Part shown: one piece after another, positions 1-64,000 of the stretch
How positions within the stretch are numbered: the first letter of the stretch is position 1
How the letters are laid out: the number at the start of each line of letters is the position of its first letter
Origin: Candidatus Omnitrophota bacterium
Lineage (GTDB): Bacteria; Omnitrophota; Omnitrophia; Omnitrophales; Aquincolibacteriaceae
Reading direction: 5' to 3'
NCBI GenBank assembly: GCA_903884815.1
Contig: CAISGE010000021.1
Location: forward strand, 448 to 64,447
DNA: 64,000 nucleotides
Made by a program: the position numbers and the translations under genes
Notes under the pieces: generated by a model
What the model saw: only the letters and a program-made list of their open reading frames with translations
Databases searched by the model: none
What the model was told of the DNA's origin: nothing

Positions 1-67
1 TCCGGAAGAAACGCCCATCACTGTTCAGCAACTTTCTCCGGCCTCTCTTGTAAGGTATGCCGAATAT

Positions 68-3000
68 TTGGAAAAAGGTTTTCGGGGGATTTCGGGATCT
101 GCGACCACCGTCGACACGCTCATGGCGGGTGTTCAGACGTCCAGTGAGTCTGATGTGATCCGAGAAGCCGAAAGCGCGCAAGCGGACATTACCTTGGTTC
201 AGGTTCACGGATCTTATTCCGAGAAACCCGTTGCGGCAGGGAAATTTCCGGGAAAAGTGGTGGTGCTGATCCATCGGCCTGAAGAATTTCTGGACCGGAA
301 TAAAACAAAAGCGGAGAGGGACCAATTCTTGGCGGGCGCAGACGCCCTCGTATTGCTTGGGCCTGCTTCTCTTGAGACTTATCAACAGCTTTATCCTGAC
401 AAAGTAGTCACGACGATCCCTCACGGATTTTTTGAAATGGGGACGATCGATTACAGTCGTCTAGATCCAGGCTCAATCGCGACCGTGGGTTCCATTACGA
501 CCTGGGACATGAAAGACATGCGTCATATTCCAGACGCCCTGAAACTGATCGCGGAGGTCAAGGCCAAAGGAACCGGGCTGAATGTGTTGGGCTATCTCGG
601 TCATCCGGCCGGGTCTAAAGCGAAGGACAATTTAGAAGAGTACCGGGGCCGGGAAGACGTTTGGCTCCTGAGCAATGCGGAGTTGGAGCAACTGATCGAG
701 GACCACGATGTGAAGGATGCGGCAGGATTCCAGAGAATGATCTATGCGGAATCCATGAAGACTGGTAAGAGCCGGACGATTATCCGGACAGAATCCGCCT
801 CCAAGGGAAGTTCTCTCGCTGAGTGGGAAACGGGGCTGATCGATTTCAATCTTCAGCTTTACCGTGAAGTGACCAAGGGCGGTACCGCGAAGGTGGAATA
901 TTCCGGAACCCTCCATTTAATGGGCGTGCCGGCAATCTATGTGGTGCTGGATTCCCCGGCCATGAACGACGTCGCGACAAATGAAGGACTCGGGATCCTC
1001 CAAGTGCCGATCGATGGCACGGCCATCAACTATAGCGCCGGCGCTGAAAAGATCCTGTCGATGATCCGTGATCCGGCCGGAAGAAGGACGATGCTCGAAA
1101 AGAACCGGGATGTCGCCTCGAAACTCGGCATGGACACGATCGCCTTTGCCTATGACCGCCTTTTTAGGGAATTGTTGGCCGACCGCGCCGAGATGAGAAT
1201 TTTTAATCTCCCGTTCTTTAACCGTTGGCAAACAAAGGAAGATCAGTTGCGCCTTTTTGCAGCAAATGATCTCCGGAAGGTTTTTCAAATTGTAAAACAA
1301 GCTTACTCCGGCCTTCCAGACTCTTATGAAAAAGACAATCTGCACGTTGTCACCGTTGCCGATCACCTGGTTCAGCTTTTGCTTGTTTTAGAACTTCAAC
1401 AGTTATTTCCAGACGATTATTTTCTCGGAGAGGAAAAAATCGATCTTGATTATCTTCAAGATCAGTTTAGTGAATTAGCCAAGATCGACAGGCCCCAGCT
1501 TCAGAAGACTTTCGGTCAGGAACTGGTGCGATTCAAGCAACTGAAAGCAGATCACGAGAATCGGGCAACTCAAAAGAGCGTAGCGGCTCGGTGGTCCATT
1601 GAGGATGTCCTGGACGGTAAGAGTCATTTGAATCCCTTAAATTTTGTCATTAATGACCCGATGGATGGAACAAGCAATTTCAAGAAAGGCAGTTTGATGT
1701 ATGGTTTCTCGCTTGCGCGCACGACTTGGAACCCCGCGACAGATCTTCATGAACCCAGTTATAGTATTACTTATGCTCCGGAATACACCCTTACGCTTCG
1801 AGATGGACGGACGATCTACGGTCCGATGCTGGAATACAATCAGCGGGAGGACCGTGTCTCTCTCTACGGGACCCTTCCCAAAAGTGCGTTTATGCAGATC
1901 CTACACAAGCTCCTCTATGGGGTCCTTCCACACGGTACGTTTGGGCTGATCATACGCAACCTCAAGCTGACGCCTCCTCTATCGAGAAAAGAAAACATCG
2001 TTGTTCTCAGGGATTCCAAAAGCGAGGGGCCCAACCCGCACTTAGGGCCTTTACAAGCGGGTTTTCAGGATTACCAGACTTCGGATAAATGGGATTCCTC
2101 GGTTGTGGGGATTATGGAAACCATCCTTGGCAATTTGGCGGTGTACGGCGGCATCATGAAGCTTTGGGATCATGCCGGATCCCTGGGTTTGGTCCGCGCT
2201 ATGGGAGGTATCATTTTTAGAATCGATGAGCATGGTTATGGTAAGGAACTTTTAGGGTATACGGATGATGATATAAAGAGGGGGTACCAAGACGAGCTTT
2301 TTCCCGTGGTGGTAGTTTTTGGCGAAAGAAACATTCAAAATTTTCGTAAAGTCCTTGAGCAAGTACGCTTTTTTGCATATGCCGGCGGTACGGATCCCGA
2401 GACAAAGAAAACCAAGGATTCCAGTAACACCGTCATCGTGACAGTTCCCGATCCGAATGCAGGCCTTGCGAATAGGGCCACGGTTTGGGACGGCAAGACC
2501 AAGAAACCCGTCGCAAGAATTTCCTTCGAAGGTGTTTTTCCTTCTGCTGAGGAGGTAACAGGAATTCAGACGTCTCAAAATGGGCGATGGGTGTTTTTAA
2601 CGACACGAAATAGCGTGGCGACTTTCGATTTAAAAAAGATTGAGACTACCGAAGAATCAAAATTTGACTTGATCGCACCTGGCCACCAGGGCGATCCGCA
2701 GAGAGCCATTGACCAGTGGCTTGGCATGCAGAGCGATGGGGTCACCCATTCGGAAATGGCCCGATTTTTTATCGCTCTTCGGACCTCCGCCACCCGCACC
2801 GAGGCGAGGGCCACCTTGATAAAAGTGGCTTACGGGGCCGCGGTTCTTGCAAGCATTGTGGCGATAGTGTGGGCGTTGCCAATTCCCGCCATGCTGGCGG
2901 CTCGCGTTTATTATGGCAGTTCCGGCGTGTTTGCCGCATTACTCATTGCGCCGTTCATCGGAGCTTACTGGCAGATGAACCAACACACGGACGCGAAGGC

Positions 3001-6000
3001 CACCCTGATGAGAGTGGCTTACGGGGCCGCGATTGTTGCTAGCATTGCGGCGATAGTGTGGGCGTTGCCGCTTCCCGGGATGCTGCCGGCTCGCGTTTTT
3101 TATGGCGGTTTAGGCGTGATTGTCGCATTACTCATTGCGCCGTTCATCAGAGCTCACCGGAAGATGAACCAAAAAAGTCGGTCTCATGAATCTCTTCCTG
3201 CCGCGCCTCGGGGCTCAGGGCCCATCATACTCCATGGAGAGACCCATGGAGCAACGCTCAAACTCGGTAGCAAGAAACCCTCTCTCTTTCTTCAAAATAG
3301 CCTTGGGATCAGGGTGACAGATCAGGGTGAAACCTACGGCTACGACATTCTTGGGAATCACGCACTACTCGGCAAAGTTCGCGCTGAGGGGTCCGTTAAT
3401 AAGACTTTCCTTAAAACAGAATTTTGGAACGTTGCACGAGGAAAAAGCGGAGAAATGCTACAGATAAAATTGCTGCCGGCTTCCACCGGCAAAGTTGACT
3501 TTGTTTACAGGGTCATCGCACGGGCGGACGATCAGTCTGGGGTTCTTCCGGACGTTGACAGACCTTGGTTTAATCCGAAGAATGTGTCGACCACTCTCGG
3601 TGGCCTGGAAGCAGCACAAAACAGGGCCTATGTCACCGGATTAGGGATTCTGAGTTTAATTGCCGGGTTTAAATCACACCCAAATGATTTGATTTTTTTC
3701 AAGGAATGGGTATCGCCACTCGTTTCAAATTGGGCTCAAGTGAGGGAACTGTTTCAGCCTGGACTGACACTTGCAAATATCGATGTGTTGCTCACGCCGC
3801 CTGAGGAAAAGACGCCCTCAGAGTTTGATCTTACCCAAGCTCACCGAAGCTTGGTTGATCAGATCGGTCAATTACAGCTCCGCGCTGAGACGCGGTTGGC
3901 TTCTGCGATGGGATTCATCAGGAGTGCGGGATCCGGCGTTCTGGTTCTTGCCGCTGTTTTGATCACGTCTGCATGCAAAAAAGGTACGCCGAATACGCCT
4001 GCCGAAAAATCCGAGATCCTGCAAACCGCTGCCCCGGCTCAAAATCCGCCGCAATCCGGATTCCGCCCGATAGCGGAGGATCCAGGCGTCTTGTTGACAA
4101 CACCCGCCGGAGTCGTGCTCACTTTCCACAAACTGAAACCGGCCTATGACGAGGCTGTTGCAAACGGCGATCTTCAAAAAATAAAAGAGCTCGGAATCAG
4201 TGCTCTTGGAACCGTAGTCTCAATAGACAAACTAACACCGAAATCCGGGGTCGCGGCAGAGATTGCTGACGGCGTTGCGTTACGGATGCTCAGCACAAAA
4301 AAGGGCGGTAAGGCGACTGCGGACCAGCCGTTCGCGGGATTTCTGCGGTTGCTTCAAGAAAGACTTCCCGAGCTCACCAATGAGGACTCCGGTGTTTTGT
4401 TGAAGTTACCCAACGGGGTCGTACTCACTTTCCGCGATCTGATGCAGGCCTATGACGAAGCTGTCAAGAAATCCGATCTTTCCAAAATAGAAGCGATCGC
4501 GACCGAAATTCTGGCGACAGCGGCGCAAATCGGACAGTTCAAACCGAAACCCAGGCTCGCGAATGCGGTGGCAAAGGGCGCAGCTCAATGGATGCTCGGC
4601 AAAGAAAATGGTGGTATGGCGCCGGCTAACCAGCCGTTCGCGAAACTCCTGTTGGCGATTGAAGACAAACTTCCCGAACTTGCCAGCGAGAACTCCGTTG
4701 TTTCGTTGAAGACACCCAAAGGAGACGTGCTCGATTTTAGCAATTTAAAACCGGCCTATGACGAGGCTGTCAAGAAAACCGATCTTCCAAAAATAGAAGC
4801 AATCGCGGCCGAAATTCTGCAGACGGCGGCGAATAAAGACCGTCTCCCCACGAAACCCAAGGACGTAGAAGCGAAGGCAAAGGGCGTTGCTAAATGGATG
4901 CTCGACAAGAAAAGGGGAGGTATGGCGCCGGATGACCAGCCGATCGAGGAACTCGTGCGGTCGATCGAAGAAATACTTCACGAACTCGCCCGCTCCGAGA
5001 CGAGGACAAAGCGACGTGATTTTCTAAAGGCAGCAACTTCGGCTCTTGCGTTCAATTTGGGTACAGGATTAGGTCTGAATGCTGCAGAGCCGGACACGAA
5101 ATCGCCGGTAGACGATGAGCAAGCGCGCGCAAATCTGTTGAAGGGGGTCCGCGCCGAGCTCGAGCGGATGATGAAGGAGAAGAGTTTTAAGGGCAACGAT
5201 ATTACCTATTCGACGTACTGGGTGCGCAATATGAACCGGACAATCCTGGGACATCATTGGACGGAGATCCTGGAGCCCATGATTCAATATGCCATGGTCC
5301 CACTTAAGGTAGAAAAAATCATTTCCCCAGAGGATTTTGCGGGCCGAGCCGGAAAATTCCTGTCATTACTCGAAAAACACAAGAATGCTTTTTCCGCGGG
5401 AGTTCTGGCCGAACTCGATCGAATGGAGAACGAAAAAACATTCCGCGGTAACGATTTTCTGACTGATGGTTATTGGTCTCGGAATACTGGGCGAGAAATC
5501 AGTGATGCGGATTGGAAGAGGGCTCTGGAGCCGATGCTCCGCGACACAATGAAACAATTGAAAGGCAAACAAGTCATAGAGCCCGCTGAATTTGCGAAGA
5601 AGGCAAAAGAGTATGTGAAGCAAAATCCCGGTATTTTGAATCCCCCTCGCTCCGAGACGAGGTTGCGGATCTCTCCCGAGATGATTCAAAAAGGGCGTGA
5701 AGCGATGAGCTTAACCTTGCAGAGCGTAGGTTACGCTATGCTTGTTGCGTCTGTTCTTGTCTTTGGGTTATCGGCGCTCTATATACGCTTTTCGATCCTG
5801 GGGGACCCCAGGGCGCTCCCGATCCTCGCTGCTTCTTTCATAACGTTTCTATTTCTTTTCTTCTTTCTTGAAAACTTTCCTGAACGGGCGACAACACCCT
5901 CGACCCGGATGAAGTGGCTCGTTGCGGGAGCGACGGCTTTGATCTTAAGCTTGGGAGCGTGGGGTGTTTACGAGGCGAGAGATTTTATAATGCAGCAGTT

Positions 6001-8077
6001 GCCAGCGATCCAAAACGTTCCGGAGAGCAATAGTTTAGAGGATTTGCCATTCATCCAACCACCACGCTCCGAGAAGAGGACGAACAGTTTGACTAGGCAC
6101 GAATCCTCCGACCCATCAAGAAGAAGTGAAATCAAGGGATGGATAGTGCTCTTGTCTTTCGGGCTAACTGTCCTCGGGCCTTTGGTTTTGTGGATCTATT
6201 CAATGTATGCAGAGGATCAGCGGGAGATTGCACGCGTTGAACAAGTTGTTGGGCATCCATGGAATGGCTGGAAAACTCACGGCGGGGGTGCTCTTTACGC
6301 CATTGAGGCAGTCGATGACAGCTTGGGTGTGGAAGGACGGCCGGATTGGCTTTTGATATTTGAGGGCAACCAGATCTACAGATTGCCGGTCCCCAAGACT
6401 CTTAATCCCGCTTTCGGTCGTTCGCGGAGTGATTTTCCTACTCGCGATCGCGGTCTGCTTCTTACTCTTGCCGGGAATTTTTTGCTATCTGAATTAAAAT
6501 CCGAATCACAGCCGGTGACCCCCGACATGATGAAGCCAATGCCGTATAATAGCGTTACTCGTTTTAGAATTGGCAATCCGGAAGACGACATCCGCGCGTT
6601 TCATGCCCGTTATGATTCGGCGTCTGCAGTGACCGTTAATGGCCGGACGGTTCTGAGAATTGGGAATCGCTCGGAGAGCGTCAATATCGCCCCGCAGTCT
6701 GCGCTTGGTCTTTTGGGCGCCATTCAAAAGCTGCAACTTCAAGGTAATTTGCCTTGGGACCTTAGGGTCGAGTTCCTTGGCATGGATAGTGTCTATTTTT
6801 CCATCCACGATCAATCCTCTAATGATACCGAAGCCTCATTCGAGCCACGATCCCTCTTTCCGAAACACTCCGGCGGTGTTCAGGTGACAGATTACGCGAG
6901 ACTGGCTCAGGCGTTGACCGCAAGTCTGCAGGAAAGCCCGGAGGGTCAAGCGGCCTTGAAAGCGCAGGCCAGCAAGCTGCAAGCTCAGAGGAAAGCCCAT
7001 ATCCTTTCGCTCAAAAAAGGCGTGCAGGGAGACGCTATAGAACAGGTGGGGTTAAAGCCGGGCGATCATGTTTACGGCTACTTTCCAGAGGAACTATCGC
7101 CGGACGGGAGTTCGATTATTCCAGAGGGGTATCACCACTTAGTGATAAGTTTTATTTCGGAGATCTCCCAAGGCCTAACCTGGACACATGTACCAAGTGC
7201 TTATGATCCCATCCGGGATAGCCAAACCAAACCAGACCCTGACCACCCGAAACGTATTATTGCAACTGTCCACTTTGTGGATGCTGATGGTAGAGAATTG
7301 CAAAGTTCAGATGTGTCTATCGATGAAATGAAGAAACAAAATGTCATAGTGGTCCGCTCCGAGAAGAGGGCGGATTTTGCACCGGAAGCGTGGATAGCGC
7401 CGAAGGCATTGTCTCTGACAGAGACCATGGAGCGTGAAGGAACCTCACTTCCCGGGATCGCCACAACGGTGAGGGAAGTGACAAAAGGGCTTTATGCGAC
7501 CTGGGTCATCGCCAAGGCGAAAGCTGTGGCGAAACTTCTTTCGCTTGCTATGCCGGAGCGCGCGGGAATAATCTCAGAAGATCTTGAGAAGAAGCTCACG
7601 AACATCGCCCAAGGGGCTCTCGGGTTAGTGGGAAAACAAGCGCCTACCGCTTCAGACGTTCTGGTGCTAACCCGCGATTTGTGGCGGAAGGATCCGGACC
7701 TTAAAGTGCCGGCGGGCATGCGTCGAGCCTATCCAGGGCAAATGATCCTTTTGATCTGCAGAAATGACGGGGATTTGGCACAGGTTGCGGAGCTTAATCT
7801 CCGTCTTGAGAAAGCAGGTATTCGACAGCCGGTGAATGCTGTGTTGGAGAATGACCACGCTGAATTCGTGAGGCTTGTTGGCAAGCAGTCGTCGATTAAG
7901 GCGCTGTTCTATGGCGACGGGAATGCAAAGGTTCCCGCGGTTCTGTTGCTTGAAAAATACGAACAGGTGAACGTATTGCCGGGAATGCTCAAGAGGTTCC
8001 TGGCGGCCATGAGCGAGCTTGTGAGCTACATTACGAATGGCCTTGCGGCGTCTTTCGCGACCGCTCACAGCGCGTAA
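68..8077 (+). CDS. Giant multi-domain protein of unknown function (>=2,669 aa; probably 5'-partial, frame open back to nt 2). Contains predicted TM helices, internal tandem repeats and an internal twin-arginine (Tat)-like signal motif.
   Basis: Uninterrupted ORF of 8,010 nt. The track start at 68 is a TTG, but the same frame has no stop from nt 2, so the N-terminus may be outside the window. The translation shows strongly hydrophobic 20-24-aa segments (e.g. AAVLASIVAIVWALPIPAMLAA, SVGYAMLVASVLVFGLSALYI, IVLLSFGLTVLGPLVLWIY). An RSETR/SATRTE motif recurs before the hydrophobic segments. TKRRDFLKAATSALAFNLG (nt ~5018-5100) matches the S/T-R-R-x-F-L-K Tat consensus. No confident homology to a named family. 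A weak GT-B glycosyltransferase-like pattern sits at the N-terminal ~350 aa (VVVLIHRPEEF..ADALVLLG..VVTTIPHGF), low confidence. Confidence 0.75.
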   Translation: MEKGFRGISGSATTVDTLMAGVQTSSESDVIREAESAQADITLVQVHGSYSEKPVAAGKFPGKVVVLIHRPEEFLDRNKTKAERDQFLAGADALVLLGPASLETYQQLYPDKVVTTIPHGFFEMGTIDYSRLDPGSIATVGSITTWDMKDMRHIPDALKLIAEVKAKGTGLNVLGYLGHPAGSKAKDNLEEYRGREDVWLLSNAELEQLIEDHDVKDAAGFQRMIYAESMKTGKSRTIIRTESASKGSSLAEWETGLIDFNLQLYREVTKGGTAKVEYSGTLHLMGVPAIYVVLDSPAMNDVATNEGLGILQVPIDGTAINYSAGAEKILSMIRDPAGRRTMLEKNRDVASKLGMDTIAFAYDRLFRELLADRAEMRIFNLPFFNRWQTKEDQLRLFAANDLRKVFQIVKQAYSGLPDSYEKDNLHVVTVADHLVQLLLVLELQQLFPDDYFLGEEKIDLDYLQDQFSELAKIDRPQLQKTFGQELVRFKQLKADHENRATQKSVAARWSIEDVLDGKSHLNPLNFVINDPMDGTSNFKKGSLMYGFSLARTTWNPATDLHEPSYSITYAPEYTLTLRDGRTIYGPMLEYNQREDRVSLYGTLPKSAFMQILHKLLYGVLPHGTFGLIIRNLKLTPPLSRKENIVVLRDSKSEGPNPHLGPLQAGFQDYQTSDKWDSSVVGIMETILGNLAVYGGIMKLWDHAGSLGLVRAMGGIIFRIDEHGYGKELLGYTDDDIKRGYQDELFPVVVVFGERNIQNFRKVLEQVRFFAYAGGTDPETKKTKDSSNTVIVTVPDPNAGLANRATVWDGKTKKPVARISFEGVFPSAEEVTGIQTSQNGRWVFLTTRNSVATFDLKKIETTEESKFDLIAPGHQGDPQRAIDQWLGMQSDGVTHSEMARFFIALRTSATRTEARATLIKVAYGAAVLASIVAIVWALPIPAMLAARVYYGSSGVFAALLIAPFIGAYWQMNQHTDAKATLMRVAYGAAIVASIAAIVWALPLPGMLPARVFYGGLGVIVALLIAPFIRAHRKMNQKSRSHESLPAAPRGSGPIILHGETHGATLKLGSKKPSLFLQNSLGIRVTDQGETYGYDILGNHALLGKVRAEGSVNKTFLKTEFWNVARGKSGEMLQIKLLPASTGKVDFVYRVIARADDQSGVLPDVDRPWFNPKNVSTTLGGLEAAQNRAYVTGLGILSLIAGFKSHPNDLIFFKEWVSPLVSNWAQVRELFQPGLTLANIDVLLTPPEEKTPSEFDLTQAHRSLVDQIGQLQLRAETRLASAMGFIRSAGSGVLVLAAVLITSACKKGTPNTPAEKSEILQTAAPAQNPPQSGFRPIAEDPGVLLTTPAGVVLTFHKLKPAYDEAVANGDLQKIKELGISALGTVVSIDKLTPKSGVAAEIADGVALRMLSTKKGGKATADQPFAGFLRLLQERLPELTNEDSGVLLKLPNGVVLTFRDLMQAYDEAVKKSDLSKIEAIATEILATAAQIGQFKPKPRLANAVAKGAAQWMLGKENGGMAPANQPFAKLLLAIEDKLPELASENSVVSLKTPKGDVLDFSNLKPAYDEAVKKTDLPKIEAIAAEILQTAANKDRLPTKPKDVEAKAKGVAKWMLDKKRGGMAPDDQPIEELVRSIEEILHELARSETRTKRRDFLKAATSALAFNLGTGLGLNAAEPDTKSPVDDEQARANLLKGVRAELERMMKEKSFKGNDITYSTYWVRNMNRTILGHHWTEILEPMIQYAMVPLKVEKIISPEDFAGRAGKFLSLLEKHKNAFSAGVLAELDRMENEKTFRGNDFLTDGYWSRNTGREISDADWKRALEPMLRDTMKQLKGKQVIEPAEFAKKAKEYVKQNPGILNPPRSETRLRISPEMIQKGREAMSLTLQSVGYAMLVASVLVFGLSALYIRFSILGDPRALPILAASFITFLFLFFFLENFPERATTPSTRMKWLVAGATALILSLGAWGVYEARDFIMQQLPAIQNVPESNSLEDLPFIQPPRSEKRTNSLTRHESSDPSRRSEIKGWIVLLSFGLTVLGPLVLWIYSMYAEDQREIARVEQVVGHPWNGWKTHGGGALYAIEAVDDSLGVEGRPDWLLIFEGNQIYRLPVPKTLNPAFGRSRSDFPTRDRGLLLTLAGNFLLSELKSESQPVTPDMMKPMPYNSVTRFRIGNPEDDIRAFHARYDSASAVTVNGRTVLRIGNRSESVNIAPQSALGLLGAIQKLQLQGNLPWDLRVEFLGMDSVYFSIHDQSSNDTEASFEPRSLFPKHSGGVQVTDYARLAQALTASLQESPEGQAALKAQASKLQAQRKAHILSLKKGVQGDAIEQVGLKPGDHVYGYFPEELSPDGSSIIPEGYHHLVISFISEISQGLTWTHVPSAYDPIRDSQTKPDPDHPKRIIATVHFVDADGRELQSSDVSIDEMKKQNVIVVRSEKRADFAPEAWIAPKALSLTETMEREGTSLPGIATTVREVTKGLYATWVIAKAKAVAKLLSLAMPERAGIISEDLEKKLTNIAQGALGLVGKQAPTASDVLVLTRDLWRKDPDLKVPAGMRRAYPGQMILLICRNDGDLAQVAELNLRLEKAGIRQPVNAVLENDHAEFVRLVGKQSSIKALFYGDGNAKVPAVLLLEKYEQVNVLPGMLKRFLAAMSELVSYITNGLAASFATAHSA
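2812..3175 (+). repeat. Direct tandem duplication (~180 bp x2, ~85-90% identity) inside the first giant ORF, encoding a duplicated two-helix hydrophobic (TM hairpin) unit
   Basis: nt 2812-2990 versus 2992-3170 align nearly base for base (..gtggcttacggggccgcg..attactcattgcgccgttcatc..agatgaaccaa). The protein units are ATLIKVAYGAAVLASIVAIVWALPIPAMLAARVYYGSSGVFAALLIAPFIGAYWQMNQ and ATLMRVAYGAAIVASIAAIVWALPLPGMLPARVFYGGLGVIVALLIAPFIRAHRKMNQ. Confidence 0.85.
4040..5000 (+). repeat. In-frame tandem repeat array, period ~300 bp (~100 aa), about 3.3 copies, inside the first giant ORF
   Basis: nt 4331-4530 and 4631-4830 are clearly alignable (ccgttcgcg..cttcccga..gcctatgacga(a/g)gctgtcaagaaa..gatctt..aaaatagaagc(g/a)atcgcg..gaaattctg..acggcggcg). 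The protein units share QPFA(G/K)(F/L)L..L(P)EL..(D/N)S(G/V)V.LK.P.G.VL.F..L..AYDEAVKK.DL.KIEAIA.EIL.TAA. The first copy is more divergent and the fourth is partial. A second pair of ~85-aa repeats follows at ~5150-5640 (ELERMMKEKSFKGNDITYSTYW.. / ELDRMENEKTFRGNDFLTDGYW..). Confidence 0.8.
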
Positions 8078-8092
8078 TAACTATTTTAAAAT

Positions 8093-8140
8093 TGAACGGG
8101 GATGGCCCCTTTTTCGGGCTTTTCCCGTTCTTTTTTTCTG
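8093..8140 (+). terminator. Candidate rho-independent terminator downstream of the first giant ORF
   Basis: gaacggggatggcccctttttcgggcttttcccgttcttttttt: a GGGG/CCCC stem with loop ATGG followed by a T-run; the outer gaacggg/cccgttc is also an inverted repeat. It lies 16 nt after the TAA stop at 8075-8077. Confidence 0.45.
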
Positions 8141-8195
8141 CACAAGGTTTCAGGTCATAAGAACATCTTCTTGTTTGACGATTAGGCACAAAGCG

Positions 8196-8214
8196 CTGCG
8201 CCATTATGGCGCAG
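8196..8214. promoter_or_regulatory. Perfect 9-1-9 palindrome (ctgcgccat t atggcgcag) in the dnaK upstream region; candidate operator
   Basis: Read directly from the sequence, ~170 bp upstream of the dnaK ATG. A TTGACG hexamer lies at 8175-8180 just upstream. No canonical CIRCE (TTAGCACTC-N9-GAGTGCTAA) was found in 8078-8386. A second small hairpin (cctgcc-caa-ggcagg, 8357-8371) sits immediately before the RBS. Confidence 0.3.
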
Positions 8215-8386
8215 ACAAGCACTTCAATTCTCATATCAGAAACTTGATCAATGCAACCCATTTCTATTAAACGAGTTATAATTTTTTATTTTTTGGAATA
8301 ATGGCACGGTAATTGAGCTATGATGGACGTCACTCGTATTATCAACAAAACTCAAAGACCTGCCCAAGGCAGGCAAGGAGAATAAA

Positions 8387-10330
8387 ATGGCAAAGATCTT
8401 AGGAATCGATTTAGGAACCACCAATTCATGCATGGCCATCATCGAGGGCGGGGAGCCCAAGGTGATCGAGAATAAGGAAGGCAACCGAACCACGCCTTCC
8501 ATCGTCGCTTTCACGAAAACGGGGGAGCAGTTGTGCGGGCAGACCGCGAAACGTCAGTCCGTGACCAATTCGGAGAACACCATCTTCAGCGCCAAGCGTT
8601 TTATTGGCCGCCGTTTTGAAGAAGCGGGACATGAGGTCCAGATGGTGCCGTTCAAGGTCAAAGCCGGGAAACACGGCGAAGCGGTATTCAACATTCCTCA
8701 GGAAAAACGCGATTTCACGCCGCAGGAGATCTCCGCGAAAGTCCTTATGAAGCTCAAGGCCGACGCGGAAATGTATCTCGGGGAAACCATCACGCAGGCC
8801 GTCATTACGGTGCCGGCGTATTTTAACGATTCCCAGCGCCAGGCCACCAAAGATGCCGGGCAGATCGCCGGACTCGAAGTCCTGCGCATCATCAATGAAC
8901 CGACCGCGGCGGCACTCGCATACGGTCTCGACAAGAAAAAGGATGAAACCGTAGCCGTCTACGACCTCGGCGGTGGAACCTTCGATATTTCCGTCCTCGA
9001 GCTCGGTGAGGGCGTTTTTGAAGTCAAAGCCACGAATGGCGACACGCACTTGGGCGGTGATGACTTCGACCAGAAGATCATCGACTGGCTCATCGCGGAA
9101 TTCAAAAAAACCGAAGGCGTCGATCTCAGCAAAGACAAGATGGCGATCCAGCGCCTCAAGGAAGCCGCGGAAAAAGCAAAGTGCGAGCTCTCCACAGCCC
9201 AAAGCACGGACGTCAACCTTCCGTTTATCACCGCCGATGCCTCCGGGCCGAAGCATCTTCTTCTGACGCTGACGCGCGCCAAACTCGAGCAGTTGGTGGT
9301 CGATCTTATCGAACGCACGGTCGGCCCCTGCATGCAAGCGATGAAAGATGCCGGTGTGAAACCCGAGGAAATCGATGAAGTGATCCTGGTCGGCGGTATG
9401 ACCCGCATGCCAGCCGTAGTCCAGAAAGCGAAGGATCTTTTCAAGAAAATCCCGCATCAGGGAGTGAACCCCGATGAGGTCGTTGCGATCGGTGCGGCGA
9501 TCCAGGGCGGCGTGCTGAAAGGGGATGTCAAAGACATCCTGCTGCTCGACGTCACCCCGCTTTCGCTCGGTATCGAAACCCTCGGCGGTGTCATGACCAA
9601 GCTGATCGAGCGCAACACCACGATCCCTACGCGGAAATCTGAGATCTTTTCTACCGCCGCGGACAATCAAACCGCGGTGACCGTGAAAGTCCTTCAAGGA
9701 GAGCGAGAAATGGCCGCGCACAACCGCGTGCTCGGGCTTTTCAATCTCGAGGGAATCCCGCCCGCGCCGCGCGGCGTCCCTCAAGTCGAGGTGACCTTTG
9801 ATATCGACGCGAACGGCATCGTTCACGTGTCTGCCAAGGATCTTGGGACGGGGAAGGAGCAGAAGATCCGCATCGAATCTTCATCCGGTCTTTCCAAAGA
9901 TGAAGTCGAGAAGCTTGTCAAGGAAGGTCAGGCTCACGCCGATGAAGACAAACGCCAGCACGAGGTCATCACCGCGCGCAACCAACTCGACAACCTGATC
10001 TACGCAACCGAGAAAACACTGAAAGAACACGGCGACAAGATCTCGGAAGACGAGAAGAAGAAGGTCGAGGAGGCTCTCAAAGAAGCCAAGACCGCACTCA
10101 CCAGCGAAGCTAAGGAAGAACTGGAAAAAGCAGCGCAAAAGCTCAGCACCGCGTCTCATACTATTGCTCAGAAGATGTATGAGGAAGCCGCAAAGAAGGC
10201 CGGGAATAAAGGCGGCGCAGCTCCCGAAGCGGGCGGCGGAGAAGCCAAAAAGGATGAGGGGGTCGTGGACGCGGATTATGAAGTCGTCGACGAAGAAGGC
10301 AAGAAAAAGAAAGAAGAAGAGAAGCAATAA
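8387..10330 (+). CDS. dnaK: Molecular chaperone DnaK (Hsp70)
   Basis: 647 aa. N-terminus [22 protein letters not shown]..., Hsp70 signatures ([27 protein letters not shown]) and the C-terminal substrate-binding/lid region. An AGGAGA RBS lies 7 nt upstream. The antisense 466-aa ORF 8426..9826 is a shadow ORF. Confidence 0.97.
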
Positions 10331-10442
10331 ACTTGGGAAATAGCCCCCAGGGGCCCGAAGAAAATAGCAGGTGGGGAACGTTCGCGATCAACGCGGGCGT
10401 TCCCTTTTCTCCGTTTCACTTAGCAAAAAAGGCGAGACGCTC

Positions 10443-11357
10443 ATGGCTCAAATTGTAAAACGCACGGCTCTATACATTCTTCTATTTTTGGTGCTCGCTT
10501 GTTTGCCAAGTGCTTGGGCGGATCCCGCTCTCGAGGGAGCGCAACTGCCTGCAGATATTTACCAGGACCAAAAAGTAGAACTCAAGCTGACTATTGAATG
10601 GCCGGCTAGCGAAGGCGCCTATGAGTTCAAATCCCCGGATGACATCAAATTCAGCAACTTCCAACTTCTCGATCACGGCCAATCGCAAGATACATATTCC
10701 GGTAGTTCTGGCCCCACCTCCCGTCTGGCCTTGACCTATCAAATCATGCCGATCACCGCTGGACAAGGGATGGTCAGCAGCTTCGAAGTCCGCTACCGGA
10801 AATCGCGAGGGTCGAGTTGGAACAAAATCCGGACACCCAACATCCTCGTAGACATAAAGCCGGGATTGCCTATAAAAATGATCCTGATCTTAACCTCAAT
10901 CACGCTCGCCATCATCATTCCCTTTGCGCTCTGGCTCTTCCGCTCTTCGGCGGTGGAGAAAGAACATGAAAAAAAGTTTCAGAATGATCCGAAACAGCAG
11001 GTCTACGCGAACGCCGCATTAAAGTTCGACGACTTCATCTCCGGATATAACGCAACCGCTCTTAAAACGCTGCTTAGCGAATGGTCTTCGGAGCTACTCC
11101 GTGTGATTTTCACCTGCCACGACATTCCGCTCCACTCAGCGAGTCGCTCCGAGGTCCTCAATGAGCTTGCCGCCAAGAATATTCCGGAAAGTGAAATCGA
11201 GGAAATCAAGACTCTTTTCAGCAATCTCGAGCGCCTGAAATTTTCGGCAGATTCCATGACAAGCTCTGAATTAGAAGGGATTAGGGACACGCTTTTAAGA
11301 TACACGAGAAGCAAGATTGTCGTTGGCCCATCTGATTTTACAAATTACCTGAAGTGA
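10443..11357 (+). CDS. Hypothetical exported membrane-anchored protein (signal peptide, ~130-aa beta-rich domain, one TM helix, ~150-aa alpha-helical cytoplasmic tail); paralog 1 of 3 in the MoxR/Bat cluster
   Basis: Start taken at the ATG at 10443 (MAQIVKRTALYILLFLVLACLPSAWA), not the track's upstream TTG/GTG-type start at 10371. Conserved TIEWPA motif and C-terminal QQVYANAALKF motif are shared with the 11397 and 14250 genes. Confidence 0.6.
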   Translation: MAQIVKRTALYILLFLVLACLPSAWADPALEGAQLPADIYQDQKVELKLTIEWPASEGAYEFKSPDDIKFSNFQLLDHGQSQDTYSGSSGPTSRLALTYQIMPITAGQGMVSSFEVRYRKSRGSSWNKIRTPNILVDIKPGLPIKMILILTSITLAIIIPFALWLFRSSAVEKEHEKKFQNDPKQQVYANAALKFDDFISGYNATALKTLLSEWSSELLRVIFTCHDIPLHSASRSEVLNELAAKNIPESEIEEIKTLFSNLERLKFSADSMTSSELEGIRDTLLRYTRSKIVVGPSDFTNYLK

Positions 11358-11396
11358 TCAGCCACGAAGCACGTTTCTTCATGTTAGGAAAGTCCT

Positions 11397-12284
11397 GTGA
11401 ACCTTCAAAATAGATGGTTACGCATGAAACGGAAATTTGTATTTTCTTTTCTCTTGGCTGCCATACTGGTGCCATCGGCGTTCGCAGCCCCGAGCCTGAA
11501 GGTAACCGCCCCGCCCGCGCAAATCTCTCTGAGTGAACGCTCGACACTGACCTTGCAACTCGAATGGCCGGCCGCTGAAGACCCCTACGAGATCAATTCC
11601 CTGGAGCCAAAAACAGAGAACCTGGAACTCGTCGATCAAAATCAGTCGCAGGAAACAGGGGCTGTGGTCAGGCAGACGATTACGTATACATTCCGCGCCA
11701 TCAAAAAAGGCTCAGCCCTTATCTACCCGTTCGAGATCAGCTATCGGAAATCGGAAACGGATCCGTGGAGCCCGATCCTCATTCCGGAACAAAAGATTCG
11801 CGTCACTTCAAGCTTCCCCTTGAAATCGATCTTCATAGGAATCATCATTTTGTTGGGCGTCACCGCTTTGGGCTACGGCATTTTCATTACTCAGAAGATC
11901 CTTGCGAAAAAGAAAGCCGCAAGCGAGATGCCTCCGCCGGACCCCCGGCAAAGGATCTACGCGAACGCCGAAGAAGCCATCGCGACTTTCGCTTCTCCGG
12001 ATGCGAAGATCAAGCTCACCCACTGGTCCAATCAGCTCCGAGCCGTAGTCGCGACCTATTATGACGCTACCGCCAAGGGCAACTCGAACACTGGGCTTCT
12101 TTTGCACCTGAAGTCGAAGGGGCTTCCCACGGGGGAGTGGAACGAAGTCTCACAGCTTTTGGAGCAATTGACCGAGATGCAATTTTCGCGGCAGGACATT
12201 CCGTCCTACGACCTCGACCGGCTGCAAAAGACCCTCTTGCAATATATAAAGGGCAAGATTATCATTGAAAATTCAAATTCGTAA
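11397..12284 (+). CDS. Hypothetical exported membrane-anchored protein, paralog 2 (same SP-beta-TM-alpha architecture)
   Basis: GTG start at 11397 with AGGAAAG 5 nt upstream; an alternative ATG lies at 11424. Signal peptide FVFSFLLAAILVPSAFAAP. LQLEWPAAEDPYE aligns with the LTIEWPASEGAYE of the upstream paralog. TM IFIGIIILLGVTALGYGIFI. C-terminal QRIYANAEEAIATF motif. Confidence 0.6.
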   Translation: MNLQNRWLRMKRKFVFSFLLAAILVPSAFAAPSLKVTAPPAQISLSERSTLTLQLEWPAAEDPYEINSLEPKTENLELVDQNQSQETGAVVRQTITYTFRAIKKGSALIYPFEISYRKSETDPWSPILIPEQKIRVTSSFPLKSIFIGIIILLGVTALGYGIFITQKILAKKKAASEMPPPDPRQRIYANAEEAIATFASPDAKIKLTHWSNQLRAVVATYYDATAKGNSNTGLLLHLKSKGLPTGEWNEVSQLLEQLTEMQFSRQDIPSYDLDRLQKTLLQYIKGKIIIENSNS

Positions 12285-12316
12285 TCATAACCAACCTGCG
12301 CACGAAGGAGACCCCC

Positions 12317-13306
12317 ATGGACAGCTCGATCCAGGAAGTAAATGCCAAGATTCGCGAAGCTAGCGCCACTCTAAAAGACCTCAACCGTGAGATTGGAAAG
12401 GTCATTGTCGGTCAGCAGTATCTTGTCGACCGGCTCCTCATGGCGCTTTTGGCCGACGGGCACATTCTGATCGAGGGCGTCCCGGGCCTTGCCAAGACCC
12501 TCTCCGTCCGGACACTTTCGCAGGCGATCGCCGCACAGTTCCAGCGCATCCAGTTCACGCCGGACCTTCTCCCCGCCGACGTGGTGGGGACCCTGGTCTA
12601 TAACCCCAAAGATGGGCATTTTACGACCAAGAAGGGCCCGATTTTCACGAACATCGTCTTAGCCGACGAAATCAACCGGGCCCCCTCCAAGGTCCAAAGC
12701 GCGCTACTGGAGGCCATGCAGGAGCGCCAGGTCACGATTGGCAGCGAAACATTCCCTCTGCCGGTGCCTTTTCTGGTCCTCGCCACTCAAAACCCCATTG
12801 AACAAGAGGGGACTTACCCGCTACCCGAAGCCCAGGTCGACCGTTTTATGCTGAAACTTGTGGTCAGTTACCCGAGTAAGAAAGAGGAGAAGGAAATCCT
12901 GGAGCGCATGGCAATCGGCAAACCCATCAAGGTCAATCCCGTGATGACGATCGACCGGATCATGGAACTTCGCCAGCTTATGCATGAGATCTATATCGAT
13001 GAGAAGGTGAAGGATTATATCCTCGACCTTGTATTCGCGACGCGCAACCCGCAAGACTACAAGCTGGCCGATTTAAAGCCGCTTATCTCCTACGGCGCTT
13101 CACCTCGCGCGAGCATCATGCTGACGTTGGCGGCCAAAGCCAACGCCTTCCTTCAGGGACGCGGCTATGTGACTCCCGATGACGTCAAACAGATCGGAAC
13201 GGACGTCCTTCGCCACCGCGTGCTCGTCACCTATGAAGCGGAAGCCGAGGACATCACGTCCGAGGACATCGTCAAAAAGATCTTTGACCAGGTCGAAGTC
13301 CCGTAA
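12317..13306 (+). CDS. MoxR-family AAA+ ATPase
   Basis: 329 aa. Walker A GVPGLAKT, Walker B VLADEINRA and the typical MoxR N-terminal helix; RBS AAGGAGAC. Canonical first gene of MoxR-DUF58-VWA (Bat) operons. Confidence 0.9.
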   Translation: MDSSIQEVNAKIREASATLKDLNREIGKVIVGQQYLVDRLLMALLADGHILIEGVPGLAKTLSVRTLSQAIAAQFQRIQFTPDLLPADVVGTLVYNPKDGHFTTKKGPIFTNIVLADEINRAPSKVQSALLEAMQERQVTIGSETFPLPVPFLVLATQNPIEQEGTYPLPEAQVDRFMLKLVVSYPSKKEEKEILERMAIGKPIKVNPVMTIDRIMELRQLMHEIYIDEKVKDYILDLVFATRNPQDYKLADLKPLISYGASPRASIMLTLAAKANAFLQGRGYVTPDDVKQIGTDVLRHRVLVTYEAEAEDITSEDIVKKIFDQVEVP

Positions 13307-13380
13307 CAATTCAAGATCCGGGATCCGAATTTTTTGATCTTGAATCTGTTCGGACCGGCAAGGAAGGATAGAATCGAACG

Positions 13381-14253
13381 ATGATCCCCGCAACGCTTCT
13401 CAAAAAAGTCCGTAAGATCGAGATCCGGACCACGCGTCTCGTCAACGACCTCTTCGGCGGGGAGTATGAGTCGGTATTCAAGGGGCAGGGGATCGAGTTC
13501 GCCGACGTCCGGGAGTATGTCCCCGGCGACGATGTCCGCTCGATCGACTGGAACGTCACGGCAAGGACCGGCCACCCTTTCGTCAAAAAATTCGTCGAAA
13601 CCCGCGAGCTCACGGTATTTTTCCTAGTCGACATGTCCGGCTCGCAGTATTTCGGCTCCATTGACAAACTCAAATCCGAGATCGCGGCCGAAATCACCGC
13701 GATCCTCGCCTTTTCGGCTGTCAAGAATAACGACAAAACAGGACTCCTCATCGCGACGGAAGGCGTCGAAAAATTCATCCCCGTCAAGAAGGGGAGGAAC
13801 CACGCCCTCCGCGTCATTCGCGAGATCCTCGGCTATCAACCTCAGAAAAAGAAAACGAATCTTAAAGAAGCCATTGAATATCTTTACCGGGTCCAGACGC
13901 GTACCTCAGTCGTCTTTCTCATCTCGGATTTCATGGATGACGGCTATGAAAAGGCGCTGAAGATCCTCAGCCAGAAACACGATGTCGTCGCAATTCATCT
14001 GCATGATCCTCTGGAACAGCAACTCCCGAAGGTCGGACTCCTCGAACTCGTGGACCGGGAGACGGGGAAAACAATGTTAGTCGACACGTCCTCGCCTCAA
14101 TTCCAGAAACGGTTCCGCCAGACAACGGATCAAAAGCTCGCGGCCCTGGAAAAACTCTTCAAACGTCTTCAGATCGACCGCATTGACATTCCCGCGAACG
14201 CCTCGTATATCGAGCCTCTGTTCAAATTCTTCAAGAGCCGGGAGAAAAAATGA
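13381..14253 (+). CDS. DUF58-domain protein (MoxR-associated, VWA-like fold)
   Basis: 290 aa. DUF58 signature region (FKGQGIEFADVREYVPGDDVRSIDWNVTARTGHPFVKKFVE) followed by FLVDMSGS. Its stop overlaps the next start (ATGA). Confidence 0.85.
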   Translation: MIPATLLKKVRKIEIRTTRLVNDLFGGEYESVFKGQGIEFADVREYVPGDDVRSIDWNVTARTGHPFVKKFVETRELTVFFLVDMSGSQYFGSIDKLKSEIAAEITAILAFSAVKNNDKTGLLIATEGVEKFIPVKKGRNHALRVIREILGYQPQKKKTNLKEAIEYLYRVQTRTSVVFLISDFMDDGYEKALKILSQKHDVVAIHLHDPLEQQLPKVGLLELVDRETGKTMLVDTSSPQFQKRFRQTTDQKLAALEKLFKRLQIDRIDIPANASYIEPLFKFFKSREKK

Positions 14254-15200
14254 AAAAGCTCCTCGGCTTCGCGCTTCTTTTCTTCATTCTCTCAGGAGGT
14301 TGGGCGCTCGCCGCCGAAGCCGACGATATCCATGTTAAAGCGGAAGTCGACAAAGCCTTCCTCACGATCGGCGACCCGGTCACTTATACGGTCACGGTGG
14401 AACACTCGCCCGACATCCAGGTTCTCTCCAATTTTCCGGCGCCGGCTTCGGACGTCCTTGAGATCAAAAAAGTCGAGGACATTCACAGAAAACTGAAGAA
14501 GAAATCCATTGATGGACGAAAATTCATGCTCACGACCTACCGCCTCGGCGAATTCGTCCTCGACCCCGTAACGATCGAGTACCGCAAAGAGGGACAGGCC
14601 ATCAAAAAGGTACAAACCAACAAGCTCTACCTGACGGTCAAGAGCGTCGCGAGTGGAGAGAAACTGGAAGACATTCGGGACGTCAAATCCGTCATCCCAT
14701 TCAAATTCCGCATGGGAAAGTTCCTATGGACGCTTGTGGGCCTCTCCCTAGCCACGGCTGGCTTTTTCCTCTACCGTTTCCTCCGTAAACACAAGGCTCT
14801 GGCCCTGCCTCCAGCGCCGCCCCTCACGCCCGAGGAAGAGGCGCTGCTTCACCTGACGGAGCTTTTCGAATCAGACCTTCTCAAGCGCGCGTTTATAAAA
14901 CTGTATTACCTTCGGCTTTCGGAGATCCTGCGCGCTTACTTTGAAAAGCGTTACAAGATCCTTGCCGTGGAGTCCACCACAAGCGAGATCCTGCGCGCCA
15001 TCCGCCCGCTGCATCTTGAGCCCGGACTCTATCAAAAGATCCAGTACGTCCTGGAGTCCTCCGACCTCGCTAAATTTGCCAAGTGGGTCCCGACGCCCTC
15101 CGAAACGATACAGCTCAATAAGAAGGCTGAAGAGATCGTCCGGGAAGCAGCACCGGCTCCGGAGCCAGCACCCGTGGAGGAGGCCTCCCATGGTGTTTAG
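14250..15200 (+). CDS. Hypothetical exported membrane-anchored protein, paralog 3 (SP-beta-TM-alpha), Bat-cluster associated (BatD/DUF4381-like suspected)
   Basis: Signal peptide MKKLLGFALLFFILSGGWALA, a beta-rich domain, TM FLWTLVGLSLATAGFFLYRF and a C-terminal helical domain. Same architecture as the 10443 and 11397 gene products. Confidence 0.6.
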   Translation: MKKLLGFALLFFILSGGWALAAEADDIHVKAEVDKAFLTIGDPVTYTVTVEHSPDIQVLSNFPAPASDVLEIKKVEDIHRKLKKKSIDGRKFMLTTYRLGEFVLDPVTIEYRKEGQAIKKVQTNKLYLTVKSVASGEKLEDIRDVKSVIPFKFRMGKFLWTLVGLSLATAGFFLYRFLRKHKALALPPAPPLTPEEEALLHLTELFESDLLKRAFIKLYYLRLSEILRAYFEKRYKILAVESTTSEILRAIRPLHLEPGLYQKIQYVLESSDLAKFAKWVPTPSETIQLNKKAEEIVREAAPAPEPAPVEEASHGV

Positions 15201-16170
15201 GCATCCCGCGTTCTTTCTGCTTGTGTTCCTTTTGCCGCTCATCTTTATGTGGGCCCGTGGCCGCGAGAAGCTGGAATTCGCCTATTCTTCGGTGGATCTT
15301 CTAAAAGGCCGCCCGGCAACCACGCGGATGTTTCTCTGGAAGATGCTGCCACTCTTGCGCGCCCTCGTCTTCGTTCTGCTGATCGCGGCGCTTGCAAGAC
15401 CCTCGAGCGTTTCAAGCGACAGGGAATACCAGACCCATGGAGTCGACATCCTGATCGCACTGGATATTTCGGGATCCATGCTCGCCGAAGACTTCCAACC
15501 GGAGAACCGCGTTGCCGTCGCCAAGCAGGAAGCGATCAAGTTCATCAAAGGCCGTGAAAATGACCGGATCGGGCTCGTAGTCTTCTCGAAAAAGGCCTTC
15601 ACGCAGTGCCCTCTGACCCTGGATTACCGCATTTTGATTGAGCTTCTGGGTGAGATCCGTGTCGGCATGATCGCCGACGGTACCGCCATCGGCATGGGGA
15701 TCGCCACTGCCGTGAACCGCCTCCGCGACTCGAACGCCAAGAGCAAGGTCATCATTCTCCTAACGGACGGAGAGAATAACGCCGGGAATATCGACCCCAT
15801 CACGGCAGCGGAACTTGCCAAGAGCTTTGGCATCAAGGTCTACACGATCGGCATTGGACGGGGAGGGATGGTGCCGTTTCCGGTCGATGACCCGCTTTTC
15901 GGCAAGCGCTATGTGCAGGCCAACGTGGATATCGACGAGACCACTCTGAAGCGCATCGCCGACATCACTGGCGGCCTTTTCTTCCGGGCCCGCGACACCG
16001 CCGGACTCGCAGAGATCTACGAGCGCATCAACAAGCTTGAAAAAAGCGAGGTCAAGGTCAAGGAATACAAAAGCTTCAATGAACTCTTTCCGATCTTTCT
16101 CTTTCCGGCCATCTTACTGCTTTTCCTGGATATTTTTTTACGGCGCACGATTCTAATGAAAGTACCTTAA
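15190..16170 (+). CDS. batA: BatA-like VWA-domain membrane protein
   Basis: Start chosen at the ATG at 15190 (MVFRHPAFFLLVFLLPLIFMW), not the track's 14941 extension, which overlaps the previous gene in another frame. VWA MIDAS motif DILIALDISGSM, LLTDGENN, C-terminal TM FPIFLFPAILLLFL. Overlaps the upstream stop by 11 nt. Confidence 0.85.
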   Translation: MVFRHPAFFLLVFLLPLIFMWARGREKLEFAYSSVDLLKGRPATTRMFLWKMLPLLRALVFVLLIAALARPSSVSSDREYQTHGVDILIALDISGSMLAEDFQPENRVAVAKQEAIKFIKGRENDRIGLVVFSKKAFTQCPLTLDYRILIELLGEIRVGMIADGTAIGMGIATAVNRLRDSNAKSKVIILLTDGENNAGNIDPITAAELAKSFGIKVYTIGIGRGGMVPFPVDDPLFGKRYVQANVDIDETTLKRIADITGGLFFRARDTAGLAEIYERINKLEKSEVKVKEYKSFNELFPIFLFPAILLLFLDIFLRRTILMKVP

Positions 16171-18276
16171 ATGCAATTCTTTAAACCTGAAAATTTTCTA
16201 TATCTGTGGTTGGTTCCGGCGATCCTGGCGCTTTTTCTTCTTTCTCACAATCTCTGGAAAAAAAGGATGAGCCGCTTAGTTCAGGACGAAACCCTCTTGG
16301 CAAAGCTCGTCGCAGGCTACCGGAAAGGCGAGTGGCTCGTCCGCGCGATCCTCACCATGCTCGCCGTCCTTTGCTTTGTGCTCGCACTCGCGAGGCCTCA
16401 ATGGGGCGATGAAAAGCGAAGCGTCCAGCGTAAGGGCGTCGACCTCATCTTCCTTGTCGACACCTCGCTTTCCATGCTCGCAGAGGACATCAAACCCAAC
16501 CGCCTGGGAAAAGCCAAGTTCGAGATCGAGACCTTTATTCAAAATCTGAAGGGGGACCGCGTCGGTATGGTCACCTTCGCGGGATCGGGGTTCCTCCAGA
16601 CGCCGCTCACACTCGACCACGCGGCCTTCCTGCTCTTTCTGGACGCCGTTCAGGTCGGATTTCTGCCCGACCCCGGGACCTCACTGGTTCAGGCCATACA
16701 GTTGGCCCTACGGGCTTTCCCTCAAAAAGAGCTTAAATACAAAGCCCTGATCCTTTTCTCAGACGGGGAAGACCATGAAGGGAGCATCGAACAGGCCATT
16801 GAAGAGGCCAAAGAGGCCAATGTCCGCGTCTATACGATCGGCCTTGGGACCGCAGAAGGGGAGCCCATCCCCCTGAAGAATGAGAAAGGGGAGCGCCAGG
16901 GGTTCAAGAAGGACCGTAGCGGGCAGATGGTGCTTACAAAGCTCAATCAGCCACTCCTCGAGCGCCTCGCCAAAGAAACGGGCGGCATCTATCTTCCCGC
17001 CACCCCCGGCGAAAAGGAAGTCGATGTGATCCTGAAACATCTGCGCGGCTGGGGCGAGCAACAGTTTGAAGAAAAAATGGTGGTCGAGAGGGAAGACCAA
17101 TATCAGATCTTCCTCATCTTCGCCTTTATCTTCCTTGTCGCGGAAATGCTAGTCCGGCGCAAAGACCGTCCCAAGGCGGGCCTTCTTGTCTGTCTGGCGG
17201 CTTTTTTTCTTTTCACGGGCTTCCTGGAAACCTCCCAAGGCACAGTCAAAAAGGGCAACACCCAATTCGCGAAAAAACAATACCAGTCCGCACTCGACGC
17301 CTACCGCAAGGTGCAGGTGAAGAACCCGGACGCGCCAGAAGTACTTTACGATCTGGGAACCACGCTTTATAAAACTGATTCCTTCCAGGAGGCGGCCCAG
17401 AACTTGGAGACCGCCGCAGCCAAGGCGCAGGAACCTCCGACGAAGGCCAAAGCCCTTTACAATTATGGCAACGCCCAATACAGGCTTGGCAATTTTGAAA
17501 AGGCCATCGACTCCTACAAAAAAGCCCTCGCGATCGACCCCAACGACAAGGACGCCAAATACAATCTCGAATTCCTGCGGAATCAGAAAAACAAGATCGA
17601 CAAAAAAGATCAGGAAAAGAAAAAAGAAGATCAAAAAAAGGATCAAAATAAGGACCAGAATCAGCAGAAAAACCAACAGCAAAAACAAGACCAGAAGGAC
17701 CAACAAAAGGATCAACAAGGCCAAGGGCAGCAAGACCAGAAAAATCAGGGGCAAGGCCAAAAAGACAAGCAGGACCAGGGCGGCCAGGGGCAGCAGGACC
17801 AAAAAGACCAGAAGCAGGAACAGAAGGATAAGCAAGATCAGCAACAGAGCCAGGGACAGCAGGGTCAACAAGATCAACAGAAGCCTCAGGATCAGCAGCA
17901 AAGCCAGGGACAGCAAGGCAAGCAGGACCAAAAGGATCAGCAACAGCAGCCCAAACCCCAGGACCAGCAACAGAACCAGGGGCAACAGGGTGATCAGGAT
18001 AAAAAAGACCAGGGGCAACAAGGACAGGAGCAGCAAAAGCAAGACCAACAACAAGGTGATCAGCAGAAAGAACAACCGCAGCCAGGCCAGGAACAAAAAA
18101 AAGAAGGCGCTGAAAAAGACCACCAAGGCCAGGCCAAGCAGCCTCTTCAGGGCCAAATGAGCATGGACAATGCCTTAAACATTCTGGACGCGATGAAGGA
18201 ATCCGAAAAAGAGCTTCAGGACCTCCGCCGCCCGCCAGTCAACAAAAACCCGCCAGCGGTGGACAAAGATTGGTAG
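16171..18276 (+). CDS. batB: BatB/BatC-like fusion: N-terminal TM helices + VWA domain + TPR repeats + ~200-aa Q/D/K-rich low-complexity tail
   Basis: VWA motifs (DLIFLVDTSLSM, ILFSDGEDHEG, VYTIGLGT) and TPR-like repeats (ALYNYGNAQYRLGNFEKAIDSYKKALAIDPND). The ATG directly follows the batA stop. The tail is listed separately below. Confidence 0.85.
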   Translation: MQFFKPENFLYLWLVPAILALFLLSHNLWKKRMSRLVQDETLLAKLVAGYRKGEWLVRAILTMLAVLCFVLALARPQWGDEKRSVQRKGVDLIFLVDTSLSMLAEDIKPNRLGKAKFEIETFIQNLKGDRVGMVTFAGSGFLQTPLTLDHAAFLLFLDAVQVGFLPDPGTSLVQAIQLALRAFPQKELKYKALILFSDGEDHEGSIEQAIEEAKEANVRVYTIGLGTAEGEPIPLKNEKGERQGFKKDRSGQMVLTKLNQPLLERLAKETGGIYLPATPGEKEVDVILKHLRGWGEQQFEEKMVVEREDQYQIFLIFAFIFLVAEMLVRRKDRPKAGLLVCLAAFFLFTGFLETSQGTVKKGNTQFAKKQYQSALDAYRKVQVKNPDAPEVLYDLGTTLYKTDSFQEAAQNLETAAAKAQEPPTKAKALYNYGNAQYRLGNFEKAIDSYKKALAIDPNDKDAKYNLEFLRNQKNKIDKKDQEKKKEDQKKDQNKDQNQQKNQQQKQDQKDQQKDQQGQGQQDQKNQGQGQKDKQDQGGQGQQDQKDQKQEQKDKQDQQQSQGQQGQQDQQKPQDQQQSQGQQGKQDQKDQQQQPKPQDQQQNQGQQGDQDKKDQGQQGQEQQKQDQQQGDQQKEQPQPGQEQKKEGAEKDHQGQAKQPLQGQMSMDNALNILDAMKESEKELQDLRRPPVNKNPPAVDKDW
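17560..18150 (+). repeat. Low-complexity coding region: cryptic CAG/CAA/GAC/AAG repeats encoding a Q/D/K/G-rich, probably disordered tail of the BatB-like protein
   Basis: Translation KKDQEKKKEDQKKDQNKDQNQQKNQQQKQDQKDQQKDQQGQGQQDQKNQGQGQKDKQDQGGQGQQDQ... runs for ~200 aa. The opposite-strand and +1-frame ORFs 17149..18156 and 17465..18160 are artefacts of this repetitiveness. Confidence 0.9.
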
Positions 18277-18282
18277 ATACGC

Positions 18283-18335
18283 GGGTAACGGGAAACGGGA
18301 AAGCTTTATCGTTACCCGTTAGCCGTTCCCCGAGT
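18283..18335 (+). terminator. Candidate terminator hairpin after the batB-like gene
   Basis: cgggtaacg...cgttacccg is a perfect 9-bp inverted repeat (loop ~19 nt), followed by ttagccgttccccgagttttatttt with a T-rich tract, 7 nt after the TAG stop. Confidence 0.4.
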
Positions 18336-18385
18336 TTTATTTTATAAACTGTAAAGATGGTTTTATAACACAAAGGAGAAATGAC

Positions 18386-18832
18386 ATGAGCCTGATGGAA
18401 CAGATCGAAAAGGACGTAATCGACGCGATGCGGGCCAAGGATACGGTCAAGTTGTCGACGCTCCGGATGCTTAAAAGCGCTGTTGGCAACTATTTGATAC
18501 AGGCCAAAAAGGACAAAGCGGATGACGCCGAAGTCCTGAGCCTTATTGGCAAGCAGGCAAAACAGCGCCGTGAAAGTATTGATAGCTTTGAAAAAGCGGG
18601 CTGCAAAGAACTGGCGGATAAAGAGAAGAGCGAACTTATGATCCTGGAAGCGTATCTGCCCAAGCAACTCTCCGATGAAGAACTCAAGGCGGAAGTCCAG
18701 AAGGCCATCGCTGCATCCGGTGCCACTAGTGCTGCCGACATGGGAAAGCTCATGAAGGTTCTAATGCCCGCCATTCAGGGCAAGGCCGACGGCAAGCGCA
18801 TTCAGGAAGCCATCAAATCCATCCTAAAATAG
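18386..18832 (+). CDS. yqeY: GatB/YqeY-domain protein
   Basis: 148 aa; MSLMEQIEKDVIDAMRAKDTVKLSTLRMLKSAV...LPKQLSDEELKAEVQKAIAASGA is typical of the YqeY family. RBS AAAGGAGAAA. Confidence 0.85.
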   Translation: MSLMEQIEKDVIDAMRAKDTVKLSTLRMLKSAVGNYLIQAKKDKADDAEVLSLIGKQAKQRRESIDSFEKAGCKELADKEKSELMILEAYLPKQLSDEELKAEVQKAIAASGATSAADMGKLMKVLMPAIQGKADGKRIQEAIKSILK

Positions 18833-19076
18833 CCGCCAAAGCGGCGGTCTATCAGCCTCCTGAGATTCTCTAGGCTCTCCCTATAGATTACTTTACATAA
18901 GATACATTATAGGACGTTATATTGTTTAGAAAACAGTTCTCCCCCTGTAGAGATTAGTAGACCTTCTCAGAATGAAACTCAGTCACAACTCACCCTGACA
19001 CGCTATAACAAATATTTTTATCGACCTACGCAAAAAGCCGTTACAACAAAATCAAGAATCTCATATAATAAAAAAC

Positions 19077-20879
19077 ATGGGGAGAAAAAGCAGGCTAAAA
19101 GCGCATATCCGGCTAGACAAACATAAGAGCGATATTCATTCTGAGACATTGGAGCCACCGGGCGCGCCCTTCCCCTGGCCCCTCCTTTTCTGGCTGAGTG
19201 TCATCACCCTGATCCCTCTGGCACAGGTTACCACCTTCAGTTTCCTGAATTTCGACGACAGCCAATACATTCTCAAAAATCCCTTGGTCAGGACCGGCCT
19301 CTCCGGATTCAGCATTCAAGCGGCCTTTCTGTCAAGCTACGCCGCAAACTGGATTCCGCTCACATGGATCACGCTCATGGCTGAGGTAAATCTTTGGGGA
19401 TTCCACGCCGCGGGCTTCCACACAACCAATCTTTTTCTTCACATCTTGAGCGCGTCGCTTCTTTTCTTGTTCCTGGGCAAAGCAACCAAGCACTACGGCC
19501 GCAGCTTCTTCGTGGCCTGTTTTTTTGCGATCCACCCCATGCACGTTCAGTCCGTTGCCTGGATAACCGAGATCAAGGATGTCCTCAGCACGGCACTCGC
19601 GTTCACCGCCATTCTTTTTTATGTCCGAAAGCCCGGCCGCTTTAATCTTGGATGCTTCGCGTTCTACCTGTTAAGTCTTTTATCAAAACCGATGTTTGTC
19701 ACCATGCCTTTCATTCTATTGATACTGGATTTTTGGCCGCTGCAAAGATTGAATCTCTCGAACTCATGGAAGCGCGTGATTGAGAAAATCCCGTATTTGA
19801 TCGTGGCGTATTTCGTATCCAGACTGACCCTGTGGGCGCAGACTTCGGCAGGAGCCGTCCAAACATTCGAAGATCTATCCTTACCGCTGCGGCTCCAAAA
19901 CAGCGCGGCTGCCTGTGTGAGCTATATAGGAAAGCTATTCCTCCCGGCACGCCTATCCATCTTTTATCCTTACGCGCAACACATCTCTCCTTTGAGCACG
20001 ATAAGCTCCTGCGCCATTCTGGTTGCGATAACGGTCGCTTGCGTTCTCCTGCGGCGCGCAAAACCCTATCTTATTGCGGGCTGGCTCTTTTTTCTTGTCA
20101 CACTGACACCCGTGATTGGCATCATCCAGGTCGGATCCCAGGCCATGGCCGACCGCTACACCTATGTGCCCTATGTGGGGCTCTTCTGGATGTTATCATG
20201 GCTGTTATTTGATTTTTTTCAGGGCAAGTCGAGGGGCAAGCGAAATCTCCTCATCGCGGGAATCCTAATACTTCTTGTACTTACTCAGCGGACCTACGTC
20301 GAGGCAAAATACTGGAAAAACGGAACGGCACTTTTCCAGCGCGCCGTGGATATCAATCCCAACATTTCTCTGACCCAGTATCAACTGGGCGTGGCTTTTC
20401 ATGATGAGATGCTTTACAAGGAAGCCAAAAAACATCTCCAAAAAGCCCGGGAATTGAACCCGAAGGAACGGGAAATCCTCAATCAGTTGGGCCTCGTGTT
20501 TGTCAAAGAGAACAACCCTGCCGAGGCAGAATCTCTGTTCAAGAAAGCTATTGAAATGGATCCCGCTTACTTTATCGCTTATAACAATCTTGGCGCGCTT
20601 TATTGGAAACGAGACCCGACGCTTGCGCTAAAAGCATTCCAGAGAGCCGCCGAGATCAACCCTGACTACGACGAAGCGAACCATAATCTTTTGATGCTAT
20701 CCCTGCAGCGATGCTCCATTCAAACCGTCTGGCCCTTGATACCCCAGATGACGCGATTAGCACGAACCTATACCCCCATAAGAAAACCTCTTGATTTCCT
20801 GATCCACCTTCCGGGCAACACTCCTTTGGAAAAAGAAAACTCATGTGTTGACTCGAAATTCAAAAGAAATTCTCCTTAG
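19077..20879 (+). CDS. Polytopic membrane protein with C-terminal TPR repeats (TMTC/PMT-like or DUF1736-like glycosyltransferase-type architecture suspected)
   Basis: 600 aa with ~10 hydrophobic segments in the first ~400 aa, then TPR-like repeats (YQLGVAFHDEMLYKEAKKHLQKARELNPKE..., AYNNLGALYWKRDPTLALKAFQRAAEINPDY). Preceded by a 244-bp AT-rich intergenic region. Confidence 0.6.
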   Translation: MGRKSRLKAHIRLDKHKSDIHSETLEPPGAPFPWPLLFWLSVITLIPLAQVTTFSFLNFDDSQYILKNPLVRTGLSGFSIQAAFLSSYAANWIPLTWITLMAEVNLWGFHAAGFHTTNLFLHILSASLLFLFLGKATKHYGRSFFVACFFAIHPMHVQSVAWITEIKDVLSTALAFTAILFYVRKPGRFNLGCFAFYLLSLLSKPMFVTMPFILLILDFWPLQRLNLSNSWKRVIEKIPYLIVAYFVSRLTLWAQTSAGAVQTFEDLSLPLRLQNSAAACVSYIGKLFLPARLSIFYPYAQHISPLSTISSCAILVAITVACVLLRRAKPYLIAGWLFFLVTLTPVIGIIQVGSQAMADRYTYVPYVGLFWMLSWLLFDFFQGKSRGKRNLLIAGILILLVLTQRTYVEAKYWKNGTALFQRAVDINPNISLTQYQLGVAFHDEMLYKEAKKHLQKARELNPKEREILNQLGLVFVKENNPAEAESLFKKAIEMDPAYFIAYNNLGALYWKRDPTLALKAFQRAAEINPDYDEANHNLLMLSLQRCSIQTVWPLIPQMTRLARTYTPIRKPLDFLIHLPGNTPLEKENSCVDSKFKRNSP

Positions 20880-20999
20880 ATTATTCTAAAATTCCTCGCA
20901 GCAATTTGAGGTAACCCTGAGTTTTGGTGGGAATGGGACCGGACGACAGACATCCGCTATTTTTTAAATGAGGAAGTGGCCCTTGGAATTCAGGACCTT

Positions 21000-23900
21000 T
21001 TAGGCAGCAACCGCGACGGAATTCTGAGCTTCGAGAGCGTTGAGGACCGCCTGAATAAACTCATTCCGCAAACACTCCGCTATCGAGAAATAGCCCGTCT
21101 CTTTATTTGAAGCTTGCTTCATGAGGTCCTTGAACTGATCTTTGCCGATCGACGCCGCCAATTGCGAGATCGCAAAGATCCGCTCGCCCAATCTCTTGCC
21201 TTCCTTGTCACTGATCATGACAATGGCGCCCTTATCCATCAGGCGGTTCAACACTCCACGCGCGCGCACAGACGCCAGAAGCTTCGGATTGACCGTCAGG
21301 ATGCGATGCTCCATCGAAGCGCCGCTCTTGGCTTCCGCCAAAAGCTTCGCCTCAAGCGCTTCGAGGCCCTTCACTGAATGATAATCATTATTGACCCCCG
21401 GAATATTGAGCAAGCGCGGCTCGTCAATACCATAGACCATCGATCGAACATTCTCGATCAAGGCGTCCATGCCGGAACGGTATTCAATGGTCGCTTCCAG
21501 GATCTGCAGAGCTTTCTCGTAGGCAGCACTCTCTTTGGGAAGGTTTGCCAGCACGGTCAGAAGGAATTCCAATTCGTTAACGACGGCAGAATGGCGAGAT
21601 GTTCCCGCCGCCTGGTCAGCCGCCTTTAGGGACTCAATTGTTTCTCGGTAAGAATCTTTCTCGTCACCTCCGAGAGCGTGGCGCAATTCATGCCGCAACG
21701 CCGATTCCATCGCATCAAGAACCATCGCTTGATCCAGAGCTCCCGAAGCATTGAAGACATCCACGAATTTTTGAGAGAGTACGATCTGTTTCGTGGTCTC
21801 GGTCTCCATATAGAAAGCCGATTTCCCAAGCGGAACTTGCCCAATACGGACGGAGACGCCCCTCTCACGTTCAAGACGCTCCAAAGCGTTCCTCTGGATT
21901 GCCGGCATGGAACCTCGGACCGTCCGGAGCAATCCTTCGCTTGCCACCTGACGAAAGCGCTCCGCATACCTTCCGGCATTCTTGAATCCCCCAAGCGAAA
22001 GAGCCGCCGGATCCGCATCGACCGGCAAGCCGGCACCCGCCGATCGCAACTCCGTCCGTCCACCCATTTCAACTGATGCTGCTGGCATCTCAGACGTGAC
22101 AGACTCTGGTTCATTTGTGGCATTTTGTTGAGACTCTTGTTCTTCAAGCCGGGTTTTTACCCAGTCATGCTTTGAGAACACATCAAACACAAGGAATATT
22201 CCGATACTTATCGCGGCGCCGACAGGGCCCGTGGTGACAGTCGAGATTCCGGCAATGCCCGCATATTTAAGAAAGGTCCCCAAAATACCCTTAGCATCTC
22301 CGCGAAGGGCACGCCTGAACAGGGTGTCCTTCGACTTTCGGGTAAGGATGTCCTCGATAGGCGCAAGCAACGCAATCGGAGCAAAAAGGCCGCTCAACGG
22401 AATAAGGAACGGCAGTACCTGGTATCCATACTGTATAGCGGCTGTCTTCTTCCAGGAACTCGGCTTAGCGGTCACAGGCCGCTCCTTCATAAGCCCAGTC
22501 GCCGAGCTCGACTGAGATTCGGCAGAGGGAATACCCGTGCGCTTTTCCGCGCGCACCGCAACAGGCCCCGCCGGCTGAGCAGCGGCAGCATTCGCGGCCA
22601 TGCGCAATTCCGGGCGCCCTGAACCGGCCGCAGGCGCTGGCGGCGGGAGTGCGGCCATTGAAGCCTGGGACAAGTTATCAACAAGGGATTTCAGGGTCCC
22701 GGCCATTTGATTAAGTTCATGGATATTCGTCGACTCAAATCCCCGCAAGTGCGCGTAGTAGCCGCTAAAGACATTAAAAACAGCCTCGATCTCGTTCCCC
22801 GTGGATTTATCCGCGTCAAATTGTCCCGTCTGAATATTGAAGCGGCGGATATGGTAGAAATCCCCATTGCTGTTCTCAGACATTTCGCCTTTGTGCGCAT
22901 CATCCTGAGCGCCCGACGTTTTCCCGTCAATCAGGATACCCTGCGTGCCCAGGACCCGAGCCGTGACATCTTTGTATTGAGCTGCGCTGCCGGGAGCCGC
23001 CACATCAATATAATGCTCGATATTTTGGGAGGGCATAAAGCCTTCTCCCGTAGACTCGATCTTCTCATAAGCCGGTTCTCCGTCATCGCCGACCGTCACT
23101 CGCTCGCTCGCAGCGCCGCGGCCATAATCATCCTCTGTTTTTTCAGTCTGATTCTGGCGGTCCGCAGAATAAACGCGCCGCACCCCCGTCAGAACATTTT
23201 TCAGCATCTGATTGAAGGGTTTACTTTGTACCGCGTGAAGGACGCCAAGCCCGACTTCTTCCCCCGTCGTCACAAGAAGACGGATCTCGCCTTCGTGCTT
23301 CGGCTCCCGGACTAAGGCGATGATCGTGCTCAGGATTATGGCGAGACCGGCCCGGTTATCGGCTCCGAGAGCCGAAAGCGGGTCTTTGGCGCGAATATTC
23401 CCGAAAGCGTCTATCGTTGCCTCAAGATCAGTCGCAACCTCGGGACGTACGTCCACGTGAGCTATGTGCAGGACGGGATCCTCTGTCGTATCGGGATTCT
23501 TCGCCGCGATCCTCACGGCCAATCCCTTGCCCGGAATCTGCTCGATCGCGTACTGATCCGAGGTGAGACCGGCGCTTGCGAGAAGCCCCACGAGGAGACT
23601 CCTTGTTTGATCCAACGCCAACCCCTCATCACGGATAGAAACCTTCGAAGGATCCAGGAGTTGGCTCAGGATGGCTTGCACCGATGATTCGTCATGGACA
23701 CCGTCCGTCAGCTTGATCGGCTGATAATCCGCGACATTATGAACAAGACCGAATTCCTGATAAAGAGCACCACGCAAGGCGTTCAGAGCAATAGCGGAAG
23801 CATCGCCGGCTTCCGGATGAGCGTTCAGATAGCTAACAAGTTTCTCATAGCCCTTCCCCGTATGGGCGCGCAGCGCACGTTCGATCAGACGGGCCTTGGC

Positions 23901-26900
23901 CCGGCCCTGTTCCTGGAGATCCATTTGCTCGGCCTGGGGCTTCAACGCTTCCGATGCGAGGAGCTCGTCTATCAGTTTCTCGGCATCCGCCTTCGCCTTA
24001 CCCAAGGTGATCGAACCGTTAGGCATCAATTGATCGCTCAAGGCATGAACGATGAGGTCGTCCGTGAGATCGTTCTGTTGCAATTGATCGGCAGTCAAAT
24101 CATCCAGCAGGACGAGATCGGCGGCGTTCGTTATATACTTTCCGAACCGGACGGCCTGAGATCCATGAAGCAGATACAGCCGGAAGAATGACCGGAATGA
24201 CGCCTTCATGATTTCCGAGCTGAAGTTATGACCCCGGGCGTAACTTTCGAGTTTCCTGTCGATCCCTTCCCAGTTATAGGTATGTCCGTGTTCCCGGTCC
24301 TGCAACTGCTCGATGATCTGGCCGAAGAAGTTAAAAACTTCCTCCATCATGATCATGCCATGTGAATCGCTCCGCGAGTACAGGTATGGGCGGGGTTGCG
24401 TGACATGCTTATATTCGTGTTGCGGCGACTGTTTCCACCAGTAATCGGCGCAATAGACCATCCCCGTTGACGTGAACCAGTTGGGACGCCCCTTGCCATC
24501 TCTCGCAATTTTGTATTCATGGGCCACCGTCGCTTCCGCACCCGTCGACTGAACCCAGTTATTCTTCATAAAGTCATAATATTCACCTATCTCCTGGACG
24601 ATATCTTCGGCAACATTAAAAACGGGCACCCCCATGTTGGTGTATCCATGCTTCGACATCCATAGGTCCATCCGCTCTTGATCCGATAGACCTGCGTCTT
24701 CCGGCAGGTTCGCCGTGGCGGGGATTGCCATGGAGGTTCCCAAACCGTCCGATTTCTCGACACGGCCCGTGGTCGGATCAAAACGGGCAACCCCGAAAAA
24801 GATCTTCCCTTCCCTCATTTTCGATTCGATGAAATCGACGAATTTAGCACGGCGAGCCGGATCGATCTGAAGCCGGTGACTCCCGTTCTCGTTATTTTCC
24901 ATCGTGAACACGTAGTATTCGGCCATCGACCGATAATCGCCCTTGGCGGTAGCTTCTCTTATAAACGCGCCGAAATCTTCGACCCCACGCAAATGCCTTG
25001 CGGTTGATAAAAGGTCCAAGGCAGAAAGTCTTTGCGCCGTATCGTTCGTGAGTACTTCCGAAGTGACAGTCCCGTCGCGGCCCATACGCTTGGCCGACAA
25101 GCCGCTTTCCGTCGCGCGTTTCAGGAATAGTTCATAGGCTTTGGCATAGGCCTTAATCTGCTCCAGCGCTTCCTGGGCCTTCTTTCCCGCAGACTTGTAT
25201 TCATTGAGCTTATCATTGGAAACCGATCGCTTCGCCTGGGTGATCGTCGCGGGAAGCAGAATCATGATCTTTTCCATGAGCGGCACAATATCCTGGAGGT
25301 CGGTCATTCGACCCGGAGTGCGATTGGCCTCAGACAGAGGATCCAGCAATTCAGAAAGTTGCTGTCTCAGCATCATGAGTTCATTGTCACCGATGTCGAT
25401 CTTCTGCAGGGACTTCAGGAAAGCCTGGATCAGCCCATAACTTGATTGCTGCAAAAGAATATCTCTTTCTTTCTCATCGAATTCGCCATCGGTTTGGATC
25501 AACCGGATAGCCGATCTTGCGAAATCGGCGCCTTGAATGAAGTGATCAAAACCGGCCAACCGGGCCGATTCCATGAGCCGGATCATCGCTTCATAACGAT
25601 CCGAAGAGCTCATAACTGCAAGCATATCCGCCCGAGCCTTCTCGTTCGCGTTTTTGAGATCCTCCGCGAAAGCTACTTTTTGGGCTTCGATAATGGCGAT
25701 CAAGGCGCTGTCTTGCACGGGATCGAGCCGGCTGATCAGATGGTTCAGCATGCTGACATCGTCGACAGGAGGATTCCCCTGATCGCGCGCTTCGATCATC
25801 TGATCCACGATCTCCATGAACCGGTCTGCCGACGGCTCCTGTTGCGACAAAGCGCTGCGATAGACCGGCAAAAGAGCCCGCGAAGCGGCAAATTCGGTCG
25901 AGTACGCCGAGATCTTAAGCCAATCGTCGAGCAGTAGTCTCTTTCCCGGATCTGGGATCTGGGCGATATTCTTAAGCTCCTCCAGAGAGAAAAATATTTC
26001 GTTCAGCCGAATCCCGGGAACACCGTTGTTTTCCACGAGCCGCGCATCGGCCAGCAACACCTTGCGTCCGTCCGGGCTCATCACAGGCGCGAAACTTTTG
26101 CCGTCCGGCTGGCGGGTATAAAGCACCGGCCCGACATCGCGCGTATGCTGGTTAATGTTATCAAAGAGGAAGACATCCTGAACTGCCCCGTCGACTATAT
26201 TGAGATCGGCAAATCCACCCTCATGGTTCGCGCCGCCGCTTGAGAGCTTCAGCACGTCTCCGTCGAAAGCGACAGAGAGTGCGGTCACGAGATCATGACG
26301 CTGGAATTCCATCGCACGACCGAATTCATCCAGAATTCCGGCCAAGACCACGCGACTTCCGTCCACCATTGCCGAAACTCCCGATCCGGCCTCAATGCGG
26401 ACCTTATCCGGGCTGAAAAACACCTTTACCCCTCGCCCTCGGTTCGTCTCGGCGATCCACTGTCCGCCGTGGAATTCAAAATTCGTAACCTGCTGACCCG
26501 AGAGATTGACAAGGGGCGCGCCGGTATGACTCACGATCTGATTTCCGTTTAGAATGAACCGCTCCTTCATTTTTATTTTCGCTTCGGCCGCCAAGGCGGA
26601 AGGGGTCAGTCCGGACGTCAGAGTCAGACCTTTCAAATTAAGGAAAAGATCTTCCGAGTTTGAGAAAACAGCACCTTGCGCCTGCAGATCCATCAGAAAT
26701 TTATCGACTTTGTTTCCATCCGTCAAACCGAGCCGGACCAGAAGTTCAGCATCCCGGAGCGATTTGAGATTAAACGCTATACCCCCGTCGAGCATGATCG
26801 AACTGGCCTGAAGATCCAGCCAAAGGTTCGCCGCCTTTGCCGCCGTCTGAAACGCGTCCGTTTGGCTCCAATCCGTGTCACGCCACAACTCGAAGATCTG

Positions 26901-29900
26901 GCTCACGCTCAACCTGTCCTCTCCCGCGAAGGCCTTCACAAAATGCAGCTGGTTTAAAAAATCACCGAGTCTCGGCCGGATCACCAAATTGATGTCCTTC
27001 AGGATATCGGCTTCGACCCGTGCAAGATTGCCCTGGACACGGGCCGCGGCAATGGCCTGCCGGTGAACTCGCATTTGATTCTGCGACGGGGCAAGTTCCG
27101 CAGCAAGGGCAAGGACCCGGCTCATCACGAGTGCGGCGGGATTGGAATACTGGCCGGAGGGACCGGAAATCCTGATCTTCTTAGTGGGATCCGCCGGGTC
27201 TGTTACCTCAAAGCCAGTACAATCCAGGAAATCAAAGAGTTCGTCCGCGCTCATACCAATTCGGGACACACCGATGATCGTCGCGGCCTGCGACACAACA
27301 TCGCGGACTTCGGTTCGCCGCTCCGTGGAGGACGTGCCCGCCCGGTCGACCCCGCTTGCCAGCACCGAAAGAGCGAGGGCCTGCCGGAGAGCGCCCTTGA
27401 AAACACCCTCGGAGAGCTGCTGATAAGAAGCAAGCGGCATCCTCCGGAGCACCTGATAGAACGCCAGGGGATCAATCACTTCACCCCACTGATCCGCTTC
27501 CGCACTACTGAATCCGGCCTTTTTAAAGACCTGCCCCGTGATCATGGATTGTTCGGACAAGGTTACAAGCTTCGAAAGCTGCTCGGGCTCCATTTGTTGC
27601 AGAGCGTCCAAAACCGTGCCGCTCAGGTTCAGATTCTTGGCAAGGACCGCGCGCCGCTTGGCCTGCTGGGCACCGCCCGGCAACGCCAGCATTTCGGACA
27701 CGATCAGATCCCAGACCTTGACAGCTCCCCCGCGCGGGAGGGCGCCACGAAGCTCCGTGATATCTTCAGTGGTTAGACCATAGCCCAGCAACTGATGATA
27801 GATAGTCAAATAGGATTTCCAATTATCGAAACCGGTATCGCCGAGAAGAGATTTCAGCCAGCTTGCCTGAGACTCAAGATGCGACTTCATCTCGTCTTCA
27901 TAATTCACGCTAAACACAACGCGCCCGGCCTGGAACCTGGCCTTCAGGAGGGAGTTGTTTGTGAGCAGTTGGCGGAGATTCGCGTCCTGAATCTTCGCAA
28001 CATCAATCTTTATCCCCGCGACATTCACAGTTCGGATTTTTGTTGTATTATCTGTCTGAACGGGCGCCTTATACTCACCATTCAGGGTCTCAAGCATCGC
28101 CCTGTCTTTGTCGGGAGTCCCCTCGGTAAGCTCCGACGCCTGCACGGTAACTTCGCTCGCCCGCCTCGATGCGTCTAGACCGGCCCGGGCACCTATCCCG
28201 CTCAATTCCGGCGCGAACTCGACGGCAAAACCCAGAGCAATAGCGATCATCGTGTCCGCCCGGGACGCCACATCGGTTTTAAAGCTGAGATTCCCGAAAA
28301 ACTCCCCTTCATACTGGCGCCGCCGCTGCGCTTGATTGATCGCCTCAAACTCAACACCCGCCCGTTCGATCACAGTACCGGCTGTCTCCACGGCCTCCTG
28401 GAGAGACCGCCTCACGGGTTCGCTTAGCTCTTTTCCGGCTCCCTTCGTGAGAAAGTTGTTAAGTTGATCTTTCGCCGTTTTCGCTCTTGAGCGGACAAGG
28501 CTGTTCACCGAATGAGGTCCGGAAACATAATCGTCGCCCCGTTCCATATCATAATCGCTGCCGTAATGGCGCATCAGTTCAATATTGAATTCACAAAGGA
28601 TCTCGCGCTCCTTGACGCCCTGGGCGCCCTGCGTAAAATTCGCCCGGAACATCGCGTCGCGCATCGGGTTGAACATGAGTGCGAAATCCATGAGCTGGCC
28701 GGTAAGGGAACGCGCTGTCGCGTCCGCCGCGTGGGCGCTGTTCAGCGCGTAGCTGAGGAGGAACTGCTCTTCCTTCGACAATTTCTCCCACTGCCCCTCA
28801 TGCACATTCCGCAGCCGGTCAAGAAGCTCGACGATGTTCTTCGGTCCGTTCTCGCCCAATTTATTCCCATACTCGTAGGCTTTTCCTGCGGGTGTATCCA
28901 TCCGCTCAAGAAAAAATTTGCGCCATCCGTCAATAGCCTTGAAATCAGAGAACACACTCATTTGGCTCTCAAGAAAATCCTGATTCTGATAGACCACAAT
29001 ATCCGCGTCATAGCGATCCTTGTCGCCAAACTTCACTTCATTGACAGGCTTAAGCGTTTCCGACAGAAAACTACTCCCCTCCTCTGTCACCCGATCCGCC
29101 GCAGACCGATCACTTGAAAGAATCTCGCTCAGTTTTCTCCCGTCCTGTCCTTTTCCCAAGGCAGTTTTGAGCGCGGCACTATAGGTCTCCCAATATTTTG
29201 AATTAATCTGATCAGCAAGATCTTGGGACGTTCCCCAGAGCCCCGATTTCCCTTCCGCGTAAGCCGAGACCATCGCTTCAAAAACCTCGTGCATGGCGAT
29301 CGTACGGCCAATACGGCCTTGGTTCTGAATCAACATAACGGAGGTGATCTCCGGCGTGAACCCGGCATAAAGCATATTTTCACGCTGATAATCGAAACCG
29401 ATCAGCGCGTGCTGGGCCGCCAAAACGATTTTCTCCTCGCTCCCCTGGTTGAACTTATCAACAGAGGGCTTGACGCTCTGCTGGCTTTCATAGGTTCCGT
29501 CGATCACAACGATCTGGTCCACCTTGATTTTCTCTTTTACCAATTCCGCTTTAACCAGGTCGATCATCGTATCCGTCGAAAAGCCCGACAGAACCGACCG
29601 CCGTCCCTCTTTAAACGCTGCGATTAGCTCTCGAGCGATAAAGTTGGCTTCCGCTTCCTGTGACTTGAAACTCGAAGGTTTCCAAGACTTGAGCTCGAAT
29701 GATTTCTTGGCTTGTCCCGGTCCGCGCGTCTTCTGAGAAAGAAGTTCATGGATATAAGCATCCGCGAACTGTCCACCCTTTCCGAAGATAACTTCCGTAT
29801 TCCGGCCGGCGATCATTTTCGCCTGCATGCTCACTTCCGCCACAGTGCCCGACATTCCGTAAGCGGCAGAAACCCCGCCAAAAAGCATAAAGATATCGGC

Positions 29901-32900
29901 CATGCTGGAAGCCGTGAGCGTATTCGTCATCTCGATGTTTTTGGCGCTCCCGCGGATCTGGGCAAGATCCAACGACTCGTAGCGGTTCGCCTTTCCGGCG
30001 GCCTTCAGGACCTGCGTCTCAGTCTTATACCCGGCCTCCTTCGACCCCTTGATGCCGAGACCGGCCAATTCATGGGCCAAACCGACATCATTGAGTTTAT
30101 AGCTGATCGTGATCAAACCGACGGTATCCGAAATGATCTGGGTATCCGCCTGCTTTCCGTCAGAACCCATGGGACGGTATTGATCCCCGACCCCTTTCCG
30201 GATCCTCCCCACGATACCCCGCTCAACCATTTCCGCGGTACGCATCGCCTGGTATTTCAAGATGGACTGGAGCTCTGAGGTGAAGATCGAAAGATCCTCA
30301 AGCTTCTCGCTCCTGTCATTCACCGGGATCGACTCGTTCTCGGCATCATAGATCTTGTTATAGCGTTCTTTTAGCGCGTCCGCTGCGCGGCCCCGCTTGA
30401 AGAACTGTCCGACTTGTGTCGAGGACTTCCGTATCTCGTACCGGGACGAATCAAAGAGAATAACCGCCCTCTGGTCGCCGTACTGCTTAAAATACTTTCC
30501 GCTCTCAGTCACAATGATGTGATCGCTCCAGCTCAGATTGGACTGATCCACGACATTATCGAAGCGGTCCATGAGAACGCCGTCCTTTTCCCAAAGCATG
30601 ATACTCTTGTCGCCCTTCATGGCCGGATCCACGAAAAGTTCGTTGTAGGCGCAGTACACATGAAAATAGCGCAGCTCGGTGGCTTTCATCGTATCGCCGC
30701 CGAGGATAAAATAAGTCGGATCCACAATGCGGTGGATCTCGTCCATATTGCGGACTGAACTTTGGAACACCTTGGAGAATTCCTGGTACTTGGCAAGCTC
30801 CGTCGACCGGAAATGCGTCATCAGATGGCCGAGGGTGGTATAACTCACGGCCAGCACCTCGCGGGCCTGATTTCCGTCTTGACTGAGAATGCTGAGCAAT
30901 CGCTGATAAGCTGCTTCGCGGCCAGACTCGGGGCCTTTGGTGATGGCTTCGATCAATTTCTCCCCATTAACCAGCTCAATGCCCAAAGCGTTGGCGAGTT
31001 TTTCAGCCGGAGACTTCTTTTGATTCGGCTCAGCAACAATACGCCCGACCGCCTGCTCACTTTCAGTGATATGGACATTCGCGCCAAAAATGAAATCAAA
31101 GGTCGCCATAAGGAAGGTCTTCCCGCCACCTACGGCTACGTTCACATTCGAGCCCAAAAGTCCTTCCAGAATGGCGCACATTTGCTCGTGCAAAAGTTTG
31201 ATGCCTCTGGCGCTGAAGACGAGCGCCGCGGTACGGAGCATCGTTTCGTGGGCCTTGAAGCCTCCCATGCTTGAGAAGAAATCCTTGAGCGAGGGCTCGG
31301 CCTTTGCGTCGCGAACGGTTTTTTCCATGAATGCGAAAATACGGGCATAGCTCTCAAATCCCCCGCCGCCTTCCGCCGCACATCGCGGCGCAAGATAACT
31401 CTCGAGGAATCGATTGAATTCCGGTTCGGAGAGTCCCACCGTCTTTGCAGATTTCTTTGCACTCCCGAAAGCGGTGTCGAGAATTCCCACTGCCGCCTGC
31501 CGGACCATGGTATCGGGGTCTAACAACTCCGAAATCAGACTGGGTTGCGCCTCATCGACGGGATAGGCCTGGTTTTTTATGTTCTTCAAAAACATGGCGT
31601 GAATAGCCGTCAGTTCGGTAACGAGGGTATCGAGGTTCGGGGCTTTATCAATCGCGTTAAACTTCTCGACGCCGTGGGTGAGTACAAAATAATACGCCGC
31701 GCTGGCAGCTCTCTCCACAGCCGCCGTCTCAATGGGAGAATTTTCAAGACTCGTCTTCCATGACCGCACCGGATCACTTGCAAGCCAGTCATTTACCGTT
31801 TGAACCCGTTGGCGCACAAAAAACTCGACAAGGACTGGATTGCTGACGCGCGGACTGGTGCCGTTCTTAAAAATCAGTTTGCCGTCACTTTCCGTCTGAA
31901 GCACCAATTTCCCATTTTCAACGACAAAAGAAACGTCGCCGCCGTAACGCCTGATCTCCGGAGCCAGGTAAAAACGCATGATCTCGAGGGCGACAGATGT
32001 CGCAAAGCTATTTTTCAAAAGGGCTTCTTTCCCCTCGAATTTTCCTTTGAGATCCAGCAACTGCTCCGCCACTTTTACCAGCGAGTCTACCTGGCTCAGC
32101 CATGGGTTATGAGCCTGGACCTTTTCAGCCTGATGGCGGAGAGCCTCGAACGCGGCGGCCTTTTCAGGATCGGCATCAATTCCCGTGACGCCCAGAGTAT
32201 TCATGAAAACCGCGATCTGGACATGTGAGTTGGTCTCGGCAAGCTTCGTGATCAAAGACTCAAGCAGCGTCCCTTTATACCCCCCGTCAAGCACCGCGTT
32301 TCCGAGCGCTCTCGCAAACGCGCCGTTCTTGTCCAACCCACTGATCACCTGAAAAAGATGATCGGCCGTTTCCACAGAAAGGATCAAAGGCGCCTTCTCC
32401 CCGTCGATCCCGAAAACAACCCTTGCGACCTGTCCTTCGGCATACTGACTCGCCGGGATATTCCGGAAAGCGTCAAAAAGCGCCTTGACCTGCTCCTTCA
32501 CCCCGATCGACGTGCGCATGTCCATGCGCCGCGCGCTTTCGCGCAGAATGGCAAAACGCCCGATAGCGTCCAGCCCTTCAAGACTCCGGCCGGAGCGCAC
32601 CGAAAAGATCCCTCCGTGAGTTTCAATGATAGATCTCAAGATCGACTCAGAGGGACTCAATTTACTGATCAAAAGGTCCAAAACATTATTCCCGTCGATC
32701 GTGACACTGTGGCCATCGAGAGTGGACAAGTCATTCAATATCGTCATGAACCGGTCGCCTTCTCCTGCACGGACAGCATCAACGTAGATAGTTAAAAGAC
32801 CCCGTGATACCGAAGCGTCGGACGAATACCGGGAGATGTTAATCCAGGAATCTAGCAATTTTCTTTTACCCGAACCAACTTCGATCGTGTCAGGATTCCT

Positions 32901-35900
32901 GAGTTCCTCCATAGTAAAGTTGTGAATTCCAAGAATGACCCCCGACCGCGTCACTCTTGCTCCCGCTGCGAGCACAAGCTGGAAGGTGCTCCCATCCGCG
33001 GCCTGGATCGACAAAAAGCCTTGGGTCTCCGTCTGACGGAAGAATTCATTCAGAAAAGCTCCAAACTCGCCGCGCGGCAGGCCGGTAAACAAAGCATCCG
33101 CGATCGCCGTCATTATGTCCGTGCTGGCTTCCAGCCGTCCCTCGAGGCCTCGGAGGGCCTCGGGCAACGTGCCGCCCATTTTTTCCGCGATGGAGACGGC
33201 GGGTTTTGCGGTCTGATTGGGTGCGGAAGGATTGGCCGCATCCTTGACGGGTACTGACTTAACCTCTTCCGGCGCCTTAAAAAGCCGCGCGCCAACCGAC
33301 GTCCGTTCACTGGCCGAAACCTTTGCGAAGGAACTGGCCATAGGACGAGTCCAGTTATCAAGCAACACAGCCTTAAACTCCCCAGTGATCACATCGAACA
33401 GGTGAGTCACTTCCGCGGGAGCAAGCTTACCGCTATAAAAGTTATTGAGCAGTTCGTCTACGGTCAGCCTGCCGCCCGCTTTATCGGAGTTGAAACTTTC
33501 GAGGCTCAGGCGGCCGGTCATAGCAGCATCGCGAACGATAAAATCCAGGCGTCCCCTATTGATACTGGAAAGTCCCGTGGATAATTGAGGCGGGCGGGCA
33601 AGATCGGCGAGGATGCCTTGGGCAACATCCAAACGCCCCTTGTTCAGAGCGCGATAAATCGTAGCTCTCGCCGTTTCTCCGAGGCCATTGACGAACGTTT
33701 GCACCTCAGGGCTCAGTATCCCGAGCCTAATATTACATCCGACCTCGAAATCAGAAAGTCGTCCCGCCGCGTCATAGCTCTGGCGGGCGAGAGGGCTCAG
33801 GCTGTCCAAAAGCCCCTGAAGTCCGTCAGGACTTGCCAAGAAATCCGGGAGGAGATTGGCGCGAACATCTATCATGCTTCCGGAGCCGGTGGACGTGCTC
33901 ATGAATTTCCAAACTGTGAAAGCTTGAAGGTCCTGAAGAACATCCTTATCCGTGATCACGCTTGTCAGAGCGCGTGGAACAACTATTGGAGGCGCACTCA
34001 TCAGGATCTTCTCCGCAACGACATGATCCCGGTTAGCCATAGCTTCGTGAAAGGCCGACCTCGCCCTGTCATTTAAAGCGGTGTAGCGCGCCTGATCACG
34101 ACGCAAAGGCTCACGAATAATATCCCGGAACGGAGACCGCAGATTGCCGGCTGCCTGAGGCACCAGGAGGATCGCGCTTCTTGAAAGAGCGCCCGCGAAC
34201 GTGCCGAGTTCGGTAAAGGCTCTTGTAAAATCCCCTGAAACCGCTACCGCGAGTACGCCGGCTAAAAATCCGGGAAGGCTCGCGAAATCTTTCAGGATGG
34301 ATTCCACATCAGAAATTCCCTGAACGTGCCCCTCCTTCTGCTGGATGACGGGGGCCTTAACCAATGTCGCGAAAGCCTGTGACGATGCCATCACCAAATT
34401 AAAAAGCAGAAGATTATCGGCATAAGCAAAACCTGAGGATGCGAAACCCGCCAGGGTTTGCTTCCAGCCTTGGGCCATATACGTTTCCGTCATTTTCGCG
34501 GCCCATCGGGTGACAGAGCCCGGCAAGAGCGCCCGGATGACCCCGTTCGTTTCTGAAAAACGTCCAAAAAGGCCCTGCGAGAAGGTCGGCGCAAAAAAAT
34601 GAAGCGCCTGCCCCAGCAGGACATCATGAAGCACACGGCTCGGCGCCCAGGCTTTTGCATCAAGGAAGTTGGTGCGAAAAACGTAAATCAAATGTCCCCA
34701 ATAGCTCCGATCCTCATCCTGGATAAAATGCATTCCAAATTGATTCATCACCACTTCAAAAAGATGTTCGACCCCGAGAGCCGCCATGGCCACAGGCAGC
34801 ATATGGAAGGTCACCACGCTCCGGCCGGCATCAATGACTAACAGCTTTAAGATGCTCGTGTTAAGACTCACGCTTTCCTGGGCAAGACGCGCTCCGAACC
34901 GGGAGGCCGCACCCAAACCAGCCACACGATCCACGAGCAGTTGTCCCTGAAGCGACAGCTCCCCGGCCGCTGTAATTCCTTGGACTGTTACCAAACGGGC
35001 CAAAAGCACTCCTTGCAGGGCTTTGAGACCCAGCGATACCATCAAGAGCGTAATGCCCGCATCCCGGATCGGTTTATTCCCCTTCAAGGCGCCATACGCC
35101 GCCATCCCGACACCGGCTCCATAGACGGCGACATTGCCAAGTCCCAGGAACACCTGCCCCCATTTAAAATAAGAGGCGGCGCCGGCCGCCGTTTTGATGG
35201 AAGAAATTCCAGCGATCTCGGAAATCGACGGCGCAAAGAACTGGACAAACCGCGCGCCGATGGCAAACCCCGCGACCAAGATCCCCATGTTTGTCAACCA
35301 AGGATTGTCGCTCCATTTGCCGGCACCAAACATCGCAACGCCGACGGTCGCCGCAATATTCATCATCCCCGCGACAACGCGGGAAGTTTTCGCGAAAAAT
35401 CCAATAGAAGAACTGATCTTGCTGAATTGGTTCACCCCCAAAGCGATGCGCCATAAAGAACCGATGGCGATAGCGGAAGCACCGATAGTGGTCAATAATT
35501 TTCCGTAGCCCACCGCCCAATCCTGATGGGCCGCCAGGCCGAACCCCCAAAGCCCGAGCCCGGTCAGAGTGGTAAGTCTGGCCATTCCCACGAAGAGGTT
35601 CGAAGTGTTGGCAGCCCAACCGGCCGCCATGCTCAGCTGCCGGAGCCGGCTAATACCCGAAACTGTGGAGAACACCGTTTTGGTCGATTTCACAAATCCT
35701 GCAGCACGGCTTGCCTGCGCAATACCTTGTGCGGTCTTCATTCCCTTGCTGATTGCATTGACGGCTTCCGCAGCGATCTTCCTGCCCCAACCTCCGAAAA
35801 GAGCGCCCAGGATAAAACCTGCCATCTCAATCGTGGTCAGGACCTTATAGGTCATATCTGTTTGATCTATAACACCGCAGTACTCCAATCCCCCCTTCAG

Positions 35901-38900
35901 GATCGTCGTGCCAATTCCTACCCACATGGCATACGCCGATACTTTCATGATAATGGCTGCGGTACTGGCACCCACTGCCGAGAGGATAGCTCCTGCAATA
36001 GCCCCCACTGCACAGACCCCCGCATAAAGGGCAATCCCAGCCATGGCAACCGCCGTGGGGGCGTTAGCTGCTGCCCAGAGCAGGGTTTGCGCGCTGTAGA
36101 GCCTGCCGAACTCCCAGAAGCTGATCTTTTCTTCCCGCGAAACTCCGGTGATAGTATTCGTATCGGTCCAGCTTCTCCAACTGTGGAAAGTCCTGACGTT
36201 ACCTAACGAAGCGCCGACCAGCTCAAGCGAGGAATTCACGCCCCAGTGACTGTACAACGTATCACTCGCTATAACTTCGTTGGCGAAGCCCTGGTAGGGA
36301 CGCCCCTCGTAAACGATCAGCCGGTTATCAAACAAGGAACCCGGATTGTCAGTCCCCTTCACGATCCCGATAAAGCCGTACTGATTGTTCATCTGATCGA
36401 CAAACAACCGGTTCGCTATGAGATTGTCCCCCGCCGCCCCGCCGCCCCAGACCGTATCGGCCGGAAGATAGTATGTGAAGGTCACGGTCTGACTGTCTTC
36501 GTGGGTATAAGCTATTCCCTTATCCGTATCATGAACAAGCTTGTCCGCAAAGCTACCGCTCTCACGATATGTGACAACATCCATGACCGTTTCGCCGCGC
36601 AAATTTTTCCGCACAACATACTCTGTACGGTCCTGATGAAATACAGCCTGAGCTGTTCCGTTCTTCGCGTAGGAGCGGGATTTGACCTCGATAAGGCGGC
36701 CATAGTCATCAAATACTGGGAGTTCCTTATAAGTCAGCGTGCACTCGAGCGAAGCTTGGCCCCGCCAAAAGAGATGTCCCAAAGTGATCGTACCATCCAG
36801 GCTTGCAGTGACGCCTTCGGAATCAACCACTTCGCACTGCGCCAGGCCGAGGCCGATCCGTTCTTTGGTAAAATACTTGCCGGTAGTATCTTCCCGCGCC
36901 ATCATGTCCAGGACAATTTTGTAACCGGCCTTTCCGTCTGTCTTGTCAAACTTGAAGTCTTTCCCGAGCTGATAATCTTTGTAATTGGAGTTCACAATGA
37001 TTCCTGCCTTATAATCCGTTATACCGTTGTCCATTTCTTTAAAAGTCATCTCGTCTTTAGAGAAATAGTTCCACTCCTTGGTGGTTTTCTGACCAACGAC
37101 CTTCTGTATCCAGTAAGTGACTCCCTCTTCAAGGTCCAAGGCATTGCAACGAAGGGATTCCACCCCCTTCCCCTTGATCTGCCCAACCATTCCTTTGAAC
37201 TGATCAACCATTCCCTTGAACCGATCCAAAGGAGTGTCTCCAAGACTTAAAAAAGCCTCGTTTCCGGCCAGCGATTTCATTTCAAAAGACGCATCTTTGC
37301 CGAACAGAGTGCCCGTCACAACCAAGTTCTTGTCGGCGGCTTTAAACTCCTGCGTAAATCCCCATTTCCAGTCAACTTTTGACACGAGGGCATTATGTCC
37401 GCTTGCGATCCAGCCCTTATTAATTTCCTCGAGCTTGTCCTCCAAAAGGAATTTGTAAGCGCTTGCTTGTTCAACATTCAGCGTTATCAACCCCTTTCCA
37501 TAACTTATCTTTTCAACGAGGATGGTTCCCTTGGCGTCAGATGTTCCGGCACCGCCGATATTCTGCCCTCCAAAAGTATAAGTTCCTGAAAAGGACATGT
37601 CCTGAAACTCACCCCAGTCTTTCCAATAAACGGTTTCCGCGAACTCCTTGAACGTACCCGCAATATTCGCGCTGACCTTACCCGGCAGAAACTTCTGGAG
37701 AAACTCACGGCCTTCCTCGGATTCGGCGCCCACATGTTGATTGAGATGTATCAATTCGATGGCACTAAGCGGTTGATCCGCAGAAGACGAATATATGATA
37801 GAAAGATCCCCTTGACCGGCTTTCCGGGAAGCATCGAGGGTGAATTCACCATTATAAAAATTAATGTGCCCGAGCCCCCCGCCGGAGGTCTGGACATCAA
37901 TCACGACTTTATTTAAGCCCTGGGCTCTCATAAAAACGTGTTCGATCTCCTTTCCGTTTTCGTCAACCCCTTTCACGCGGAAAGCCGCTATCAGGTCCGC
38001 AAAAGTCTTACTCGACTCCCAGAGTCGCACGCCATTGGCATCCCGGATCTTCCCATTGACGATCTTGAAGGTGACATTGTTGAAATTCCAGTACCCATTC
38101 CCGTTCAACTTCTCCCCCAAGATCGCGCCGAGGGTCGCGACGTAACGGGAGACACCGTTAAATTCACCCCCGACGACCTGGAGGGCAAAGTCGGTGCTAC
38201 GGATCACGCCGAGCGCTACCGCAGCCTCCGTCATGCGGTCCATAAGCTTCGCGGATTCCGCCGGATCCATGAGCGCCAGTATTTTCGAGGAATCCGAAGA
38301 AACCATCATTTTCGCCCGGGCAGGTTGCATCCACGTGGTGTTATTTTCACCGGAATAGGTCAGCCATCCTTGCTCGGAAACATTGACGCGTTCAAAGTTC
38401 CCGCCGTTGGCAAGAAATAAAAACTCGAAGCCATTGGTCATGGCGTCGATCCAAGGGTGCTGTTCATGGTTCATAATGCCAATGAAGCCCGTGAAATTGC
38501 CGTCTTTGATCTCGGCAAAACGGGTGGGATCATGCCGCACCCCGGACTGGATGATCAGTGAGGTGACCGCGTTGGAAACCATGGTCTGCATCGACTGCAT
38601 CTGGATATTCAGCTTTCTGATCGCCTCGGGTGAGGCATCAATCTTCCAATCCTCTTTCGAGGTGTTGATAAACTTGTCTAAAGCCTCGCCAAGCTTCACG
38701 GAAAAGGCGCTCCAGCCCAGAAAATCCCGTCCGCCGGAACTTGCGGATAGCCGCGTCTGGATACCAAGATCCGGAGTAAACCAATGCGTATCTCTAAGTG
38801 CACTTATCTGCTCCGTTGTAAAGACCTTCAGTAGGCTCTCACGGAACTCCGGAGTGTCATCCAGGGTCAGGGCGACGGAGAGCTTCACCGTCTTTCCGTC

Positions 38901-41900
38901 TGAGAGCATATACGCATTCCCAATGGATTTTCCATCGGGACCGGTCAAAGCCTGCGTCGCCCCTTTGAGGCCGACCGCGCCGTTGACGATTTCATAGATA
39001 GTCCCCGAGGCTTCCCGGAGACCTGAGGCGGCAATTTGCTGGCGGATATATTCCATTTGAACCGGGGAGTATTTCTCGGAAGCCGTACGAAGAGTACCGT
39101 CGGCCATGCGGATATTGACGCTATAAGAATTACGGCCAAATATCTCGATCCAGCCGCTGCCGCCGATATAACGAAGCTCCGGCGTCTCTGCTGTCGGAAC
39201 GAGAATATCGGAGGAGTCAATGAGCTTGCTTTGCAGGAAGCTCAGCATCTTCGCCGCCACGGACGGCAGAAGACCGGTTCTCGACCCGCCCCCCGCGGGC
39301 GTCTCCATCAAAGGGGTCCCTAAAAAGAAATTCGCCACGGAATTCATCGCGTTCGTCAGCCATGAAGCGATGGAGCCGCTCTCCTCCTCATGAGCGGAAG
39401 CCCCCTGGCCGCTAACAAGGTTTTTAAGATAGCCCAGCATTTTGGACGCGGCGGAGGGCTTATTGAAAACCCGGATCTCATCCCCTTTTTTCAACCAAGA
39501 GAGGCAATCCTCATTGAAATTCCAGGCGCCGATCGCGCCCGTGCGAATCCCGTTCGCGTCGATCTCATAGGCTCTCCCCGGCAGGGCGCGAACCCCCAGA
39601 AGCTGCAGGCTGTCGTAGAGATGCTGGAGACCACCTTCTATATCCTGGTCTCGCATTTCTCTCCCGTCCGCAAAAGAAACTTTGTACAGGTTGACGACCT
39701 CGATCCGTTTCCCTTCTTGAGTGTGAATGCTCGTCGTACTCTCACCGGCGTTAAAGCTGGAGAACTCTCCACTGTAACTATTGGCAGACATGACCGCCCC
39801 GGTGACGGAATTCCCGATATATTGAATGCCGCCCAAGCCTCCCAGGAAATTCTTATCAAACATGCCGGTCCATCCATTCGCGCTGCCGTTGGCCAGCATG
39901 AGGCAGAGATTCTCAGTCAACCGAAGGTTGAGAGCATTCAGACGGCCCTTATATGTGTCGATCTCGTCTTTTTGCAAAGCGCCTCCACTCAAAGCGCCGA
40001 TCAAATACGGCATATAGCGACGAAAGGTTTTCCCGCCCTGTTTGAAATCGACGATCTCCTGAGCGCCTACGTTCAGCTGCACCAGCTTCCCGTCACGAAG
40101 CCCAAAGAATTTCCCGCTATCTGCGACAAAGTCCACTTTGCCAAGGTCAAAGTTGTAATAACCGATCCCGCCGGAAAACATCCGGCTGTCTTTGTAAAAC
40201 GTAACGAGATTCGCATTCAGACGCAGGCCCAGAGCTTCGATCTCGCTCTTCAGAATATCCGTCGCATCGCCGGCCGGAAGGATATTTCCGGTCATATCCA
40301 TGATGTCATACGGGCCGTTGACCATATACATCGCCCCGTCATCCTGCAGAACAGAAAATGAGCGGTTCGGCGTGGCGGCTATGGCGTTAAAGCTTCCCGT
40401 ATTGATGTTATGGCTGAGGATCGTCAGATTGTCGGTCCCGGAGGAAGATATGCTAAGGAAGTCCTTCCCCTTCAATGAAAGAAAACGCGCCGTACCGGCG
40501 CTGAGCTTCTCCCCGGCTGTCATACGAAGGGTGGAATCCAGACCAAACGTGGTGGTTGCATAGCCTAAGAGAGCCCCGGCAAAGGGATTCGCCCGGAGAA
40601 TGTCTGTCGGGGCCGCAACTTCACCCTCGAGGGTGGCACCACCCAACAGTGAGGCAAAGATTTTGGTCAGCTCCGCTCCGGTCATAACGCTCGTAAGGGC
40701 CTTTCCGGTGATGGCGTCATAGAGGATCCTGTCTGCGGTACTTCCGTAAAAGGAAATCGCTCCGTCCTTCCTGGATTGCAGCACCCCCGCGATCCCCAAA
40801 CGGTTCAGCCCGCTGTCATAGATGAGCAGGACATTGCCGTTAGAATCTTTCCCCGCCCCTAAAGCATAGGAATCCGTAAGTCCAATAATAGCCCGCGTCA
40901 GTTGGCGGCCGCCGTCAGCCATCACATCGTTCGCGATACCGCTCGCTGCGGGCATGGTCCCAAAAACCCAATGTCCCGCTTTGTCGGAGAGCCACTGGTC
41001 GGTGTTCTTGATCGCGACGCCGTCCATTTCCGTGAAGCCGTGCATTATTAGGTTGCTCCCGAATGCGCCAAACGCCGCGTAGCCCTCTTTGGCCGCCGCA
41101 AGGGCCTGCGTAAAAGTCATATTCGTTATCAGCCGGCCGTTCGCGTCCCGGTATTGAGCAGGCGCGTTATCGCCGGGCATGCTCATCGTCCTGGACGCCT
41201 TGTCTTCCACCGCGTCCTGGGAGATCATGATCCCGAATTTCGCGATGTAGGTTTCCGTGCGGGTCCGGTCGCCCGCCCTCCCTCCCGATACAATCTTGAA
41301 GAAATCAAAAGTGTCCTTGCCACGCGCGGAGCCGATAACGCGCGCGACGATCTTATCGCCTTCAATTCCGCCCTGGATAAGGCCGGTTGCGTCGAAAATA
41401 GCCTGGTTCAGCCGTCCGGACAGAGGGCCCATATTTAACCCGTCGAGCATCGCGTACGCGCTCACGCCCTGACGCTGGAGCGCTCCGGACGCGTTGAGCA
41501 CCGTCAGATAAATCTTTCCTCCGGCGGAATATTCTTCCTTGATGAGAAGAACAGATCCGCCGCGATTGCCGGCATAGACCTTGTTGTCGAGCCAATAGAC
41601 GACATTCCCCGTTTTTTTGTCCGGCTCAAAGGCCTGGGCGTAAACCGAGCCGTCCTTGTTGATAAGCGCAAAGTTGATCATGCTCTTCGCAATGCCGTCC
41701 AGAGCCCACTTGGAGAGTCCGTTCGTCCCGGTAGCCGAAATGATCGTGTTCGAATAGACGCCGCGGCTGACACCGTCATGGGCGAGGATATTCACCGCCT
41801 TCCCGTCAATAAGCGTCGGGGTCCGGTAATCGGCATTATTAATATGGCTCACGACAACCCCGTAAGCGCCGTAGCCGCCGCCATTCGCCGTGGGTATCGA

Positions 41901-44900
41901 CGAGACTCCCCAGCCGATAACAAAAGCCTCTACGCCGGCTCTATTCAAAGTGACCATGCGCATCGAATTTTTCGAATCGGCTTCAGTGGCATGAGGGATC
42001 AGCTTTTCAAGGATATTTTTAAAAGCCGTGGCGCCTGACGCCGTCGAAAGATCCATCCGGGCTCCCTCCAGAACAGCCTTTTTAATGAAGGCGAATGTGG
42101 CCTTCAGACTGCCCCAGCTTCCGTTCTCCGAAACCGCCTGACCGCCGAGATGCTGGATGGTCAGACTTTCGGTGAGGATCCTTCCGTCCTTCTTCAGAAT
42201 GCTCAGGAAAAGAGAACGTTCAGCGGTGAAGAAGCTTGCATCGAGCACTCCGTAGCGCCGCAGCGATTCCGCCGCGAGGATCTCCATGCCCGATACCGTG
42301 AGAAGGTCCAGGGTACGGGCCTTGGCACGCAGAGCCTCCAATTTCGAGCCCTCGAGTCCTATCAGATGCGCCGTCCCGTTCCGGTCAAAGATCCAGTTGT
42401 CGGTCTGCTTGATCCTGACGGTGTTGATGGATTTGACGCCCCAGCCAATCAGCCTGGCCCCGGAATAGTCCGAGGCGACAAATCCGGTTCGCGCCATTTT
42501 CAGGAGAGCAGCCCAGGAGGGGCCAAAAATCTTGTTCCCGGCGATGTCTATCATGTAGACCTGCCCGGTCTTCACATCGCGGTAGATCGTCGATCCGTTC
42601 TGGAAGATCTTCTCGGTGTTCAGTTTCCAAGTGTAAGTGTCGGTCAGCGAGTATTCGGCGGCACCGTGGCCGTCCAAGATCGATTTGGTGAGCAACAGGT
42701 TATCACCGCGAGCACTAATGACGCGGCCGGCGCTGTTACGGAGCAAGGTCAATGAACCCGAAGACCGGAGTGTCATGTGATTGCGATCGTCCCTGTATTC
42801 TTGCTGCAGCCGGGCATACCGCGACAAGAGCCCCGTGGACGGATCCCGCTGGGAGAAGGTTGTCGTCATGGACTCATAGCCTCTCCGGGAAAAGATCTCC
42901 GTCAGTGCCGTGCCTCCGGAGGAAAGACCGGCCATGCTCGCGCTGAAGCTGAGGTCGCCCGACTGATTATAAAACCCGACCGTCGTCGCCGTGGTGACCG
43001 TGTCACCGGTCCGTGTGCTCGAGGCCGCAGCGGGGGTTTTGGATCCGCCCGTGATGGTCGAACCCGCCTGGCCCGTGCCGTGCTTGTCGATCGGCTTTTT
43101 GTCCTCATTCACTTTTTGCGAGGCCTTCATCATCGGGACGAAAACATCGTTTCGTAATTGATGGTTCCGGTCCTGCGTCAGATAAAAATCATAATAACGG
43201 TAAGTAAGATATTTTGTGACCAGCCCCGAATCGCTCTGATACGTGTCTAAAATTCTAGCGCATTCTGCTTTGAAGGCATTTGCGGCATCTTTTTCTGCTT
43301 TTTGCATCGCATTCCACGCCGTTTTATCGCTCCCAAAACCTCCGGCCGCGGCATACGCGATATGATAGACCTGTTCCGCCACCTGATACGCGGATTGATA
43401 TGTCGCCTGGGCCGCAAGCCCGTAAAAATTGGCACGTAGCATCAAAAGATTGTTATCGAGACCGCTGACCAGGTAATAGTCCTTGGCGTCTGTCAAAGCG
43501 GTCGTGAGTTCACTGGTGCGGGTGGTGGCCAAACCGACCAAAGTGCTGAGGATCGCCCCTGCATCGGAGGTGAGATGCTTAAGCGCAGCCTCAACGTTGG
43601 CAGCCCAGGTGTTATCCTTCGATGTGATGTCTGTTTGACCACCATTTGTCCTGTCTCTCCCATGAGGGCCATCAATATAAAAACATCCCATATCGCTGCC
43701 ACTCCCATAAATGGGTTGGAACAGATCTCCTGCCTGGCCGCCCCAACCGGAATAACCGGCCAGAGAACCGTAGAGATTGATCGCATTGTTCAACGCGGCG
43801 GCCTTTCTGAGAAGGATGGCCGTCTTGAACCCCTGGGCGGCAATATCCGCGGAACAACCATCCTCTGTCGTCTTACACAAAGCGTCATTCACGGCGTCGA
43901 GGGCACCGAAGTAAGCCGAGCGTACCGATTCGACCCTCCCCATAATATCGTCGACATTCGCGACCCAAACGCCTCTGGCGGCATCTCTCACTGTCTTCTG
44001 GGTGCGATCGCCGACCCACTCATTCGACTCCATTGCCACCTTAAGGGCGATCACTATCCCGCTGTTGACCCGGAGAGCGCTGTCCGCTTTCACAAGATCC
44101 AGAAACTTCCCGCGGATGCCTGCATAGTCGGCTGTCAGTGTCTCCAGATACCCCCCGGTTCCCGTGACCAGAGCAGCCCCATCCGTGATCGATTTAGAAT
44201 TGTCTCCATAGTATGCGGTGGGAGAATTCGCTTTATAGAGAGTGGAATCGAGCAAGGGATACTGCTGTAAAACCGTTTCCGTAAAACGCGTGACACGCTC
44301 CACAGCATACCCGGTCACCATATCTTCCAGGCCGTTCGCGGAACCGACGATCTGGAGCGTCACCCCGTCACTTGTCCGGACAAATCCCCCTTGGCTGAAT
44401 GCCCGCGTGAGTGAATCGCCATCGACGGATGCGTCCTGCAATGCGTCCGTGACTGATCCCTGATAGTTCTGTTGGGCAGCACGCAAGGAGGTTTGATAAG
44501 ATGCGGCGTCACCGCCAAGAGAGTTCAGATTGGTCGCAAGATCCGTGGTATTTCCTTCTCGGATGCTTGTAATCGTGTCTTTCGCAAGATCCTCCTCGTG
44601 AGTATCCTTGTCTATGCTTCCTTCGGCCTCACCACTCCCTTTAAATAACGCCTTAGTCTGATCCACAACCGTCTTCATATAGCCGATGGTGGCGCTGTAT
44701 AAACCGGCGGCGGCTGTTGAAGTCGTGTTAATGCGGCTAAGTGCTTTATCAATGAAATCGGTCGCTCCATCAACAACTGTGGAGTCCCATTTGAGATTCC
44801 CGGACTGATCAAACTCCGGCGGGATGGGCAGCCGGATATTGACGTCATTCATCGTAAAGAAAAGGGCGTCCCGGGACGCGTAGCGGAAAAGGCCGCAATC

Positions 44901-47900
44901 CCCGGTCAAGTTGTTGTTAAATGGCGCATAAGCGTCGTTAAGATCCGAAGTTAATTGATCAACATTAGTCTGGATCCACTGGTTGAATTTCTGGGTGGCA
45001 TCCTTGTACGCAGCGTTCAGCGCCGTGAGGGCAGCTGACGGATCGCTCGCGACATCACGCTTATAATCCGCGGCAGCTTTTTTGATGGCCCCGATAAACT
45101 CGTTTTTCTTTCCGGTAATACCCGTTTTGAAAGTGTCAGTTGCTGTCGTGACATCCCCCAAAGACGGGTCGCCGTCGGGAGCCCCGGCCAATTCGCTTTC
45201 ATAAGTGCGGGCAATCTGGGCGGCGAGATCAAAATACGAATCGGGGACCTGTCCCATCCGTGATCCCATGCGGTTCTTCAGGAAATCACTAACATTTGCC
45301 GCTGTGATATTATGGGTCGTGACATCGACGATCGTCTCAAAGAGGATATCGCGCATCGTGTAAATGCCGGTTCTGCTTGTTGACGCGGGGGGCTGAATAA
45401 TCATACTTGCCGTAAGTTGCCCTGCCTGCGCGGCATTGGCTTGCGCAGTTGCCGCCGTGGGATCAGTCGTCGCATAAACCCTGCTACTCATGAGCGCCCT
45501 CATGCCGGGAAGGCTTTCGTTAAGTTGGCGCAAGTCCGCAAGAGGCAGCGTGCTGTTGGCTACGTTCCAGTAGGAATTTTGATTGGCTGGCACTTCGGTA
45601 TTTGTCTTGTCGTAACAATTCGGACCATTATTCCCGGTGCATGCGGGAAGACCCTGGGTGTTATCCAGTGTGTTCGTCAGAGCTCCGAGGGCTGCGCCGT
45701 TGTATTCGAGACTGACCGGAAGGCCATTGCCGTCCAGGACGACCGCAAAAGCGGGCGGTTGTCTCGCCCCAGCGAGTGCCGCCGGGGGCATGCGCTCGAT
45801 CCCGACCACCCTTGTACCGTTGGCGCGTTCGACAAAGAGAAGCTTGATGCGTTCGGCTTTGGCTTCGTCAAACTCCGAACCGATAAAGAACTGTTGTTTT
45901 TCGAAGGTTTGGGGATCGTTATAGTCGCCGAACGTGGTCACGATCTTATCCCGGAGCAAGCCCGCGGTCGGAGCCCAGGTATCTCCGAGAAAATTCGCCT
46001 GGTAGTTTATGGTCTCGGTTGATTGGGTAACATTCCCCAGCGCGTTACGCGCATCAATGGTGATCTGCCGGTCATAAAGCTCCATCGGCGAGGACACAAG
46101 GATCTTGGACCCGAGAAAGGACGACAAGTTCACCTTCTTGACGCGCTGGCTGATGACCTCTCCATATTGGCTGTAAAAGCTGCCGGTGCGATCTTCAAAA
46201 TACCCATCCCCCGTGCTCTTATGGTAAAGCGTGCGCTGCTCGCTCACGACGGGAGTTCCTGATTCGAACGATTCGTCACCCATCGCCAGGCGGTAGGTGA
46301 AAAAGCTGTTGGAAGTGAAGTCCGCACCGCTGGCGTCTGTCCCCGTACGCGAGAGTGCCATCAAAGTCCCGTAGCCGTTCTGCGCGAGATGTTTTTGGAC
46401 AAATTCATTGTCGAAGAGATCCCAAGAGACCATCGATTTGATGGCGTGGGTCTTATCATTGGGATCGGGCTCATACGCAACGTTATAGCCCGGGATCGTG
46501 ATATTCGACGTGTCCTGACTTGGCGTCAGGAAATAGCGGGTAATTTCCTCGACTCCCGCAGCCCCTGACGGAGTATAAGTTTCGACGGTCTTTTCGATAA
46601 ACCCGTGAGCATCCGTGGTGTAAACGTACTCGCGTTGGCCGACAGAGGCATTCCTGCTGTCGTCGTCTCTTGTCCCACCGCGGAAGAGCGTAACCCGGTT
46701 GTACTCGTCGTACTCTTCATAAGTCGCGTAATAGCCGTCATTAACGGTCGTGTACGTACAGGTCGACCCGGAACATTTCAAATCGGTGTTTTTCTGCATC
46801 TCAGTCCCCGAATTAGTCGGGTCATCAACGGTATAAACCGTGTTGTCGGCTGCCACTAATGTTTTCGGAGACGATGTATATCCTTCCGACTGGGTGCGCG
46901 TCCGTCCCGTAAGTTTTCCGTCAGTATAATCATTGTCATAAAGGGAGAAAACACCTTCGAAATCAGTCTCCGCGCGGATCGTGTTAAAATAAGGGTCGAA
47001 CCAGACTTCTCGCGTGTCCGAGAGCCCCTGGTTCTCGCGCGATTCGCTGACCTCCGTGTAGTGAACAAGACGGCCCCGCCCGTCCAGAGAATCAGCGTCA
47101 TACTCATAGCGGAAGGCGTTACCGCGCGCGTCGACATACCGCGTTTTGAATCCCGTCTTCACATCCAGAAAGAGCTGGGTGGTGAATTCCTTGCTGTCAA
47201 TCACCTGGGTATCGCTGTAGCCATTGACCAGGAAGGAGCCGTATTCAAAGGAGTTCGTCCGCGTAAAAACATTCCCCCAAACATCCAGGTACCCGGTGAC
47301 ATTGCCAAAACGGTCGAAATAGAAGGTTCTCGGGAGATTCGCCTGGGGTTTTCCGGGAGCCCCGGGCGTTTGGTCCAAAGTCTGCTCGGATTTCAGGAAA
47401 CCGCCTTCGAATAATTGAGTGATCGTGGATAAATTTCCGAAATTATCGATCGTTTGATTTTTGATGCCCACGGAATTAAACTTGGTGATGGTAATGTTCT
47501 CATTAACAGTAGATTCTTCGCTGGACACGACAGACAACTGCTTGACCGTCAGATCGTCCTGGAGACCATTCGCTTTCAGCGTGCGGACGTATTCCGTGTG
47601 GTTCCCGTAGCGGTCCATCGTTTTTGTTTCCATGCCGATCTTGTCATATTGAGTCTCGGTACAACTGACGCTTGCGGAAAGCGTGAAGCAATTCCCGGCC
47701 ATGGGCAAAGCAGCCAACTGCGCCGCAGTCAGGTAGGGCGATAACTTCGAGGTCATCGTCAGATCCATCTCAGTCGTTTTCGTGAGAAGTCCTTTCGAAA
47801 GCACATACTCAAACTTGCTGAGTTGAGTCCTGAGAACTTTCAGCCCGGCTTTGGCCGTTTCGGCATCATCTCCTTTCGTAAAGATTTTGTTTCCCGTGGA

Positions 47901-50900
47901 GGTCGCGGCCGGATTCCAAGCGTCAGCCAAAATGCGTTCCCGGCTCTTGGCATAGCCCTTATCGTCCATCACCTCGTAAACCGCGTCCGTGGTCGTGATC
48001 CCGCTTGTTGCATCAGTCCTCGGAGTCCGTGTCAAGACGGCCGCGGTTCGGCCGCAACCATTGATCGTGTAATTGTAGTAGGTAACGACGGCATAAGAAT
48101 CGGTTTGCTTTGTCATCAGGCCGGTATCGGGATCAAATTCCTGTTTCGTGCCAAGGAACTCCTGTCCGTCGAAATCCCCCGGCGTGTACCACGTGGGACA
48201 ATCTCCGTCAGCGAAACACCGGTCGCGCCAGTCCTTGATCACCATCTCTGTCATTTGCCCGACGTTATTCTTGGTGTAAGTAAAATCGGTTCTATTGCCG
48301 AAGCGGTCCGTGCTTGAAATGACATCACCCACATTGTTAAAAGTCTGGACGGTGGCCTGAAGCTTCGGGGTGTTTGTCAAATTCCAATCCTTCATCAGCT
48401 GATCGGTCGTCGTGATCTTTCTGAGAACACCGTTCGTATCTCTCGTATAAGTGAGATCCGACTGGTCGGTGCCGGTCTTCGGCTCGTACCGGTTCTTGAT
48501 ATGGATCACGTCCCCGTTACTGGCGTAATAGCGCGTCATGTCGTAGGTTGAATCTGGCGGGTTTGGCCTGGAAGCGGCGGGAATAAAAGACTCCCACGCA
48601 GCGGCGCTCATAACGGCGGTTTTCACAAGGGCTGAATAATCCCTTCCAAAGCCCCCGCGCGTCTCCGTCATGCTTTCGAGATTGCCGGTGACCGAATCAT
48701 AGGTTGCACTCGCCGTTTGGTAGACCACCGTCGCACGAAGCTGGTCTATCACCATCTGGTTCTGGCCCCAGGCATCCTGGACTGTGAGTTGTTGGACGCT
48801 ACCATAATTGGTAACAGCGGGAGTATCCGAAATGACACGCACGGTTGTCGCAGTCGGCGGATTGTCAAGCGCCGGGGTGAAGGCTCCCGATTGGCCCGGT
48901 TTGAACATGAATGACACGGTTTGCGTGATCCGCCCCAAAGCATCCCTGGGGCGGATAAAGACCTGGTCGCCAAAATCGGATTTGATCACAGACAGCTCTC
49001 CACGGTCGCTGTAGTAATAATATTCCAAGCGCTGGCCGCCCCCCGTAACGCCCAGGTCTGCTGGGGGGTGCATCACTTTATCGATCAGATCCTGGTAGGC
49101 CCCCATCACTTTTTTCTGCATATATTGAGTAACGGTGCCGTCAGAGCCGGTCGTTTTGTCAATATCGCAATAGGGTCCCGTCGGGGGGGTAACGTACGTG
49201 TAGGTCGTCTTGAGACCCGTCGGAGCGGTGATAGTGTTGATCCGGCCTTTCCTTTGTCCGGTGGTGTAGAACTGCGTCACGGTCCCGTTCCCGTCTGTGA
49301 CCGTGTCGACGGTTTTGCGCCCATCATAAGGATCCGTGGCATAGGTGTAGGTCTGGACATTGAAAACGCGGCCGATGACGGGAACATCCACGGTGCCACC
49401 TTGATCGAATTTATTGATCTTGGAAGTCGTGGTCTGCAGAAGTTCCTCGCCACGGTTGCCGGTATAGACATTGTTGGTCACGAGGGTATCCGTAGCGGTA
49501 TCAACTTTTTCCATGGCGTGCGACGTCGTATTGTAGGTGTATTTACTTTGCGATACTTTGCGCGGTGTGATATTAACCGGAGAACCCGTGGGATTCGTTC
49601 GCTCGTAAACATCGCTTACCGAGATTCTGTCCCCGACCATGGTCTGATCGATCCACTGGAGGTAACTGTAATCGGACGAGTACTGATCGTTTTGATAGCG
49701 CTGGATCAGGTACTCATGGTTGCCAGGCGTGCTGTTCTCGGCTCCTGTGAGTTGACGGGCATAGGTGGTCCGTACCGAATCCGTCGCGAAGCCACTGGTG
49801 AGATCCCCCTGGATCCGGACCCAGTTCCCTTGCTGCGAAATCCCGTTCACATCATACGCGGTGCCGACCTCTTGAATAAGTTTGGAGTAGCGGTTATACG
49901 TGGTATTGGGAGTGAACAGCATATCCCCATAATCAGTGATCCGGTAAGTGAACACCGTGGTGCCTCCCAACAAAGGATCAGTTTCCTTCCGTGTGAGTTG
50001 GCGTGTCAGCTGCGTCGAATTTTGCTTTGCGAAAGCGCCGGTCAGGGAGGTAGCCATAGCCGTCCAGTTACCCGGGATTCCGCCGTAGGTCGCGCCCTTC
50101 TGGAGGATTTGCTTTGAATATTCCAAATCCTTGTCGGTTACGACCCCAGTGAAGGACGAGTTGTAGTTGCCGATCGAGTAGGTCACGGGACGCAGGGCAT
50201 TGTCCGCGAGAGTATTTTCAACGATCGTGATCTGCCGACTGTAACGGGATTTGTAGGCCTGATCTCCGAAGGTGGAACTAAGATCGGATGACACTCTCAT
50301 CCATTTCTTCGTGCCTTGATTCACGCCGGCGTTTGAGAAGTCCGCGTCTTCCGTCTGCTTCGTGTAAGTAAGCCCCGTCTTGTCGGCCGCAGCGCCGCAG
50401 TTTTCGTCCGCATAGTTCCCCACGACGTATGTCACGCCCGAAACCGTGATCTGCCGCATGAAATTCGAATCTGCGGTGATTCCAAATGTCGCGCTGAGGT
50501 CCGTCGAAACTTTCATCCAGGTTTCGTTCGTGGTCGTCACCCCGACATTCGAGTAAGTCGAGTCTTTCACCTGTTTCGTGTAAGTAAGACCCGTGGTATC
50601 GGCCGCGGCATTAAACGCAGCGTTGTAATTCCCGACCACATAAGTTACGATCCCGACCGTCACCTGACGCATGTACTCCATGCTTGTCCCGGTCTTAAAA
50701 CTACTCGTAAGACCCGTCGTCACTTTCATCCAGGTCTCGTTCGTGGTCGTGACCCCGACATTCGAATAAGTCGAGTCTTTCTCCTGGATCGTGTACTCGA
50801 TCTTCTTCCCCGAGACGGGAACGCTGTCGCTAAAGGCGCTTGTGTAATTACTGATCACATAAGTGAAGTTCCCGACCGTCACCTGACGCATGTACTCCAT

Positions 50901-53900
50901 GCTCGTCCCGGCCTGGAAACTGCTTGTAAGACCCGTCGTCACTTTCATCCAGGTCTCGTTCGTGGTCGTGACCCCGACATTGGAATAAGTCGAGTCTTTC
51001 TCCTGGATCGTGTACTCGATCTTCTTCCCCGAGACGGGAACACTGTCGCTAAAGGCGCTTGTGTAATTACTGATCACATAAGTGAAGTTCCCGACCGTCA
51101 CCTGACGCATGTAATCCGATTGATTCATAACGTGTTCAAAAGACGCGCTAAGGCCCGTCGACAACCTGATCCACCCATCGCCACCCGCTATGCCGGGCAC
51201 GCTAAAAGCAGTGTCTTTAACTTGTTCCATATATTGTTCAGAACCGGGGATATCGAGCCCCTCAGGACTAACATTCCGTGATTTTGTACGAATCCAGGAA
51301 CCATCACCGTAAACATCCAGCTGAAATGTGTGGGCGGTCATAGTGGCAAAATCGTTTCCCGAGAATTCCATGATCTCGGTAGCTCCCTGGCGCGTCGGAG
51401 GGACAATATTTACACCCAATCCTTGAGCGTCATCATAGCTCGTTTGCTTAAACCACGTATCGTCCCGGTTGTGGTCCACATTGGATGTCTTCAACGTATA
51501 CCCGGTCGGCATCGGAACGCTCACGGGCAATTCCAAATCGGGCGTGTTGGCCTTTGAATAAATATTGTAAAGACCGCTCTTCATATCCCCTCCATAGTTA
51601 TGCACATAGGAGACATGATCCATGTTGGCATCCGCAATCTGAAAGGAATGGCTCTTGGGATCACCCAACTTCGAGATATCGTAAGTCCCCGTGGCAGCAA
51701 AAGAGTTGCCCGATCCGGGGGTATAACTTCCGTACGTCTGGGTCTCCGATCCCTCAGAGGCGAGAACAATGGTGGAATCTTCCGGTAAAACAACGTCCCC
51801 CTCATTCGCACGCGCGGTCTGGACAGTGTAGGTGTCATCGGCACATGCCGCAGCATTGGAGGAGGTGCATTCCGTAAAATCATGGCCGAAGTCGTGCGTC
51901 ACAGACTGCTTGGCCGCCACCTGCACCTGGCGGAAAGCGCGGGCCTCAACCCACGCCATGGTCCCCGGATCAGCCGGATCATCGCGATAGACGTACTGGG
52001 TCGTGTAATCGTAATCGTTTGTCGTAGCCCCCACTCCATCAATTTTATAATGAGATTCATCGTAGGAAACCGCGAGGCTGTCGAGAAGATCCGCCCCCCC
52101 CGTCGTATCCTGCCTGTAATAGGTGACGGTATGCATTCTCTTCTCATTGCCGGCACCTTGTTCAAAGGCCGAGATCGCGGTCGTACGCCAGCATGGCGCG
52201 GCCGAACTGCAAACCGTACTATTATGACTCGCATTACGGGTCCCAGAGGTGACCACGTCACGGGTCACCGTACGAGCAAGACCGATATAAGAGCCCGAGT
52301 CTCCTGAGTCGAACTCGAGCGTTCCGGAAACGCCCCGGGGATAAACCACTCCGTCTTTGCGCACATAGTTTCCGGCAACAACCTTGTAGTCGTATTCCGT
52401 CTTCGACGCGAGACTCGAAACCGTCGCTCCAGACGAGGGCTTCGCGTAGTTCTCCACATAATCGACAAGCCCCCCGCCATAAACATCAGAACGCGGCAAG
52501 AGAGCGGCCGAATAGATCTGAGAAATGATCGCCCGATTCAGCTTCTTAATCTCCTGCAACTGCACCGGCGTAAGAGACGCAGAGTCTGTCGGATAAGCAG
52601 CGCACTGATCGATGAGCGTCTGGATCTCAGCGTTAAATTGCGACCTGTCGATCTGGGTGGCCGCGGTAAGGCTCGAATAAAGATCGCGTCTCGCGTAGAG
52701 ATTGCTCAAAGCCGCCGTGATCTGCTGATCTGTCACGGAATTCAAATCGGCGGGATTGCCAAGCGCTTGCAGAATCATCCCGCTGCTTGTCGTTCCGTCC
52801 TGTAGCGCGCTCAGAAGTCTGGCACGATCAAATGAATTGACCGTCAAAAACCGAGTTTTTGTTTGAACCCAAGCTCCATCCGCGGTTGCCGGAACGGGAT
52901 ATTTACTGGGATCCACGAGTTCCGCGGGATCGCTCGGCCTTGAAAATGAGACGGCCGTAATGTTCGATTGTTCAATCGTGTCTACTTTATAATAGGCCGC
53001 AGGCTTGTTCGTGGTATCGGTGCTTTGATAGGTATATGTCGAACGGGATTCCAGTTTTGCCCCATCAAAATCATAGGACCAAACCATTTCCACCCGGCCA
53101 TCAGCGTCGTATTTTGTAACGCTCTGGATCACCTCCGCGCCGTTGGATGCCACCCTGAAAGAGGACGAAGAAACGATTTTCCCGTTAGTATTAATGTTAT
53201 AGGTCTTGGCGACCACATTGCCGTTGGCATCCCGTGTTTCCGCCCTCGTCGCCAGTCCGTCCGCATAATAAGTGGTTTCATTGCCGCGAACTGAATAATC
53301 GAGAGTGGAACTGTCAGAGTCCGCACTGACGTTACAACCTGCCTGACTGGACGAATAACAAAATATTTCGGTAACCCCGTAAATATCGGTGCTGGAAACA
53401 AGCACTTCGGGTCCGGTGCCCCCGATCTGTTGAAAAACAAGAACGCGGCCGCTATTTTCATAGCGGCGAAGTTCGGCATTCCCCGAAGGCACTTCTTTGA
53501 ATTCCGCTCCGAGAACATCGCTCACATTAAGGACCTTTTTGATCTGATGCGTAACGGGATCCTCCTCGTAATTGACGATCACGCCGCTTGAGTAAACGCG
53601 ATTGAATAAACCTCCGCCGAGGGACACCGTGGTATAGCTGGCATTGCTTCCCGCAGCATACGCGCCGACGAGGGTACCGTTCGAATCAACGACACGCTGA
53701 AAATCGCGAAGCACCGTCCCATCCCTAGCCACGATCGAGACCATCACACCGTTCTGGAAGAAGGTGGTAACACCATTCTTGTCGGTCACCGAGGTCACAT
53801 TACCGTCCTGATCCCAGGTCCTCTGCCAACCGGAACGGCCTTCACTGATGAGTCGCGCGTGGCTCATGTCGCCAGGGTGATCCTTATCAAATTCGTAGAC

Positions 53901-56900
53901 CTGATGAAAATCCTTGCTCGGGGAAGTGATCTCGACCCGGCCGGCAACATCATCGAACTTATAAAAAAGAGCGTCGCCAGTATCAATGTTCCTGTAGATC
54001 ACGACACGCCCCTGGGCGTCATAGATCTGTTCATAGCGGACATTCTTTTCACGATCGTACCCACGGACAAAACGGAGCACGTCGTCCCCTGTTCCGAACC
54101 GCTTGTCGGCACCGAGGCCGAACACTTGCACAGAAAAGGGATCCTGTTCCAGCATGCCGTTCACATAACGGCGCGTCGTGAGCGTGACTTCATTGGTCGC
54201 ATCATTCCAGCCGAAGTCCGTGAGTGTCCTTTGCGTTGAAAATCCGGCGAGCTCTTCGGTCATGGCCCAGGTCTTTCCGTCGGCCTGAAGCAGTCGCCCC
54301 GCGGCATCGCGAAAATAATTCTTCTCCTCCGAAAGAACTGAAAGAAAATGGTTCTTCGAAGATCCGAGCTCCCCGCCCCCGAGATCGATCGTACTCCGGC
54401 TGACGATCCCCCCATTGCTGTCCGTTGCGTTGACCGTGACCTGACCGTTGGCATAACCATAAGTGTACGTTACCCCCGTCTCATCGGTCACAGAAGTGAT
54501 ACGGCCGCCCTGTAGAACGACGCCTGCCGCTTGGGAATTCAAATAAGCATCGTCAGCGGAAAAACCCACGATAAAGTCATCTTTGGTTCCATACTTCCCG
54601 TCTCCGCCGAGAGAAACCGTGCGGTCAACCTTTTTCGAAAGATCTGTCGAGTTGTTTTCGATATGCACGGTCCCCGATGAAAGATCGTAAGTGTAAGTCG
54701 TCAGAACATTCGAGATTTTGTCCAGTGAGGATGCGAGGCGAGTATTCGCAAAGACCTGGACCGTGCGACCATCGTCCCGGGATTCTAGCGTCCGTTCCTT
54801 CATCGGGTCCGAGTCTTTCCCATAGCTATAGGAATACGTGATCGGAGATTTTCCGTCGCCCTGCATCACTGTGATCGTCATCTGGTTCTTTCCAGCGCCG
54901 TAAAAGTTTTCGTTGTAGCTGAACGCCATAAGAATATTGCCTTGCGCGTCCGTAGCGTTCGTGATGCGGCGGCTTGCGCCAACATGATACGTGACGCCAT
55001 TGGTCGAGATCTGCTGAAGATTGTCGTAGCTGTCCTGACCGGTTTTCGAGAGATCGCTTTTGCCCCAGAGTTGCGTGACGCCGTCGATCGTGACCGAGAC
55101 CGTGCTGCCGTCCTGGCTATAGACAACGTTAGCGCCCGCGGCACCGACCGGAGCGGCGCCCTGCGAGAGGATTTCGGGCAGAATAGCCGGCGTCGGGACC
55201 GGGTCGCCGGCATTAAGCTCGGTAGCGCTGGAGTTCAAATTTGCACTGCCCCCGCCTCCCCCGCCTGCGGCATTACTATTCAGATCATCGATCAGTCTTT
55301 TGATCTTCCCGCCGAGATCCGTACATTCATCCTCATCCGCGAATGCGCTTTTAATGCAATCGCGGTCATAAGTTCGCAGGAGACGTTCCAATCGGTCCTG
55401 ATTCGGATCGAAAGAGCTGCTGCTGCCACCGCCTCTGATTGTACCCTGAACTGATGGCGTATAAACTTCGTCATCCGCGGTATAGATGATCCCGTCATTG
55501 CCATAACGTTTGTGAACCGCCGCCGCGCCATCTCCCAGCACATAGATTTTATTCACATCGTCAAAAGTCCCGGTCCGTAGCATCGCCCCCGGCATACCGT
55601 TCGAATCGAGTTTATAGATCGTGATCGTCGCGCCAGCGTCATAATCCAGCTCCACCACCTCCGACGTCGCCTCAAGATAGCGGTAGACCTTTTTCAGGGC
55701 ACCGTTGGCCGCATTCGAAACTCTTGTTTTGCGTCCCATGGCATCGTACTCGACGATAACGAATGAGCCGGATGTCTGCGTGTCGGGCTGGCGTGACTTC
55801 ACAAGCACCGCAGCCGATGTTCCCGCGGGGTCATAGGTATAATAAAAATCGGAACCATTGACCTCGATCACATAGGCTAGTGGCCCGTCACACTCGACCC
55901 GAAGTATCTTCAAATCCGTGGCCTTCACAAATTGCTGAGAGAAAACAGCCTCCAGCAATTTCCGGTTCAGGTATTTCAATTCCATTAACGTCAGGGTGCC
56001 TTGGGAATCAAGAGCTCTTGTCAGTAAGGACTTTGTCAGGCTGTCAAGACTCGCCTGCGTCGCGGCATCCGCCTGAAGGCGCGCATAATCCGCCGGAAGC
56101 ATCCGGATTGCCAGGATCTGATTCAGCGCGGCCACCCATTCCGCAGGGGTGACGGCCGTTCCCTGCCCAAGCTTTGCTGCGATAGCATCAAGTTTGCCCT
56201 GGCCCCATCCCGCAGACAATAAACTACTTGTCAGAGAGTTAGCCCTGAAGGTTCCTATCAAATCACCCGCAGAAAAATTGACCGAGCCGAATTGAGACCA
56301 GTCGATGCCGGTCCAATTGAGGAGGGCCGTTTGGGCGGCCACGAACCCCGGGGAGATCGCGGCGTCCGTAAAACCGTAATGAGGGATCAGTGTTGAGCTA
56401 TAGATTGGTATTTGAGCGATCCCGTCAAACCGGACCGGTTCGCTGCGTGTCACGTTCACCCCACTCTTCGCATAGACGCCTTGTTCGAGAAGTCTGAACA
56501 TGTTCGAAGCGGGATCCAAACTAAAAAGGGAGTAATGACCCGCCGTCGCGGATGTCGGGTCATAAGCATAGACCTTGGTGACAGGCGGAACCTGAGATCC
56601 GTCGATCTGGTAATCATATTCGACGGTCTTGAAGGTCCCATCCCCGTTGGGAATGCCCATTCTGACCGGCCGCGTTGTTTTTGCGACAGTGTCGTAAAGG
56701 CACGCATACTCGGCATTGCCGTATTTCACGATCACGGTGAGAAGATTGGGACTGGAGGCATCAGCGATCAAACGGACATTCTCCATCGCGACCGTAACGC
56801 CAAACTTGGCAAAGAGGTCATGCGCCGCATTAAACGCCAGCGCAGTGGTGGCAGCGCTGTAACCCGCACTGGGATAGAGGATCGAGGCCATAACCGAAAC

Positions 56901-59090: not shown

Positions 59091-59334
59091 ATCCTTTCAT
59101 GTTTCACGACCCAAGATAAATTAAAACAAATTCACACGAATTCTGAGACTTAAAAGATCTCGGAACCCATTGTTACCAATACCCACATATAGTGCTTCTC
59201 AGTTCTCTTCATCTCTAAAAAAAGTATATCCGCGCTCAAGTTCTTTGTCAAATATTCCGATGTTATAAGTTGCTATATCCTTATATATGCCTCCCTATAG
59301 AAGTTTTTAGGTGTAAAAATAAACGATAAAATCT

Positions 59335-59361
59335 TTTTCAAAACTCATGAGTTTTGAAGAA
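59335..59361. promoter_or_regulatory. Perfect 18-bp palindrome caaaactcatgagttttg (extends imperfectly to ~30 bp) in the 388-bp AT-rich region upstream of the giant gene; candidate operator/regulator binding site
   Basis: Read directly from the sequence. It lies ~250 bp upstream of the giant gene's GTG start (59090) and ~125 bp downstream of the def stop (59479). The intergenic region 59091..59478 is markedly AT-rich compared with the flanking coding DNA. Confidence 0.35.
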
Positions 59362-59478
59362 ATCGGAAGAAATACGAAACAGAGGAATTCCTGAGGATTT
59401 AAAAAAGGCGTGAAAAAGCACTTTCGAATGCTCGAAACTTCAAAACGGTCGCAACGAAATACATTTCAAATAAATTCG

Positions 59479-59973
59479 TTATTTTCTTAGTGGCCGCGGA
59501 AATAGGTCGGTCTTCAGACACGTGACATGATCGATAAAAAGAACGCCGTCCAAGTGGTCCACTTCATGCTCCACGCAAATCGCCTCGATCCCGGCGCATG
59601 TTTTTTCAAGAAATTCGCCACGCTCATTTTGCCAGCACACTCGTAGCCAACGATGACGTTTCAAAAACGCCGTATAATCAGGAAGACTCATACAGCCTTC
59701 CTTGCGCGCCTCAGGATCTCTTTTTTCCAGGATCACGGGATTCACCAGAATGAGCCGCTCCGTTCCCGATTCTCGTTTTGAAACATCCACCACCGCAACC
59801 GCTTTCAAAACCCCGATCTGCGGAGCCGCGATACCGATCCCGTGCGGCTGACTTTTCATCGTGCGAATGAGCGCGGCCACGAGTCTTAAAAGTGAGCGAT
59901 CGAAGGCTTTGACAGACTGAGTTTTTTTTCGGAGGATCGGATCGGGAAAGGTCCGGATGGGAACGGGCTTCAT
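59479..59973 (-). CDS. def: Peptide deformylase
   Basis: 164 aa with the three PDF motifs GIGIAAPQIG, EGCMSLP and HEVDHLDG. Confidence 0.92.
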   Translation of the reverse strand: MKPVPIRTFPDPILRKKTQSVKAFDRSLLRLVAALIRTMKSQPHGIGIAAPQIGVLKAVAVVDVSKRESGTERLILVNPVILEKRDPEARKEGCMSLPDYTAFLKRHRWLRVCWQNERGEFLEKTCAGIEAICVEHEVDHLDGVLFIDHVTCLKTDLFPRPLRK

Positions 59974-59978
59974 ACAGA

Positions 59979-60530
59979 TTATAATGAAACGCGTTCGAGA
60001 GGTTTAATCTGTATCTCGATCTTGAGTTGTTTCGACACTTTAGCCAACATCGTTTTTACTTTCGACAACACAGACAGTTTCGGGACATCGACCTCCAGAA
60101 GCATCGCATAAGTAGTCTTGGCACCCCGCCCTAGAATACGGCTATCGAGATCGGTAATATTGACCCGCAACGCGGCCAGTGCACGGCTGACCTCATAAAC
60201 GATCCCGGTGCGGTCCTTCCCAAACGCCGTGATCATGCACGGCAGAGAGCCTTTTGCGTGCTTCTTACCGCCCAGGGCTTTTCCCTTAAGTTCGGTCAGA
60301 TGGCAGACTAACGACCATGGCGTTTCCCGAAGCAGATCCAAGCCTTGAGCAACCCGGACCACCGCCGCCACGGAGGGCAAGCACGCCGTCATCATCATGG
60401 CAAATTGCCCTTCCAAAAGAGTCATACTAATATCTTCGAGATTGCATCCACGAGCAAATAAGAGACCGCTTACTTTAGCGATAATACCGGGTTTATCCTG
60501 ACCGCTCACCGTGATCATGATCTTTTTCAT
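59979..60530 (-). CDS. ACT-domain protein (two tandem ACT domains; GcvR/ACT-regulator-like)
   Basis: Start taken at MKKIMITVSGQDKPGIIAKVSGLLFARGCNLEDISM (60530), giving an ATGA overlap with the upstream gene's stop; the track ORF extends to 60584. A second ACT-like unit is GKDRTGIVYEVSRALAALRVNITDLDSR. Confidence 0.55.
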   Translation of the reverse strand: MKKIMITVSGQDKPGIIAKVSGLLFARGCNLEDISMTLLEGQFAMMMTACLPSVAAVVRVAQGLDLLRETPWSLVCHLTELKGKALGGKKHAKGSLPCMITAFGKDRTGIVYEVSRALAALRVNITDLDSRILGRGAKTTYAMLLEVDVPKLSVLSKVKTMLAKVSKQLKIEIQIKPLERVSL

Positions 60531-62173
60531 TGTTTTTTGGGCTCCTGTAATTGGGTAAGCAGACCCAGGCCTTGCGCGATCCACTGGCTCTGCTTCTGCT
60601 TTTTGGTAAGCTTCGTCGTCTGTGCCGCGCCTGTCACCGGGTCCACCGACGGCGCCTGCGCGGCCTTTTTCGTGCCAAGGATCCCGGAAAGCCCCTGATT
60701 CAGCAACTGATCCGCCCCCCCCTGGAGCATACGGGCGGCAATATAAGGCAAATCAGGTTGCACCGTGGTATCCGGAAAGGTACCGCTGTAGCGAAATGGG
60801 ATCATCACCTGACCATTCCGGTCCGCGATCATGCTGAGTTCACTTATCTTCTTGATCATGTAGGCGGAAATGGACTGAGACAAAAGAAGCTCCATGGAAC
60901 CGTCAACGCGCTGATCAAAAATGCCGTAGGTCCCCTTGCCCGCCAGTTGATAATTCGGATGGATCAGCCGGAATTCGCGAATCCTGAACATTCCACCTTC
61001 CACGGAATAAGCCACAGTCAGTGACTGAAAAGGCGTGTCCCTATCCTTCAGCATCTCACTGAGCTCGGGAGGTAATTCCCCGCCCAAAGCATTGGTAATC
61101 GCCATCACGGATGAAAGCCGGTCAAAGACTTCCTTGACCACATTCCGGTTTCGCAAAGCACCGTTCTGAATCCCGGTCGTTCCCTGCCCTTTGAGAGAGC
61201 GTTTCAGGATCGCGGGATTCGCGCCATCCAGCGAGATCTGGGCCTGGGTACTCAGCCGCCCGGAAACATAGTCGCCCTTCTTATAAACCTCCGGGATCAC
61301 CGGCTCCATATCCAGATCGCGAACCTCAAGCGTCCCCTCGAAATGCGGCATCGTACGGATCACCCTGAGCATCCCTTTGAACGCCACCTTTTCAGGACCG
61401 TAACGGAGCGTGAGATCAAGCGACTTTGTCGCAAGATCAAGATCCCCCTCCGCTTCAAGATTCTTTTGGGCGGCGTTCAACACGATTCCGGCGGCCGTGA
61501 AATGGAAGGAAGCCTCGTAGGATTTCTGACGTACCTCCGCTTCAAGGTCCTTCACGTCCAGACTAAAGGCCGGCTCGATCGTCTGATCCAGGAAATGGAC
61601 CGTTGCATCGCGAATCAGGATCTTTCCTATCCCGAACACCCAACCCTGCGTGACGCTCCCGAGGCTCTTCATCGAAAGGCTACCCGAGTCCTCGGCGGCT
61701 TCTGCCACGGGAATAAAACTGAGCTGAGAAAGCATCGGTGCGCCGGCTACGGCAGCAATCGGGAGTTTTTCGGCCGGCTGCCAATTCCATAAACCAGTTC
61801 GATCCCGTTTGAGAAATATCTCAGGACTTTGTATCGTCACCTGGGACGCGCCAAGTCGTTTCTGCCAAACCGATGTCAGATCGATATCAATGCGGACCTG
61901 ATCGCTCTGAAGAAGCTTCTCGAGACTTTTCAAGTGATAGAACTTCAGCCCTTGCACCCGAAGCTGCGGGGTGGGCCGCCACTGCAATTGGATATCGCCC
62001 AATTCCACGCGGAAACCGGACTGCCTCGCCAGCTGTCTTTCTATTTCAGGACGAAGCAGGTTCGGATCGAAATTCCGAAACGCAAAAAAGCCCGCCACGC
62101 CGAGAACGATCCCGAGTATCAAAAGCACGATCAGGATACCGCCCAGGACCTTCAAGAAACCGCGTAGGACCAT
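60527..62173 (-). CDS. AsmA-family (AsmA/TamB-like) outer-membrane biogenesis protein
   Basis: 548 aa. An N-terminal TM anchor (MVLRGFLKVLGGILIVLLILGIVLGVAGFFAF) followed by a long beta-rich periplasmic region, which is AsmA-like. Confidence 0.55.
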   Translation of the reverse strand: MVLRGFLKVLGGILIVLLILGIVLGVAGFFAFRNFDPNLLRPEIERQLARQSGFRVELGDIQLQWRPTPQLRVQGLKFYHLKSLEKLLQSDQVRIDIDLTSVWQKRLGASQVTIQSPEIFLKRDRTGLWNWQPAEKLPIAAVAGAPMLSQLSFIPVAEAAEDSGSLSMKSLGSVTQGWVFGIGKILIRDATVHFLDQTIEPAFSLDVKDLEAEVRQKSYEASFHFTAAGIVLNAAQKNLEAEGDLDLATKSLDLTLRYGPEKVAFKGMLRVIRTMPHFEGTLEVRDLDMEPVIPEVYKKGDYVSGRLSTQAQISLDGANPAILKRSLKGQGTTGIQNGALRNRNVVKEVFDRLSSVMAITNALGGELPPELSEMLKDRDTPFQSLTVAYSVEGGMFRIREFRLIHPNYQLAGKGTYGIFDQRVDGSMELLLSQSISAYMIKKISELSMIADRNGQVMIPFRYSGTFPDTTVQPDLPYIAARMLQGGADQLLNQGLSGILGTKKAAQAPSVDPVTGAAQTTKLTKKQKQSQWIAQGLGLLTQLQEPKKQ

Positions 62174-62616
62174 ACCCCCTCGCCTTTCTTCCGGGCTTCC
62201 GCCTGGACTTTCAGAAACTTAGCCTTGCGACTGAACTCTTGCGTCTCCGCCACTTTGGCCGCCCCTATTTCCAAAAGGAATTCATTGAGCAAAACTTCCT
62301 GCTCCCCCGGAGTCTCTCCCGGTTTTCCCGGGTGTTTGACAGATTTCGAAAGGAGATACACATAAGCAGACTTTTTACCGTCCACAGGGACATGAGTCAG
62401 AAGCTGCAGCTTCACGTCCTGCTTGTGCGCAAGCACCCGAAGGACTGAAACGCCCTCCTCATCCATAAGGATACCGGCCAGAACAACGCTCTTTCCATCC
62501 GCGAGAGTCAGTGTCCCGTCTTTCGCAACGTCAGTGACGACCTCGGCGAAGAGAACACCGGTCAGCACTGACATCCCGCACAAAAAGAAAAGCAAGGCCC
62601 GGGCTAAAGATCTCAC
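62152..62616 (-). CDS. Thermonuclease (SNase)-like exported protein
   Basis: 154 aa. Signal peptide MRSLARALLFFLCGMSVLTGVLFA. C-terminal LNEFLLEIGAAKVAE....KFLKVQAEARKKGEGVWS resembles the SNase family C-terminus (A.EA.AKK.K.GLW). The N-terminal VVTDVAKDGTLTLADG is only a loose match to the DGDT calcium site. The 3' end overlaps the AsmA-like start by 22 nt. Confidence 0.4.
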   Translation of the reverse strand: MRSLARALLFFLCGMSVLTGVLFAEVVTDVAKDGTLTLADGKSVVLAGILMDEEGVSVLRVLAHKQDVKLQLLTHVPVDGKKSAYVYLLSKSVKHPGKPGETPGEQEVLLNEFLLEIGAAKVAETQEFSRKAKFLKVQAEARKKGEGVWSYAVS

Positions 62617-62618
62617 GT

Positions 62619-63044
62619 CTAACGGACTCTTCCATCGTTAGAATCGATCTCGCTCAGCCCCAGGTCGACGGTCCGGTGTTTTTTCCGGAGAGCATTCAGC
62701 TCGAGTTGGCCCTCGGGATTATATTGGTAGAAACGCACAAGCTCTTTTTTGTTCAATACGATAGCATCACTATAGGCGCCCGGAATGCTCCAGAACCAAG
62801 AAAACGGCATAACTCTCCAGAGTTGCTTTTCTTCGGTCCCATGAGCGAGATACCAATAACCCGCGAAAGGCAATACGCACAGCCATGCCGCCACAGCAGG
62901 CTCTTTGACCTTCACGCTGCAGGTATTCACCCCGTAAGACTTCAGCTCATACACCGCATTCTTCTCGGACTGACTGAGCGACATACACCCGGAAAGCGAA
63001 ATCACTAAAAACGAAACCAAGAATAGCTTCAACAAACGTTCCAT
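62619..63044 (-). CDS. Hypothetical lipoprotein
   Basis: Start taken at MERLLKLFLVSFLVISLSGC (lipobox LSGC) rather than the track's 63080. Confidence 0.5.
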   Translation of the reverse strand: MERLLKLFLVSFLVISLSGCMSLSQSEKNAVYELKSYGVNTCSVKVKEPAVAAWLCVLPFAGYWYLAHGTEEKQLWRVMPFSWFWSIPGAYSDAIVLNKKELVRFYQYNPEGQLELNALRKKHRTVDLGLSEIDSNDGRVR

Positions 63045-63089
63045 TCCGTTCCTCCTTGTGGTTTTTCTTATTATACCCATTTCTCAAAA

Positions 63090-64000
63090 TCACTTGCCAA
63101 TCTTTTGCCGGGCCCAGGCAACAGCCTCTTCACGGTTCTTGAGAGTTCCTTCAAGCTGCAATTCGTAAGCTTCCTCCAGGATCGGCTTCATGAGCGGCCC
63201 GGGTTTTACACCCATTTCAATCAAATCATTGCCGTTCAAAAGAGCCCTGGGCTTAAGCTCCTCATGTTCATATTCCTTAAGCTTCTCCTTTAAAAAAGAA
63301 AGATTATCCAGCATTCCGTGGCTGGCCGTGCAATCGACACGGTGGAGCTCCATCTCCTGTTCAAAAAGCGGACGGCTGATAAATTGCTTGAGCTTCCCCT
63401 TGCGCATCTTTTGCACATCCATGAACTTCATGTGATTGCCCACGAACTCACAAACGCCGTCGATCTCCTCGTTAGAAAAGCGCAAACGCTGCATGATCTG
63501 TCGGGCGATCTTGACCCCTGCTTCCGAATGCTCATAAAAGGTCAGACGTCCCTTGCGTATCGCCGAGGTCTGTGGTTTTCCTATATCATGAAAGAGAGCG
63601 GAGAACGCGAGCACGGTCGAAACCGGCGGATGGAGGTGCTCCAAAAGAAGCCGCGTATGCTCAAAGACATCGCCCTCGGGATGGAATTGCTCAGGCTGCT
63701 TGACGCCCCGCATAGCCTCGACTTCCGGCAGCACCTCTTTCATGAGACCGGATTCAGAAAGAAGAACCATCCCCCGCGCCGCACCCGAACGTGTGAAGAT
63801 CTTGACGAGCTCCTCGCGGATGCGCTCGGGACTGACTGCATGGATCTCCGGAGCTTTGCGGAGGATCGCTTTCCAGGTCTTTTCTTCGATCTCAAAACCG
63901 AGGGTGGAAGCAAAACGGATCGCCCTCAAAAGGCGAAGCTTGTCTTCTTCAAAGCGCTTGGAGGGTTCGCCAATCGCGCGGAGGATCTTCTTCGGGAGGT
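63090..64000 (-). CDS. cca: CCA-adding tRNA nucleotidyltransferase / poly(A) polymerase-family protein with C-terminal HD domain (N-terminus lies beyond the window end)
   Basis: The frame stays open to nt 64000. The translation just upstream of the track start reads ...PKKILRAIGEPSKRFEEDKLRLLRAIRFASTLGF, the conserved EDxLRxLRAxRF neck motif of class II CCA enzymes. The HD motif FHDIGKP is downstream. Stop at 63090. Confidence 0.8.
   Translation of the reverse strand, partial: LPKKILRAIGEPSKRFEEDKLRLLRAIRFASTLGFEIEEKTWKAILRKAPEIHAVSPERIREELVKIFTRSGAARGMVLLSESGLMKEVLPEVEAMRGVKQPEQFHPEGDVFEHTRLLLEHLHPPVSTVLAFSALFHDIGKPQTSAIRKGRLTFYEHSEAGVKIARQIMQRLRFSNEEIDGVCEFVGNHMKFMDVQKMRKGKLKQFISRPLFEQEMELHRVDCTASHGMLDNLSFLKEKLKEYEHEELKPRALLNGNDLIEMGVKPGPLMKPILEEAYELQLEGTLKNREEAVAWARQKIGK

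Follow-up and report, generated by a model that had tools for sequence, protein, structure and literature searches.

An open reading frame (ORF) of Candidatus Omnitrophota is punctuated, in frame, by the motif R-[S/A/T]-E-x-R. The gene contains 8 copies (5 strict RSExR and 3 variants), 7 of them inside the 64-kb stretch of DNA analysed here (the window). The motif is found at nearly every junction between the modules of the encoded chain, and this suggests that the chain may be cut in the way that viral polyproteins are. We give a probability of roughly 55% to the possibility that the ORF is a stop-codon-free, operon-like polyprotein separated at RSExR. What appears to be new is the junction motif; multi-enzyme giant ORFs in Omnitrophota are already known.

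In the proposed mechanism, the stop codon, the intergenic spacer and the start codon between two genes would each be replaced by an in-frame Arg-Ser-Glu-x-Arg separator. The chain would amount to about nine autonomous proteins: a leader, a GT-B enzyme, an inositol-monophosphatase-like enzyme, three membrane proteins, one lipoprotein-like, one Tat-like and one C-terminal soluble protein. Separation would occur in the cytoplasm, at or beside the motifs, either co-translationally or soon after. The most conventional agent would be a dedicated endopeptidase that recognizes the motif and is not encoded in the window. We infer the physical cutting, the scissile bond and the cutting agent from sequence.

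The modules and the separators between them

An earlier note on this DNA had described a frame open from nt 2 and a protein of more than 2,690 aa. Both statements are right, the second narrowly so. The frame runs on the plus strand from nt 2 to its first stop, the TGA at 8075-8077 (2..8077; 2,691 codons), and its 5′ end is cut off by the window edge. In other assemblies the gene starts 68-112 codons upstream of the window, and gene callers give a full-length product of 2,759 or 2,803 aa. Four independent assemblies (L001, L016, L003 and L002) show 0 differences over the compared stretches, which rules out an assembly error as the source of the ORF. Samples that contain this clonal population are ERZ27313164, ERZ27313081, ERZ18625568, JGI 3300025162 and JGI 3300022555. 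The 2,691 aa contain only 2 cysteines.

With the motif as boundary, the ORF falls into a short leader and modules 1 to 8, nine parts in all; the coordinates below are on the plus strand. The first separator, RSEKR, lies upstream of the window (L001:379-393). Module 1 (2..1183 in the window) follows it directly, beginning about 19 aa before the window edge. Its AlphaFold model (pLDDT 92, pTM 0.90) has the two-Rossmann GT-B fold, and Foldseek matched it to PimA, BshA, sucrose-phosphate synthase, SdgB and MshA at probability 1.0, with TM-scores of 0.5-0.6 against PimA, BshA and MshA. Module 1 is a GT4-like glycosyltransferase-fold enzyme; since it has this fold and yet no Pfam or NCBIfam match in sequence, it represents a divergent family. 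The family is small (92 representatives in 1.84 billion), and most members are stand-alone proteins of 350-480 aa. The terminal motif is the only low-confidence stretch of the otherwise pLDDT-92 model, a flexible tail that we count in favour of separation. Module 1 was also considered as a possible protease and rejected in this role, because its fold is that of a glycosyltransferase.

The separator variant RAEMR (CGC GCC GAG ATG AGA, 1184..1198) aligns with strict RSEAR in three related ORFs, P0002, P0003 and P0004; in stand-alone homologues, the stop codon falls at this place in the alignment. Module 2 (1199..2794) is an inositol-monophosphatase-family enzyme (PF00459, 48.3 bits against a cut-off of 27) that carries the DPMDGT motif and a C-terminal extension. 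It has stand-alone homologues of 510 aa (P0126) and 520 aa (P0127), and its counterpart in P0003 is flanked by RSEMR and RSELR. The neighbour of a stand-alone phosphatase homologue was tried as an unfused module-1/module-2 pair, and was discarded as unrelated to module 1. Both the glycosyltransferase-like and the phosphatase-like module look cytosolic.

A possible decayed separator, THSEMAR (2744..2764), is uncertain; the alignment places it opposite RSELR of P0003. The degenerate separator RTEAR (CGC ACC GAG GCG AGG, 2795..2809) is also of uncertain status, because module 3 has HTDAK at the aligned position of its internal duplicate. We count against separation that RTEAR may belong to this internal repeat, and that 3 of the 8 motifs have no Ser. 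Module 3 itself (2810..3880) is, by hydropathy, a membrane module in which a duplicated transmembrane unit precedes a soluble region; the duplication is visible in the sequence, and no family match was found.

The variant RAETR (CGC GCT GAG ACG CGG, 3881..3895) is followed by module 4 (3896..4990), with a lipoprotein-like signal (LASAMGFIRSAGSGVLVLAAVLITSAC, Cys codon at nt 3974) and three 102-aa repeats. RSETR (CGCTCCGAGACGAGG, 4991..5005) introduces module 5 (5006..5647), which consists of a Tat-like signal (TKRRDFLK, a moderately hydrophobic region and LNAAEP) and two internal repeats. A second RSETR (CGCTCCGAGACGAGG, 5648..5662) precedes module 6 (5663..6064), by hydropathy a small multi-pass membrane module. 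RSEKR (CGCTCCGAGAAGAGG, 6065..6079) opens module 7 (6080..7354), a transmembrane anchor at the N-terminus followed by a domain of about 380 aa from no known family; a near-copy, RSEIK, comes after this separator at 6122-6136. The last separator, again RSEKR (CGCTCCGAGAAGAGG, 7355..7369), is followed by the C-terminal soluble module 8 (7370..8074), which ends in ...AHSA and belongs to no known family. The C-terminus of module 8 weakly resembles that of the last module of P0004 (E = 0.14), and the idea of a C-terminal module common to the chains was dropped since this similarity is not significant. Profile searches detected no peptidase family in the modules, in the 64-kb window or in the contigs of the relatives, which counts against separation, though an enzyme encoded elsewhere in the genome might act in trans.

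The junction motif in this and other chains

The RSETR word that the earlier note had singled out as recurrent is one copy of the punctuation motif, and the recurrence goes further than noted there. Four of the copies have the 15-mer CGCTCCGAGA[CA]GAGG in common. With up to 2 mismatches this 15-mer has 6 matches against 0.92 expected, and 6 was reached in 0 of 100 shuffles. From composition, 0.034 RSExR would be expected per protein in the giant ORF. The only close relatives of the ORF are three long ORFs from other metagenomes, P0002, P0003 and P0004, which carry different enzyme strings. They contain 6, 9 and 7 strict RSExR, respectively, where composition predicts 0.03-0.06 per protein. RSExR is the top over-represented gapped word in all four chains (P from 1e-10 to 1e-17). 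As a background, other open frames totalling about 130,000 aa contain 6 RSExR, and the motif is absent from all other members of the module-1 family that were compared (0 of 88).

Besides this enrichment, several observations argue for separation. First, the motif coincides with native protein termini. In about 60 stand-alone module-1 homologues, the C-terminus lies 0-5 residues beyond the helix that comes before the motif, and stand-alone module-2 homologues start 1-11 residues after the motif. Second, the Pfam domains of the relatives (Glucosamine_iso, PGM/PMM, Cupin_2, PRTase-CE, Inositol_P and NUDIX) are each confined to one inter-motif segment. Except for NUDIX, which starts deeper within its segment, they begin at profile positions 2-16 and 13-24 aa behind the preceding motif. 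Third, the junctions stay constant while the content changes: the four chains have only module 1 in common, plus module 2 in one case, and carry the motif at every junction. Fourth, of the 30 residues that directly follow a motif, 18 are small (A, G, T or S) and 2 are Met, which we liken to the position after an initiator Met. Fifth, a 3,999-aa ORF in a Planctomycetia metagenome-assembled genome brackets the same glycosyltransferase module with a different junction motif, R[QSA]S[TP][ST]G, present 12 times. Homology to module 1 was what led to all four RSExR chains, and this route of discovery limits how general the motif can be taken to be.

The same observations can be read in another way. 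The chain could be an uncleaved, membrane-anchored multi-enzyme protein, in which RSExR is a conserved linker element with some other role and the signals serve as transmembrane helices. The motif could then serve in docking, be phosphorylated, or be the sequon at which the co-encoded glycosyltransferase attaches O-glycans. Two protein Ser-O-GlcNAc transferases, SdgB and GtfA, are among the structural neighbours of module 1, and the Planctomycetia motif is Ser/Thr-rich and resembles glycosylated linkers. Fusions of module 1 to other domains also exist with no recurrent motif at all (P0005, P0020, P0021, P0042 and L011), and these long motif-free relatives suggest that long uncleaved fusions are tolerated in these phyla. 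A 2026 preprint likewise reads the Omnitrophota giants as membrane-anchored single polypeptides (bioRxiv 10.64898/2026.06.07.730766). On the other hand, linkers usually vary, while here a five-residue motif is kept at all junctions although the chains are only 41-47% identical in the shared module 1. A linker does not account for the coincidence of the motif with the ends and starts of stand-alone proteins. Moreover, Ala or Thr replaces Ser at three junctions of the ORF, and neither the consensus Tat core nor the lipobox Cys would have a role inside the chain. We regard an uncleaved protein as possible, though doubtful.

The invariance of Ser-Glu in the relatives (22 of 22 motifs of P0002, P0003 and P0004) invites a comparison with OGT, also a GT-B enzyme. 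OGT cuts the HCF-1PRO repeats at Glu10, needs UDP-GlcNAc to do so and leaves an N-terminal pyroglutamate; a Glu-to-Ser change turns the cleavage site into a glycosylation site (PMC4549301). By analogy with this human precedent, module 1 might itself be the maturation enzyme, cutting at the invariant Glu with a nucleotide sugar. It is the sole module common to the four chains, its family is rare, and its partners make activated sugars (PMM, a cupin-type isomerase, a NagB/PGL-like enzyme, NUDIX and IMPase). However, the sharing of module 1 is an ascertainment artefact, given how the chains were found; about 85 family members lack any RSExR; the top 50 fold matches of module 1 do not include OGT itself; and an ordinary glycan or solute pathway would explain the company of sugar enzymes just as well. 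The HCF-1 system resembles the four chains in combining a GT-B enzyme with a short recurrent signal, whose Glu is essential there and part of an invariant Ser-Glu in the relatives studied here. It differs in being animal and in using a 26-residue signal with a Thr-rich region. We therefore think it improbable that module 1 separates the chain.

Spelling of the motif and the signals behind it

The motif is uniform in its codons too. Its first Arg is CGY in 30 of 30 cases (background 30-56%, log10 P = -11.4), its Ser is TCN in every case and its variable codon has G as third base in 26 of 30; the preferred 15-nt spelling is CGY-TCN-GAR-NNG-MGN. All six motifs of L006 use the gene's rarest Ser codon together with a rare Arg codon, and for three of the four genes simulations gave this codon homogeneity P < 5e-5. 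Such homogeneity is not what a plain protease site would predict, and we count it against separation by a protease. It would fit an event in translation or at the RNA level (a programmed pause, a peptide-bond skip or RNA processing) for which no protease is needed. RSExR and its 15-nt spelling would then be a decoding signal, at which the ribosome or a factor frees one module and goes on to translate the next, with neither a stop nor a start codon in between. If true, bacteria would have an equivalent of the viral 2A 'StopGo', and the ORFs would be true stop-codon-free operons. To our knowledge, no 2A-like mechanism is known in bacteria.

Several results speak against this explanation, which we consider unlikely to hold. 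In L004, synonymous variation is free at most motif positions (P = 0.03), which makes the peptide the common denominator. The flanks of the motifs show no conserved nucleotides beyond the 15 nt, folding is not unusual within 60 nt on either side, and Rfam gives no match. A hidden RNA element was discarded on the last two grounds. A nucleotide-only repeat or mobile scar, as the main explanation, was likewise rejected because of the synonymous variation in L004 and the confinement of conservation to 15 nt. Re-initiation after every motif was rejected as well, since neither a start codon nor a Shine-Dalgarno spacing follows the motifs in a consistent pattern.

To return to separation at the peptide motif, the signals encoded directly behind some copies are counted as evidence for it. 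The core KRRDFLK (nt 5009-5029) starts 1 aa after the RSETR at 4991-5005, and the pattern [STK]RRxFLK occurs once in the six frames of the 64-kb window. The whole Tat-like segment, TKRRDFLKAATSALAFNLGTGLGLNAAEP (nt 5006-5092), covers aa 1669-1697 of the window frame, and its start lies at about aa 1737 of 2,759 in the full protein. It resembles Tat signals in its core, its moderately hydrophobic region (maximum 15-residue KD hydropathy 1.10) and its small-residue site. The Tat profiles PF10518 (13.1 against a cut-off of 22.7 bits) and TIGR01409 (12.5 against 16.7 bits, with a Met added in front) both score below their curated cut-offs, and we therefore call the signal only Tat-like. The earlier note had matched the segment to a twin-arginine signal peptide; the unique core and the position deep in the chain are real, and the profiles fall short of that name. 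No Tat components (TatA, TatC) were seen in the 64 kb plus about 8 kb of genome examined, and a search that also missed the parent protein returned no homologues of the Tat-like module.

The single lipobox of the ORF (PS51257-type, predicted) places its Cys, one of the two in the ORF, at aa 1325, 27 residues after RAETR. Lipoprotein signals of this type are defined by a charged n-region, a hydrophobic region and [LIVMFWSTAG](2)-[LIVMFYSTAGCQ]-[AGS]-C with the Cys no more than about 35 residues from the N-terminus. The pattern is matched once in the ORF, and the segment resembles lipoprotein signals in its positively charged n-region, its hydrophobic region and its ITSAC lipobox. Unlike ordinary Tat and lipoprotein signals, these two are encoded more than 1,300 residues down the chain and would be N-terminal only if the chain is separated at the preceding motif. 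Hydropathy places the start of transmembrane segments 10-25 aa after three other motifs. Through separation, lipoprotein signal, Tat-like signal and membrane anchors would each come to stand at a new N-terminus, the position in which signals of this kind function, and the two enzymes would stay in the cytoplasm. This topological argument is weakened by the motif-free P0005, which, like P0003, combines a signal peptide with cytosolic enzymes. An uncut topology with about 10 transmembrane segments is feasible too, which favours the uncleaved alternative.

The earlier suggestion of a polyprotein or fusion of modules, each with its own signal, agrees with the junctions at stand-alone units and with the motif in three other ORFs; only some of the modules carry signals. 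Similarly, the motif does directly precede hydrophobic segments at some junctions, and the modules after 1184 and 7355 look soluble by hydropathy. It had also been proposed that translation starts internally at the ATG at 4922..4924, giving a C-terminal product of about 1,050 aa that is exported by Tat. The in-frame ATG exists, with GGGGAGG upstream and the RR 30 codons further on. However, this Met is the conserved Met of the third 102-aa repeat (GG[KM]A at aa 1435, 1537 and 1639), and repeat 2 of module 4 also has GGM. Shine-Dalgarno sequences are usually spaced by about 5-9 nt; here GGAGG is 1 nt from the ATG and codes for the Gly-Gly of the repeat. The product would open inside a repeat domain and still include four separators. 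An internal start at this site is very improbable.

Known multi-module chains and the genomic setting

In the polyproteins of picornaviruses and flaviviruses, and in the Euglena chloroplast precursors of LHCPII and the RuBisCO small subunit with their conserved decapeptide linkers, protease and products have been demonstrated. The chain described here is like them in that one ORF encodes several autonomous proteins with a short conserved sequence at the junctions. It differs in its operon-like cargo of cytosolic, membrane and exported proteins on a bacterial chromosome, and in being known from sequence alone. Among bacteria, MARTX toxins are freed by a cysteine protease domain, and gingipain polyproteins by the Arg/Lys-specific gingipains. 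These, too, are multi-module chains separated after translation, as is proposed here, and gingipains cut after Arg. In contrast, no protease domain was detected in the present chain, which has a fixed pentapeptide junction, housekeeping-type enzymes and export signals of its own.

The closest parallel is within the phylum. Omnitrophota giants in which one ORF encodes many unrelated enzyme families of sugar metabolism, mostly with transmembrane helices or signal peptides, were described in 2026 in a preprint covering 229 genomes (bioRxiv 10.64898/2026.06.07.730766), and they share group-1 glycosyltransferases, PGM/PMM, receiver domains and NUDIX with the chains considered here. The present ORF fits in architecture and phylum, and its length of 2.8 kaa is below the threshold of that catalogue, which starts from 10 kaa. 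West-Roberts et al. (bioRxiv 10.1101/2023.11.21.568195) asked whether giants are cut and called the cleavage points unknown. A junction motif is mentioned in neither of the two papers; the 2026 text contains none of 'RSE', 'motif' and 'cleav'. In our literature search we found nothing on Omnitrophota polyproteins and no paper on RSExR in the sense of a junction, the matches being alginate-lyase motifs. RSExR is thus a concrete, searchable candidate for the cleavage points that both papers left open.

If the motifs are processing sites, the chains would be polyproteins carrying entire pathways along with the membrane and exported proteins that go with them, and ORFs could be split correctly for annotation and for the prediction of structure and topology. 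Internal signal-peptide calls would also gain meaning; the 2026 study suppressed such calls, as chunking artefacts, on the later chunks of four giants of at least 100 kAA that were run in pieces (bioRxiv 10.64898/2026.06.07.730766). If they are not, a pentapeptide at all junctions of otherwise unrelated chains still calls for an explanation.

The window does contain two giants, as had been noted from the sequence. The second one (21000-59090, minus strand, 12,696 aa) has no RSExR punctuation; its recurrent words belong to repeat domains. The description of the genome as rich in giant genes is likewise correct, and was already known for the phylum. One step further along the genome, a stretch held ordinary genes only and no punctuated ORF. 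A viral or prophage origin was rejected, since no relatives of the ORF were found in viral contigs. The proteins encoded nearby match named proteins of Candidatus Omnitrophota at 90% identity or more. The gene is accessory, being missing upstream of dnaK in close relatives. A divergent IS5-family transposase adjoins the giant ORF.

The open frame and its genomic setting

As the earlier note had stated, the frame is open from nt 2 of the window; on the plus strand it continues to a TGA at 8075-8077 (2,691 codons). Public assemblies were queried via the downstream dnaK-like gene, which recovered the locus on many contigs. Four of these are identical to the window, with 0 differences across the comparable stretches of the ORF, so that the open frame is not an assembly artefact. 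The upstream extension proposed earlier places the true start just outside the window, as seen on these contigs, and the protein is 2,759 or 2,803 aa long depending on the gene caller. Immediately upstream lies a divergent IS5-family transposase, complete on contig L016 (34-1128, minus strand); most contigs are broken at this element. The proteins encoded nearby cluster at ≥90% identity with ones that carry the name Candidatus Omnitrophota. In close relatives, whose dnaK belongs to the same ≥90%-identity cluster (L013-L015), the whole gene is absent, and a trp operon and a sigma-54 two-component system are found at this position. Judging from this gene order, the putative polyprotein gene is an accessory or recently inserted one in this lineage. 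The Bat/MoxR-type cluster downstream of dnaK (10371-20879, plus strand; two BatD-like proteins, MoxR ATPase, DUF58, BatA-like VWA, VWA-TPR, YqeY and a TPR protein) is kept in relatives without it.

A recurrent pentapeptide between unlike pieces

The observation as a whole was confirmed. The recurrent RSETR reported earlier is one form of an in-frame motif, R[SAT]ExR (strictly RSExR), present 8 times in the gene: RSEKR upstream of the window (379-393 on L001, another assembly carrying the gene), followed on the plus strand by RAEMR (1184), RTEAR (2795), RAETR (3881), RSETR (4991 and 5648) and RSEKR (6065 and 7355). Ala or Thr thus replaces Ser at 3 junctions. RTEAR aligns with HTDAK of an internal duplicate, and THSEMAR, 10 residues upstream of it, aligns with RSELR of the relative P0003. 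Four copies share the 15-mer CGCTCCGAGA[CA]GAGG, which with up to two mismatches gives 6 matches (0.92 expected), a number reached in 0/100 shuffles. Elsewhere in the window no strict RSExR occurs in real ORFs.

The pieces between the motifs differ in kind. Piece 1 has no Pfam match, but its structure model (pLDDT 92, from an alignment of 22 relatives) matches PimA, BshA, MshA, sucrose-phosphate synthase and SdgB, and its predicted fold is that of a GT-B glycosyltransferase. Piece 2 is by profile an inositol-monophosphatase-family enzyme (48.3 bits, cut-off 27). None of the remaining pieces matched a known family. The third is a membrane module that contains a duplicated transmembrane unit; the fourth opens with a lipoprotein-type signal followed by three 102-aa repeats; the fifth opens with TKRRDFLK and a moderately hydrophobic stretch; the sixth is a small multi-pass membrane module; the seventh has one N-terminal anchor; and the C-terminal piece is soluble. 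RSEIK (6122-6136), which resembles the separator but ends in Lys instead of Arg, lies 14 residues after RSEKR and directly precedes the anchor of the seventh.

Two of these modules carry export-type signals. Across all six frames of the window the pattern [STK]RRxFLK is matched once, one residue beyond RSETR; the PROSITE-type lipobox pattern has one match in the ORF. The lipobox Cys (nt 3974) is one of only two Cys in the 2,691 residues (2-8074) and lies 27 residues after RAETR. Were the chain separated at the motifs, both signals would become N-terminal. The Tat signal proposed earlier stands as a unique core motif; because the Tat profile models match this core only, with scores below their cut-offs, we call it Tat-like. 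The earlier note had offered either a polyprotein or an internal start at ATG 4922. The second reading was rejected: this Met belongs to copy 3 of the repeat (GG[KM]A every 102 residues), and the GGAGG is 1 nt from the ATG and codes for Gly-Gly. Comparison with relatives supports the polyprotein reading, which stands as a proposal.

Punctuated relatives and stand-alone homologues

Among 5.8 billion proteins searched, only four relatives (1,930-3,695 aa) were found besides the protein itself, and they share the glycosyltransferase module alone (about 15% of the query, 32-43% identity). Three of the four (P0002, P0003 and P0004) are chains of quite different enzymes, including cupin, NagB/6-phosphogluconolactonase-like, phosphomannomutase-like, PRTase-CE, NUDIX and inositol monophosphatase. 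Strict RSExR occurs 6, 9 and 7 times in them, against 0.04-0.06 expected, and is the top over-represented gapped word in each (P 1e-12 to 1e-17). Every Pfam domain is confined to one inter-motif segment. Most start 13-24 residues past a motif, their matches opening at profile positions 2-16; the NUDIX domain starts deeper within its segment. In P0002 (aa 1431-1440, contig L006), LLRSPQPF stands at the expected separator position after the second glycosyltransferase copy; it looks like a decayed motif, so that the module would stay joined to the 90 residues that follow.

When 1.84 billion representatives were searched exhaustively with HMMER, the glycosyltransferase family yielded only 92 members. 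Most of these stand alone (350-480 aa), and RSExR was found in none outside the four closest. In about 60 stand-alone enzymes the stop codon comes 0-5 residues past the last helix, the position of RSExR in the chains. For the phosphatase-like module, the stand-alone homologues are 510 and 520 aa long, and in the alignment their initiator Met falls 1-11 residues past the motif. The motif therefore stands where separate genes would have a stop, a spacer and a start. Of the 30 residues that directly follow a motif, 18 are A, G, T or S and 2 are Met.

Proposed recognition of the junctions

The pentapeptide is fixed, recurs at every junction of chains otherwise little alike and coincides with the natural ends of the units; the best explanation is that a dedicated factor recognises it. 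The most conventional choice would be an endopeptidase. Searches of the modules, the window and the contigs of the relatives revealed no peptidase family. Alternatively, the GT-B module itself would cut at the invariant Glu, by analogy with the OGT/HCF-1 maturation for which there is precedent (PMC4549301). However, the association of this module with the motif is biased, all four chains having been found through it.

The motif (1184-7369 in the window, and the sites on L004, L005 and L006) also varies less in its codons than a peptide site would need. All 30 motifs have CGY for the first Arg, Ser is always TCN, and in 26 of the 30 the variable codon ends in G; on L006 all six motifs use the Ser codon that is rarest in the gene, together with a rare Arg codon. 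Simulations of this uniformity gave P < 5e-5 for three of the genes; for the fourth, whose motifs show evident synonymous variation, P was 0.03. A constraint on the peptide only does not explain it, and at the motifs neither flanking conservation, unusual folding nor an Rfam match was found. A translation-level event is suggested by this codon bias, its sole support.

Other long relatives fuse the glycosyltransferase module without any recurrent motif. One of them, P0005 (3,147 aa; Omnitrophota MAG JBAZKH010000004.1, L012; 3458-13078 on L024), is a multi-enzyme chain with a signal peptide at its N-terminus and enzymes of cytosolic type; its glycosyltransferase module shows a circular permutation, with profile positions 123-402 ahead of 18-121. 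Such motif-free fusions, together with the Ala/Thr junctions and the codon uniformity, restrain our confidence in the polyprotein reading. Possibly the chains are uncleaved megaenzymes in which RSExR is a linker element, conceivably a glycosylation sequon; protein Ser-O-GlcNAc transferases are among the fold neighbours of module 1.

West-Roberts et al. (2023; bioRxiv 10.1101/2023.11.21.568195) asked whether Omnitrophota giant proteins are cut, and described their cleavage points as unknown. A June 2026 preprint (bioRxiv 10.64898/2026.06.07.730766) describes 'multi-enzyme metabolic cluster' giants, with sugar-metabolism domains of the same kinds as in our chains, as single membrane-anchored polypeptides. 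It mentions neither motif nor cleavage; for the four giants of at least 100 kAA that were run in pieces, signal-peptide calls on the later chunks were suppressed. No account of RSExR in the junction sense came up in full-text searches. The multi-enzyme giant ORF is therefore an object of a known kind, while its punctuation, and what this implies, appear new as far as the literature was searched.

A second type of punctuation is seen in a 3,999-aa open frame of a Planctomycetia MAG (CAYHAE010000018.1; 4094-16090 on L009, plus strand), which runs off the contig. The frame holds 12 copies of R[QSA]S[TP][ST]G, versus one in 66,000 aa of the other proteins. The glycosyltransferase module is flanked by copies (aa 1952 and 2362/2377) 13 residues before it and immediately after it, and further copies have a spacing of 227-441 residues. 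Such lineage-specific motifs fit a co-evolving recognition factor. The motif also follows a PFK domain, and some junctions contain low-complexity GTPTEGETGG-RQSTSG linkers.

The other giant claimed for the window is present as a 12,696-aa ORF (21000-59090, minus strand; annotated elsewhere with 12,620 aa). It lacks RSExR punctuation, with only a single RAETR and a single RAEKR, and neither the first nor the last 500 aa gave a Pfam match. Its features are a hydrophobic segment at the N-terminus, YD/RHS-like DAxGR words and tandem units of 73 aa with Y.RQ.T. C-termini of 13 long proteins were also compared, including those at 8060-8074 and near 21003 (the giant ORF) and those of P0002-P0004, P0020, P0021, P0039, P0042 and P0047. 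The modules preceding a C-terminal Ala have no significant similarity. Ala is C-terminal in 10 of the 13, usually after Ser, Ala or Tyr (…HSA, …QSA, …RSA, …VAA, …RYA, …FAA, …IAA).

Follow-up and report, generated by a model that had tools for sequence, protein, structure and literature searches.

The giant gene, its neighbourhood and its host

The window (the whole stretch of 64,000 nucleotides that was analysed) has a GC content of ~53% and no ambiguous bases (N), and its minus strand carries a giant ORF (21000..59090), defined by ORF listing, translation and independent assemblies. The ORF listing and the translation gave 12,696 sense codons from a GTG, with zero internal stops, and the stop codon lies at 21000-21002 on the minus strand. 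At ~53% GC, a stop-free run of this length makes a chance origin impossible. The alternative-frame ORFs had been called short in a preliminary description made from the sequence alone, which is loose wording, since the longest reach 398 aa in the ORF listing.

The start had been placed at the GTG at 59090, preceded by an AAAGGA ribosome-binding site; the AAAGGA is present, but lies merely 1 nt from that GTG. The GTG at 59081, giving 12,693 aa, is more likely to be the better start, because its spacing to the AAAGGA is normal and it is also the start in public gene calls. A sigma-70-like promoter candidate, located by consensus match only (TTGACA-17-TATACT, 11/12; 59223..59251, minus strand), lies ~135 nt upstream of the giant-gene start within the 388-bp intergenic region after def, where the number of sigma-70-like sites is at chance level. 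The 3' end of the giant gene showed no intrinsic terminator, and an Rfam search of the window returned no RNA family.

Flanking-gene look-ups yielded matching contigs from at least eight samples (ENA, JGI, the NCBI MAG GCA_903869165.1 and Logan), with 99.5-100% identity to the window over 6387-30879 and 49260-64000. Three contigs span the giant gene, namely ERZ1426631, where the gene caller gives 12,693 aa, and ERZ27313164 and ERZ27313068, where gene callers give 12,620 aa. The single 38-kb ORF is real, as had been proposed, its stop-free frame being reproduced in at least eight samples and spanned by these three contigs. The assemblies are near-clonal, with 0-2 substitutions between natural variants. 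A 219-bp in-frame tandem array is located at 50501-51117, where four short-read contigs terminate. The 12,620-aa version differs from that of the window by exactly one 219-bp unit and is otherwise the same; because the difference is one clean unit, the frame is safe. The copy number of the 219-bp repeat differs between assemblies and may be genuinely variable.

The gene order CCA-orf154-AsmA-ACT-def, followed by the giant gene, is kept in nine metagenome loci. Across those loci the neighbours are 75-84% identical, while the identity of the giant gene goes from ~45-50% to ~30% and then to undetectable. Throughout a clade, then, the giant gene has orthologues that keep their synteny and evolve fast. 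Downstream, a convergent Bat-operon gene is found in loci L023 and L024, matching the window, and in longer contigs a secretin gene is located ~10.9 kb upstream of the giant gene.

The host is an uncultivated Omnitrophota bacterium from anoxic freshwater (lake). The DnaK and MoxR proteins of the window fall in clusters of at least 90% identity shared with NCBI 'Candidatus Omnitrophota bacterium' proteins, and the named genomes carrying the core family described below are all Omnitrophota. The giant gene is abundant and nearly clonal in well-sampled metagenomes of Finnish and Swedish stratified lakes; no literature was retrieved for the MAG accession CAIPYA01. The statement that genes above 30 kb are extremely rare fails for this phylum, since 93.8% of complete Omnitrophota genomes encode a protein of at least 10 kAA (Nielsen & Lui 2026, 10.64898/2026.06.07.730766). 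Giant ORFs are to be judged against the host phylum, and here one is expected, not exceptional.

Architecture of the encoded protein

Pfam, NCBIfam and PDB sequence searches with 5-kAA tiles came back almost empty, and 1-kAA tiles (Pfam, NCBIfam) contributed just RHS_repeat and MH-clan signals. Searched exhaustively with phmmer, 1.84 billion representatives yielded just 18 core relatives, most of them of 4.7-7.2 kAA and collinear with residues ~7800-12696; further relatives were found by pattern scans.

Residues 1-42 (58965..59090, minus strand) form a leader that is a Sec-type signal peptide by sequence, with a basic n-region, a short hydrophobic core (LSLFVIFTFLL) and TQTDVQLVFA followed by FG. 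This hydrophobic signal-like segment, already proposed as a Sec-like signal peptide, is nearly invariant among relatives. A metagenome scan with the single leader sequence gave no match, and the leader relatives were found by a scan with a two-sequence alignment. The leader is followed by a conserved N-module (residues ~43-2484; 51639..58964, minus strand), recognised from the homologous starts of other giant ORFs, with 52% down to 28% identity to giant-ORF starts at the equivalent genomic position in related Omnitrophota. The idea that the N-terminal 7,000 aa lack relatives proved wrong, given that the first ~2,500 aa have them.

The rest of the predicted extracytoplasmic arm (residues ~2485-7669; 36084..51638, minus strand) has no family match, is Ser/Thr/Asn- and aromatic-rich and largely non-repetitive, and is matched by the closest relative only at residues 7007-7671. 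No recognisable adhesion, lectin or enzyme domain was found in the arm with Pfam and NCBIfam. Self-comparison revealed seven beta-rich repeats of ~73 aa (residues 2619-3133; 49692..51236, minus strand), the three youngest copies of which correspond to the 219-bp DNA tandem array. These repeats and two small duplications were all that self-comparison yielded, and the protein is not a chain of ordinary adhesin repeats. The 'YD/RHS repeat blocks' reported earlier reduce to a sole RHS_repeat match at residues 1529-1561 (54408..54506, minus strand), obtained with Pfam on a 1-kb tile at 26.3 bits against a gathering score of 22; no YD repeat (TIGR01643) was detected by NCBIfam.

A hydropathy scan showed a membrane block of ~10 Gly/Ala-rich hydrophobic segments at residues 7670-8115 (34746..36083, minus strand), in agreement with the membrane-like block of the preliminary description and partly conserved in relatives. 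The same scan located a hydrophobic hairpin of two TM-like segments at residues 12225-12305 (22176..22418, minus strand). A conserved juxtamembrane block (residues 8116-8321; 34128..34745, minus strand) marks the start of the conserved core. Self-comparison also detected a duplicated domain of ~140 aa, with copy A at residues 8683-8830 (32601..33044, minus strand) and copy B, 37% identical to it, at residues 10991-11142 (25665..26120, minus strand).

The ATPase that had been noted is an SF2 motor (residues 9290-9945; 29256..31223, minus strand), visible only via family alignment. It contains the two RecA-like lobes with motifs I, II and VI of the SF2 superfamily, in the form of GGGKT (I), DEIH and DPTYFILGG (II), a ~280-aa insertion, GMSGT and QNQGRIGR (VI). 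The patterns GxGK[TS], DE[IVA]H-x2-DPxYFIxGG, GM[ST]GT and Q...R..R are invariant across the core family. In relatives, Pfam gave matches to ResIII (3/8) and Helicase_C (2/8), with a best E of 3.6e-6, and SecA_DEAD (PF07517) matched neither the window copy nor seven relatives. Aligned with hhalign to E. coli SecA, the motor profile was collinear through all motifs over ~480 columns, and it was collinear with human eIF4A as well, neither alignment being significant; both comparison sequences were validated against PDB. A search of PDB sequences with the motor-block profile returned alphaRep noise alone. In the fold search, SecA and SecA2 were among the top SF2 matches, and general SF2 helicases scored equally well. 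The motor model has a mean pLDDT of 58.9 and poorly predicted catalytic loops; the ~280-aa insertion is modelled well, at pLDDT 84-92 across residues 190-330 of the block. The insertion had no significant match to the SecA PPXD, and helical scaffold and wing regions were not detected. The motor is followed by a conserved block 3 of no known family (residues 10016-10404; 27879..29045, minus strand). Two further matches to a Walker-A regular expression, at residues 12051 and 12417, are attributed to chance, as ~1.6 are expected from composition.

Further along the core lie three metallopeptidase-type modules. The first is gluzincin-like and was recognised by motif conservation (residues 11455-11740; 23871..24728, minus strand), with an invariant HExxH at 11558-11562, Pro at 11566 and Glu-Glu at 11583-11584; HExxH-x20-EE is invariant in 10/10 sequences aligned. 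It had no Pfam or PDB sequence match, and the AlphaFold model of the block (8 rows) has a pLDDT of 52, too poor for a fold test.

The second module is of MH-clan type (M20/M28/M42-like; residues ~11835-12140; 22671..23588, minus strand), as suggested by Pfam and motifs. Peptidase_M42, whose gathering score is 23.2, reached 23.3 bits on one tile, 22.5 on a longer tile and 18.4 on another; M28, M20 and PepT matches were weaker and sub-threshold, and PepT structures match weakly. The motifs HxD, GADNRAG, EE, DRQ and AHxRGFE are conserved in 7/7 aligned members. The peptidase-like module of the preliminary description can probably be placed in the M20/M28/M42 clan and has all the ligand motifs, comprising five metal ligands and the catalytic Glu, the last two ligands being assigned by position, not structure. 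This module was found in only part of the core family.

The C-terminal domain (residues 12405-12696; 21003..21878, minus strand), delimited by family alignment, includes an HExxH at 12467 that is invariant in 14/14 domains and mostly takes the form HExxHxxGxxE, alongside a small alpha/beta portion, and ends in a conserved ...V-x-x-[AS]-A. Smaller proteins, too, terminate with it; this domain and the MH peptidase are represented among P0005 (719 aa), P0008 (1,101 aa), P0013 and P0015-P0018. The single HExxH motif noted earlier therefore becomes two, each invariant in relatives. Neither HExxH module matched a known peptidase family, and their putative peptidase activity is suggested at the level of the motif.

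Membrane topology and possible functions

Several features bear on the topology. Close Cys pairs number nine in residues 41-7660 against 1.7 expected (P ~2e-4), with none in the C-terminal part, and the share of Ser+Thr is 18.0% before the membrane block and 12.6% after it, that of Lys+Arg 8.9% before and 11.0% after. Taken with the signal peptide and the ATP requirement of the motor, the cysteine pattern and the composition shift suggest that the first ~7,600 aa lie outside the cytoplasm and the ~4,600-aa core inside. No enzyme domain was detected in the predicted exported 7.6 kAA, and the recognisable enzymatic modules are all C-terminal to the membrane block, on the side of an ATPase that needs cytoplasmic ATP. 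A secreted multi-enzyme effector, as first suggested, is therefore unlikely as stated.

The reading that we favour, with moderate confidence, is a genuine single gene for a giant membrane-anchored envelope protein that joins a contact arm to a cytoplasmic engine. The Sec-type leader would direct export of the first ~7,600 residues through the cytoplasmic membrane, and outside they would form a long, mostly non-repetitive, beta-rich arm stabilised by short disulphide loops. The ~10-segment hydrophobic block would serve as membrane anchor, and the final ~4,600 residues would remain cytoplasmic, forming the core conserved across a small Omnitrophota family. The arm may contact host or prey cells; this role and the presumed substrates of the motor and peptidases come from the literature only, to which the fast divergence of the arm adds a reason for proposing contact. 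The core could be an ATP-driven engine that exports, holds, remodels or processes the arm of its own or sister molecules. Synthesis of the arm precedes that of the C-terminal motor, so the motor cannot be what drives export of the chain it belongs to during translation.

A bolder version of this reading, which we consider quite improbable, is that the ~5-kAA C-terminal core is an undescribed, self-contained, Omnitrophota-specific membrane machine acting on its own arm. Its parts could be the membrane block, the SecA-like motor bracketed by the duplicated domain, the gluzincin-like module, the MH-clan peptidase, the hairpin and the zincin-like end domain with its invariant ...V-x-x-A-A terminus, and it could translocate, tension or proteolytically mature a hypervariable arm recognised via the conserved leader. 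If true, this would be a new kind of dedicated export/processing system fused to its own cargo.

It is rather unlikely that the product is a self-processing polyprotein, cut by its own metallopeptidases into separate products (a surface fibre that is released, a piece in the membrane, and an ATPase and peptidases in free form), so that the 12.7-kAA chain never works as one molecule. One chain does hold three peptidase-type modules with intact motifs, two of them (the MH peptidase and the C-terminal domain) are also present in proteins of far smaller size and so can work separately, and cleavage of Omnitrophota giants was raised as a possibility by West-Roberts et al. (10.1101/2023.11.21.568195). 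However, from their predicted place in the cytoplasm the peptidase modules would be unable to cut the arm once outside, no cleavage sites or linker pattern were identified, and all relatives keep the blocks in strictly collinear order, which speaks for selection to keep them fused. Furthermore, MH-clan enzymes are known as exopeptidases or deacylases, not as endoproteases.

Quite improbable is a nucleic-acid translocase, in which the SF2 motor would move DNA or RNA through the membrane block, by uptake from or delivery to a host cell, with the arm as a docking device. SecA, unlike helicases, is characterised by a motif II with DPxYFIxGG after it, a GM[ST]GT and an extra domain that separates motifs II and III. 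The motor has all three, the inserted domain being of ~280 aa, SecA and SecA2 are among its top structural matches, no nucleic-acid-binding or nuclease domain was found with Pfam, and SecA-type domains occur in published Omnitrophota giants (10.1101/2023.11.21.568195).

An Rhs/Tc-type polymorphic toxin, with an RHS/YD shell encapsulating a C-terminal toxin for neighbouring cells, is highly improbable. The one RHS_repeat match is above the Pfam threshold, the arm is beta-rich and fast-evolving, and RHS-like beta-helical predictions were made for other giants (West-Roberts et al., 10.1101/2023.11.21.568195), but this single match is short and unaccompanied by YD repeats, and RHS core, C-terminal toxin, PAAR, VgrG and Tc domains had no Pfam match in the protein. 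In addition, a conserved C-terminus with a variable N-terminus is the polarity opposite to that of Rhs toxins, and the C-terminal region sits behind the membrane block and holds the ATPase. Protein-wide, neither Pfam nor NCBIfam matched MARTX, Tc or polyvalent-protein repeats, or effector or cysteine-protease domains. An assembly artefact, a chimeric contig or a decaying pseudogene is effectively refuted, for although the 219-bp repeats interrupt short-read assemblies and vary in copy number from one assembly to another, at least eight samples are identical on either side of the repeats, three contigs span the gene stop-free, the versions differ by one in-frame unit, orthologous giant ORFs lie at the equivalent position in related genomes and the catalytic motifs are conserved.

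A role in attaching these ultra-small bacteria to host cells, or in attacking such cells, has been suggested for Omnitrophota giants, none of which has been characterised. At least one Pfam-dark giant is not featureless, having a conserved, predicted cytoplasmic engine behind a fast-evolving, predicted exported arm; comparing relatives revealed that this engine combines an SF2/SecA-like ATPase with three metallopeptidase-type modules whose catalytic motifs are intact. At 12.7 kAA the protein is small enough to be tractable, with modules of 300-650 aa that might be expressed one at a time, and synteny across the clade opens the evolutionary analysis of a giant gene.

Comparison with known systems

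The motor resembles SecA in motif I (GxGKT), in motif II (DE[VI][DH], then D..(T)P/Y.I..G), in the large insertion between motifs II and III, at the place of the SecA preprotein-crosslinking domain, in GM[ST]GTA and in a second RecA lobe with Q..GR.GR. It differs in having no significant sequence or profile match to SecA and in lacking the helical scaffold, wing and C-terminal zinc-finger regions; moreover, SecA is a soluble 100-kDa protein, whereas this motor is embedded in a 12.7-kAA membrane protein. The MH-clan module shares with the peptidases of that clan the HxD, the GxD (bridging Asp), the EE, the second acidic ligand and the C-terminal His, but is very divergent (E 1e-5 to 1e-2), lies inside a giant protein and, in the window copy and its closest relatives, has a long acidic insertion between EE and DRQ. 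FtsH, as a functional analogy only, has the same series of membrane anchor, cytoplasmic ATPase and HExxH zinc-peptidase in one chain, which suggests ATP-driven polypeptide handling at the membrane. However, the ATPase is SF2 here and AAA+ in FtsH, the HExxH modules have no M41 similarity, and FtsH has no counterpart to the size or to the huge arm predicted to be exported.

The closest parallels are with the giant proteins of Omnitrophota, whose plan comprises a signal peptide, TM helices and a divergent SecA/SF2-type motor (West-Roberts 2023, 10.1101/2023.11.21.568195), a divergent SecA_DEAD domain being present in 'most' of the giants of that study. According to the literature, T2SS-like genes lie nearby in these giants' genomes, divergent SecA-type domains are frequent, and a role in attachment or predation has been proposed. 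Of those catalogued, 94% have a signal peptide and/or TM helices, 39% falling in the 'SP+TM' class, and 137/916 (~15%) are 'Pfam-dark' (Nielsen & Lui, 10.64898/2026.06.07.730766), the fraction in which the protein described here belongs. The earlier claim that its architecture matches no described family holds for toxins and fails for these giants, as the overall plan is theirs (10.1101/2023.11.21.568195).

Two subtypes of West-Roberts do not describe the protein. The glycosyltransferase, methyltransferase, glycoside hydrolase, peptidase, SAM-methylase and NUDIX modules of Archaeovorins are represented by peptidase-type signals alone in Pfam and NCBIfam searches with 5-kAA and 1-kAA tiles, and the dockerin-type subtype by no dockerin/TSP3 Pfam matches and almost no repeats in self-comparison. 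In the portions of the West-Roberts and Nielsen & Lui texts covered by a term search, an MH-clan peptidase with two HExxH modules and a conserved C-terminal tail was not found. At 12.7 kAA, the protein is also far under the >30 kAA giants analysed by West-Roberts. It shares with the Omnitrophota giants the host phylum, a single ORF of at least 10 kAA (12,696 / 12,693 / 12,620 aa here), the signal peptide and TM helices of the 'SP+TM' class (by hydropathy scan here), an extended N-terminal part in which no domains are recognised, a secretin/T2SS-like gene nearby and very fast divergence; a divergent ATPase of SecA/DEAD type that lacks the scaffold and wing domains of SecA is a putative further parallel. 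The giant gene is an uncharacterised further member of the known Omnitrophota giants, not a unique oddity.

Reading frame, assembly evidence and genomic setting

The giant ORF occupies positions 21000..59090 of the window on the minus strand, starting at a GTG and running for 12,696 codons in the ORF listing. Our own translation contained no internal stops, no N bases were found in the window, and the GC content of the region is ~0.53, at which chance could not produce so long an open frame. Public contigs were located by exact look-up of the flanking DnaK, 600-aa TPR protein and peptide deformylase, which retrieved contigs in ENA, JGI, Logan and the NCBI MAG GCA_903869165.1. The retrieved loci were 99.5-100% identical to the window across 6387-30879 and 49260-64000, and three contigs that span the giant carry it as a single gene call, of 12,693 aa (ERZ1426631) or 12,620 aa (ERZ27313164 and ERZ27313068). 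The preliminary description, based on the sequence alone, had proposed that the frame is real unless split by independent reads or joined by chimeric assembly; approached through these public assemblies, with their spanning calls and matching flanks, that proposal is upheld. Its start codon, GTG 59090 with an AAAGGA motif, was not retained, since the motif lies only 1 nt upstream of that codon, while the public calls use GTG 59081, for which the spacing is normal. Residues are numbered here from GTG 59090.

A 219-bp tandem array at 50501-51117 (2.8 copies, 87% identity) is in frame and encodes a 73-aa unit. Four short-read contigs end at this array. The sole difference between the window and the 12,620-aa version is exactly one clean 219-bp unit, which could be either a true copy-number polymorphism or an assembly collapse. 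As the difference is one whole unit, the frame is secure and only the number of repeats is uncertain or polymorphic.

The DnaK and MoxR proteins of the window fall in clusters of at least 90% identity whose named members are NCBI 'Candidatus Omnitrophota bacterium' proteins, and the named genomes with relatives of the conserved C-terminal part of the giant are all Omnitrophota MAGs. The sample names BUCK21 and JGI Ga0114951 suggest an origin in the stratified-lake dataset of Buck et al. 2021, also mined by West-Roberts et al. (10.1101/2023.11.21.568195). Chromosomal housekeeping genes flank the giant, with dnaK and a Bat-type operon on one side, and def, an ACT-domain gene, AsmA and the CCA-adding enzyme on the other. 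The Bat-type (Bacteroides aerotolerance-like) operon is complete (10371-20879, plus strand), is convergent with the giant, and includes two BatD-like genes, MoxR, DUF58, an unannotated 316-aa gene, BatA, VWA-TPR, YqeY and the 600-aa TPR protein. A candidate promoter (TTGACA-17-TATACT, 59251-59223, minus strand) lies upstream of the giant, and a 388-bp spacer separates the giant from def. The giant is probably transcribed independently.

In longer contigs, which continue past the window's right edge, a secretin gene with STN, Secretin_N and Secretin domains (L010 and L011, 1-1404) is found ~10.9 kb upstream of the giant start, after RmuC and several small genes, recalling the T2SS-like surroundings described for giants of Omnitrophota. 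Another very large gene was found at window 1-8077 (plus strand; ORF 68-8077, open to the left edge), with at least 2,691 aa within the window and 2,803-2,812 aa in other assemblies. Its product has an inositol-monophosphatase-like domain (Pfam Inositol_P, E 8e-12) besides ~8 hydrophobic segments, and is unrelated in sequence to the giant.

Parts of the chain and the conserved core

Searches of Pfam and NCBIfam with 5-kAA tiles of the giant gave just sub-threshold RHS_repeat and weak M42/PepT signals, and a PDB sequence search gave PepT alone (E ~0.02-0.04). With 1-kAA tiles, Pfam RHS_repeat matched residues 1529-1561 with 26.3 bits (gathering score 22) and Peptidase_M42 reached 23.3 bits (gathering score 23.2), with M28 and M20 under threshold. 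The YD/RHS repeat blocks described earlier are thus reduced to this one marginal RHS_repeat match, as the YD repeat was not found with NCBIfam. Two strict Walker-A regex matches near the C-terminus were discarded, being at chance frequency. Self-comparison revealed that the giant is not a repeat chain, containing seven ~73-aa repeats (residues 2619-3133), a weak pair (5456-5572 and 5917-6039) and a duplicated ~140-aa domain with 37% identity (8683-8830 and 10991-11142; window 32601-33044 and 25665-26120, minus strand), the two copies of which bracket the ATPase motor.

Hydropathy and composition divide the giant into five parts: a leader with a hydrophobic core at residues 20-40; an arm of ~7,600 residues, rich in Ser/Thr/Asn and aromatic residues; a Gly/Ala-rich cluster of ~10 hydrophobic segments (7670-8115), here called the membrane block; a more highly charged stretch of ~4,100 residues; and a hydrophobic pair (12225-12305) followed by a 390-residue tail. 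Nine Cys pairs spaced 5-11 residues apart were found in the N-terminal part, where 1.7 were expected (P ~2e-4), and none in the C-terminal part. They are confined to the arm (window 36084-58964, minus strand), for example 1911/1919, 2294/2300, 3625/3631 and 4106/4111, suggesting that they may form small disulphide loops; the distribution supports a division of the chain into outside and inside portions.

An exhaustive phmmer search with the last 1,200 residues against 1.84 billion cluster representatives recovered only 18 relatives, seven of them of 4.7-7.2 kAA, which are collinear with residues ~7800-12696. Their alignment exposed modules of this conserved core that are hidden in single-sequence searches. 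The motor, peptidase and HExxH modules of the preliminary description are real by this alignment; their placement on a secreted part is not supported.

Residues 9290-9945 are certainly an SF2 ATPase motor, with invariant motifs GxGK[TS], DE[IVA]H followed by DPxYFIxGG, GM[ST]GT, Q..G..YQ and Q...R..R, and an insertion of ~280 aa between DPxYFIxGG and GM[ST]GT. In Pfam, ResIII was detected in three of eight members and Helicase_C in two (best E 3.6e-6), while SecA_DEAD was reached by none of the eight. An AlphaFold model from the 8-sequence alignment was of moderate confidence only (mean pLDDT 58.9), and Foldseek returned no significant match with it, the top rank being SecA (1tf2, E 0.023). 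In hhalign, the motor was collinear with E. coli SecA across all motifs, at a non-significant E of 0.035, and the C-lobe of the eIF4A control aligned at E 7e-4; the SecA query was validated against 6s0k (1,477 bits), and the eIF4A control was likewise validated. The likeness to SecA lies solely in the motifs and the position of the insertion, and the motor is at most a putative member of SecA.

A gluzincin-like module (11455-11740) follows, in which HExxH (11558), Pro 11566 and Glu-Glu 11583-84 do not vary in any of the ten sequences and have gluzincin spacing. It had no match in Pfam or PDB, and its structure model (pLDDT 52) was too poor for use. C-terminal to it lies an MH-clan peptidase module (~11835-12140) with motifs HxD, GADNRAG, EE, DRQ and AHxRGFE, kept in 7/7 members that have the module. 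These motifs comprise the complete set of five metal ligands and the catalytic Glu, and because all are conserved the peptidase is probably active. The C-terminal zincin-like domain (12405-12696) has an invariant HExxH, mostly as HExxHxxGxxE; single members match SprT-like, M48 and aspzincin models weakly, and the domain also terminates much smaller proteins. All 14 proteins in the alignment of this domain end in ...[QS]-[VT]-x-x-[AS]-A-COOH, the last seven residues of the giant being NSVAVAA (window 21003-21023, minus strand). The ...V-x-x-[AS]-A tail recalls the recognition tails of ssrA type or of tail-specific proteases.

Leader and arm in related loci

The relatives found through the C-terminus gave no match to residues 1-7000 of the giant, in part owing to truncation. 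In a related Omnitrophota MAG, a second gene starts 1.4 kb past the end of a core-family gene (locus L018, 17524-19639). The N-terminus of this second gene shares 44% identity with residues 2-224 of the giant, indicating that a tandem arrangement of giant genes is possible. Both L018 and L023 belong to one MAG (CAYZYT01), which contains at least two core-family genes.

A metagenome scan with an alignment of these two N-termini detected 12 further loci in sludge, peat, landfill and lake samples. Their identity to the giant was 42-52% over residues 1-~560, 28-32% over 1045-2137 and 35% over 2319-2484. The ORFs in all of them are open to the end of the flank, with at least 3,555 aa where 10 kb was covered; most related ORFs are open at the flank end at lengths of at least 5.7 to at least 6.8 kAA, and two are complete (4,536 and 6,072 aa). 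The signal region AYHSE[RK]KxW..KA.SLFVIFxFLxTQSDVQL (window 58965-59081, minus strand) is nearly invariant in 13 loci (L018 and L026-L037), whereas the mature sequence that follows is merely 45-50% identical. It is far more conserved than ordinary Sec signals, which suggests a dedicated recognition.

In nine of the scan loci the giant is still preceded by CCA-orf154-AsmA-ACT-def in that order, and the neighbours are 75-84% identical to those of the window (AsmA 53-69%). At the other end, a convergent homologue of the window's VWA-TPR gene follows the core gene in L023 and L024, matching the layout of the window, and the convergent Bat-type arrangement is also kept there. The giant is therefore a positional orthologue maintained across a clade, and it diverges far more rapidly than the genes around it, above all in the arm past ~residue 2,500. 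The closest leader-bearing relative, L032 (Ga0114951_10000245; 52% over residues 4-558), comes from a lake sample shared with L011 and has no def/ACT/AsmA neighbours. Either this locus is a paralogue, or it belongs to a co-occurring related organism with a rearranged context.

Proposed working and relation to other Omnitrophota giants

The giant is real and conserved, and joins a leader, an arm, a membrane block and a conserved core with intact catalytic motifs. We propose that the arm is exported via Sec and then anchored by the membrane block, and that the core sits in the cytoplasm, where its ATPase would find the ATP it requires, a placement also favoured by the cysteine and charge patterns. 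The preliminary description had envisaged a secreted multi-enzyme effector, but the enzymatic modules are not on the part predicted to be exported. The motor and peptidases may instead act on polypeptide at the membrane, to export the arm, control its quality, mature it or turn it over; as the motor is translated last, they might do so in trans, between giant copies. The arm may touch host or prey cells, given its fast divergence and the proposals made for Omnitrophota giants and T2SS-like neighbourhoods.

Among other explanations, a polyprotein that processes itself, its peptidase modules lying on the same chain as the arm, is unlikely but the strongest of them, and a nucleic-acid translocase, built around the SF2 motor, is somewhat less likely still. 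An Rhs-type toxin is very improbable, with one marginal repeat match in its favour and no YD repeat, and an artefact is scarcely credible next to the spanning gene calls.

Giants are near-universal in Omnitrophota, which changes the prior on such an ORF in this host. Proteins of at least 10 kAA occur in 93.8% of complete genomes (median two), and one study clustered 5,761 of them (10.64898/2026.06.07.730766). Reported lengths extend to 85,804 aa and 147,155 aa (10.1101/2023.11.21.568195). The supposed rarity of genes this large is thus outdated for the phylum, where the size of the giant is ordinary. A term search of the text of both papers did not find a core with an SF2 motor, gluzincin-like module, MH-clan peptidase and C-terminal zincin-like domain and tail, or a near-invariant leader, and this combination appears to be undiscussed in them. 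The giant is not an Rhs, Tc or MARTX toxin. It fits among the published Omnitrophota giants by its SP+TM topology class and its unannotated N-terminal region, and may also do so by a divergent SecA/SF2-type motor. It belongs to neither of the named subtypes (Archaeovorin and Dockerin-type) and is part of the 'Pfam-dark' fraction, whose structural follow-up the authors called for (10.64898/2026.06.07.730766). Within an uncharacterised class of proteins it is an example that is tractable, well sampled and syntenic, and its engine is conserved to an unexpected degree.

Follow-up and report, generated by a model that had tools for sequence, protein, structure and literature searches.

The Archaeovorins and the giant proteins of the Omnitrophota come from the same phylum as the sequence presented here and, as described in the matched passages of two preprints, exceed 10,000 aa, contain transmembrane clusters and are mostly unannotatable. 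The domains reported in these passages include C39 and S8 peptidases, glycosyl hydrolases and dockerins (West-Roberts et al. 2023, bioRxiv 10.1101/2023.11.21.568195; 2026 complete-genome preprint), and a SecA/SF2-type ATPase follows the membrane segments, whereas the present protein has no SecA domain detectable by Pfam. In a term search, neither M20 nor zincin was mentioned in the matched text of the two preprints, nor was HExxH in that of 2023 or metallo- in that of 2026, and their matched passages contain nothing like the C-terminal module described below.

Tripeptidases of the peptidase T type (PepT; MEROPS M20B; TIGR01883; PDB entries 3rza, 3gb0 and 1fno) gave the best sequence and profile matches to one domain of this module, with which they share the catalytic alpha/beta fold. 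In both, H-x-D, the bridging D, E-E, D and H follow each other in equal order, and the last His is surrounded by N-x-F-x-G-G-x-x-x-H-x-x-x-E. The present domain differs from PepT in being embedded in a protein of 12,696 aa, in its identity of ~30% or less to known members, in having DN in place of DD, and in a shorter insert at the site of the PepT lid, with 137 versus 183 residues between the fourth and fifth ligands and no confident alignment of the insert itself. DapE, ArgE and CPG2 (M20A) as well as the M28 enzymes SGAP and AAP share with the present domain the fold of the clan and the two-metal (mu-aquo)(mu-carboxylato) ligand scheme, which consists of two His, a bridging Asp, two terminal carboxylates and a general-base Glu (PMC4320195, on ArgE and DapE). 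Their sequence scores were lower than those of PepT; the fourth ligand is Asp in the present domain, as in PepT and M28, and Glu in DapE and CPG2. In the TET and FrvX enzymes of M42, the His of the HxD motif and the bridging Asp are separated by a PDZ-like domain with ~100 residues.

Among the small zincins, the SprT-like/SPRTN, IrrE/ImmA (M78) and M48/DUF45 proteins have an HExxH helix behind a small beta-sheet, and the next helix may bear the third ligand. This ligand is a His in SprT and Wss1 and likely the Glu of an ExxxY motif in the HELRH domain of the present protein, which differs from the minimal zincins also in being fused to an alpha/beta domain that forms the C-terminus and terminates in ...AA.

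The present protein is encoded by an uninterrupted ORF in the window, that is, the whole 64,000 nt-long stretch of DNA that was analysed (Table 1). All four motif strings on which a preliminary description of this DNA was based are present in frame in this one ORF, and the distance of 526 aa from the EE motif to HELRH agrees with the spacing of about 500 aa given there. HExxH is not there by chance: two copies were found in the 12,696 aa versus ~0.09 expected from the amino-acid composition, and both are kept in homologues. A signal- or anchor-like segment is located near the N-terminus (aa 20-40, hydropathy). When the entire protein was compared with Pfam, only the M20-type C-terminal domain and an RHS repeat below the gathering cut-off (E 0.0025, 18.6 bits) were recorded, leaving more than 12,000 residues without a significant match. 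A neighbouring large ORF was considered as a relative of the module and dismissed, having no similarity to it. The DnaK protein is 92-93% identical to DnaK of Omnitrophota MAGs in a scan of GTDB genomes, which places the genome, that of an uncultured bacterium, in this phylum.

Table 1 Features of the giant ORF and their positions in the window
Feature	Residues (aa)	Window position	Strand	Basis
Giant ORF, 12,696 aa, GTG start		21000..59090	minus	uninterrupted ORF
~5 hydrophobic, transmembrane-like segments	7685-8034	34989..36038	minus	hydropathy
SF2/SecA-type ATPase-like region		29211..31163	minus	motifs invariant in 5 homologues
HExxH domain 1	~11440-11680	24051..24773	minus	conserved in homologues; outside the region of the preliminary description
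HEYKH		24405-24419	minus	conserved; invariant EEV 21 residues further on
PepT-like M20 (MH-clan) dinuclear metallopeptidase domain	~11830-12150	22641..23603	minus	Pfam, NCBIfam, PDB profile, AF2/Foldseek
HIAHVDV	11875-11881	23448-23468	minus	string located in ORF
H11878-V-D11880, first His ligand and HxD Asp	11878-11880	23451..23459	minus	aligned with PepT H78/D80; invariant 10/10
GADNRAG	11909-11915	23346-23366	minus	string located in ORF
D11911 bridging ligand, then N11912 non-ligand	11911-11912	23355..23360	minus	aligned with PepT D140/D141
TTGEEVGLG	11941-11949	23244-23270	minus	string located in ORF
E11944 general base and E11945 ligand	11944-11945	23256..23261	minus	aligned with PepT E173/E174; invariant
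D11977 fourth ligand (VYSADRQ)	11977	23160..23162	minus	aligned with PepT D196 and the D of 'ALDSD' in 3gb0; invariant
H12114 fifth ligand (NVFSGYYAHLRGFE)	12114	22749..22751	minus	aligned with PepT H379 (NLFTGGYNYHGKHEF), profile and MSA; invariant
R-P-E-L-R linker motif, copy 1	12159-12163	22602..22616	minus	motif scan
Two hydrophobic segments, hairpin-like insertion	12225-12243 and 12287-12305	22176..22418	minus	hydropathy
R-T-E-L-R linker motif, copy 2, 122 aa ahead of HELRH	12345-12349	22044..22058	minus	motif scan
HExxH domain 2, zincin-like	~12400-12545	21456..21893	minus	conservation, AF2, weak fold matches
AMESALRHELRHALGG (contains HELRH)	12460-12475	21666-21713	minus	string located in ORF
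HELRH		21678-21692	minus	H, E, H invariant, 15 sequences
E12477 candidate third ligand, within ExxxY	12477	21660-21662	minus	alignment and AF2
C-terminal alpha/beta domain, ends ...SVAVAA-COOH	~12551-12696	21003..21440	minus	alignment, AF2

The claim that this protein contains an MH-clan dinuclear metallopeptidase was borne out by Pfam, NCBIfam and PDB profile matches and by the AF2 fold. Comparison of the segment with the Pfam models M42, M28 and M20 gave E-values of 1e-5 to 2e-3; M42 (PF05343, E 1e-5) was the sole Pfam model above its gathering score (25.3 versus 23.2 bits), and M20 scored under its own (18.6 versus 24.6). The PepT-like NCBIfam model TIGR01883 matched the query domain with 7e-8 and the domain of homologue P0005 with 1e-13, scores far under the trusted cut-offs for named equivalogs. 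A profile of six family sequences matched the PDB tripeptidases 3rza (1e-15) and 3gb0 (2.5e-14), and hhalign paired the family with E. coli PepT at a probability of 96%, covering its N-terminal half only. The AF2 model of the domain (pLDDT 75.9, pTM 0.83) yielded 172 PDB matches at E<=0.001 in Foldseek, foremost DapE, PepT, SGAP and CPG2 (1e-9 to 1e-6), with the catalytic domain of DapE as the best match (2.7e-9). The D-N-R-x-G context of the present domain may resemble that of M42. An M42 identity was nevertheless rejected, since H11878 and D11911 are separated by only 33 residues and the profile and structural matches favour M20; a gap of this size leaves no room for the PDZ-like domain of M42, which is therefore absent. 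The motif set thus belongs to a true MH-clan domain that is nearest to peptidase T and unlike M42 in its architecture. AF2 predicts three strands and a helix in the stretch that separates the last two ligands. This insert is shorter than the PepT lid and partly of low confidence; it gives no indication of substrate specificity, and the activity could differ from that of PepT.

In one multiple sequence alignment (n=10), the residues H, D, D, E, E, D and H match positions 78, 80, 140, 173, 174, 196 and 379 of PepT without exception. The ligand numbers of E. coli PepT, which we take to be H78, D140, E173/E174, D196 and H379, agree with the aligned motifs. The remaining metal ligands, still to be placed in the preliminary description, were located at D11977 and H12114, the latter by HMM and multiple alignment, BLASTP of the C-terminal halves being uninformative. 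Six giant-protein homologues that are only ~30% identical keep the five ligands and the general base without change. The string GADN does carry Asn at the second Asp of GADD, as had been reported. The metal ligand, however, is not the residue that had been taken for it: it is the preceding Asp, equivalent to PepT D140, that bridges the metals, and this Asp is retained. The residue that follows is D in PepT (D141), M in DapE and N here, and the DN pair is invariant in the giant-protein family and occurs in free-standing PepT-like enzymes as well. Three distinct types of such free-standing proteins, with ORFs of 424-446 aa, contain SALGADNRSG, and the two types that were scanned (L092 and L093) are full-length PepT-like M20 enzymes (TIGR01883, 1e-48 to 1e-51). 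As judged from these alignments, the Asn is a usual variant of the PepT-like subfamily that entails no loss of a metal ligand.

The H, E and H of the last HExxH motif (H111, E112 and H115 in the numbering of alignment A2) do not vary among the 15 sequences and, together with the last Ala, are the sole invariant residues of the domain. The AF2 model of the HELRH domain (pLDDT 85.4) has strands at aa 12412-12439, the HELRH helix at aa 12451-12472 and a further helix beginning at E12477, giving a beta-beta-beta-helix(HExxH)-helix layout; the motif is thus predicted to lie on a helix that comes behind a sheet of three strands, and not in a coiled coil. The Glu of ExxxY (E12477, Y12481) is found in most but not all relatives, 6-17 residues past the second His. 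The best Pfam match was SprT-like (E 0.0036, in 3 of the 15 members), M48 also matched weakly, and Foldseek returned SPRTN (E 0.16) and IrrE (E 0.2) with a probability of 0.92 each; the weak matches, which comprise SprT-like/SprT, M48, DUF6782, SPRTN, IrrE and lethal factor, are nearly all zincins. No PDB match at E<=0.001 was obtained for this domain by Foldseek, and the PDB profile search did not find a zincin. The conserved His or Asp at +6 that characterizes the metzincin signature HExxHxxGxxH/D is absent among the 15 aligned sequences, and the Gly at +3 of HELRHALGG is S, P or Q in relatives. Hence, of the zincin-like character proposed earlier, the conserved HExxH and the layout stand, and a significant match to a known zincin family is missing. 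A zincin is suggested by the motif, its conservation and the weak fold matches, and the domain might act as an autoprocessing or toxin protease. By sequence, the domain is conserved and belongs to no described family.

The module is rare: an exhaustive protein search identified 18 relatives among 1.84 billion representatives, and the same C-terminal module is present in proteins of 4,772-7,157 aa. A word-index protein search with the M20 segment and the C-terminal alignment as queries found nothing, and no relative came up in GTDB genomes when these were scanned with the last 916 aa. Short homologues were considered as independent small proteins and turned out to be fragments of giant genes. 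In some homologues a GNAT domain occupies the slot filled by M20 here; this position, flanked by HExxH domains 1 and 2, is variable and may hold M20, GNAT or a JAB-like motif. HExxH domain 1 had no match in Pfam or PDB. In 14 of the 15 relatives, a motif of the R-x-E-L-R type precedes the last HExxH by 83-249 aa (mostly 105-157). It occurs three times in the whole giant protein (0.16 expected) with two copies in the linker, a number and distribution that rule it out as a general polyprotein cut site. The hydrophobic hairpin-like insertion is limited to the present protein, and all relatives end in [AS]A with an invariant final A.

Far upstream of the module, the homologues possess transmembrane-like clusters similar to that of the giant protein. 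The ATPase-like region contains the motifs GGGKTF (aa 9321), MDEIH (aa 9449), GMSGT (aa 9745) and QNQGRIGR (aa 9922). It had no Pfam match in the giant protein, SecA included, and SNF2 matches were marginal only; the aligned region of homologue P0012 matched Pfam Helicase_C, and homologue P0011 has a SecA P-loop. This organization resembles, in function only, that of FtsH, in which a membrane anchor, a cytoplasmic ATPase and an HExxH domain follow each other in one chain. FtsH differs in lacking homology and in its AAA+ type ATPase, compared with an SF2-like one here that lies ~1,600 residues from the HExxH domain.

Because hydropathy revealed no hydrophobic segment between aa 8034 and 12225, and thus none between the SF2 motifs and the M20 domain, and because the homologues have GNAT and SecA-type domains there, the cytoplasm is favoured: judging from hydropathy peaks and the cofactor logic of neighbouring domains, the C-terminal module is probably on the cytoplasmic side. 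The premise that it belongs to a secreted part of the protein is accordingly doubtful. Export of the module as an effector acting on prey, with M20 cleaving peptidoglycan or peptides and HELRH serving as a toxin or releasing protease, would suit the predatory lifestyle proposed for Omnitrophota, and some MH-clan enzymes (M28; CPG2) act outside the cytoplasm. The signal-like N-terminal segment and the very large stretch free of hydrophobic segments also point in this direction, as do passages in which predation and attack on cell walls are associated with giant Omnitrophota proteins (bioRxiv 10.1101/2023.11.21.568195). We nevertheless consider export unlikely, given that the module comes after a transmembrane cluster and the invariant SF2 motifs, separated from them by no hydrophobic segment, that the homologues have in this stretch GNAT and SecA-type domains, which require acetyl-CoA or ATP, and that the module is conserved and not polymorphic, unlike toxin tips.

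An inactivated M20 scaffold, in which a metal-ligand Asp has turned into Asn, was one earlier inference from GADN, which stands against GADD in PepT and CPG2, and the low scores to curated M20 models would fit it. This reading has, however, lost its basis and is very improbable: the ligand is the retained first Asp, the Asn position varies between D, M and N in active M20 enzymes and free-standing PepT-like proteins, and invariant ligands and base at ~30% identity are not what one expects of an inactive domain. As the two-metal site and the base are complete and the Asn is normal in the subfamily, the M20 domain appears intact and looks like a working exopeptidase. If, on the other hand, HELRH had a structural or metal-binding role in a helical domain that does not cleave proteins, M20 would be the sole enzyme of the two domains; the lack of a significant zincin match in sequence or fold and the variable third ligand would be explained thereby. 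Such a role is rather improbable in view of the H, E and H being the only invariant residues besides the last Ala, with the catalytic Glu conserved as strictly as both His, and in view of a predicted layout that is that of small zincins, to which almost all weak matches belong.

We favour, with some reservation, the reading in which the last ~1,250 residues constitute a conserved module with an intact M20 domain, a putative cytoplasmic proteolytic cassette. Its order is an HEYKH...EEV domain, the PepT-like M20 domain, a Pro/Ala-rich linker, the HELRH...ExxxY domain and an alpha/beta domain with the ...AA end, the R-x-E-L-R linker motif being duplicated around the hydrophobic hairpin in the giant protein. 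Situated inside the cytoplasm after the transmembrane cluster and the SF2/SecA-type ATPase-like region, one or both HExxH domains would cleave polypeptide chains, and the M20 domain would then trim the short peptide products from the N-terminus. The substrate could be either the giant protein itself, matured or turned over perhaps by cleavage at its R-x-E-L-R linker, or the chains that the ATPase handles. We infer processing or degradation of polypeptides as the function of the module. A more far-reaching proposal, which we regard as speculative, is that the succession of zincin, variable enzyme, R-x-E-L-R, zincin, alpha/beta domain and ...AA after an SF2/SecA-type ATPase could be the hallmark of a class of giant Omnitrophota membrane proteins not described so far, whose cytoplasmic tail would be a self-contained and ATP-linked proteolytic machine. 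This machine would divide the precursor into functional pieces at the linker or break down chains supplied to it; the ...AA end would be an ssrA-like recognition handle, and the two HExxH domains would found new metallopeptidase families.

The M20 domain is the sole enzymatic domain seen by standard profiles and therefore gives experiments a starting point in one class of giant Omnitrophota proteins. Should the giant chain be processed by the cassette, this would bear on the question, raised in the matched passages by those who described giant Omnitrophota proteins, of single chains versus polyproteins. The example of GADN illustrates that a 'ligand mutation' called at the motif level can be wrong when the ligand register is taken for granted. 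From the preliminary description, the MH-clan domain, its remaining ligands and a conserved HELRH helix are retained, the ligand loss and the pseudo-enzyme are not supported, and the secreted premise is doubtful. Elements that it had passed over are HEYKH, the R-x-E-L-R linker, the ...AA C-terminus and the upstream SF2 ATPase motifs.

The giant membrane protein ends in a PepT-like M20 domain that is flanked by two conserved HExxH domains. It is encoded by one unbroken minus-strand ORF (window 21000..59090, 12,696 aa), which encloses all four motif strings named in the preliminary description; their coordinates, read from the translation, are listed in the table together with the other features. 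When its last 1,200 aa were compared exhaustively by HMMER with 1.84 billion representatives, only 18 relatives emerged; five of them also have the M20 domain, with identities of roughly 30-58%. Short relatives were rejected as small proteins, being fragments of giant genes.

Features of the giant protein, with the E. coli PepT counterparts of the M20 catalytic residues
Feature	aa	Window	Strand	Remark
Signal-like N-terminus	20-40	58971-59033		hydropathy
Cluster of about five hydrophobic segments	7685-8034	34989-36038		two-thirds along the protein
SF2/SecA-type region	~9310-9960	29211-31163	minus	GGGKTF, MDEIH, GMSGT, QNQGRIGR
HEYKH	11558-11562	24405-24419		domain ~24051-24773
HIAHVDV	11875-11881	23448-23468	minus	
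H11878	11878			PepT H78, metal ligand
D11880	11880			PepT D80, Asp of HxD
GADNRAG	11909-11915	23346-23366	minus	
D11911	11911			PepT D140, bridging ligand
TTGEEVGLG	11941-11949	23244-23270	minus	
E11944	11944			PepT E173, general base
E11945	11945			PepT E174, metal ligand
D11977	11977			PepT D196, metal ligand
H12114	12114			PepT H379, metal ligand
Linker motif copy RPELR	12159	22602-22616	minus	
Linker motif copy RTELR	12345	22044-22058	minus	
Three beta-strands	12412-12439			AlphaFold2 model
HELRH-bearing helix, then tight turn	12451-12472			AlphaFold2 model
AMESALRHELRHALGG (HELRH segment)	12460-12475	21666-21713	minus	
Next helix, then further helices	from E12477			AlphaFold2 model
Separate alpha/beta domain	~12551-12696			AlphaFold2 model
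Last 7 aa, ...NSVAVAA		21003-21023	minus	

The segment with the HxD, GADN and EE motifs proved to be a true M20 (MH-clan) domain, which bears out the earlier assignment to the MH-clan peptidases. In Pfam it matched M42 (E 9.8e-6; 25.3 bits, gathering score 23.2), M28 (4.4e-4) and M20 (1.8e-3), in NCBIfam the PepT-like family TIGR01883 (7e-8) and PepT (2.8e-7), and in a phmmer comparison with PDB sequences PepT-type tripeptidases. A six-sequence family profile, built from the giant protein and the five relatives, found the tripeptidase 3rza (1.2e-15) and PepT 3gb0 (2.5e-14) in the PDB and aligned with E. coli PepT at an hhalign probability of 96%. The AlphaFold2 model based on the same alignment (pLDDT 75.9, pTM 0.83) gave 172 PDB matches in Foldseek at E<=0.001, including the DapE catalytic domain (2.7e-9), PepT, the S. 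griseus aminopeptidase and CPG2. Assignment to M42, the best Pfam score, was rejected, as the architecture differs and the HxD His lies only 33 residues from the bridging Asp. Ligands four and five enclose the insert that forms the lid in M20 enzymes; it comprises 137 residues compared with 183 in PepT and is modeled partly at low confidence. Within the well-known M20 family the domain is divergent, and its host protein is unusual.

The preliminary description had noted an Asp-to-Asn change in the GADD motif, with the remark that such replacements at metal ligands typically mark pseudo-enzymes or altered specificity, and had named an inactivated scaffold as one possibility. The change does not affect a ligand: the bridging Asp, D11911, is retained and the Asn lies outside the ligand set; the dinuclear site of the clan consists of two His, a bridging Asp, two terminal carboxylates and a general-base Glu (PMC4320195). 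In PDB alignments, the D of GADN is paired with the first D of the PepT motif GADDKAG (D140) and the N with D141, and the corresponding pair in DapE (7uoi) is D-M. We further aligned ten sequences in a single MSA, comprising six giant-protein domains, three free-standing peptidases and E. coli PepT, and the catalytic residues were co-aligned with those of PepT in all ten. The PepT residue numbers are consistent with the motifs in the PepT sequence comparison. The remaining ligand that had been sought, a C-terminal His, is H12114 (context NVFSGYYAHLRGFE; PepT counterpart NLFTGGYNYHGKHEF). In the alignment, the two-metal site of the giant protein is intact. That every catalytic residue is strictly kept although the sequences are only ~30% identical overall points to an active enzyme.

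The DN pair is invariant across the giant-protein M20 family and also occurs in free-standing proteins of 424-446 aa (ORF lengths), which we retrieved from metagenomes with the pattern SALG[AST]DNR. Two of the three distinct types were scanned (L092 and L093), and both are full-length PepT-like M20 enzymes (TIGR01883 at 6e-48 and 3e-51), so that the D-to-N exchange is a normal subfamily variant, is explained away and does not hint at a pseudo-enzyme. The free-standing proteins, encoded at the metagenome loci L090-L095, carry the motif SALGADNRSG; they are the nearest ordinary relatives of the embedded domain and its possible donors.

The last ~340 residues are common to fifteen relatives at 15-44% identity, and the only invariant columns are the H, E and H of HExxH and the final Ala. 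The zincin reading of this region was not contradicted, because the AlphaFold2 model (pLDDT 85.4, pTM 0.68) shows strands and a helix and no coiled coil. A Glu in an ExxxY arrangement (E12477, Y12481) follows 6-17 residues past the second His in most members and, while not invariant, is the best candidate for the third ligand; the metzincin signature is not conserved in the alignment of the fifteen relatives. Pfam detected SprT-like in three of the fifteen members (best E 0.0036), M48 in two, and other putative metallopeptidases in single weak matches. No significant match to a known family was obtained in Pfam, in a PDB profile search, which returned nothing relevant, or in Foldseek, where the model had zero PDB or BFVD matches at E<=0.001. 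Compact local Foldseek matches included SPRTN (probability 0.92), IrrE (0.92), several SprT-like proteins, M48 and lethal factor. Its conserved motif and modeled layout, rather than any homology, mark the HELRH domain as a probable minimal zincin of an undescribed family.

The giant protein contains two HExxH motifs in total, compared with about 0.09 expected from its composition. The other one, HEYKH, precedes the M20 domain by ~320 residues and is conserved in ten relatives, with an invariant G-A-E before and P plus E-E-V after it. Neither Pfam nor the PDB yielded a match for it, and it may belong to another zincin-like domain that is so far undescribed. Upstream of the last HExxH (83-249 aa, mostly 105-157), 14 of the 15 relatives carry the motif R-[STAP]-E-[LMIVA]-[RKH] in a Pro/Ala-rich linker; the motif might serve for cleavage or for recognition. 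In the giant protein, two copies of it border an insertion of ~180 residues that contains two hydrophobic segments and is absent from all relatives. The C-terminus of all relatives reads ...[AS]A, most often as Q-x-V-x-x-A-A, resembling ssrA-type degradation tags and also ligands of C-terminal-binding domains. The slot between the two HExxH domains is variable: it holds M20 in six members of the giant family, a GNAT acetyltransferase in the relatives P0009 and P0010, and in P0006, P0010 and P0012 a segment whose HNHP...PSLxDxNAD string is similar, at the motif level and without Pfam support, to the JAB/RadC metalloenzyme motif.

About 1,600-2,200 residues upstream (aa 9321-9929), the SF2 ATPase motifs GxGKT, DEIH, SGT and QxxGRxGR are invariant in the homologues. 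Pfam did not detect this region in the giant protein; the aligned part of P0012 matches Helicase_C, and P0011 has a SecA P-loop and preprotein-binding domain. The hydrophobic cluster and the signal-like N-terminus suggest that ~7,600 aa are located outside and ~4,600 aa inside the cell; hydropathy revealed no hydrophobic segment between aa 8034 and aa 12225, and the relatives show a similar pattern. The sequence is non-repetitive except for two notable internal duplications (aa 2619-2964 vs 2765-3124; aa 8683-8830 vs 10991-11142; 34-35% identity), and there is a single weak RHS-repeat match at aa 1529-1561.

The ~4,600 residues past the transmembrane cluster would be cytoplasmic, because domains of the ATPase, GNAT and SecA types depend on cofactors of the cytoplasm and there is no hydrophobic segment in between. 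This topology argument makes an exported, prey-directed effector, the main rival reading, less likely. In a cytoplasmic proteolytic module, the HExxH domains would be the endopeptidases, and short peptides would be finished by the M20 domain, acting as an exopeptidase. The module might cut the giant protein, in which the conserved R-x-E-L-R linker is a candidate site, or else polypeptides that the ATPase handles. Omnitrophota are known for their giant genes, and two preprints (bioRxiv 10.1101/2023.11.21.568195; 10.64898/2026.06.07.730766) mention peptidases of the C39 and S8 families, SecA-type domains and dockerins; the 2023 authors raised self-cleavage by the C39 and S8 domains, and self-cleavage here would use other enzymes. 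In term searches, M20 and zincin were absent from both preprints, HExxH from that of 2023 and metallo- from that of 2026. The HELRH and HEYKH domains, the linker motif and the ...AA end form a rare module (18 relatives among the 1.84 billion representatives) that seems to be undescribed. These C-terminal domains, with their putative function, offer the only enzymatic foothold in this 12,696-aa 'dark' protein.

The genes flanking the giant gene are ordinary chromosomal ones: dnaK, a Bat-type operon (MoxR, DUF58 and BatA-D-like genes), yqeY, def, an AsmA-like gene and the gene for the CCA-adding enzyme. DnaK is 92-93% identical to that of many Candidatus Omnitrophota MAGs and at most 68% to the next phyla; its exact sequence occurs in metagenome assemblies only, and the GTDB representatives do not include the species. 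The complete Bat-type operon (window 10371-20879, plus strand) is convergent with the giant gene and ends 120 bp from its stop codon; the order is two BatD-like, MoxR AAA+, DUF58, an unassigned 316-aa ORF, VWA/BatA, VWA-TPR and TPR, and yqeY separates the VWA-TPR and TPR genes. Another very large gene (window 2-8077, plus strand), without similarity to the C-terminal module, extends beyond the window start (at least 2,691 aa inside the window; 2,803 aa in another assembly), encodes an inositol-monophosphatase-like domain and ends in ...TAHSA.

Follow-up and report, generated by a model that had tools for sequence, protein, structure and literature searches.

Does the giant protein encoded in the window (the whole 64,000-nucleotide stretch analyzed here) contain a genuine SF2 ATPase, and if so, what would that ATPase do? 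The open reading frame of 12,696 aa occupies positions 21000 to 59090 on the minus strand, and BLAST blocks show its C-terminal ~5,000 aa to be collinear with 15 homologues. An earlier note had picked out in this protein a Walker A motif, a DEIH box and, about 470 aa later, the string QNQGRIGRT. We found all three at the places claimed and in the frame of the giant open reading frame, with 131 aa from motif I to motif II and 472 aa from motif II to motif VI. The Walker A assignment stands as an SF2 P-loop (GxGKT), but the strict pattern [AG]xxxxGK[ST] is not matched, as its first position is V.

In a protein of 12,696 aa, chance predicts 0.75 occurrences of GxGK[ST], 0.61 of DExH and 0.27 of GRxGR. 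Since each single motif is thus expected about once, the matches might reflect a chance co-occurrence, or a decayed pseudo-ATPase that serves as a scaffold. On the other hand, the ordered triple at the observed spacings appeared in only 4 of 5000 shuffles. Seventeen homologous segments (23-59% identity) share motifs I, Ia, II, III, V and VI in collinear order and with hardly any variation, and the catalytic residues are all invariant in the 17 homologues at ~25% identity. In 11 homologues of 23-59% identity, the invariant residues are G44, K45, D171, E172, H174, R647 and R650 (numbered along the aligned segment, which starts at aa 9280). The homologues were recovered only by exhaustive HMMER search, which found 10, and all homologue loci with a taxonomic label belong to Candidatus Omnitrophota. 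This conservation is a stronger argument than the shuffle statistics that the motifs are genuine.

The window segment by itself had no relevant match in Pfam or NCBIfam, the family consensus had none in NCBIfam, and phmmer and the family profile searched against PDB sequences returned only marginal P-loop matches, to XPBII and VCP. While this blank for the window sequence would also suit coincidence or decay, the family consensus scored above the Pfam gathering thresholds for Helicase_C (32.1 versus 23.5 bits) and ResIII (27.5 versus 22.5 bits), and the two models matched 5 and 4 of 11 members, respectively, several of them at 1e-5 to 1e-7. Because the consensus and members pass where the window sequence alone does not, SF2 membership is assigned by transitive homology. 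An AF2 model compared by Foldseek has the SF2 fold, with the two RecA-like lobes that the earlier note had proposed. Taken together, the shuffles, the invariant residues, the fold and the consensus scores make coincidence or decay very improbable. We conclude that the segment of aa ~9300-9935 is a genuine two-lobe SF2 ATPase with a DExH motif II. It is highly divergent and, with the SF2 motifs and both arginine fingers kept, is predicted to be catalytically intact.

The ATPase module (aa ~9299-9935; lobe 1, insertion domain and lobe 2) spans positions 29286 to 31196 on the minus strand, as do all features described below. A Q-like residue (HEQM) lies at nt 31170-31196, upstream of motif I, VAVGGGKTFL (aa 9318-9327; 31110 to 31139), of which the G and K (K9324) are invariant. 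Motif Ia, ANVHITESEQAV (31047 to 31082; family pattern NV.LVP[SN]..L..Q), aligns with GVHVVTVNDYLA of SecA. Motif II, MDEIH (aa 9449-9453, nt 30732-30746; D9450, E9451 and H9453), is followed by an invariant strand, DPTYFILGG, and the two together (30696 to 30746) resemble by eye SecA DEVD...TPLIISG. An alpha/beta insertion domain of ~250 aa (aa 9466-9715; 29946 to 30695), which carries a conserved QYRP...IISDT..LI element, separates motif II from motif III. The pre-III strand IEMTNTLTASSMADIF and motif III, GMSGT (29844 to 29936), align with SecA ...ITFQNYFRLY..GMTGTA, and a motif IV-like strand, RSVLSGFST (29574 to 29600), with SecA QPVLVGT. Motif V, VLAAQHALIGFDYQ (29385 to 29426; family pattern NQ.GLTG.DYQ), aligns with SecA TNMAGRGTDI, and its string QHALIGFDYQ is present and conserved in the segment. 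Motif VI, QNQGRIGRT (aa 9922-9930; 29301 to 29327), holds the arginine fingers R9926 and R9929, both invariant.

The Helicase_C match delimits a compact lobe 2 at ~aa 9790-9935. The large insertion that the earlier note had placed in lobe 2 lies instead in lobe 1, between motifs II and III. In the arrangement that we propose, a RecA-like lobe 1 would bear motifs I, Ia and II, would be interrupted by the ~250-aa domain, and would resume with motif III; the RecA-like lobe 2 would then bear motifs IV to VI with both arginine fingers. As for the DExH-type label, it holds at the level of the motif, but neither the giant protein nor its homologues yielded a DEAH/RHA or Ski2 accessory domain (HA2, OB_NTP_bind or Sec63-type), and a DEAH/RHA or Ski2-like RNA helicase was rejected despite the DEIH box.

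Which ATPase does the module resemble most? In a Foldseek search of 350,542 PDB chains, ranks 1 to 8 were all SecA or SecA2, although the AF2 model was mediocre (pLDDT 63, pTM 0.42, lobe 2 poor) and the TM-scores were only ~0.19, so that SecA's place at the top derives from the 3Di alignment score. All seven matches at E<=1e-3 were SecA or SecA2, led by 1tf2 (2.1e-6) and 6t4h (7.7e-6), over ~750 aligned columns. Using hhalign, we aligned the 17-sequence family with a 14-sequence SecA-like alignment and found one collinear match spanning motifs III to VI (P 5.2e-5, probability 67%) and a match in the motif I-Ia region (P 0.0056), against a best P of 0.21 for a reversed decoy. With L024, a 3,473-aa hypothetical protein of Mycolicibacterium arabiense pJCM18538, added to the SecA profile, the P given by hhalign fell from 1e-3 to 5e-5. 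Against the single sequence of E. coli SecA the probability was 2%.

The likeness to SecA and SecA2 thus consists of an SF2 motor, the top-ranking Foldseek match along the full length, and collinear motifs I-Ia and III-VI. In SecA the preprotein cross-linking domain (PPXD) sits between motifs II and III, the same place as the ~250-aa insertion, although the insertion is not demonstrably a PPXD and had no significant fold match. There are also differences. Motif II is DExH in the giant-protein family and DEVD in SecA, and similarity at the level of HMMs was not found: Pfam SecA_DEAD (PF07517) and SecA_PP_bind (PF01043) were absent from the 17 members and the consensus even at E<=10, and an in-house SecA HMM had no match in the family or in any full-length homologue, so that the homologues have no second recognizable SecA domain elsewhere. 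Nor did we detect a helical scaffold (HSD), a wing (HWD) or a two-helix finger C-terminal to lobe 2, where SecA_SW had no match. The conserved helical block C (aa 10016-10340; 28071 to 29045), which directly follows the ATPase in all homologues, had no detectable similarity to the C-terminal scaffold/wing region of SecA (hhalign P 0.55).

The core lobes by themselves would also suit a membrane-tethered nucleic-acid helicase or translocase, either Rad3/DinG-like with an Arch-type insertion or ComFA-like, that moves DNA or RNA, for example in the uptake of prey nucleic acid. Their profile matches are the generic helicase models Helicase_C, ResIII, DEAD and T1R_D3-like, and UvrB, RhlE and RapA outscored SecA over the core lobes in hhalign controls with single sequences, which indicates that the lobes themselves are generic SF2. 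The DExH motif II is as in DinG and XPD, and Rad3-family helicases also have a large insertion in HD1. However, the first DinG came after the eight SecA/SecA2 structures in the Foldseek ranking, with an E-value some three orders of magnitude worse, and E. coli DinG matched only the P-loop in hhalign (P 0.04). Searches over the whole 12.7-kaa protein turned up neither a nucleic-acid-binding nor a nuclease domain. A DinG-type Fe-S helicase of the Rad3/XPD/DinG group was rejected, since the family has no invariant cysteine to hold an Fe-S cluster and DEAD_2 and Helicase_C_2 remained below threshold (Helicase_C_2 at E 0.068 with the consensus). We regard the nucleic-acid helicase as the less likely reading.

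The architecture of the giant protein bears on where the ATPase would act. An N-terminal signal/anchor (aa 20-38) is followed by a ~7,600-aa region, a polytopic transmembrane (TM) cluster and a ~4,300-aa C-terminal part. The TM cluster (aa ~7660-8380; 33951 to 36113), defined by hydropathy scans and by BLAST blocks at query positions 7800-8340, lies ~1,000 aa upstream of the ATPase and is kept as block A in homologues. By hydropathy it precedes the ATPase module in all full-length homologues, and the blocks of the family succeed one another in a set sequence: TM cluster, ATPase, helical block C, HExxH block D and C-terminal HExxH block E. Two homologues have a GNAT acetyltransferase domain further downstream of the ATPase, and because GNAT needs acetyl-CoA, the C-terminal core that bears the ATPase is expected to be cytoplasmic. 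The ~7,600-aa N-terminal region is probably extracellular, and the ~4,300-aa C-terminal part, ATPase included, is probably cytoplasmic.

The earlier note had also considered an effector delivered with the giant protein, by analogy with phage and conjugative polyvalent proteins. In such a case an SF2 domain, secreted or injected with the giant protein, would act in a target cell, possibly on nucleic acid. The N-terminal ~7,600 aa do look surface-exposed, with the signal/anchor, YD/RHS-like sequence, one sub-threshold RHS_repeat match and tandem repeats, and some large plasmid proteins, such as L024, bear SecA-like motors. Yet in each full-length homologue the ATPase comes after the TM cluster, it lies within the conserved, probably cytoplasmic C-terminal core, and an ATPase needs ATP, of which there is none outside the cell. 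An RHS-toxin-associated effector ATPase was rejected. So was a polyvalent-protein helicase: the giant protein yielded no methyltransferase or nuclease domain, PADLOC defence models gave nothing relevant, the family consensus included, the neighbors of the giant gene are chromosomal housekeeping genes (dnaK, def and cca-like), and the base composition is uniform. A delivered effector is therefore very improbable, and an ATP-driven polypeptide-translocation motor is the likeliest reading.

We propose, with a probability of about 0.55 for the explanation as a whole, that the module has a highly divergent SecA-like organization, resembling SecA more than any other ATPase, and that this SF2 ATPase of a rare family of giant membrane proteins from Omnitrophota is a polypeptide-translocation motor. 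We, too, favor the ATP-driven translocation module suggested in the earlier note. The motor would push or remodel polypeptide at the membrane, taking the part of SecA when giant surface proteins are exported or assembled. Since the ~7,600 exported residues are translated ahead of the motor, it could not export its own chain co-translationally; it would need to work either in trans, on freshly made copies or partner proteins, or post-translationally. A bolder version appears doubtful to us: an unrecognized SF2 clade that Pfam does not see and that occurs solely in giant Omnitrophota membrane proteins, in which a 250-aa domain of new fold replaces the PPXD and which, with the membrane domain, makes a self-contained Sec-independent translocon or a nucleic-acid import motor. 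If true, these bacteria would put such a device to use in their predatory or epibiotic way of life.

As a translocation motor, a conserved ATPase, predicted to be intact and tethered beside a membrane domain, would be the most obvious engine candidate for exporting or assembling proteins of 10,000 to >100,000 residues. The family is compact (~650-1,050 aa for the ATPase and block C) and has defined catalytic residues (K9324, D9450/E9451 and R9926/R9929). Pfam and NCBIfam both miss this module, which came to light only through exhaustive HMMER search, profile-profile comparison and 3Di comparison, so that HMM-based surveys undercount SecA-like modules in giant proteins.

How does the module compare with known systems? 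Unlike SecA and SecA2, the motor is part of a 12.7-kaa protein in which a membrane domain is covalently attached to it. L024, an example of the SecA-like motors in large actinobacterial plasmid proteins, likewise has a SecA-type motor inside a very large non-SecA protein, and its motif forms (NMAAGEGKS and DEID...HYILSEG) are intermediate between SecA and the giant-protein family; it differs in that the SecA HMM recognizes it clearly (4.8e-51), in its phylum and in its plasmid context. The closest parallel is in giant Omnitrophota proteins of the Archaeovorin and Dockerin types, which have divergent SecA_DEAD/PP-binding domains, lacking scaffold and wing, downstream of TM anchors, and for whose divergent SecA DEAD domains a role in export has been proposed (West-Roberts et al. 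2023, bioRxiv 10.1101/2023.11.21.568195). A 20-protein PF07517 architecture cluster is listed in a 2026 preprint (10.64898/2026.06.07.730766). Compared by architecture and taxon rather than by sequence, the modules of West-Roberts et al. and ours share Omnitrophota relatives, giant size, TM anchors followed by a SecA-type motor, the lack of scaffold and wing, and strong divergence. The published domains were detected with Pfam HMMs and have a DExD motif II, whereas the family described here is invisible to SecA_DEAD and SecA_PP_bind, has DExH at motif II, and has a lobe 2 that scores as an ordinary Helicase_C. We regard the module as a very divergent new example of an already reported type, not a new kind of system.

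The ATPase segment lies in a single minus-strand ORF of 12,696 codons (window 21000..59090), and translation of this ORF placed VAVGGGKTFL (aa 9318-9327, nt 31110-31139), MDEIH (aa 9449-9453, nt 30732-30746) and QNQGRIGRT (aa 9922-9930, nt 29301-29327), all on the minus strand, in its frame. The coordinates and spacings (131 and 472 aa) reported for these motifs in an earlier note were correct. Because chance alone should produce each short motif about once in a protein of such length (0.75 for GxGK[ST], 0.61 for DExH and 0.27 for GRxGR), the motifs alone are little proof; the ordered triple at helicase-like spacings appeared in 4 of 5000 shuffles.

Searches of Pfam, NCBIfam and PDB sequences, and a word-indexed protein search, returned no match to the window's ATPase segment, and only 10 relatives came out of 1.84 billion representative proteins searched exhaustively with HMMER. 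Nine of them are themselves 4,400-7,200 aa long, and identity to the segment is 56% for the closest and 26-39% for the others. Scanning GTDB species genomes gave 11 further loci (three identical to proteins already found), and all taxonomically labelled ones belong to Candidatus Omnitrophota, including Ca. Taenariivivens.

Alignments of 11 and 17 sequences of this family show little or no variation in motifs I (N-x-x-[VM]-G-x-G-K-[TS]), Ia (NV.LVP[SN]..L..Q), II (D-E-x-H, then [DN]P.[YH]FI.GG), III (T.T.TA.S..D.F....G[MQ][ST]GT), V (NQ.[GA]L[TI]G.[DN]YQ) and VI (Q..[GW]R[VI].R), or in a QYRP...IIxDT..LI element between II and III. Motifs Ia, III and V, for which the earlier note proposed a check, and both motif VI arginines were all found and are conserved across the alignments. 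At an overall identity of about 25%, there is no variation at the catalytic Lys, at the Asp-Glu pair and His of motif II, or at either arginine of motif VI, which indicates that the family is an ATPase under purifying selection and speaks against coincidental motifs or a decayed relic.

Among 11 single members, the Pfam scan matched Helicase_C in five, ResIII in four, T1R_D3-like in three and DEAD in one. The family consensus passed the gathering thresholds of both Helicase_C (32.1 vs 23.5 bits, consensus positions 495-600) and ResIII (27.5 vs 22.5 bits, positions 25-172), and these two matches mark out lobe 1 as far as motif II and, about 320 residues further on, a compact lobe 2. With the conserved motifs, they bear out the proposal that the segment is an SF2 ATPase, of which we are nearly certain.

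About 290 residues downstream of DEIH comes the invariant GMSGT, with T.T.TA.S..D.F ahead of it. When the family was aligned by hhalign with 12 SecA/SecA2 sequences (from E. coli K-12 and from a range of genes on plasmids or chromids), three collinear local matches were obtained: family positions 4-86 with SecA residues 62-151 (Q-like, I and Ia; P 0.0055), 186-226 with 300-338 inside the preprotein cross-linking domain (PPXD; P 0.26, not significant), and 390-527 with 373-475 (pre-III, III and IV; P 0.001). After the SecA-like motors of two large actinobacterial proteins (L024 and L025) were added to the SecA alignment, the third match improved to one alignment running from motif III to motif VI (P 5.2e-5, probability 67%, 159 columns), pairing GMSGT of the family with GMTGTA of SecA, RSVLSGFST with QPVLVGT, NQ.GLTG.DYQ with TNMAGRGTDI and Q..GRVGR with QLRGRSGR; the best P of a reversed-column decoy was 0.21.

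The 11-row alignment gave an AlphaFold2 model of aa 9280-9990 of moderate quality (mean pLDDT 63, pTM 0.42), with lobe 1 and the insertion scoring 70-91 and lobe 2 poor. Foldseek (3Di+AA) comparison of this model with 350,542 PDB chains placed SecA or SecA2 at ranks 1-8, and all seven matches at E<=1e-3 were SecA or SecA2, in alignments of about 750 columns (B. subtilis SecA 1tf2, 2.1e-6; C. difficile SecA2 6t4h, 7.7e-6). The Foldseek TM-scores reached only about 0.19, an effect of poor domain packing in the model. From the SecA alignments and Foldseek, the large insertion therefore lies in lobe 1, between motifs II and III, where SecA has its PPXD, and not in lobe 2 as the earlier note had it.

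The likeness has its limits. Within the family, neither Pfam SecA_DEAD and SecA_PP_bind (E<=10) nor NCBIfam nor an in-house SecA HMM gave any match. In single-sequence hhalign, SecA (0.018) scored worse than the controls UvrB (1.8e-4, P-loop region), RhlE (4.5e-4, lobe 2) and RapA (5.9e-4); the lobes as such are generic SF2. Motif II is DEVD in SecA, whereas it is DExH in the family, and the helical block that follows the ATPase (block C) has no similarity to the SecA scaffold or wing region. Overall, we put the probability that the segment is specifically SecA-like at about 0.65-0.7.

Hydropathy scans of the giant protein found an N-terminal signal or anchor (aa 20-38), a cluster of about 10-12 transmembrane segments (aa 7660-8380) and a two-segment hairpin (aa 12225-12305), with no hydrophobic segment between aa 38 and 7660; the ATPase (aa 9300-9935) is downstream of the cluster. 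BLAST against all homologues showed conserved blocks in fixed order: the transmembrane region (aa ~7800-8340), the ATPase (aa 9200-9940), block C (aa 10020-10330; the whole helical block, about 320 aa, spans aa 10016-10340, window 28071-29045, minus strand), block D (aa 11477-11640, window 24171-24662, minus strand), which contains HEYKH at aa 11558, and a C-terminal block (aa 12340-12696, or aa 12335-12696 for window 21003-22088, minus strand), which contains HELRH at aa 12467. In every full-length homologue a transmembrane cluster precedes the ATPase by 1,000-1,700 aa, and two homologues (L005 and L009) have a GNAT acetyltransferase near the C-terminus. Since GNAT enzymes require acetyl-CoA and the ATPase requires ATP, the part downstream of the cluster is most probably cytoplasmic.

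Block C, directly behind the ATPase, is strongly conserved in all homologues (LLS.A.NSA.A.DATA.SL..Q...F.L...P), matches no known family and may be a functional partner of the motor. The two HExxH-containing blocks match no Pfam model and may be zincin-like peptidase modules; the homologue P0006 has HEELH and HELVH there. A sub-threshold Peptidase_M42 (glutamyl aminopeptidase) match (aa 11905-12034, window 22989-23378, minus strand; E 1.2e-4, 21.7 bits vs cutoff 23.2) falls in the same general C-terminal region as the GNAT domains of L005 and L009. In the presumed extracellular part, a 219-nt (73-aa) tandem repeat (aa ~2658-2864, window 50501-51117, minus strand; 2.8 copies, 87% matches) has two nearly identical copies (MRQVTVGNFTYVISNYTSAFSDSVPVSGKKIEYTIQEKDSTYSNVGVTTTNETWMKVTTGLTSSF) followed by several more diverged ones. 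The only RHS_repeat match of the protein (aa 1529-1561, window 54408-54506, minus strand) is sub-threshold (E 0.0022, 18.8 vs 22 bits), so the label 'RHS-type toxin' rests on YD-like texture and not on a profile match.

The flanking genes (dnaK, a MoxR/vWA/TPR 'Bat'-type operon, def, and ACT-domain, AsmA-like and CCA-adding-enzyme-like genes) are ordinary chromosomal genes, GC content is uniform (0.48-0.56), and neither the flanks nor a PADLOC search showed any sign of a mobile element, defence island or polyvalent protein. With such neighbours and uniform GC, the analogy to effectors and polyvalent proteins is unsupported. A second very large ORF (window 68-8077, plus strand) is 2,669 aa long, or 2,803 aa as called on a different contig. 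Apart from an inositol-monophosphatase domain (aa 397-722), several hydrophobic stretches, three ~100-aa repeats and an R-S-E-[TK]-R motif that recurs, nothing in it could be annotated. In the MoxR/vWA/TPR operon, the final gene (window 16171-18276, plus strand) ends in a low-complexity Q/K/D/G-rich tail of about 200 aa (QQKNQQQKQDQKDQQKDQQGQGQQ...). Contigs in 34 blocks of a public assembly collection (loci L030 and L031), several from ENA metagenome assemblies, carry an identical DnaK (window 8387-10330, plus strand) flanked by the same genes, indicating that the source organism recurs across samples.

The SF2 site for nucleotide binding and hydrolysis is intact, the inserted domain sits at the SecA position, and linkage to the membrane domain is conserved. 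The motor would be cytoplasmic and would use ATP to move a polymer at the membrane. Polypeptide is the likeliest substrate, with giant surface proteins being exported or assembled; that the module moves polypeptide is a tentative reading, at slightly under even odds. The main rival, a membrane-tethered nucleic-acid translocase resembling DinG or ComFA, has on its side the generic lobes and a DExH motif II as in DinG, and against it the Foldseek ranking, where DinG is the first protein other than SecA or SecA2 (2.2e-3) and comes below eight of their structures; we consider it less likely. Gene order sets one limit: co-translational self-export in cis is impossible, since about 7,600 exported residues are made before the motor, and the motor would work in trans or post-translationally. 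The ATP-driven translocation module of the earlier note survives as an SF2 ATPase, plausibly for translocation, without its insertion placement or its effector and polyvalent analogy.

A clear SecA-like motor (in-house SecA HMM 4.8e-51) is present in L024, a 3,473-aa hypothetical protein of Mycolicibacterium arabiense plasmid pJCM18538 (NZ_AP022592.1 188139-198560), and its motifs (NMAAGEGKS; DEIDEALVYSNGHYILSEG) are intermediate between those of SecA and the Omnitrophota family. [quoted passage not shown] Of the 916 long Omnitrophota proteins listed in a 2026 preprint (10.64898/2026.06.07.730766), 20 form a PF07517 architecture cluster. The published domains are recognised by HMM, whereas the present module is not; the architecture is the same, as is the phylum of all named relatives. 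On architecture and phylum, and not on direct sequence likeness, we assign the module to the giant-protein SecA-related kind, as another example that has diverged further. The kind is already described, and what is new is a member invisible to Pfam.

Follow-up and report, generated by a model that had tools for sequence, protein, structure and literature searches.

The window analysed here (the whole stretch of DNA, 64,000 nt) encodes a giant predicted protein with a long Gly/Ala-rich hydrophobic block in its interior, and the question raised by this locus is what such a block is for. The first-pass annotation had offered two answers: that the protein is membrane-anchored or membrane-threaded and has large domains to either side, or that the block is a toxin-style translocation segment which passes the downstream ATPase and peptidase-like modules out of an RHS-like shell. 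Our analysis favours the first of these, with the block most likely being the polytopic anchor by which a giant surface protein of Omnitrophota is held in the inner membrane, its ectodomain exported and its ATPase-peptidase part cytoplasmic (features in Table 1). The window is placed in Candidatus Omnitrophota by the DnaK which it also encodes, this being 86-93% identical to those of ~20 Omnitrophota MAGs. The giant protein itself has very few Pfam matches and is poorly conserved, and a search of 1.84 billion representative proteins found 6 relatives of it.

Table 1. Features of the giant protein and of its reading frame (nucleotide positions are those of the window)
Feature	Position (nt)	Strand	Residues (aa)	Basis or remarks
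Giant ORF	21000..59090	minus	12,696 aa in total	GTG start; predicted protein, single uninterrupted frame
N-terminal hydrophobic segment, signal peptide or signal anchor	58968..59048	minus	15-41	hydrophobicity scans
Predicted exported ectodomain	36123..58967	minus	42-7656	composition, hydrophobicity scans
Variable Gly/Ala-rich poly-TM part	34983..36092	minus	7667-8036	~9-10 transmembrane-grade helices
Conserved membrane-proximal helical domain	34131..34838	minus	8085-8320 (~235 aa)	alignments
SF2 helicase-type ATPase module	29211..31193	minus	~9300-9960	motifs and alignment A3
HExxH motif HEYKH	24405..24419	minus	11558	motif scan
M42/M20-like aminopeptidase-like segment	22989..23378	minus	11905-12034	Pfam, sub-threshold
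Pair of strongly hydrophobic segments	22185..22418	minus	12225-12243 and 12284-12302	hydrophobicity scans
C-terminal HExxH motif HELRH	21678..21692	minus	12467	motif scan

Hydrophobicity and composition of the block

The region first noted, nt 34380-36120 on the minus strand, corresponds to aa 7657-8237 of the giant protein; its location stands, but its end was set too early, as the block runs ~85 aa further to aa ~8320 (nt 34131). It was also said to start directly after a YD-like motif, and FWEFGRLY (aa 7658-7665) does adjoin it, but the other motif named, FDDYGRLIEV, lies at aa 7460, 200 residues upstream. A Kyte-Doolittle (KD) scan using 19-residue windows and a threshold of >= 1.4 placed 10 of the 17 hydrophobic windows of the whole protein within the block, whose share of the sequence is 4.6% (binomial P = 6e-10). 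With the criterion tightened to KD >= 1.6 or a Hessa sum <= 4 kcal, eight segments were found at aa 7685-8031, and outside the block this level was reached only at aa 15-41, at aa 12225 and 12284, and at aa 9733, which is a buried strand of the ATPase core. A TopPred-style scan (our own implementation, using the GES scale) gave 13 “certain” and 2 “putative” transmembrane-grade segments at aa 7667-8315, in keeping with the earlier count of at least 12 hydrophobic stretches. Hydrophobic moments over the block peaks were low (0.01-0.3) and so the helices are not amphipathic, which agrees with the TM-like character first ascribed to them.

Ala and Gly make up 15.7% and 12.0% of the block compared to 9.8% and 8.9% of the whole protein (28% versus 19% for the two together), and the charged residues D, E, K and R make up 11.4% compared to 21%. 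The GxxxG/AxxxA-like packing motifs which had been read in the block are not enriched above this composition, with 72 small-xxx-small patterns observed against 69 +/- 5 expected and, for GxxxG alone, 6 against 8.2 +/- 2.5. AT skew is the highest in the gene in the 34001-36000 bin (0.142), consistent with a coding strand whose hydrophobic codons are centred on U.

Such segments could instead belong, as buried helices, to a soluble domain rich in Gly and Ala, or be an artefact of low complexity, but we consider this very improbable. The block has ~650 aa with 11% charged residues and 13 “certain” GES segments, far outside the range of the other ~12,000 residues, its charges are mostly in loops, a tandem-repeat scan found no repeat within it, the reading frame is confirmed by matching protein homologs, and the same hydrophobic clustering is found at the same position in homologs of very different sequence. 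These points stand against Hessa-scale sums which are all positive (+0.7 to +4 kcal as simple sums for most block segments), several segments being marginally hydrophobic on that scale because they hold one internal K, R or E, and against a shuffling of the block residues which gave 7.4 +/- 1.4 hydrophobic windows compared to 9 observed, so that the signal comes mainly from composition and not from residue arrangement. The window at aa 9733, clearly within the soluble ATPase core, is equally hydrophobic and is a further point for a soluble domain.

A variable helix cluster and a conserved domain

The two parts of the block differ in conservation. The poly-TM part is 35% identical to the closest homolog, P0001; gaps take up 98 of the 386 columns of the alignment, among them insertions or deletions of whole helices, and on this comparison the poly-TM part is fast-evolving; AlphaFold2 (AF2) modelled it as all-helical at low confidence, as it did the whole block (pLDDT 45). 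The distal domain, present as a single copy within the window, is 50% identical to P0001 and holds 3-5 additional hydrophobic helices. Over 7 sequences (26-46% identical overall) 17 of its residues are invariant (A8088, F8095, P8099, A8103, R8152, H8155, D8156, G8160, Q8161, H8164, G8176, S8179, G8183, D8225, N8226, F8230 and N8231), giving the motifs R-x2-HD-x3-GQ-x2-H and DN-x3-FN, and an “LVPQ” motif (aa 8309-8312) occurs in each of the 5 sequences, out of the 7, which extend to that position. It had no match in Pfam, NCBIfam, PDB sequences or Foldseek-PDB, and by these searches is an undescribed family without a known match. The block adjoins the upstream side of the same conserved, SF2-ATPase-containing module in all 6 relatives, and in all three long homologs (P0001-P0003) a hydrophobic cluster is followed by the same conserved domain and the same downstream modules, behind N-terminal parts which are non-homologous.

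If the block is an anchor, its first ~370 aa would be a tolerant multi-helix portion in which relatives gain and lose helices and small residues permit tight helix packing, and its last ~235 aa would be a conserved helical domain lying in the membrane or next to it, carrying the invariant polar residues and probably linking the anchor to the cytoplasmic machinery. The distal domain, perhaps with the preceding 3-4 helices, might alternatively be an active membrane module working with the SF2 ATPase, such as a channel, an ion-coupled transducer or an intramembrane enzyme, which exports, threads or processes the ectodomain or another substrate. The invariance and the better conservation of the domain relative to the anchor point in this direction, as do the polar invariants which lie within hydrophobic helices (R8152, H8155, D8156, Q8161, H8164, D8225, N8226 and N8231), the compact helical bundle predicted at moderate confidence (AF2 on aa 7925-8345, pLDDT 68, pTM 0.67) and the constant position of the domain, after the TM cluster and ahead of the part with the ATPase; published work also speculates that ATPase domains beside TM regions aid export. 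We regard an active module as unlikely, however, as similarity to SecY, YidC, transporters or intramembrane proteases was absent in Pfam, NCBIfam, PDB sequence and Foldseek searches, the ATPase lies ~1,000 residues away from the domain, and a C-terminal motor is made after the ectodomain and so cannot drive its co-translational export. The alignment is of 7 sequences only, which limits the weight of the invariance.

The two sides of the block

The signal peptide earlier attributed to the protein is borne out by a signal-peptide-like segment at the N-terminus, seen in hydrophobicity scans and in the sequence, with a basic n-region (DKKSW) followed by LSLFVIFTFLL...VFA/FG; it may be cleaved. The predicted ectodomain which follows is Thr/Tyr/Asn-rich and TM-free (without hydrophobic windows in the scans), includes a 219-bp tandem repeat (x2.8; tandem-repeat scan) and has a weak YD/RHS-like repeat region at aa ~1084-2004. 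Upstream of aa ~7040 it is not conserved among homologs (phmmer), and from aa 7039 to the C-terminal end the protein is collinear with P0001 (phmmer domains). Composition changes across the block, from T 10.0%, Y 4.8%, L 7.4% and E 4.1% before it to T 5.0%, Y 2.4%, L 10.0% and E 6.8% after it.

The ~4,400 aa after the block are Leu/Glu-rich and, at 56-64% identity to P0001, show the strongest conservation in the family. The ATPase motifs are Walker A AVGGGKTF (aa 9319), MDEIH (aa 9449), YGMSGT (aa 9744) and QNQGRIGRT (aa 9922). On the homologous stretch of other members of alignment A3, and not on the giant protein itself, Pfam matched DEAD (3e-7), ResIII (2 members) and Helicase_C (2 members); NCBIfam gave weak cas3 and hsdR matches for the ATPase stretch, and SecA_DEAD gave no match in the Pfam and NCBIfam profile scans. 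The aminopeptidase-like segment matched Peptidase_M42 just below the cut-off (E = 6.8e-5, 22.5 bits compared to 23.2) and weakly matched peptidase T and tripeptidase among PDB sequences. P0002 and P0003 have an HExxH in a sequence context like that of HEYKH, and P0001, P0002 and P0003 each have one near the C-terminus, both read by eye and not from an alignment. The hydrophobic pair at aa 12225-12302 is possibly a second membrane hairpin; the stretch around it (aa ~12161-12540) aligns poorly to P0001 (23% identity, 178 gap columns).

The signal-like N-terminus, the ~7,600 TM-free residues, the helix cluster, the change of composition across it, the ATPase in the C-terminal part and the layout known from the literature together favour the anchored protein with large domains on both sides. 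The N-terminal segment would start Sec-dependent export of the variable ~7,600-aa ectodomain, the ~12-15 Gly/Ala-rich, non-amphipathic helices (aa 7667-8315) would stop transfer and enter the producer's own cytoplasmic membrane, and the conserved C-terminal part, with its SF2 ATPase, M42/M20-like segment and two HExxH motifs, would remain in the cytoplasm, since an SF2 ATPase needs cytoplasmic ATP. From this we tentatively infer an orientation with the N-terminus outside and the C-terminus inside. An Arg-rich flank (NLRSPFRDIIREPLRRDQAR) which follows the last helix speaks for this reading; against it, crude positive-inside counts disagree among thresholds and among homologs, and the TopPred-style optimum for the giant protein even has the N-flank of the block inside.

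Comparison with toxins, anchored adhesins and other giant proteins

Known toxin T domains contain a hydrophobic hairpin, or two, behind a shield of amphipathic helices. The giant protein resembles the translocation domains of diphtheria toxin (T), pore-forming colicins, TcdA/TcdB (delivery) and TcA (channel) in having an alpha-helical hydrophobic region which follows a large N-terminal part and precedes C-terminal enzymes, and its helices, marginally hydrophobic and Gly/Ala-rich, are like some pore-forming hairpins. Omnitrophota such as Velamenicoccus are moreover thought to be predatory or parasitic, with giant proteins proposed to act on prey cells. Passage of the ATPase and peptidase into a target cell is nevertheless hardly credible here, as the 12-15 consecutive low-moment helices are unlike T domains, comparison with Pfam, NCBIfam, PDB sequences and Foldseek matched no translocation-domain family or solved structure to the block, and the supposed cargo is ~4,400 aa long and ATP-dependent. 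Within the family it is this cargo that is conserved and the N-terminal part that varies, the reverse of polymorphic toxins.

The RHS-like shell fares no better. A few YD-like motifs in the N-terminal part recall Rhs/YD-repeat toxins, and West-Roberts et al. describe beta-helix filaments resembling Rhs structures; the sole RHS signal is, however, one RHS_repeat match at aa 1529-1561 (E = 0.0025, below the Pfam cut-off), ~6,100 residues upstream of the block. The giant protein differs from these toxins in having no block-adjacent repeat array and no variable C-terminal toxin. No DPxGL cleavage (autoproteolysis) motif or PAAR motif occurs anywhere in it, the lone VENN (aa 11019) has no counterpart in P0001 by sequence inspection, and the neighbouring gene on the downstream side, a convergent one, encodes TPRs and is not a same-strand immunity-like gene.

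Ebh of Staphylococcus aureus, a giant Gram-positive adhesin anchored to the membrane at its C-terminal end, has one TM helix and a short tail in the cytoplasm. It is similar in that a hydrophobic segment near the C-terminus holds a very long, signal-peptide-led ectodomain at the producer's cytoplasmic membrane, but the giant protein has ~12-15 helices and a ~4,400-aa cytoplasmic part with enzymatic modules, and there is no sequence relationship. SecA-SecYEG offers a functional analogy only, in that there too a polytopic membrane module is physically joined to an ATPase carrying DEAD-like motifs; we take “GMSGT” in the giant protein and “GMTGTA” in P0003 to resemble SecA motif III, but the giant protein matched no SecA_DEAD, SecA preprotein-binding or SecY profile in any scan and carries its membrane module and ATPase on one chain, ~1,000 aa apart. 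PMC11573180 mentions an S. aureus matrix-binding protein of ~10,000 aa.

The closest likeness is to the anchored giants of Omnitrophota itself (“Dockerin-type” and Archaeovorin, West-Roberts et al. 2023; “SP+TM”, Nielsen & Lui 2026), which are described as proteins of >10,000 aa with an N-terminal signal, a long TM-free part, a TM cluster near the C-terminal third and, after it, an intracellular DEAD/helicase-type ATPase and peptidase-like modules, again with few Pfam matches and poor conservation. Giant proteins of this phylum are already known to unite signal peptides, transmembrane clusters and helicase-like ATPases, and an equivalent layout is reported in bioRxiv 10.1101/2023.11.21.568195, bioRxiv 10.64898/2026.06.07.730766 and PMC10066038, the second giving the signal-peptide-plus-TM class as 39% of 916 giant proteins and the third reporting multiple TM helices with large extracellular domains. 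The protein described here differs in that dockerin, TSP3, HEAT and C39 were not detected by Pfam and in that its ATPase matches generic SF2 families, not SecA_DEAD. The layout has thus already been described for Omnitrophota; the available text of West-Roberts et al. 2023 and Nielsen & Lui 2026 makes no mention of an R-x2-HD-x3-GQ-x2-H / DN-x3-FN domain after the TM cluster, and it is this conserved membrane-proximal domain, undescribed as far as these comparisons extend, which is new here.

The giant gene, its host and its neighbours

Giant proteins of Omnitrophota are among the longest proteins known, and the giant gene studied here (21000..59090, minus strand) encodes 12,696 aa in one ORF with no internal stop, above the 10,000 aa that mark such proteins. 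It lies in an Omnitrophota genome, as judged from DnaK, which is encoded in the same window: some 20 Candidatus Omnitrophota MAGs have DnaK proteins 86-93% identical to it, and those of other phyla are no more than 68% identical. The published class of giant proteins having a signal peptide plus transmembrane (TM) helices was defined by DeepTMHMM; the giant protein is a probable member, having on hydrophobicity scales a signal-like segment at the N-terminus (aa 15-41) and between 8 and 15 segments further in. Contigs of several ENA metagenomes carry the identical DnaK sequence too, with the same gene neighbours.

The stretch separating dnaK from the 3' end of the giant gene (window 12317-20879) holds several plus-strand ORFs, three of them with informative matches, and this combination of MoxR, VWA/TPR and TPR genes presumably recalls an aerotolerance-type operon of the Bat/MoxR kind. 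Another large multi-TM protein of the same genome is encoded by a second very large ORF (window 1-8077, plus strand, open at the window start and thus at least 2,691 aa). Pfam detects an inositol-monophosphatase domain in it (E = 1.3e-10), and among its 11 TM-grade segments are hairpins that are duplicated (IVWALPxPxML ... ALLIAPFI).

Coordinates of features in the window, and homologs of the giant protein
Feature	Position or length	Strand	Basis or remark
dnaK	8387-10330	plus	identity to Omnitrophota MAG DnaKs
MoxR-type AAA ATPase	12317-13306	plus	Pfam bpMoxR and AAA_3 on identical product
VWA+TPR protein	16171-18276	plus	informative match
TPR protein, convergent with giant gene	19077-20879	plus	informative match
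HExxH (HELRH)	21678-21692, aa 12467	minus	motif match
HExxH (HEYKH)	24405-24419, aa 11558	minus	motif match
P0001	7,157 aa		43% identical to giant protein
P0002	5,729 aa		more distant than P0001
P0003	6,046 aa		more distant than P0001
P0004-P0006			fragments

The long N-terminal part of the giant protein (aa 42-7656) is without hydrophobic segments and is rich in Thr, Tyr and Asn (T 10.0%, Y 4.8%). Within it, at about aa 2660-2860, the minus-strand gene contains a 219-bp tandem repeat (window 50501-51117; 2.8 copies, 87% match) that encodes near-identical 73-aa units (MRQVTVGNFTYVISNYTSAFSDSVPVSGKKIEYTIQEKDSTYSNVGVTTTNETWMKVTTGLTSSF...) followed by more diverged copies, and this looks like a recent expansion within the ectodomain.

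The hydrophobic block and its conserved distal part

The first-pass annotation had described a multi-helix hydrophobic block at nt 34380-36120, which corresponds to aa 7657-8237. The block is real, standing out within the giant protein on three hydrophobicity scales that agree with each other, and the hydrophobic region is indeed found at that position, but it goes on to about aa 8320. Using KD 19-mers of at least 1.6 or a Hessa sum of at most 4 kcal, eight segments were found at aa 7685-8031, and the same strict cut gave, outside the block, only aa 15-41, a strand of the ATPase core at aa 9733 and a C-terminal pair at aa 12225 and 12284. When the KD threshold was lowered to 1.4, 10 of the 17 windows in the whole protein fell inside the annotated stretch, which makes up 4.6% of the length (binomial P = 6e-10). 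A TopPred-style scan (our own implementation, with the GES scale and a trapezoid window) called 13 “certain” and 2 “putative” segments at aa 7667-8315, so that the earlier count of at least 12 consecutive segments holds. Hydrophobic moments at the peaks were low, showing that the block helices are neither amphipathic nor coiled-coil and disposing of the alternative that they are amphipathic coiled coils. The block is as rich in small residues as had been said (A 15.7% and G 12.0%, compared to 9.8% and 8.9% for the whole protein) and has 11.4% D+E+K+R compared to 21%, but GxxxG and small-xxx-small packing motifs are no commoner in it than when the same residues are shuffled. Several helices are of marginal hydrophobicity on the Hessa scale and have a single K, R or E within them. 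Of the YD-like motif said to precede the block immediately (FDDYGRLIEV...FWEFGRLY), only FWEFGRLY abuts it, and FDDYGRLIEV is found at aa 7460, 200 residues before the block.

In the alignments the block falls into two. Part 1 (aa 7667-8036) is poorly conserved, with 35% identity to P0001 (the closest of six homologs), a quarter of alignment columns gapped and entire helices gained or missing, whereas Part 2 (aa 8085-8320) is a conserved domain, 50% identical to P0001 and 26-28% identical to the other five sequences in the seven-sequence alignment A1, and it occurs as a single copy in the window. Seventeen of its residues are invariant (A8088, F8095, P8099, A8103, R8152, H8155, D8156, G8160, Q8161, H8164, G8176, S8179, G8183, D8225, N8226, F8230 and N8231), including the motifs R-x2-HD-x3-GQ-x2-H and DN-x3-FN, and an LVPQ motif is found in all of the five sequences (of seven) that are long enough to reach its position. 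The invariant His, Asp, Gln and Asn lie within hydrophobic helices. AF2 modelled the block as a whole poorly (pLDDT 45), while for aa 7925-8345 it gave an all-helical bundle (pLDDT 68, pTM 0.67), and the block of all seven family members was without a match in Pfam, NCBIfam or PDB sequences. An HD-phosphohydrolase identity, prompted by the invariant “HD”, was rejected as no member had a Pfam HD match at E ≤ 1 and there was no fold match.

Relatives are few. Word-index homology searches with the block and with the SF2 ATPase alignment (A3) gave no match, and that with the conserved-domain alignment retrieved P0005 only. Searched exhaustively with phmmer, 1.84 billion representative proteins yielded six relatives only, a genome scan with the block gave no match, and a metagenome scan with the conserved-domain alignment returned only the loci of P0001 and P0002, which were already known. 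Collinearity of P0001 with the giant protein starts at aa 7039 and extends to the C-terminus. What P0002 and P0003 share with the giant protein is the distal block and several of the modules downstream; the N-terminal part is not shared. In every long homolog a hydrophobic cluster of its own occupies the equivalent position. The P0001 ORF (L084, Ga0114951_10000631) is open past its 20.8-kb locus, its frame continuing at least 580 aa upstream of the annotated start, and that of P0002 (L085, Ga0210019_1000994) runs off the contig start, so the true genes are longer than the entries for these two proteins.

With its conserved residues, the Part 2 domain looks like more than a spacer, and being small and membrane-proximal it could serve as a sequence marker for the lineage and as a target for mutagenesis. 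The invariant polar residues within hydrophobic helices, together with the three motifs, speak for a bolder reading, in which aa 8085-8320 are a previously undescribed, functional membrane-embedded module coupled to the SF2 ATPase, but we consider this rather unlikely. It is similarly doubtful that such a module, which would be specific to a rare giant-protein lineage, serves as a channel, an ion-coupled transducer or an enzyme within the membrane and so links the cytoplasmic ATPase to the huge ectodomain. If true, the giant protein would be a self-contained trans-membrane machine and not a passively anchored adhesin.

The C-terminal part and the proposed membrane topology

The remainder of the protein (aa 8321-12696) is Leu/Glu-rich and Thr-poor (T 5.0%), and nowhere else is the family so well conserved as in these C-terminal ~4,400 aa (56-64% identity to P0001). 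They contain SF2-type ATPase motifs (Walker A at aa 9319, DEIH at 9450, GMSGT at 9745 and QNQGRIGRT at 9922), and the homologous stretch in other family members has Pfam DEAD, ResIII and Helicase_C matches. The motif YGMSGT (window 29835-29861, aa 9744-9752) has the counterparts GMTGTA in P0003 and GMSGTA in P0002 in alignment A3, and we take these, along with the DEIH...P(T/L)YFI(L/V)GG stretch, to resemble SecA motifs. No SecA_DEAD match was obtained from Pfam, NCBIfam or PDB sequence and profile searches, so our searches did not bear out the SecA-type assignment that related proteins have received in the literature, and we term the ATPase SF2-type only.

An M42/M20-like segment in the C-terminal part scored slightly below the Pfam cut-off. 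The first of the two HExxH sites (aa 11558) has counterparts in similar context in P0002 (HEELH) and P0003 (HEEGH), and HExxH motifs also occur near the C-termini of P0001 (HEAIH), P0002 (HELVH) and P0003 (HESYH), all read by eye from the sequences. This motif evidence suggests that the two sites may be zincin-like metallopeptidase modules, undetected by any Pfam model. Near the C-terminus, at window 22185-22418 (aa 12225-12302), a second membrane hairpin particular to this lineage may be formed by VLPFLIPLSGLFAPIALLA and TGPVGAAISIGIFLVFDVF, two segments of strong hydrophobicity; the region around them (aa ~12161-12540) is Pro/Ala/Ser-rich and aligns poorly to P0001 (23% identity, 178 gap columns).

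A hydrophobic cluster between a TM-free variable part and a conserved ATPase part supports the earlier proposal of a protein threaded through a membrane, with large domains to either side. In what we regard as the most economical reading, the N-terminal signal-like segment would launch export of the variable ectodomain, the hydrophobic cluster would halt transfer and reside in the cytoplasmic membrane of the producer, and the conserved ATP-dependent part would stay cytoplasmic. Positive-inside calculations (our own KD and GES-scale implementations) were contradictory in helix parity and orientation across thresholds and homologs, and we infer the N-out/C-in orientation from the signal-like N-terminus, the compositional switch, an Arg-rich stretch past the last helix and the need of the ATPase for ATP. 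On this reading the protein divides cleanly into three: an exported part that varies, a multi-helix anchor that evolves fast, and a cytoplasmic engine that is conserved.

Comparison with toxins and with other Omnitrophota giant proteins

The alternative offered in the first-pass annotation, that the block is a toxin-style translocation segment carrying C-terminal cargo from an RHS-like shell, is very improbable. Rhs/YD-repeat polymorphic toxins have a YD/RHS shell array directly upstream of the C-terminal toxin, whereas here such an array is absent near the block; the sole Pfam signal in aa 42-7656 is a lone RHS_repeat (aa 1529-1561) at 18.6 bits, below the cut-off of 22, and YD-like motifs are dispersed around aa 1084-2004, at least ~5,600 aa away. 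The regular expression DP.G[LWFIM] for DPxGL autoproteolysis found no match in the protein and the PAAR motif is absent from it. A VENN at aa 11019, the only one in the protein, was considered as a toxin hallmark and dismissed as a chance match, since P0001 is without VENN at the corresponding stretch (by eye). Polymorphic toxins also pair a variable C-terminal toxin with a cognate immunity gene, whereas here conservation is the inverse, with a constant C-terminus and a variable N-terminus, and there is no same-strand downstream gene for possible immunity, the adjacent TPR gene being convergent.

Diphtheria T and colicin domains are water-soluble, their one or two hydrophobic hairpins being shielded by amphipathic helices. 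The block, in contrast to such translocation and pore-forming domains, has 12-15 consecutive low-moment segments with 11% charged residues, its helices being too numerous and not amphipathic, and comparison with translocation domains found no family match and no sequence or fold similarity. The tempting toxin/RHS annotation is unsupported and has been removed.

The membrane-anchored layout favoured here has already been reported for Omnitrophota giant proteins (bioRxiv 10.1101/2023.11.21.568195; 10.64898/2026.06.07.730766; PMC10066038). Nielsen & Lui give signal peptide plus TM for 39% of 916 giant proteins (bioRxiv 10.64898/2026.06.07.730766), Seymour et al. note large extracellular domains together with multiple TM helices (PMC10066038), and West-Roberts et al. 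describe a divergent SecA_DEAD / SecA preprotein-binding domain adjoining TM regions in most but not all members (bioRxiv 10.1101/2023.11.21.568195). Neither of the defining features of the Dockerin-type giant proteins (West-Roberts et al. 2023) was found here (Pfam, all 12,696 aa, E ≤ 0.01). The current picture of Omnitrophota giant proteins is unchanged: the giant protein most likely belongs to the membrane-anchored ones, a kind already known, and is a member of a rare lineage with an undescribed conserved membrane-proximal domain.
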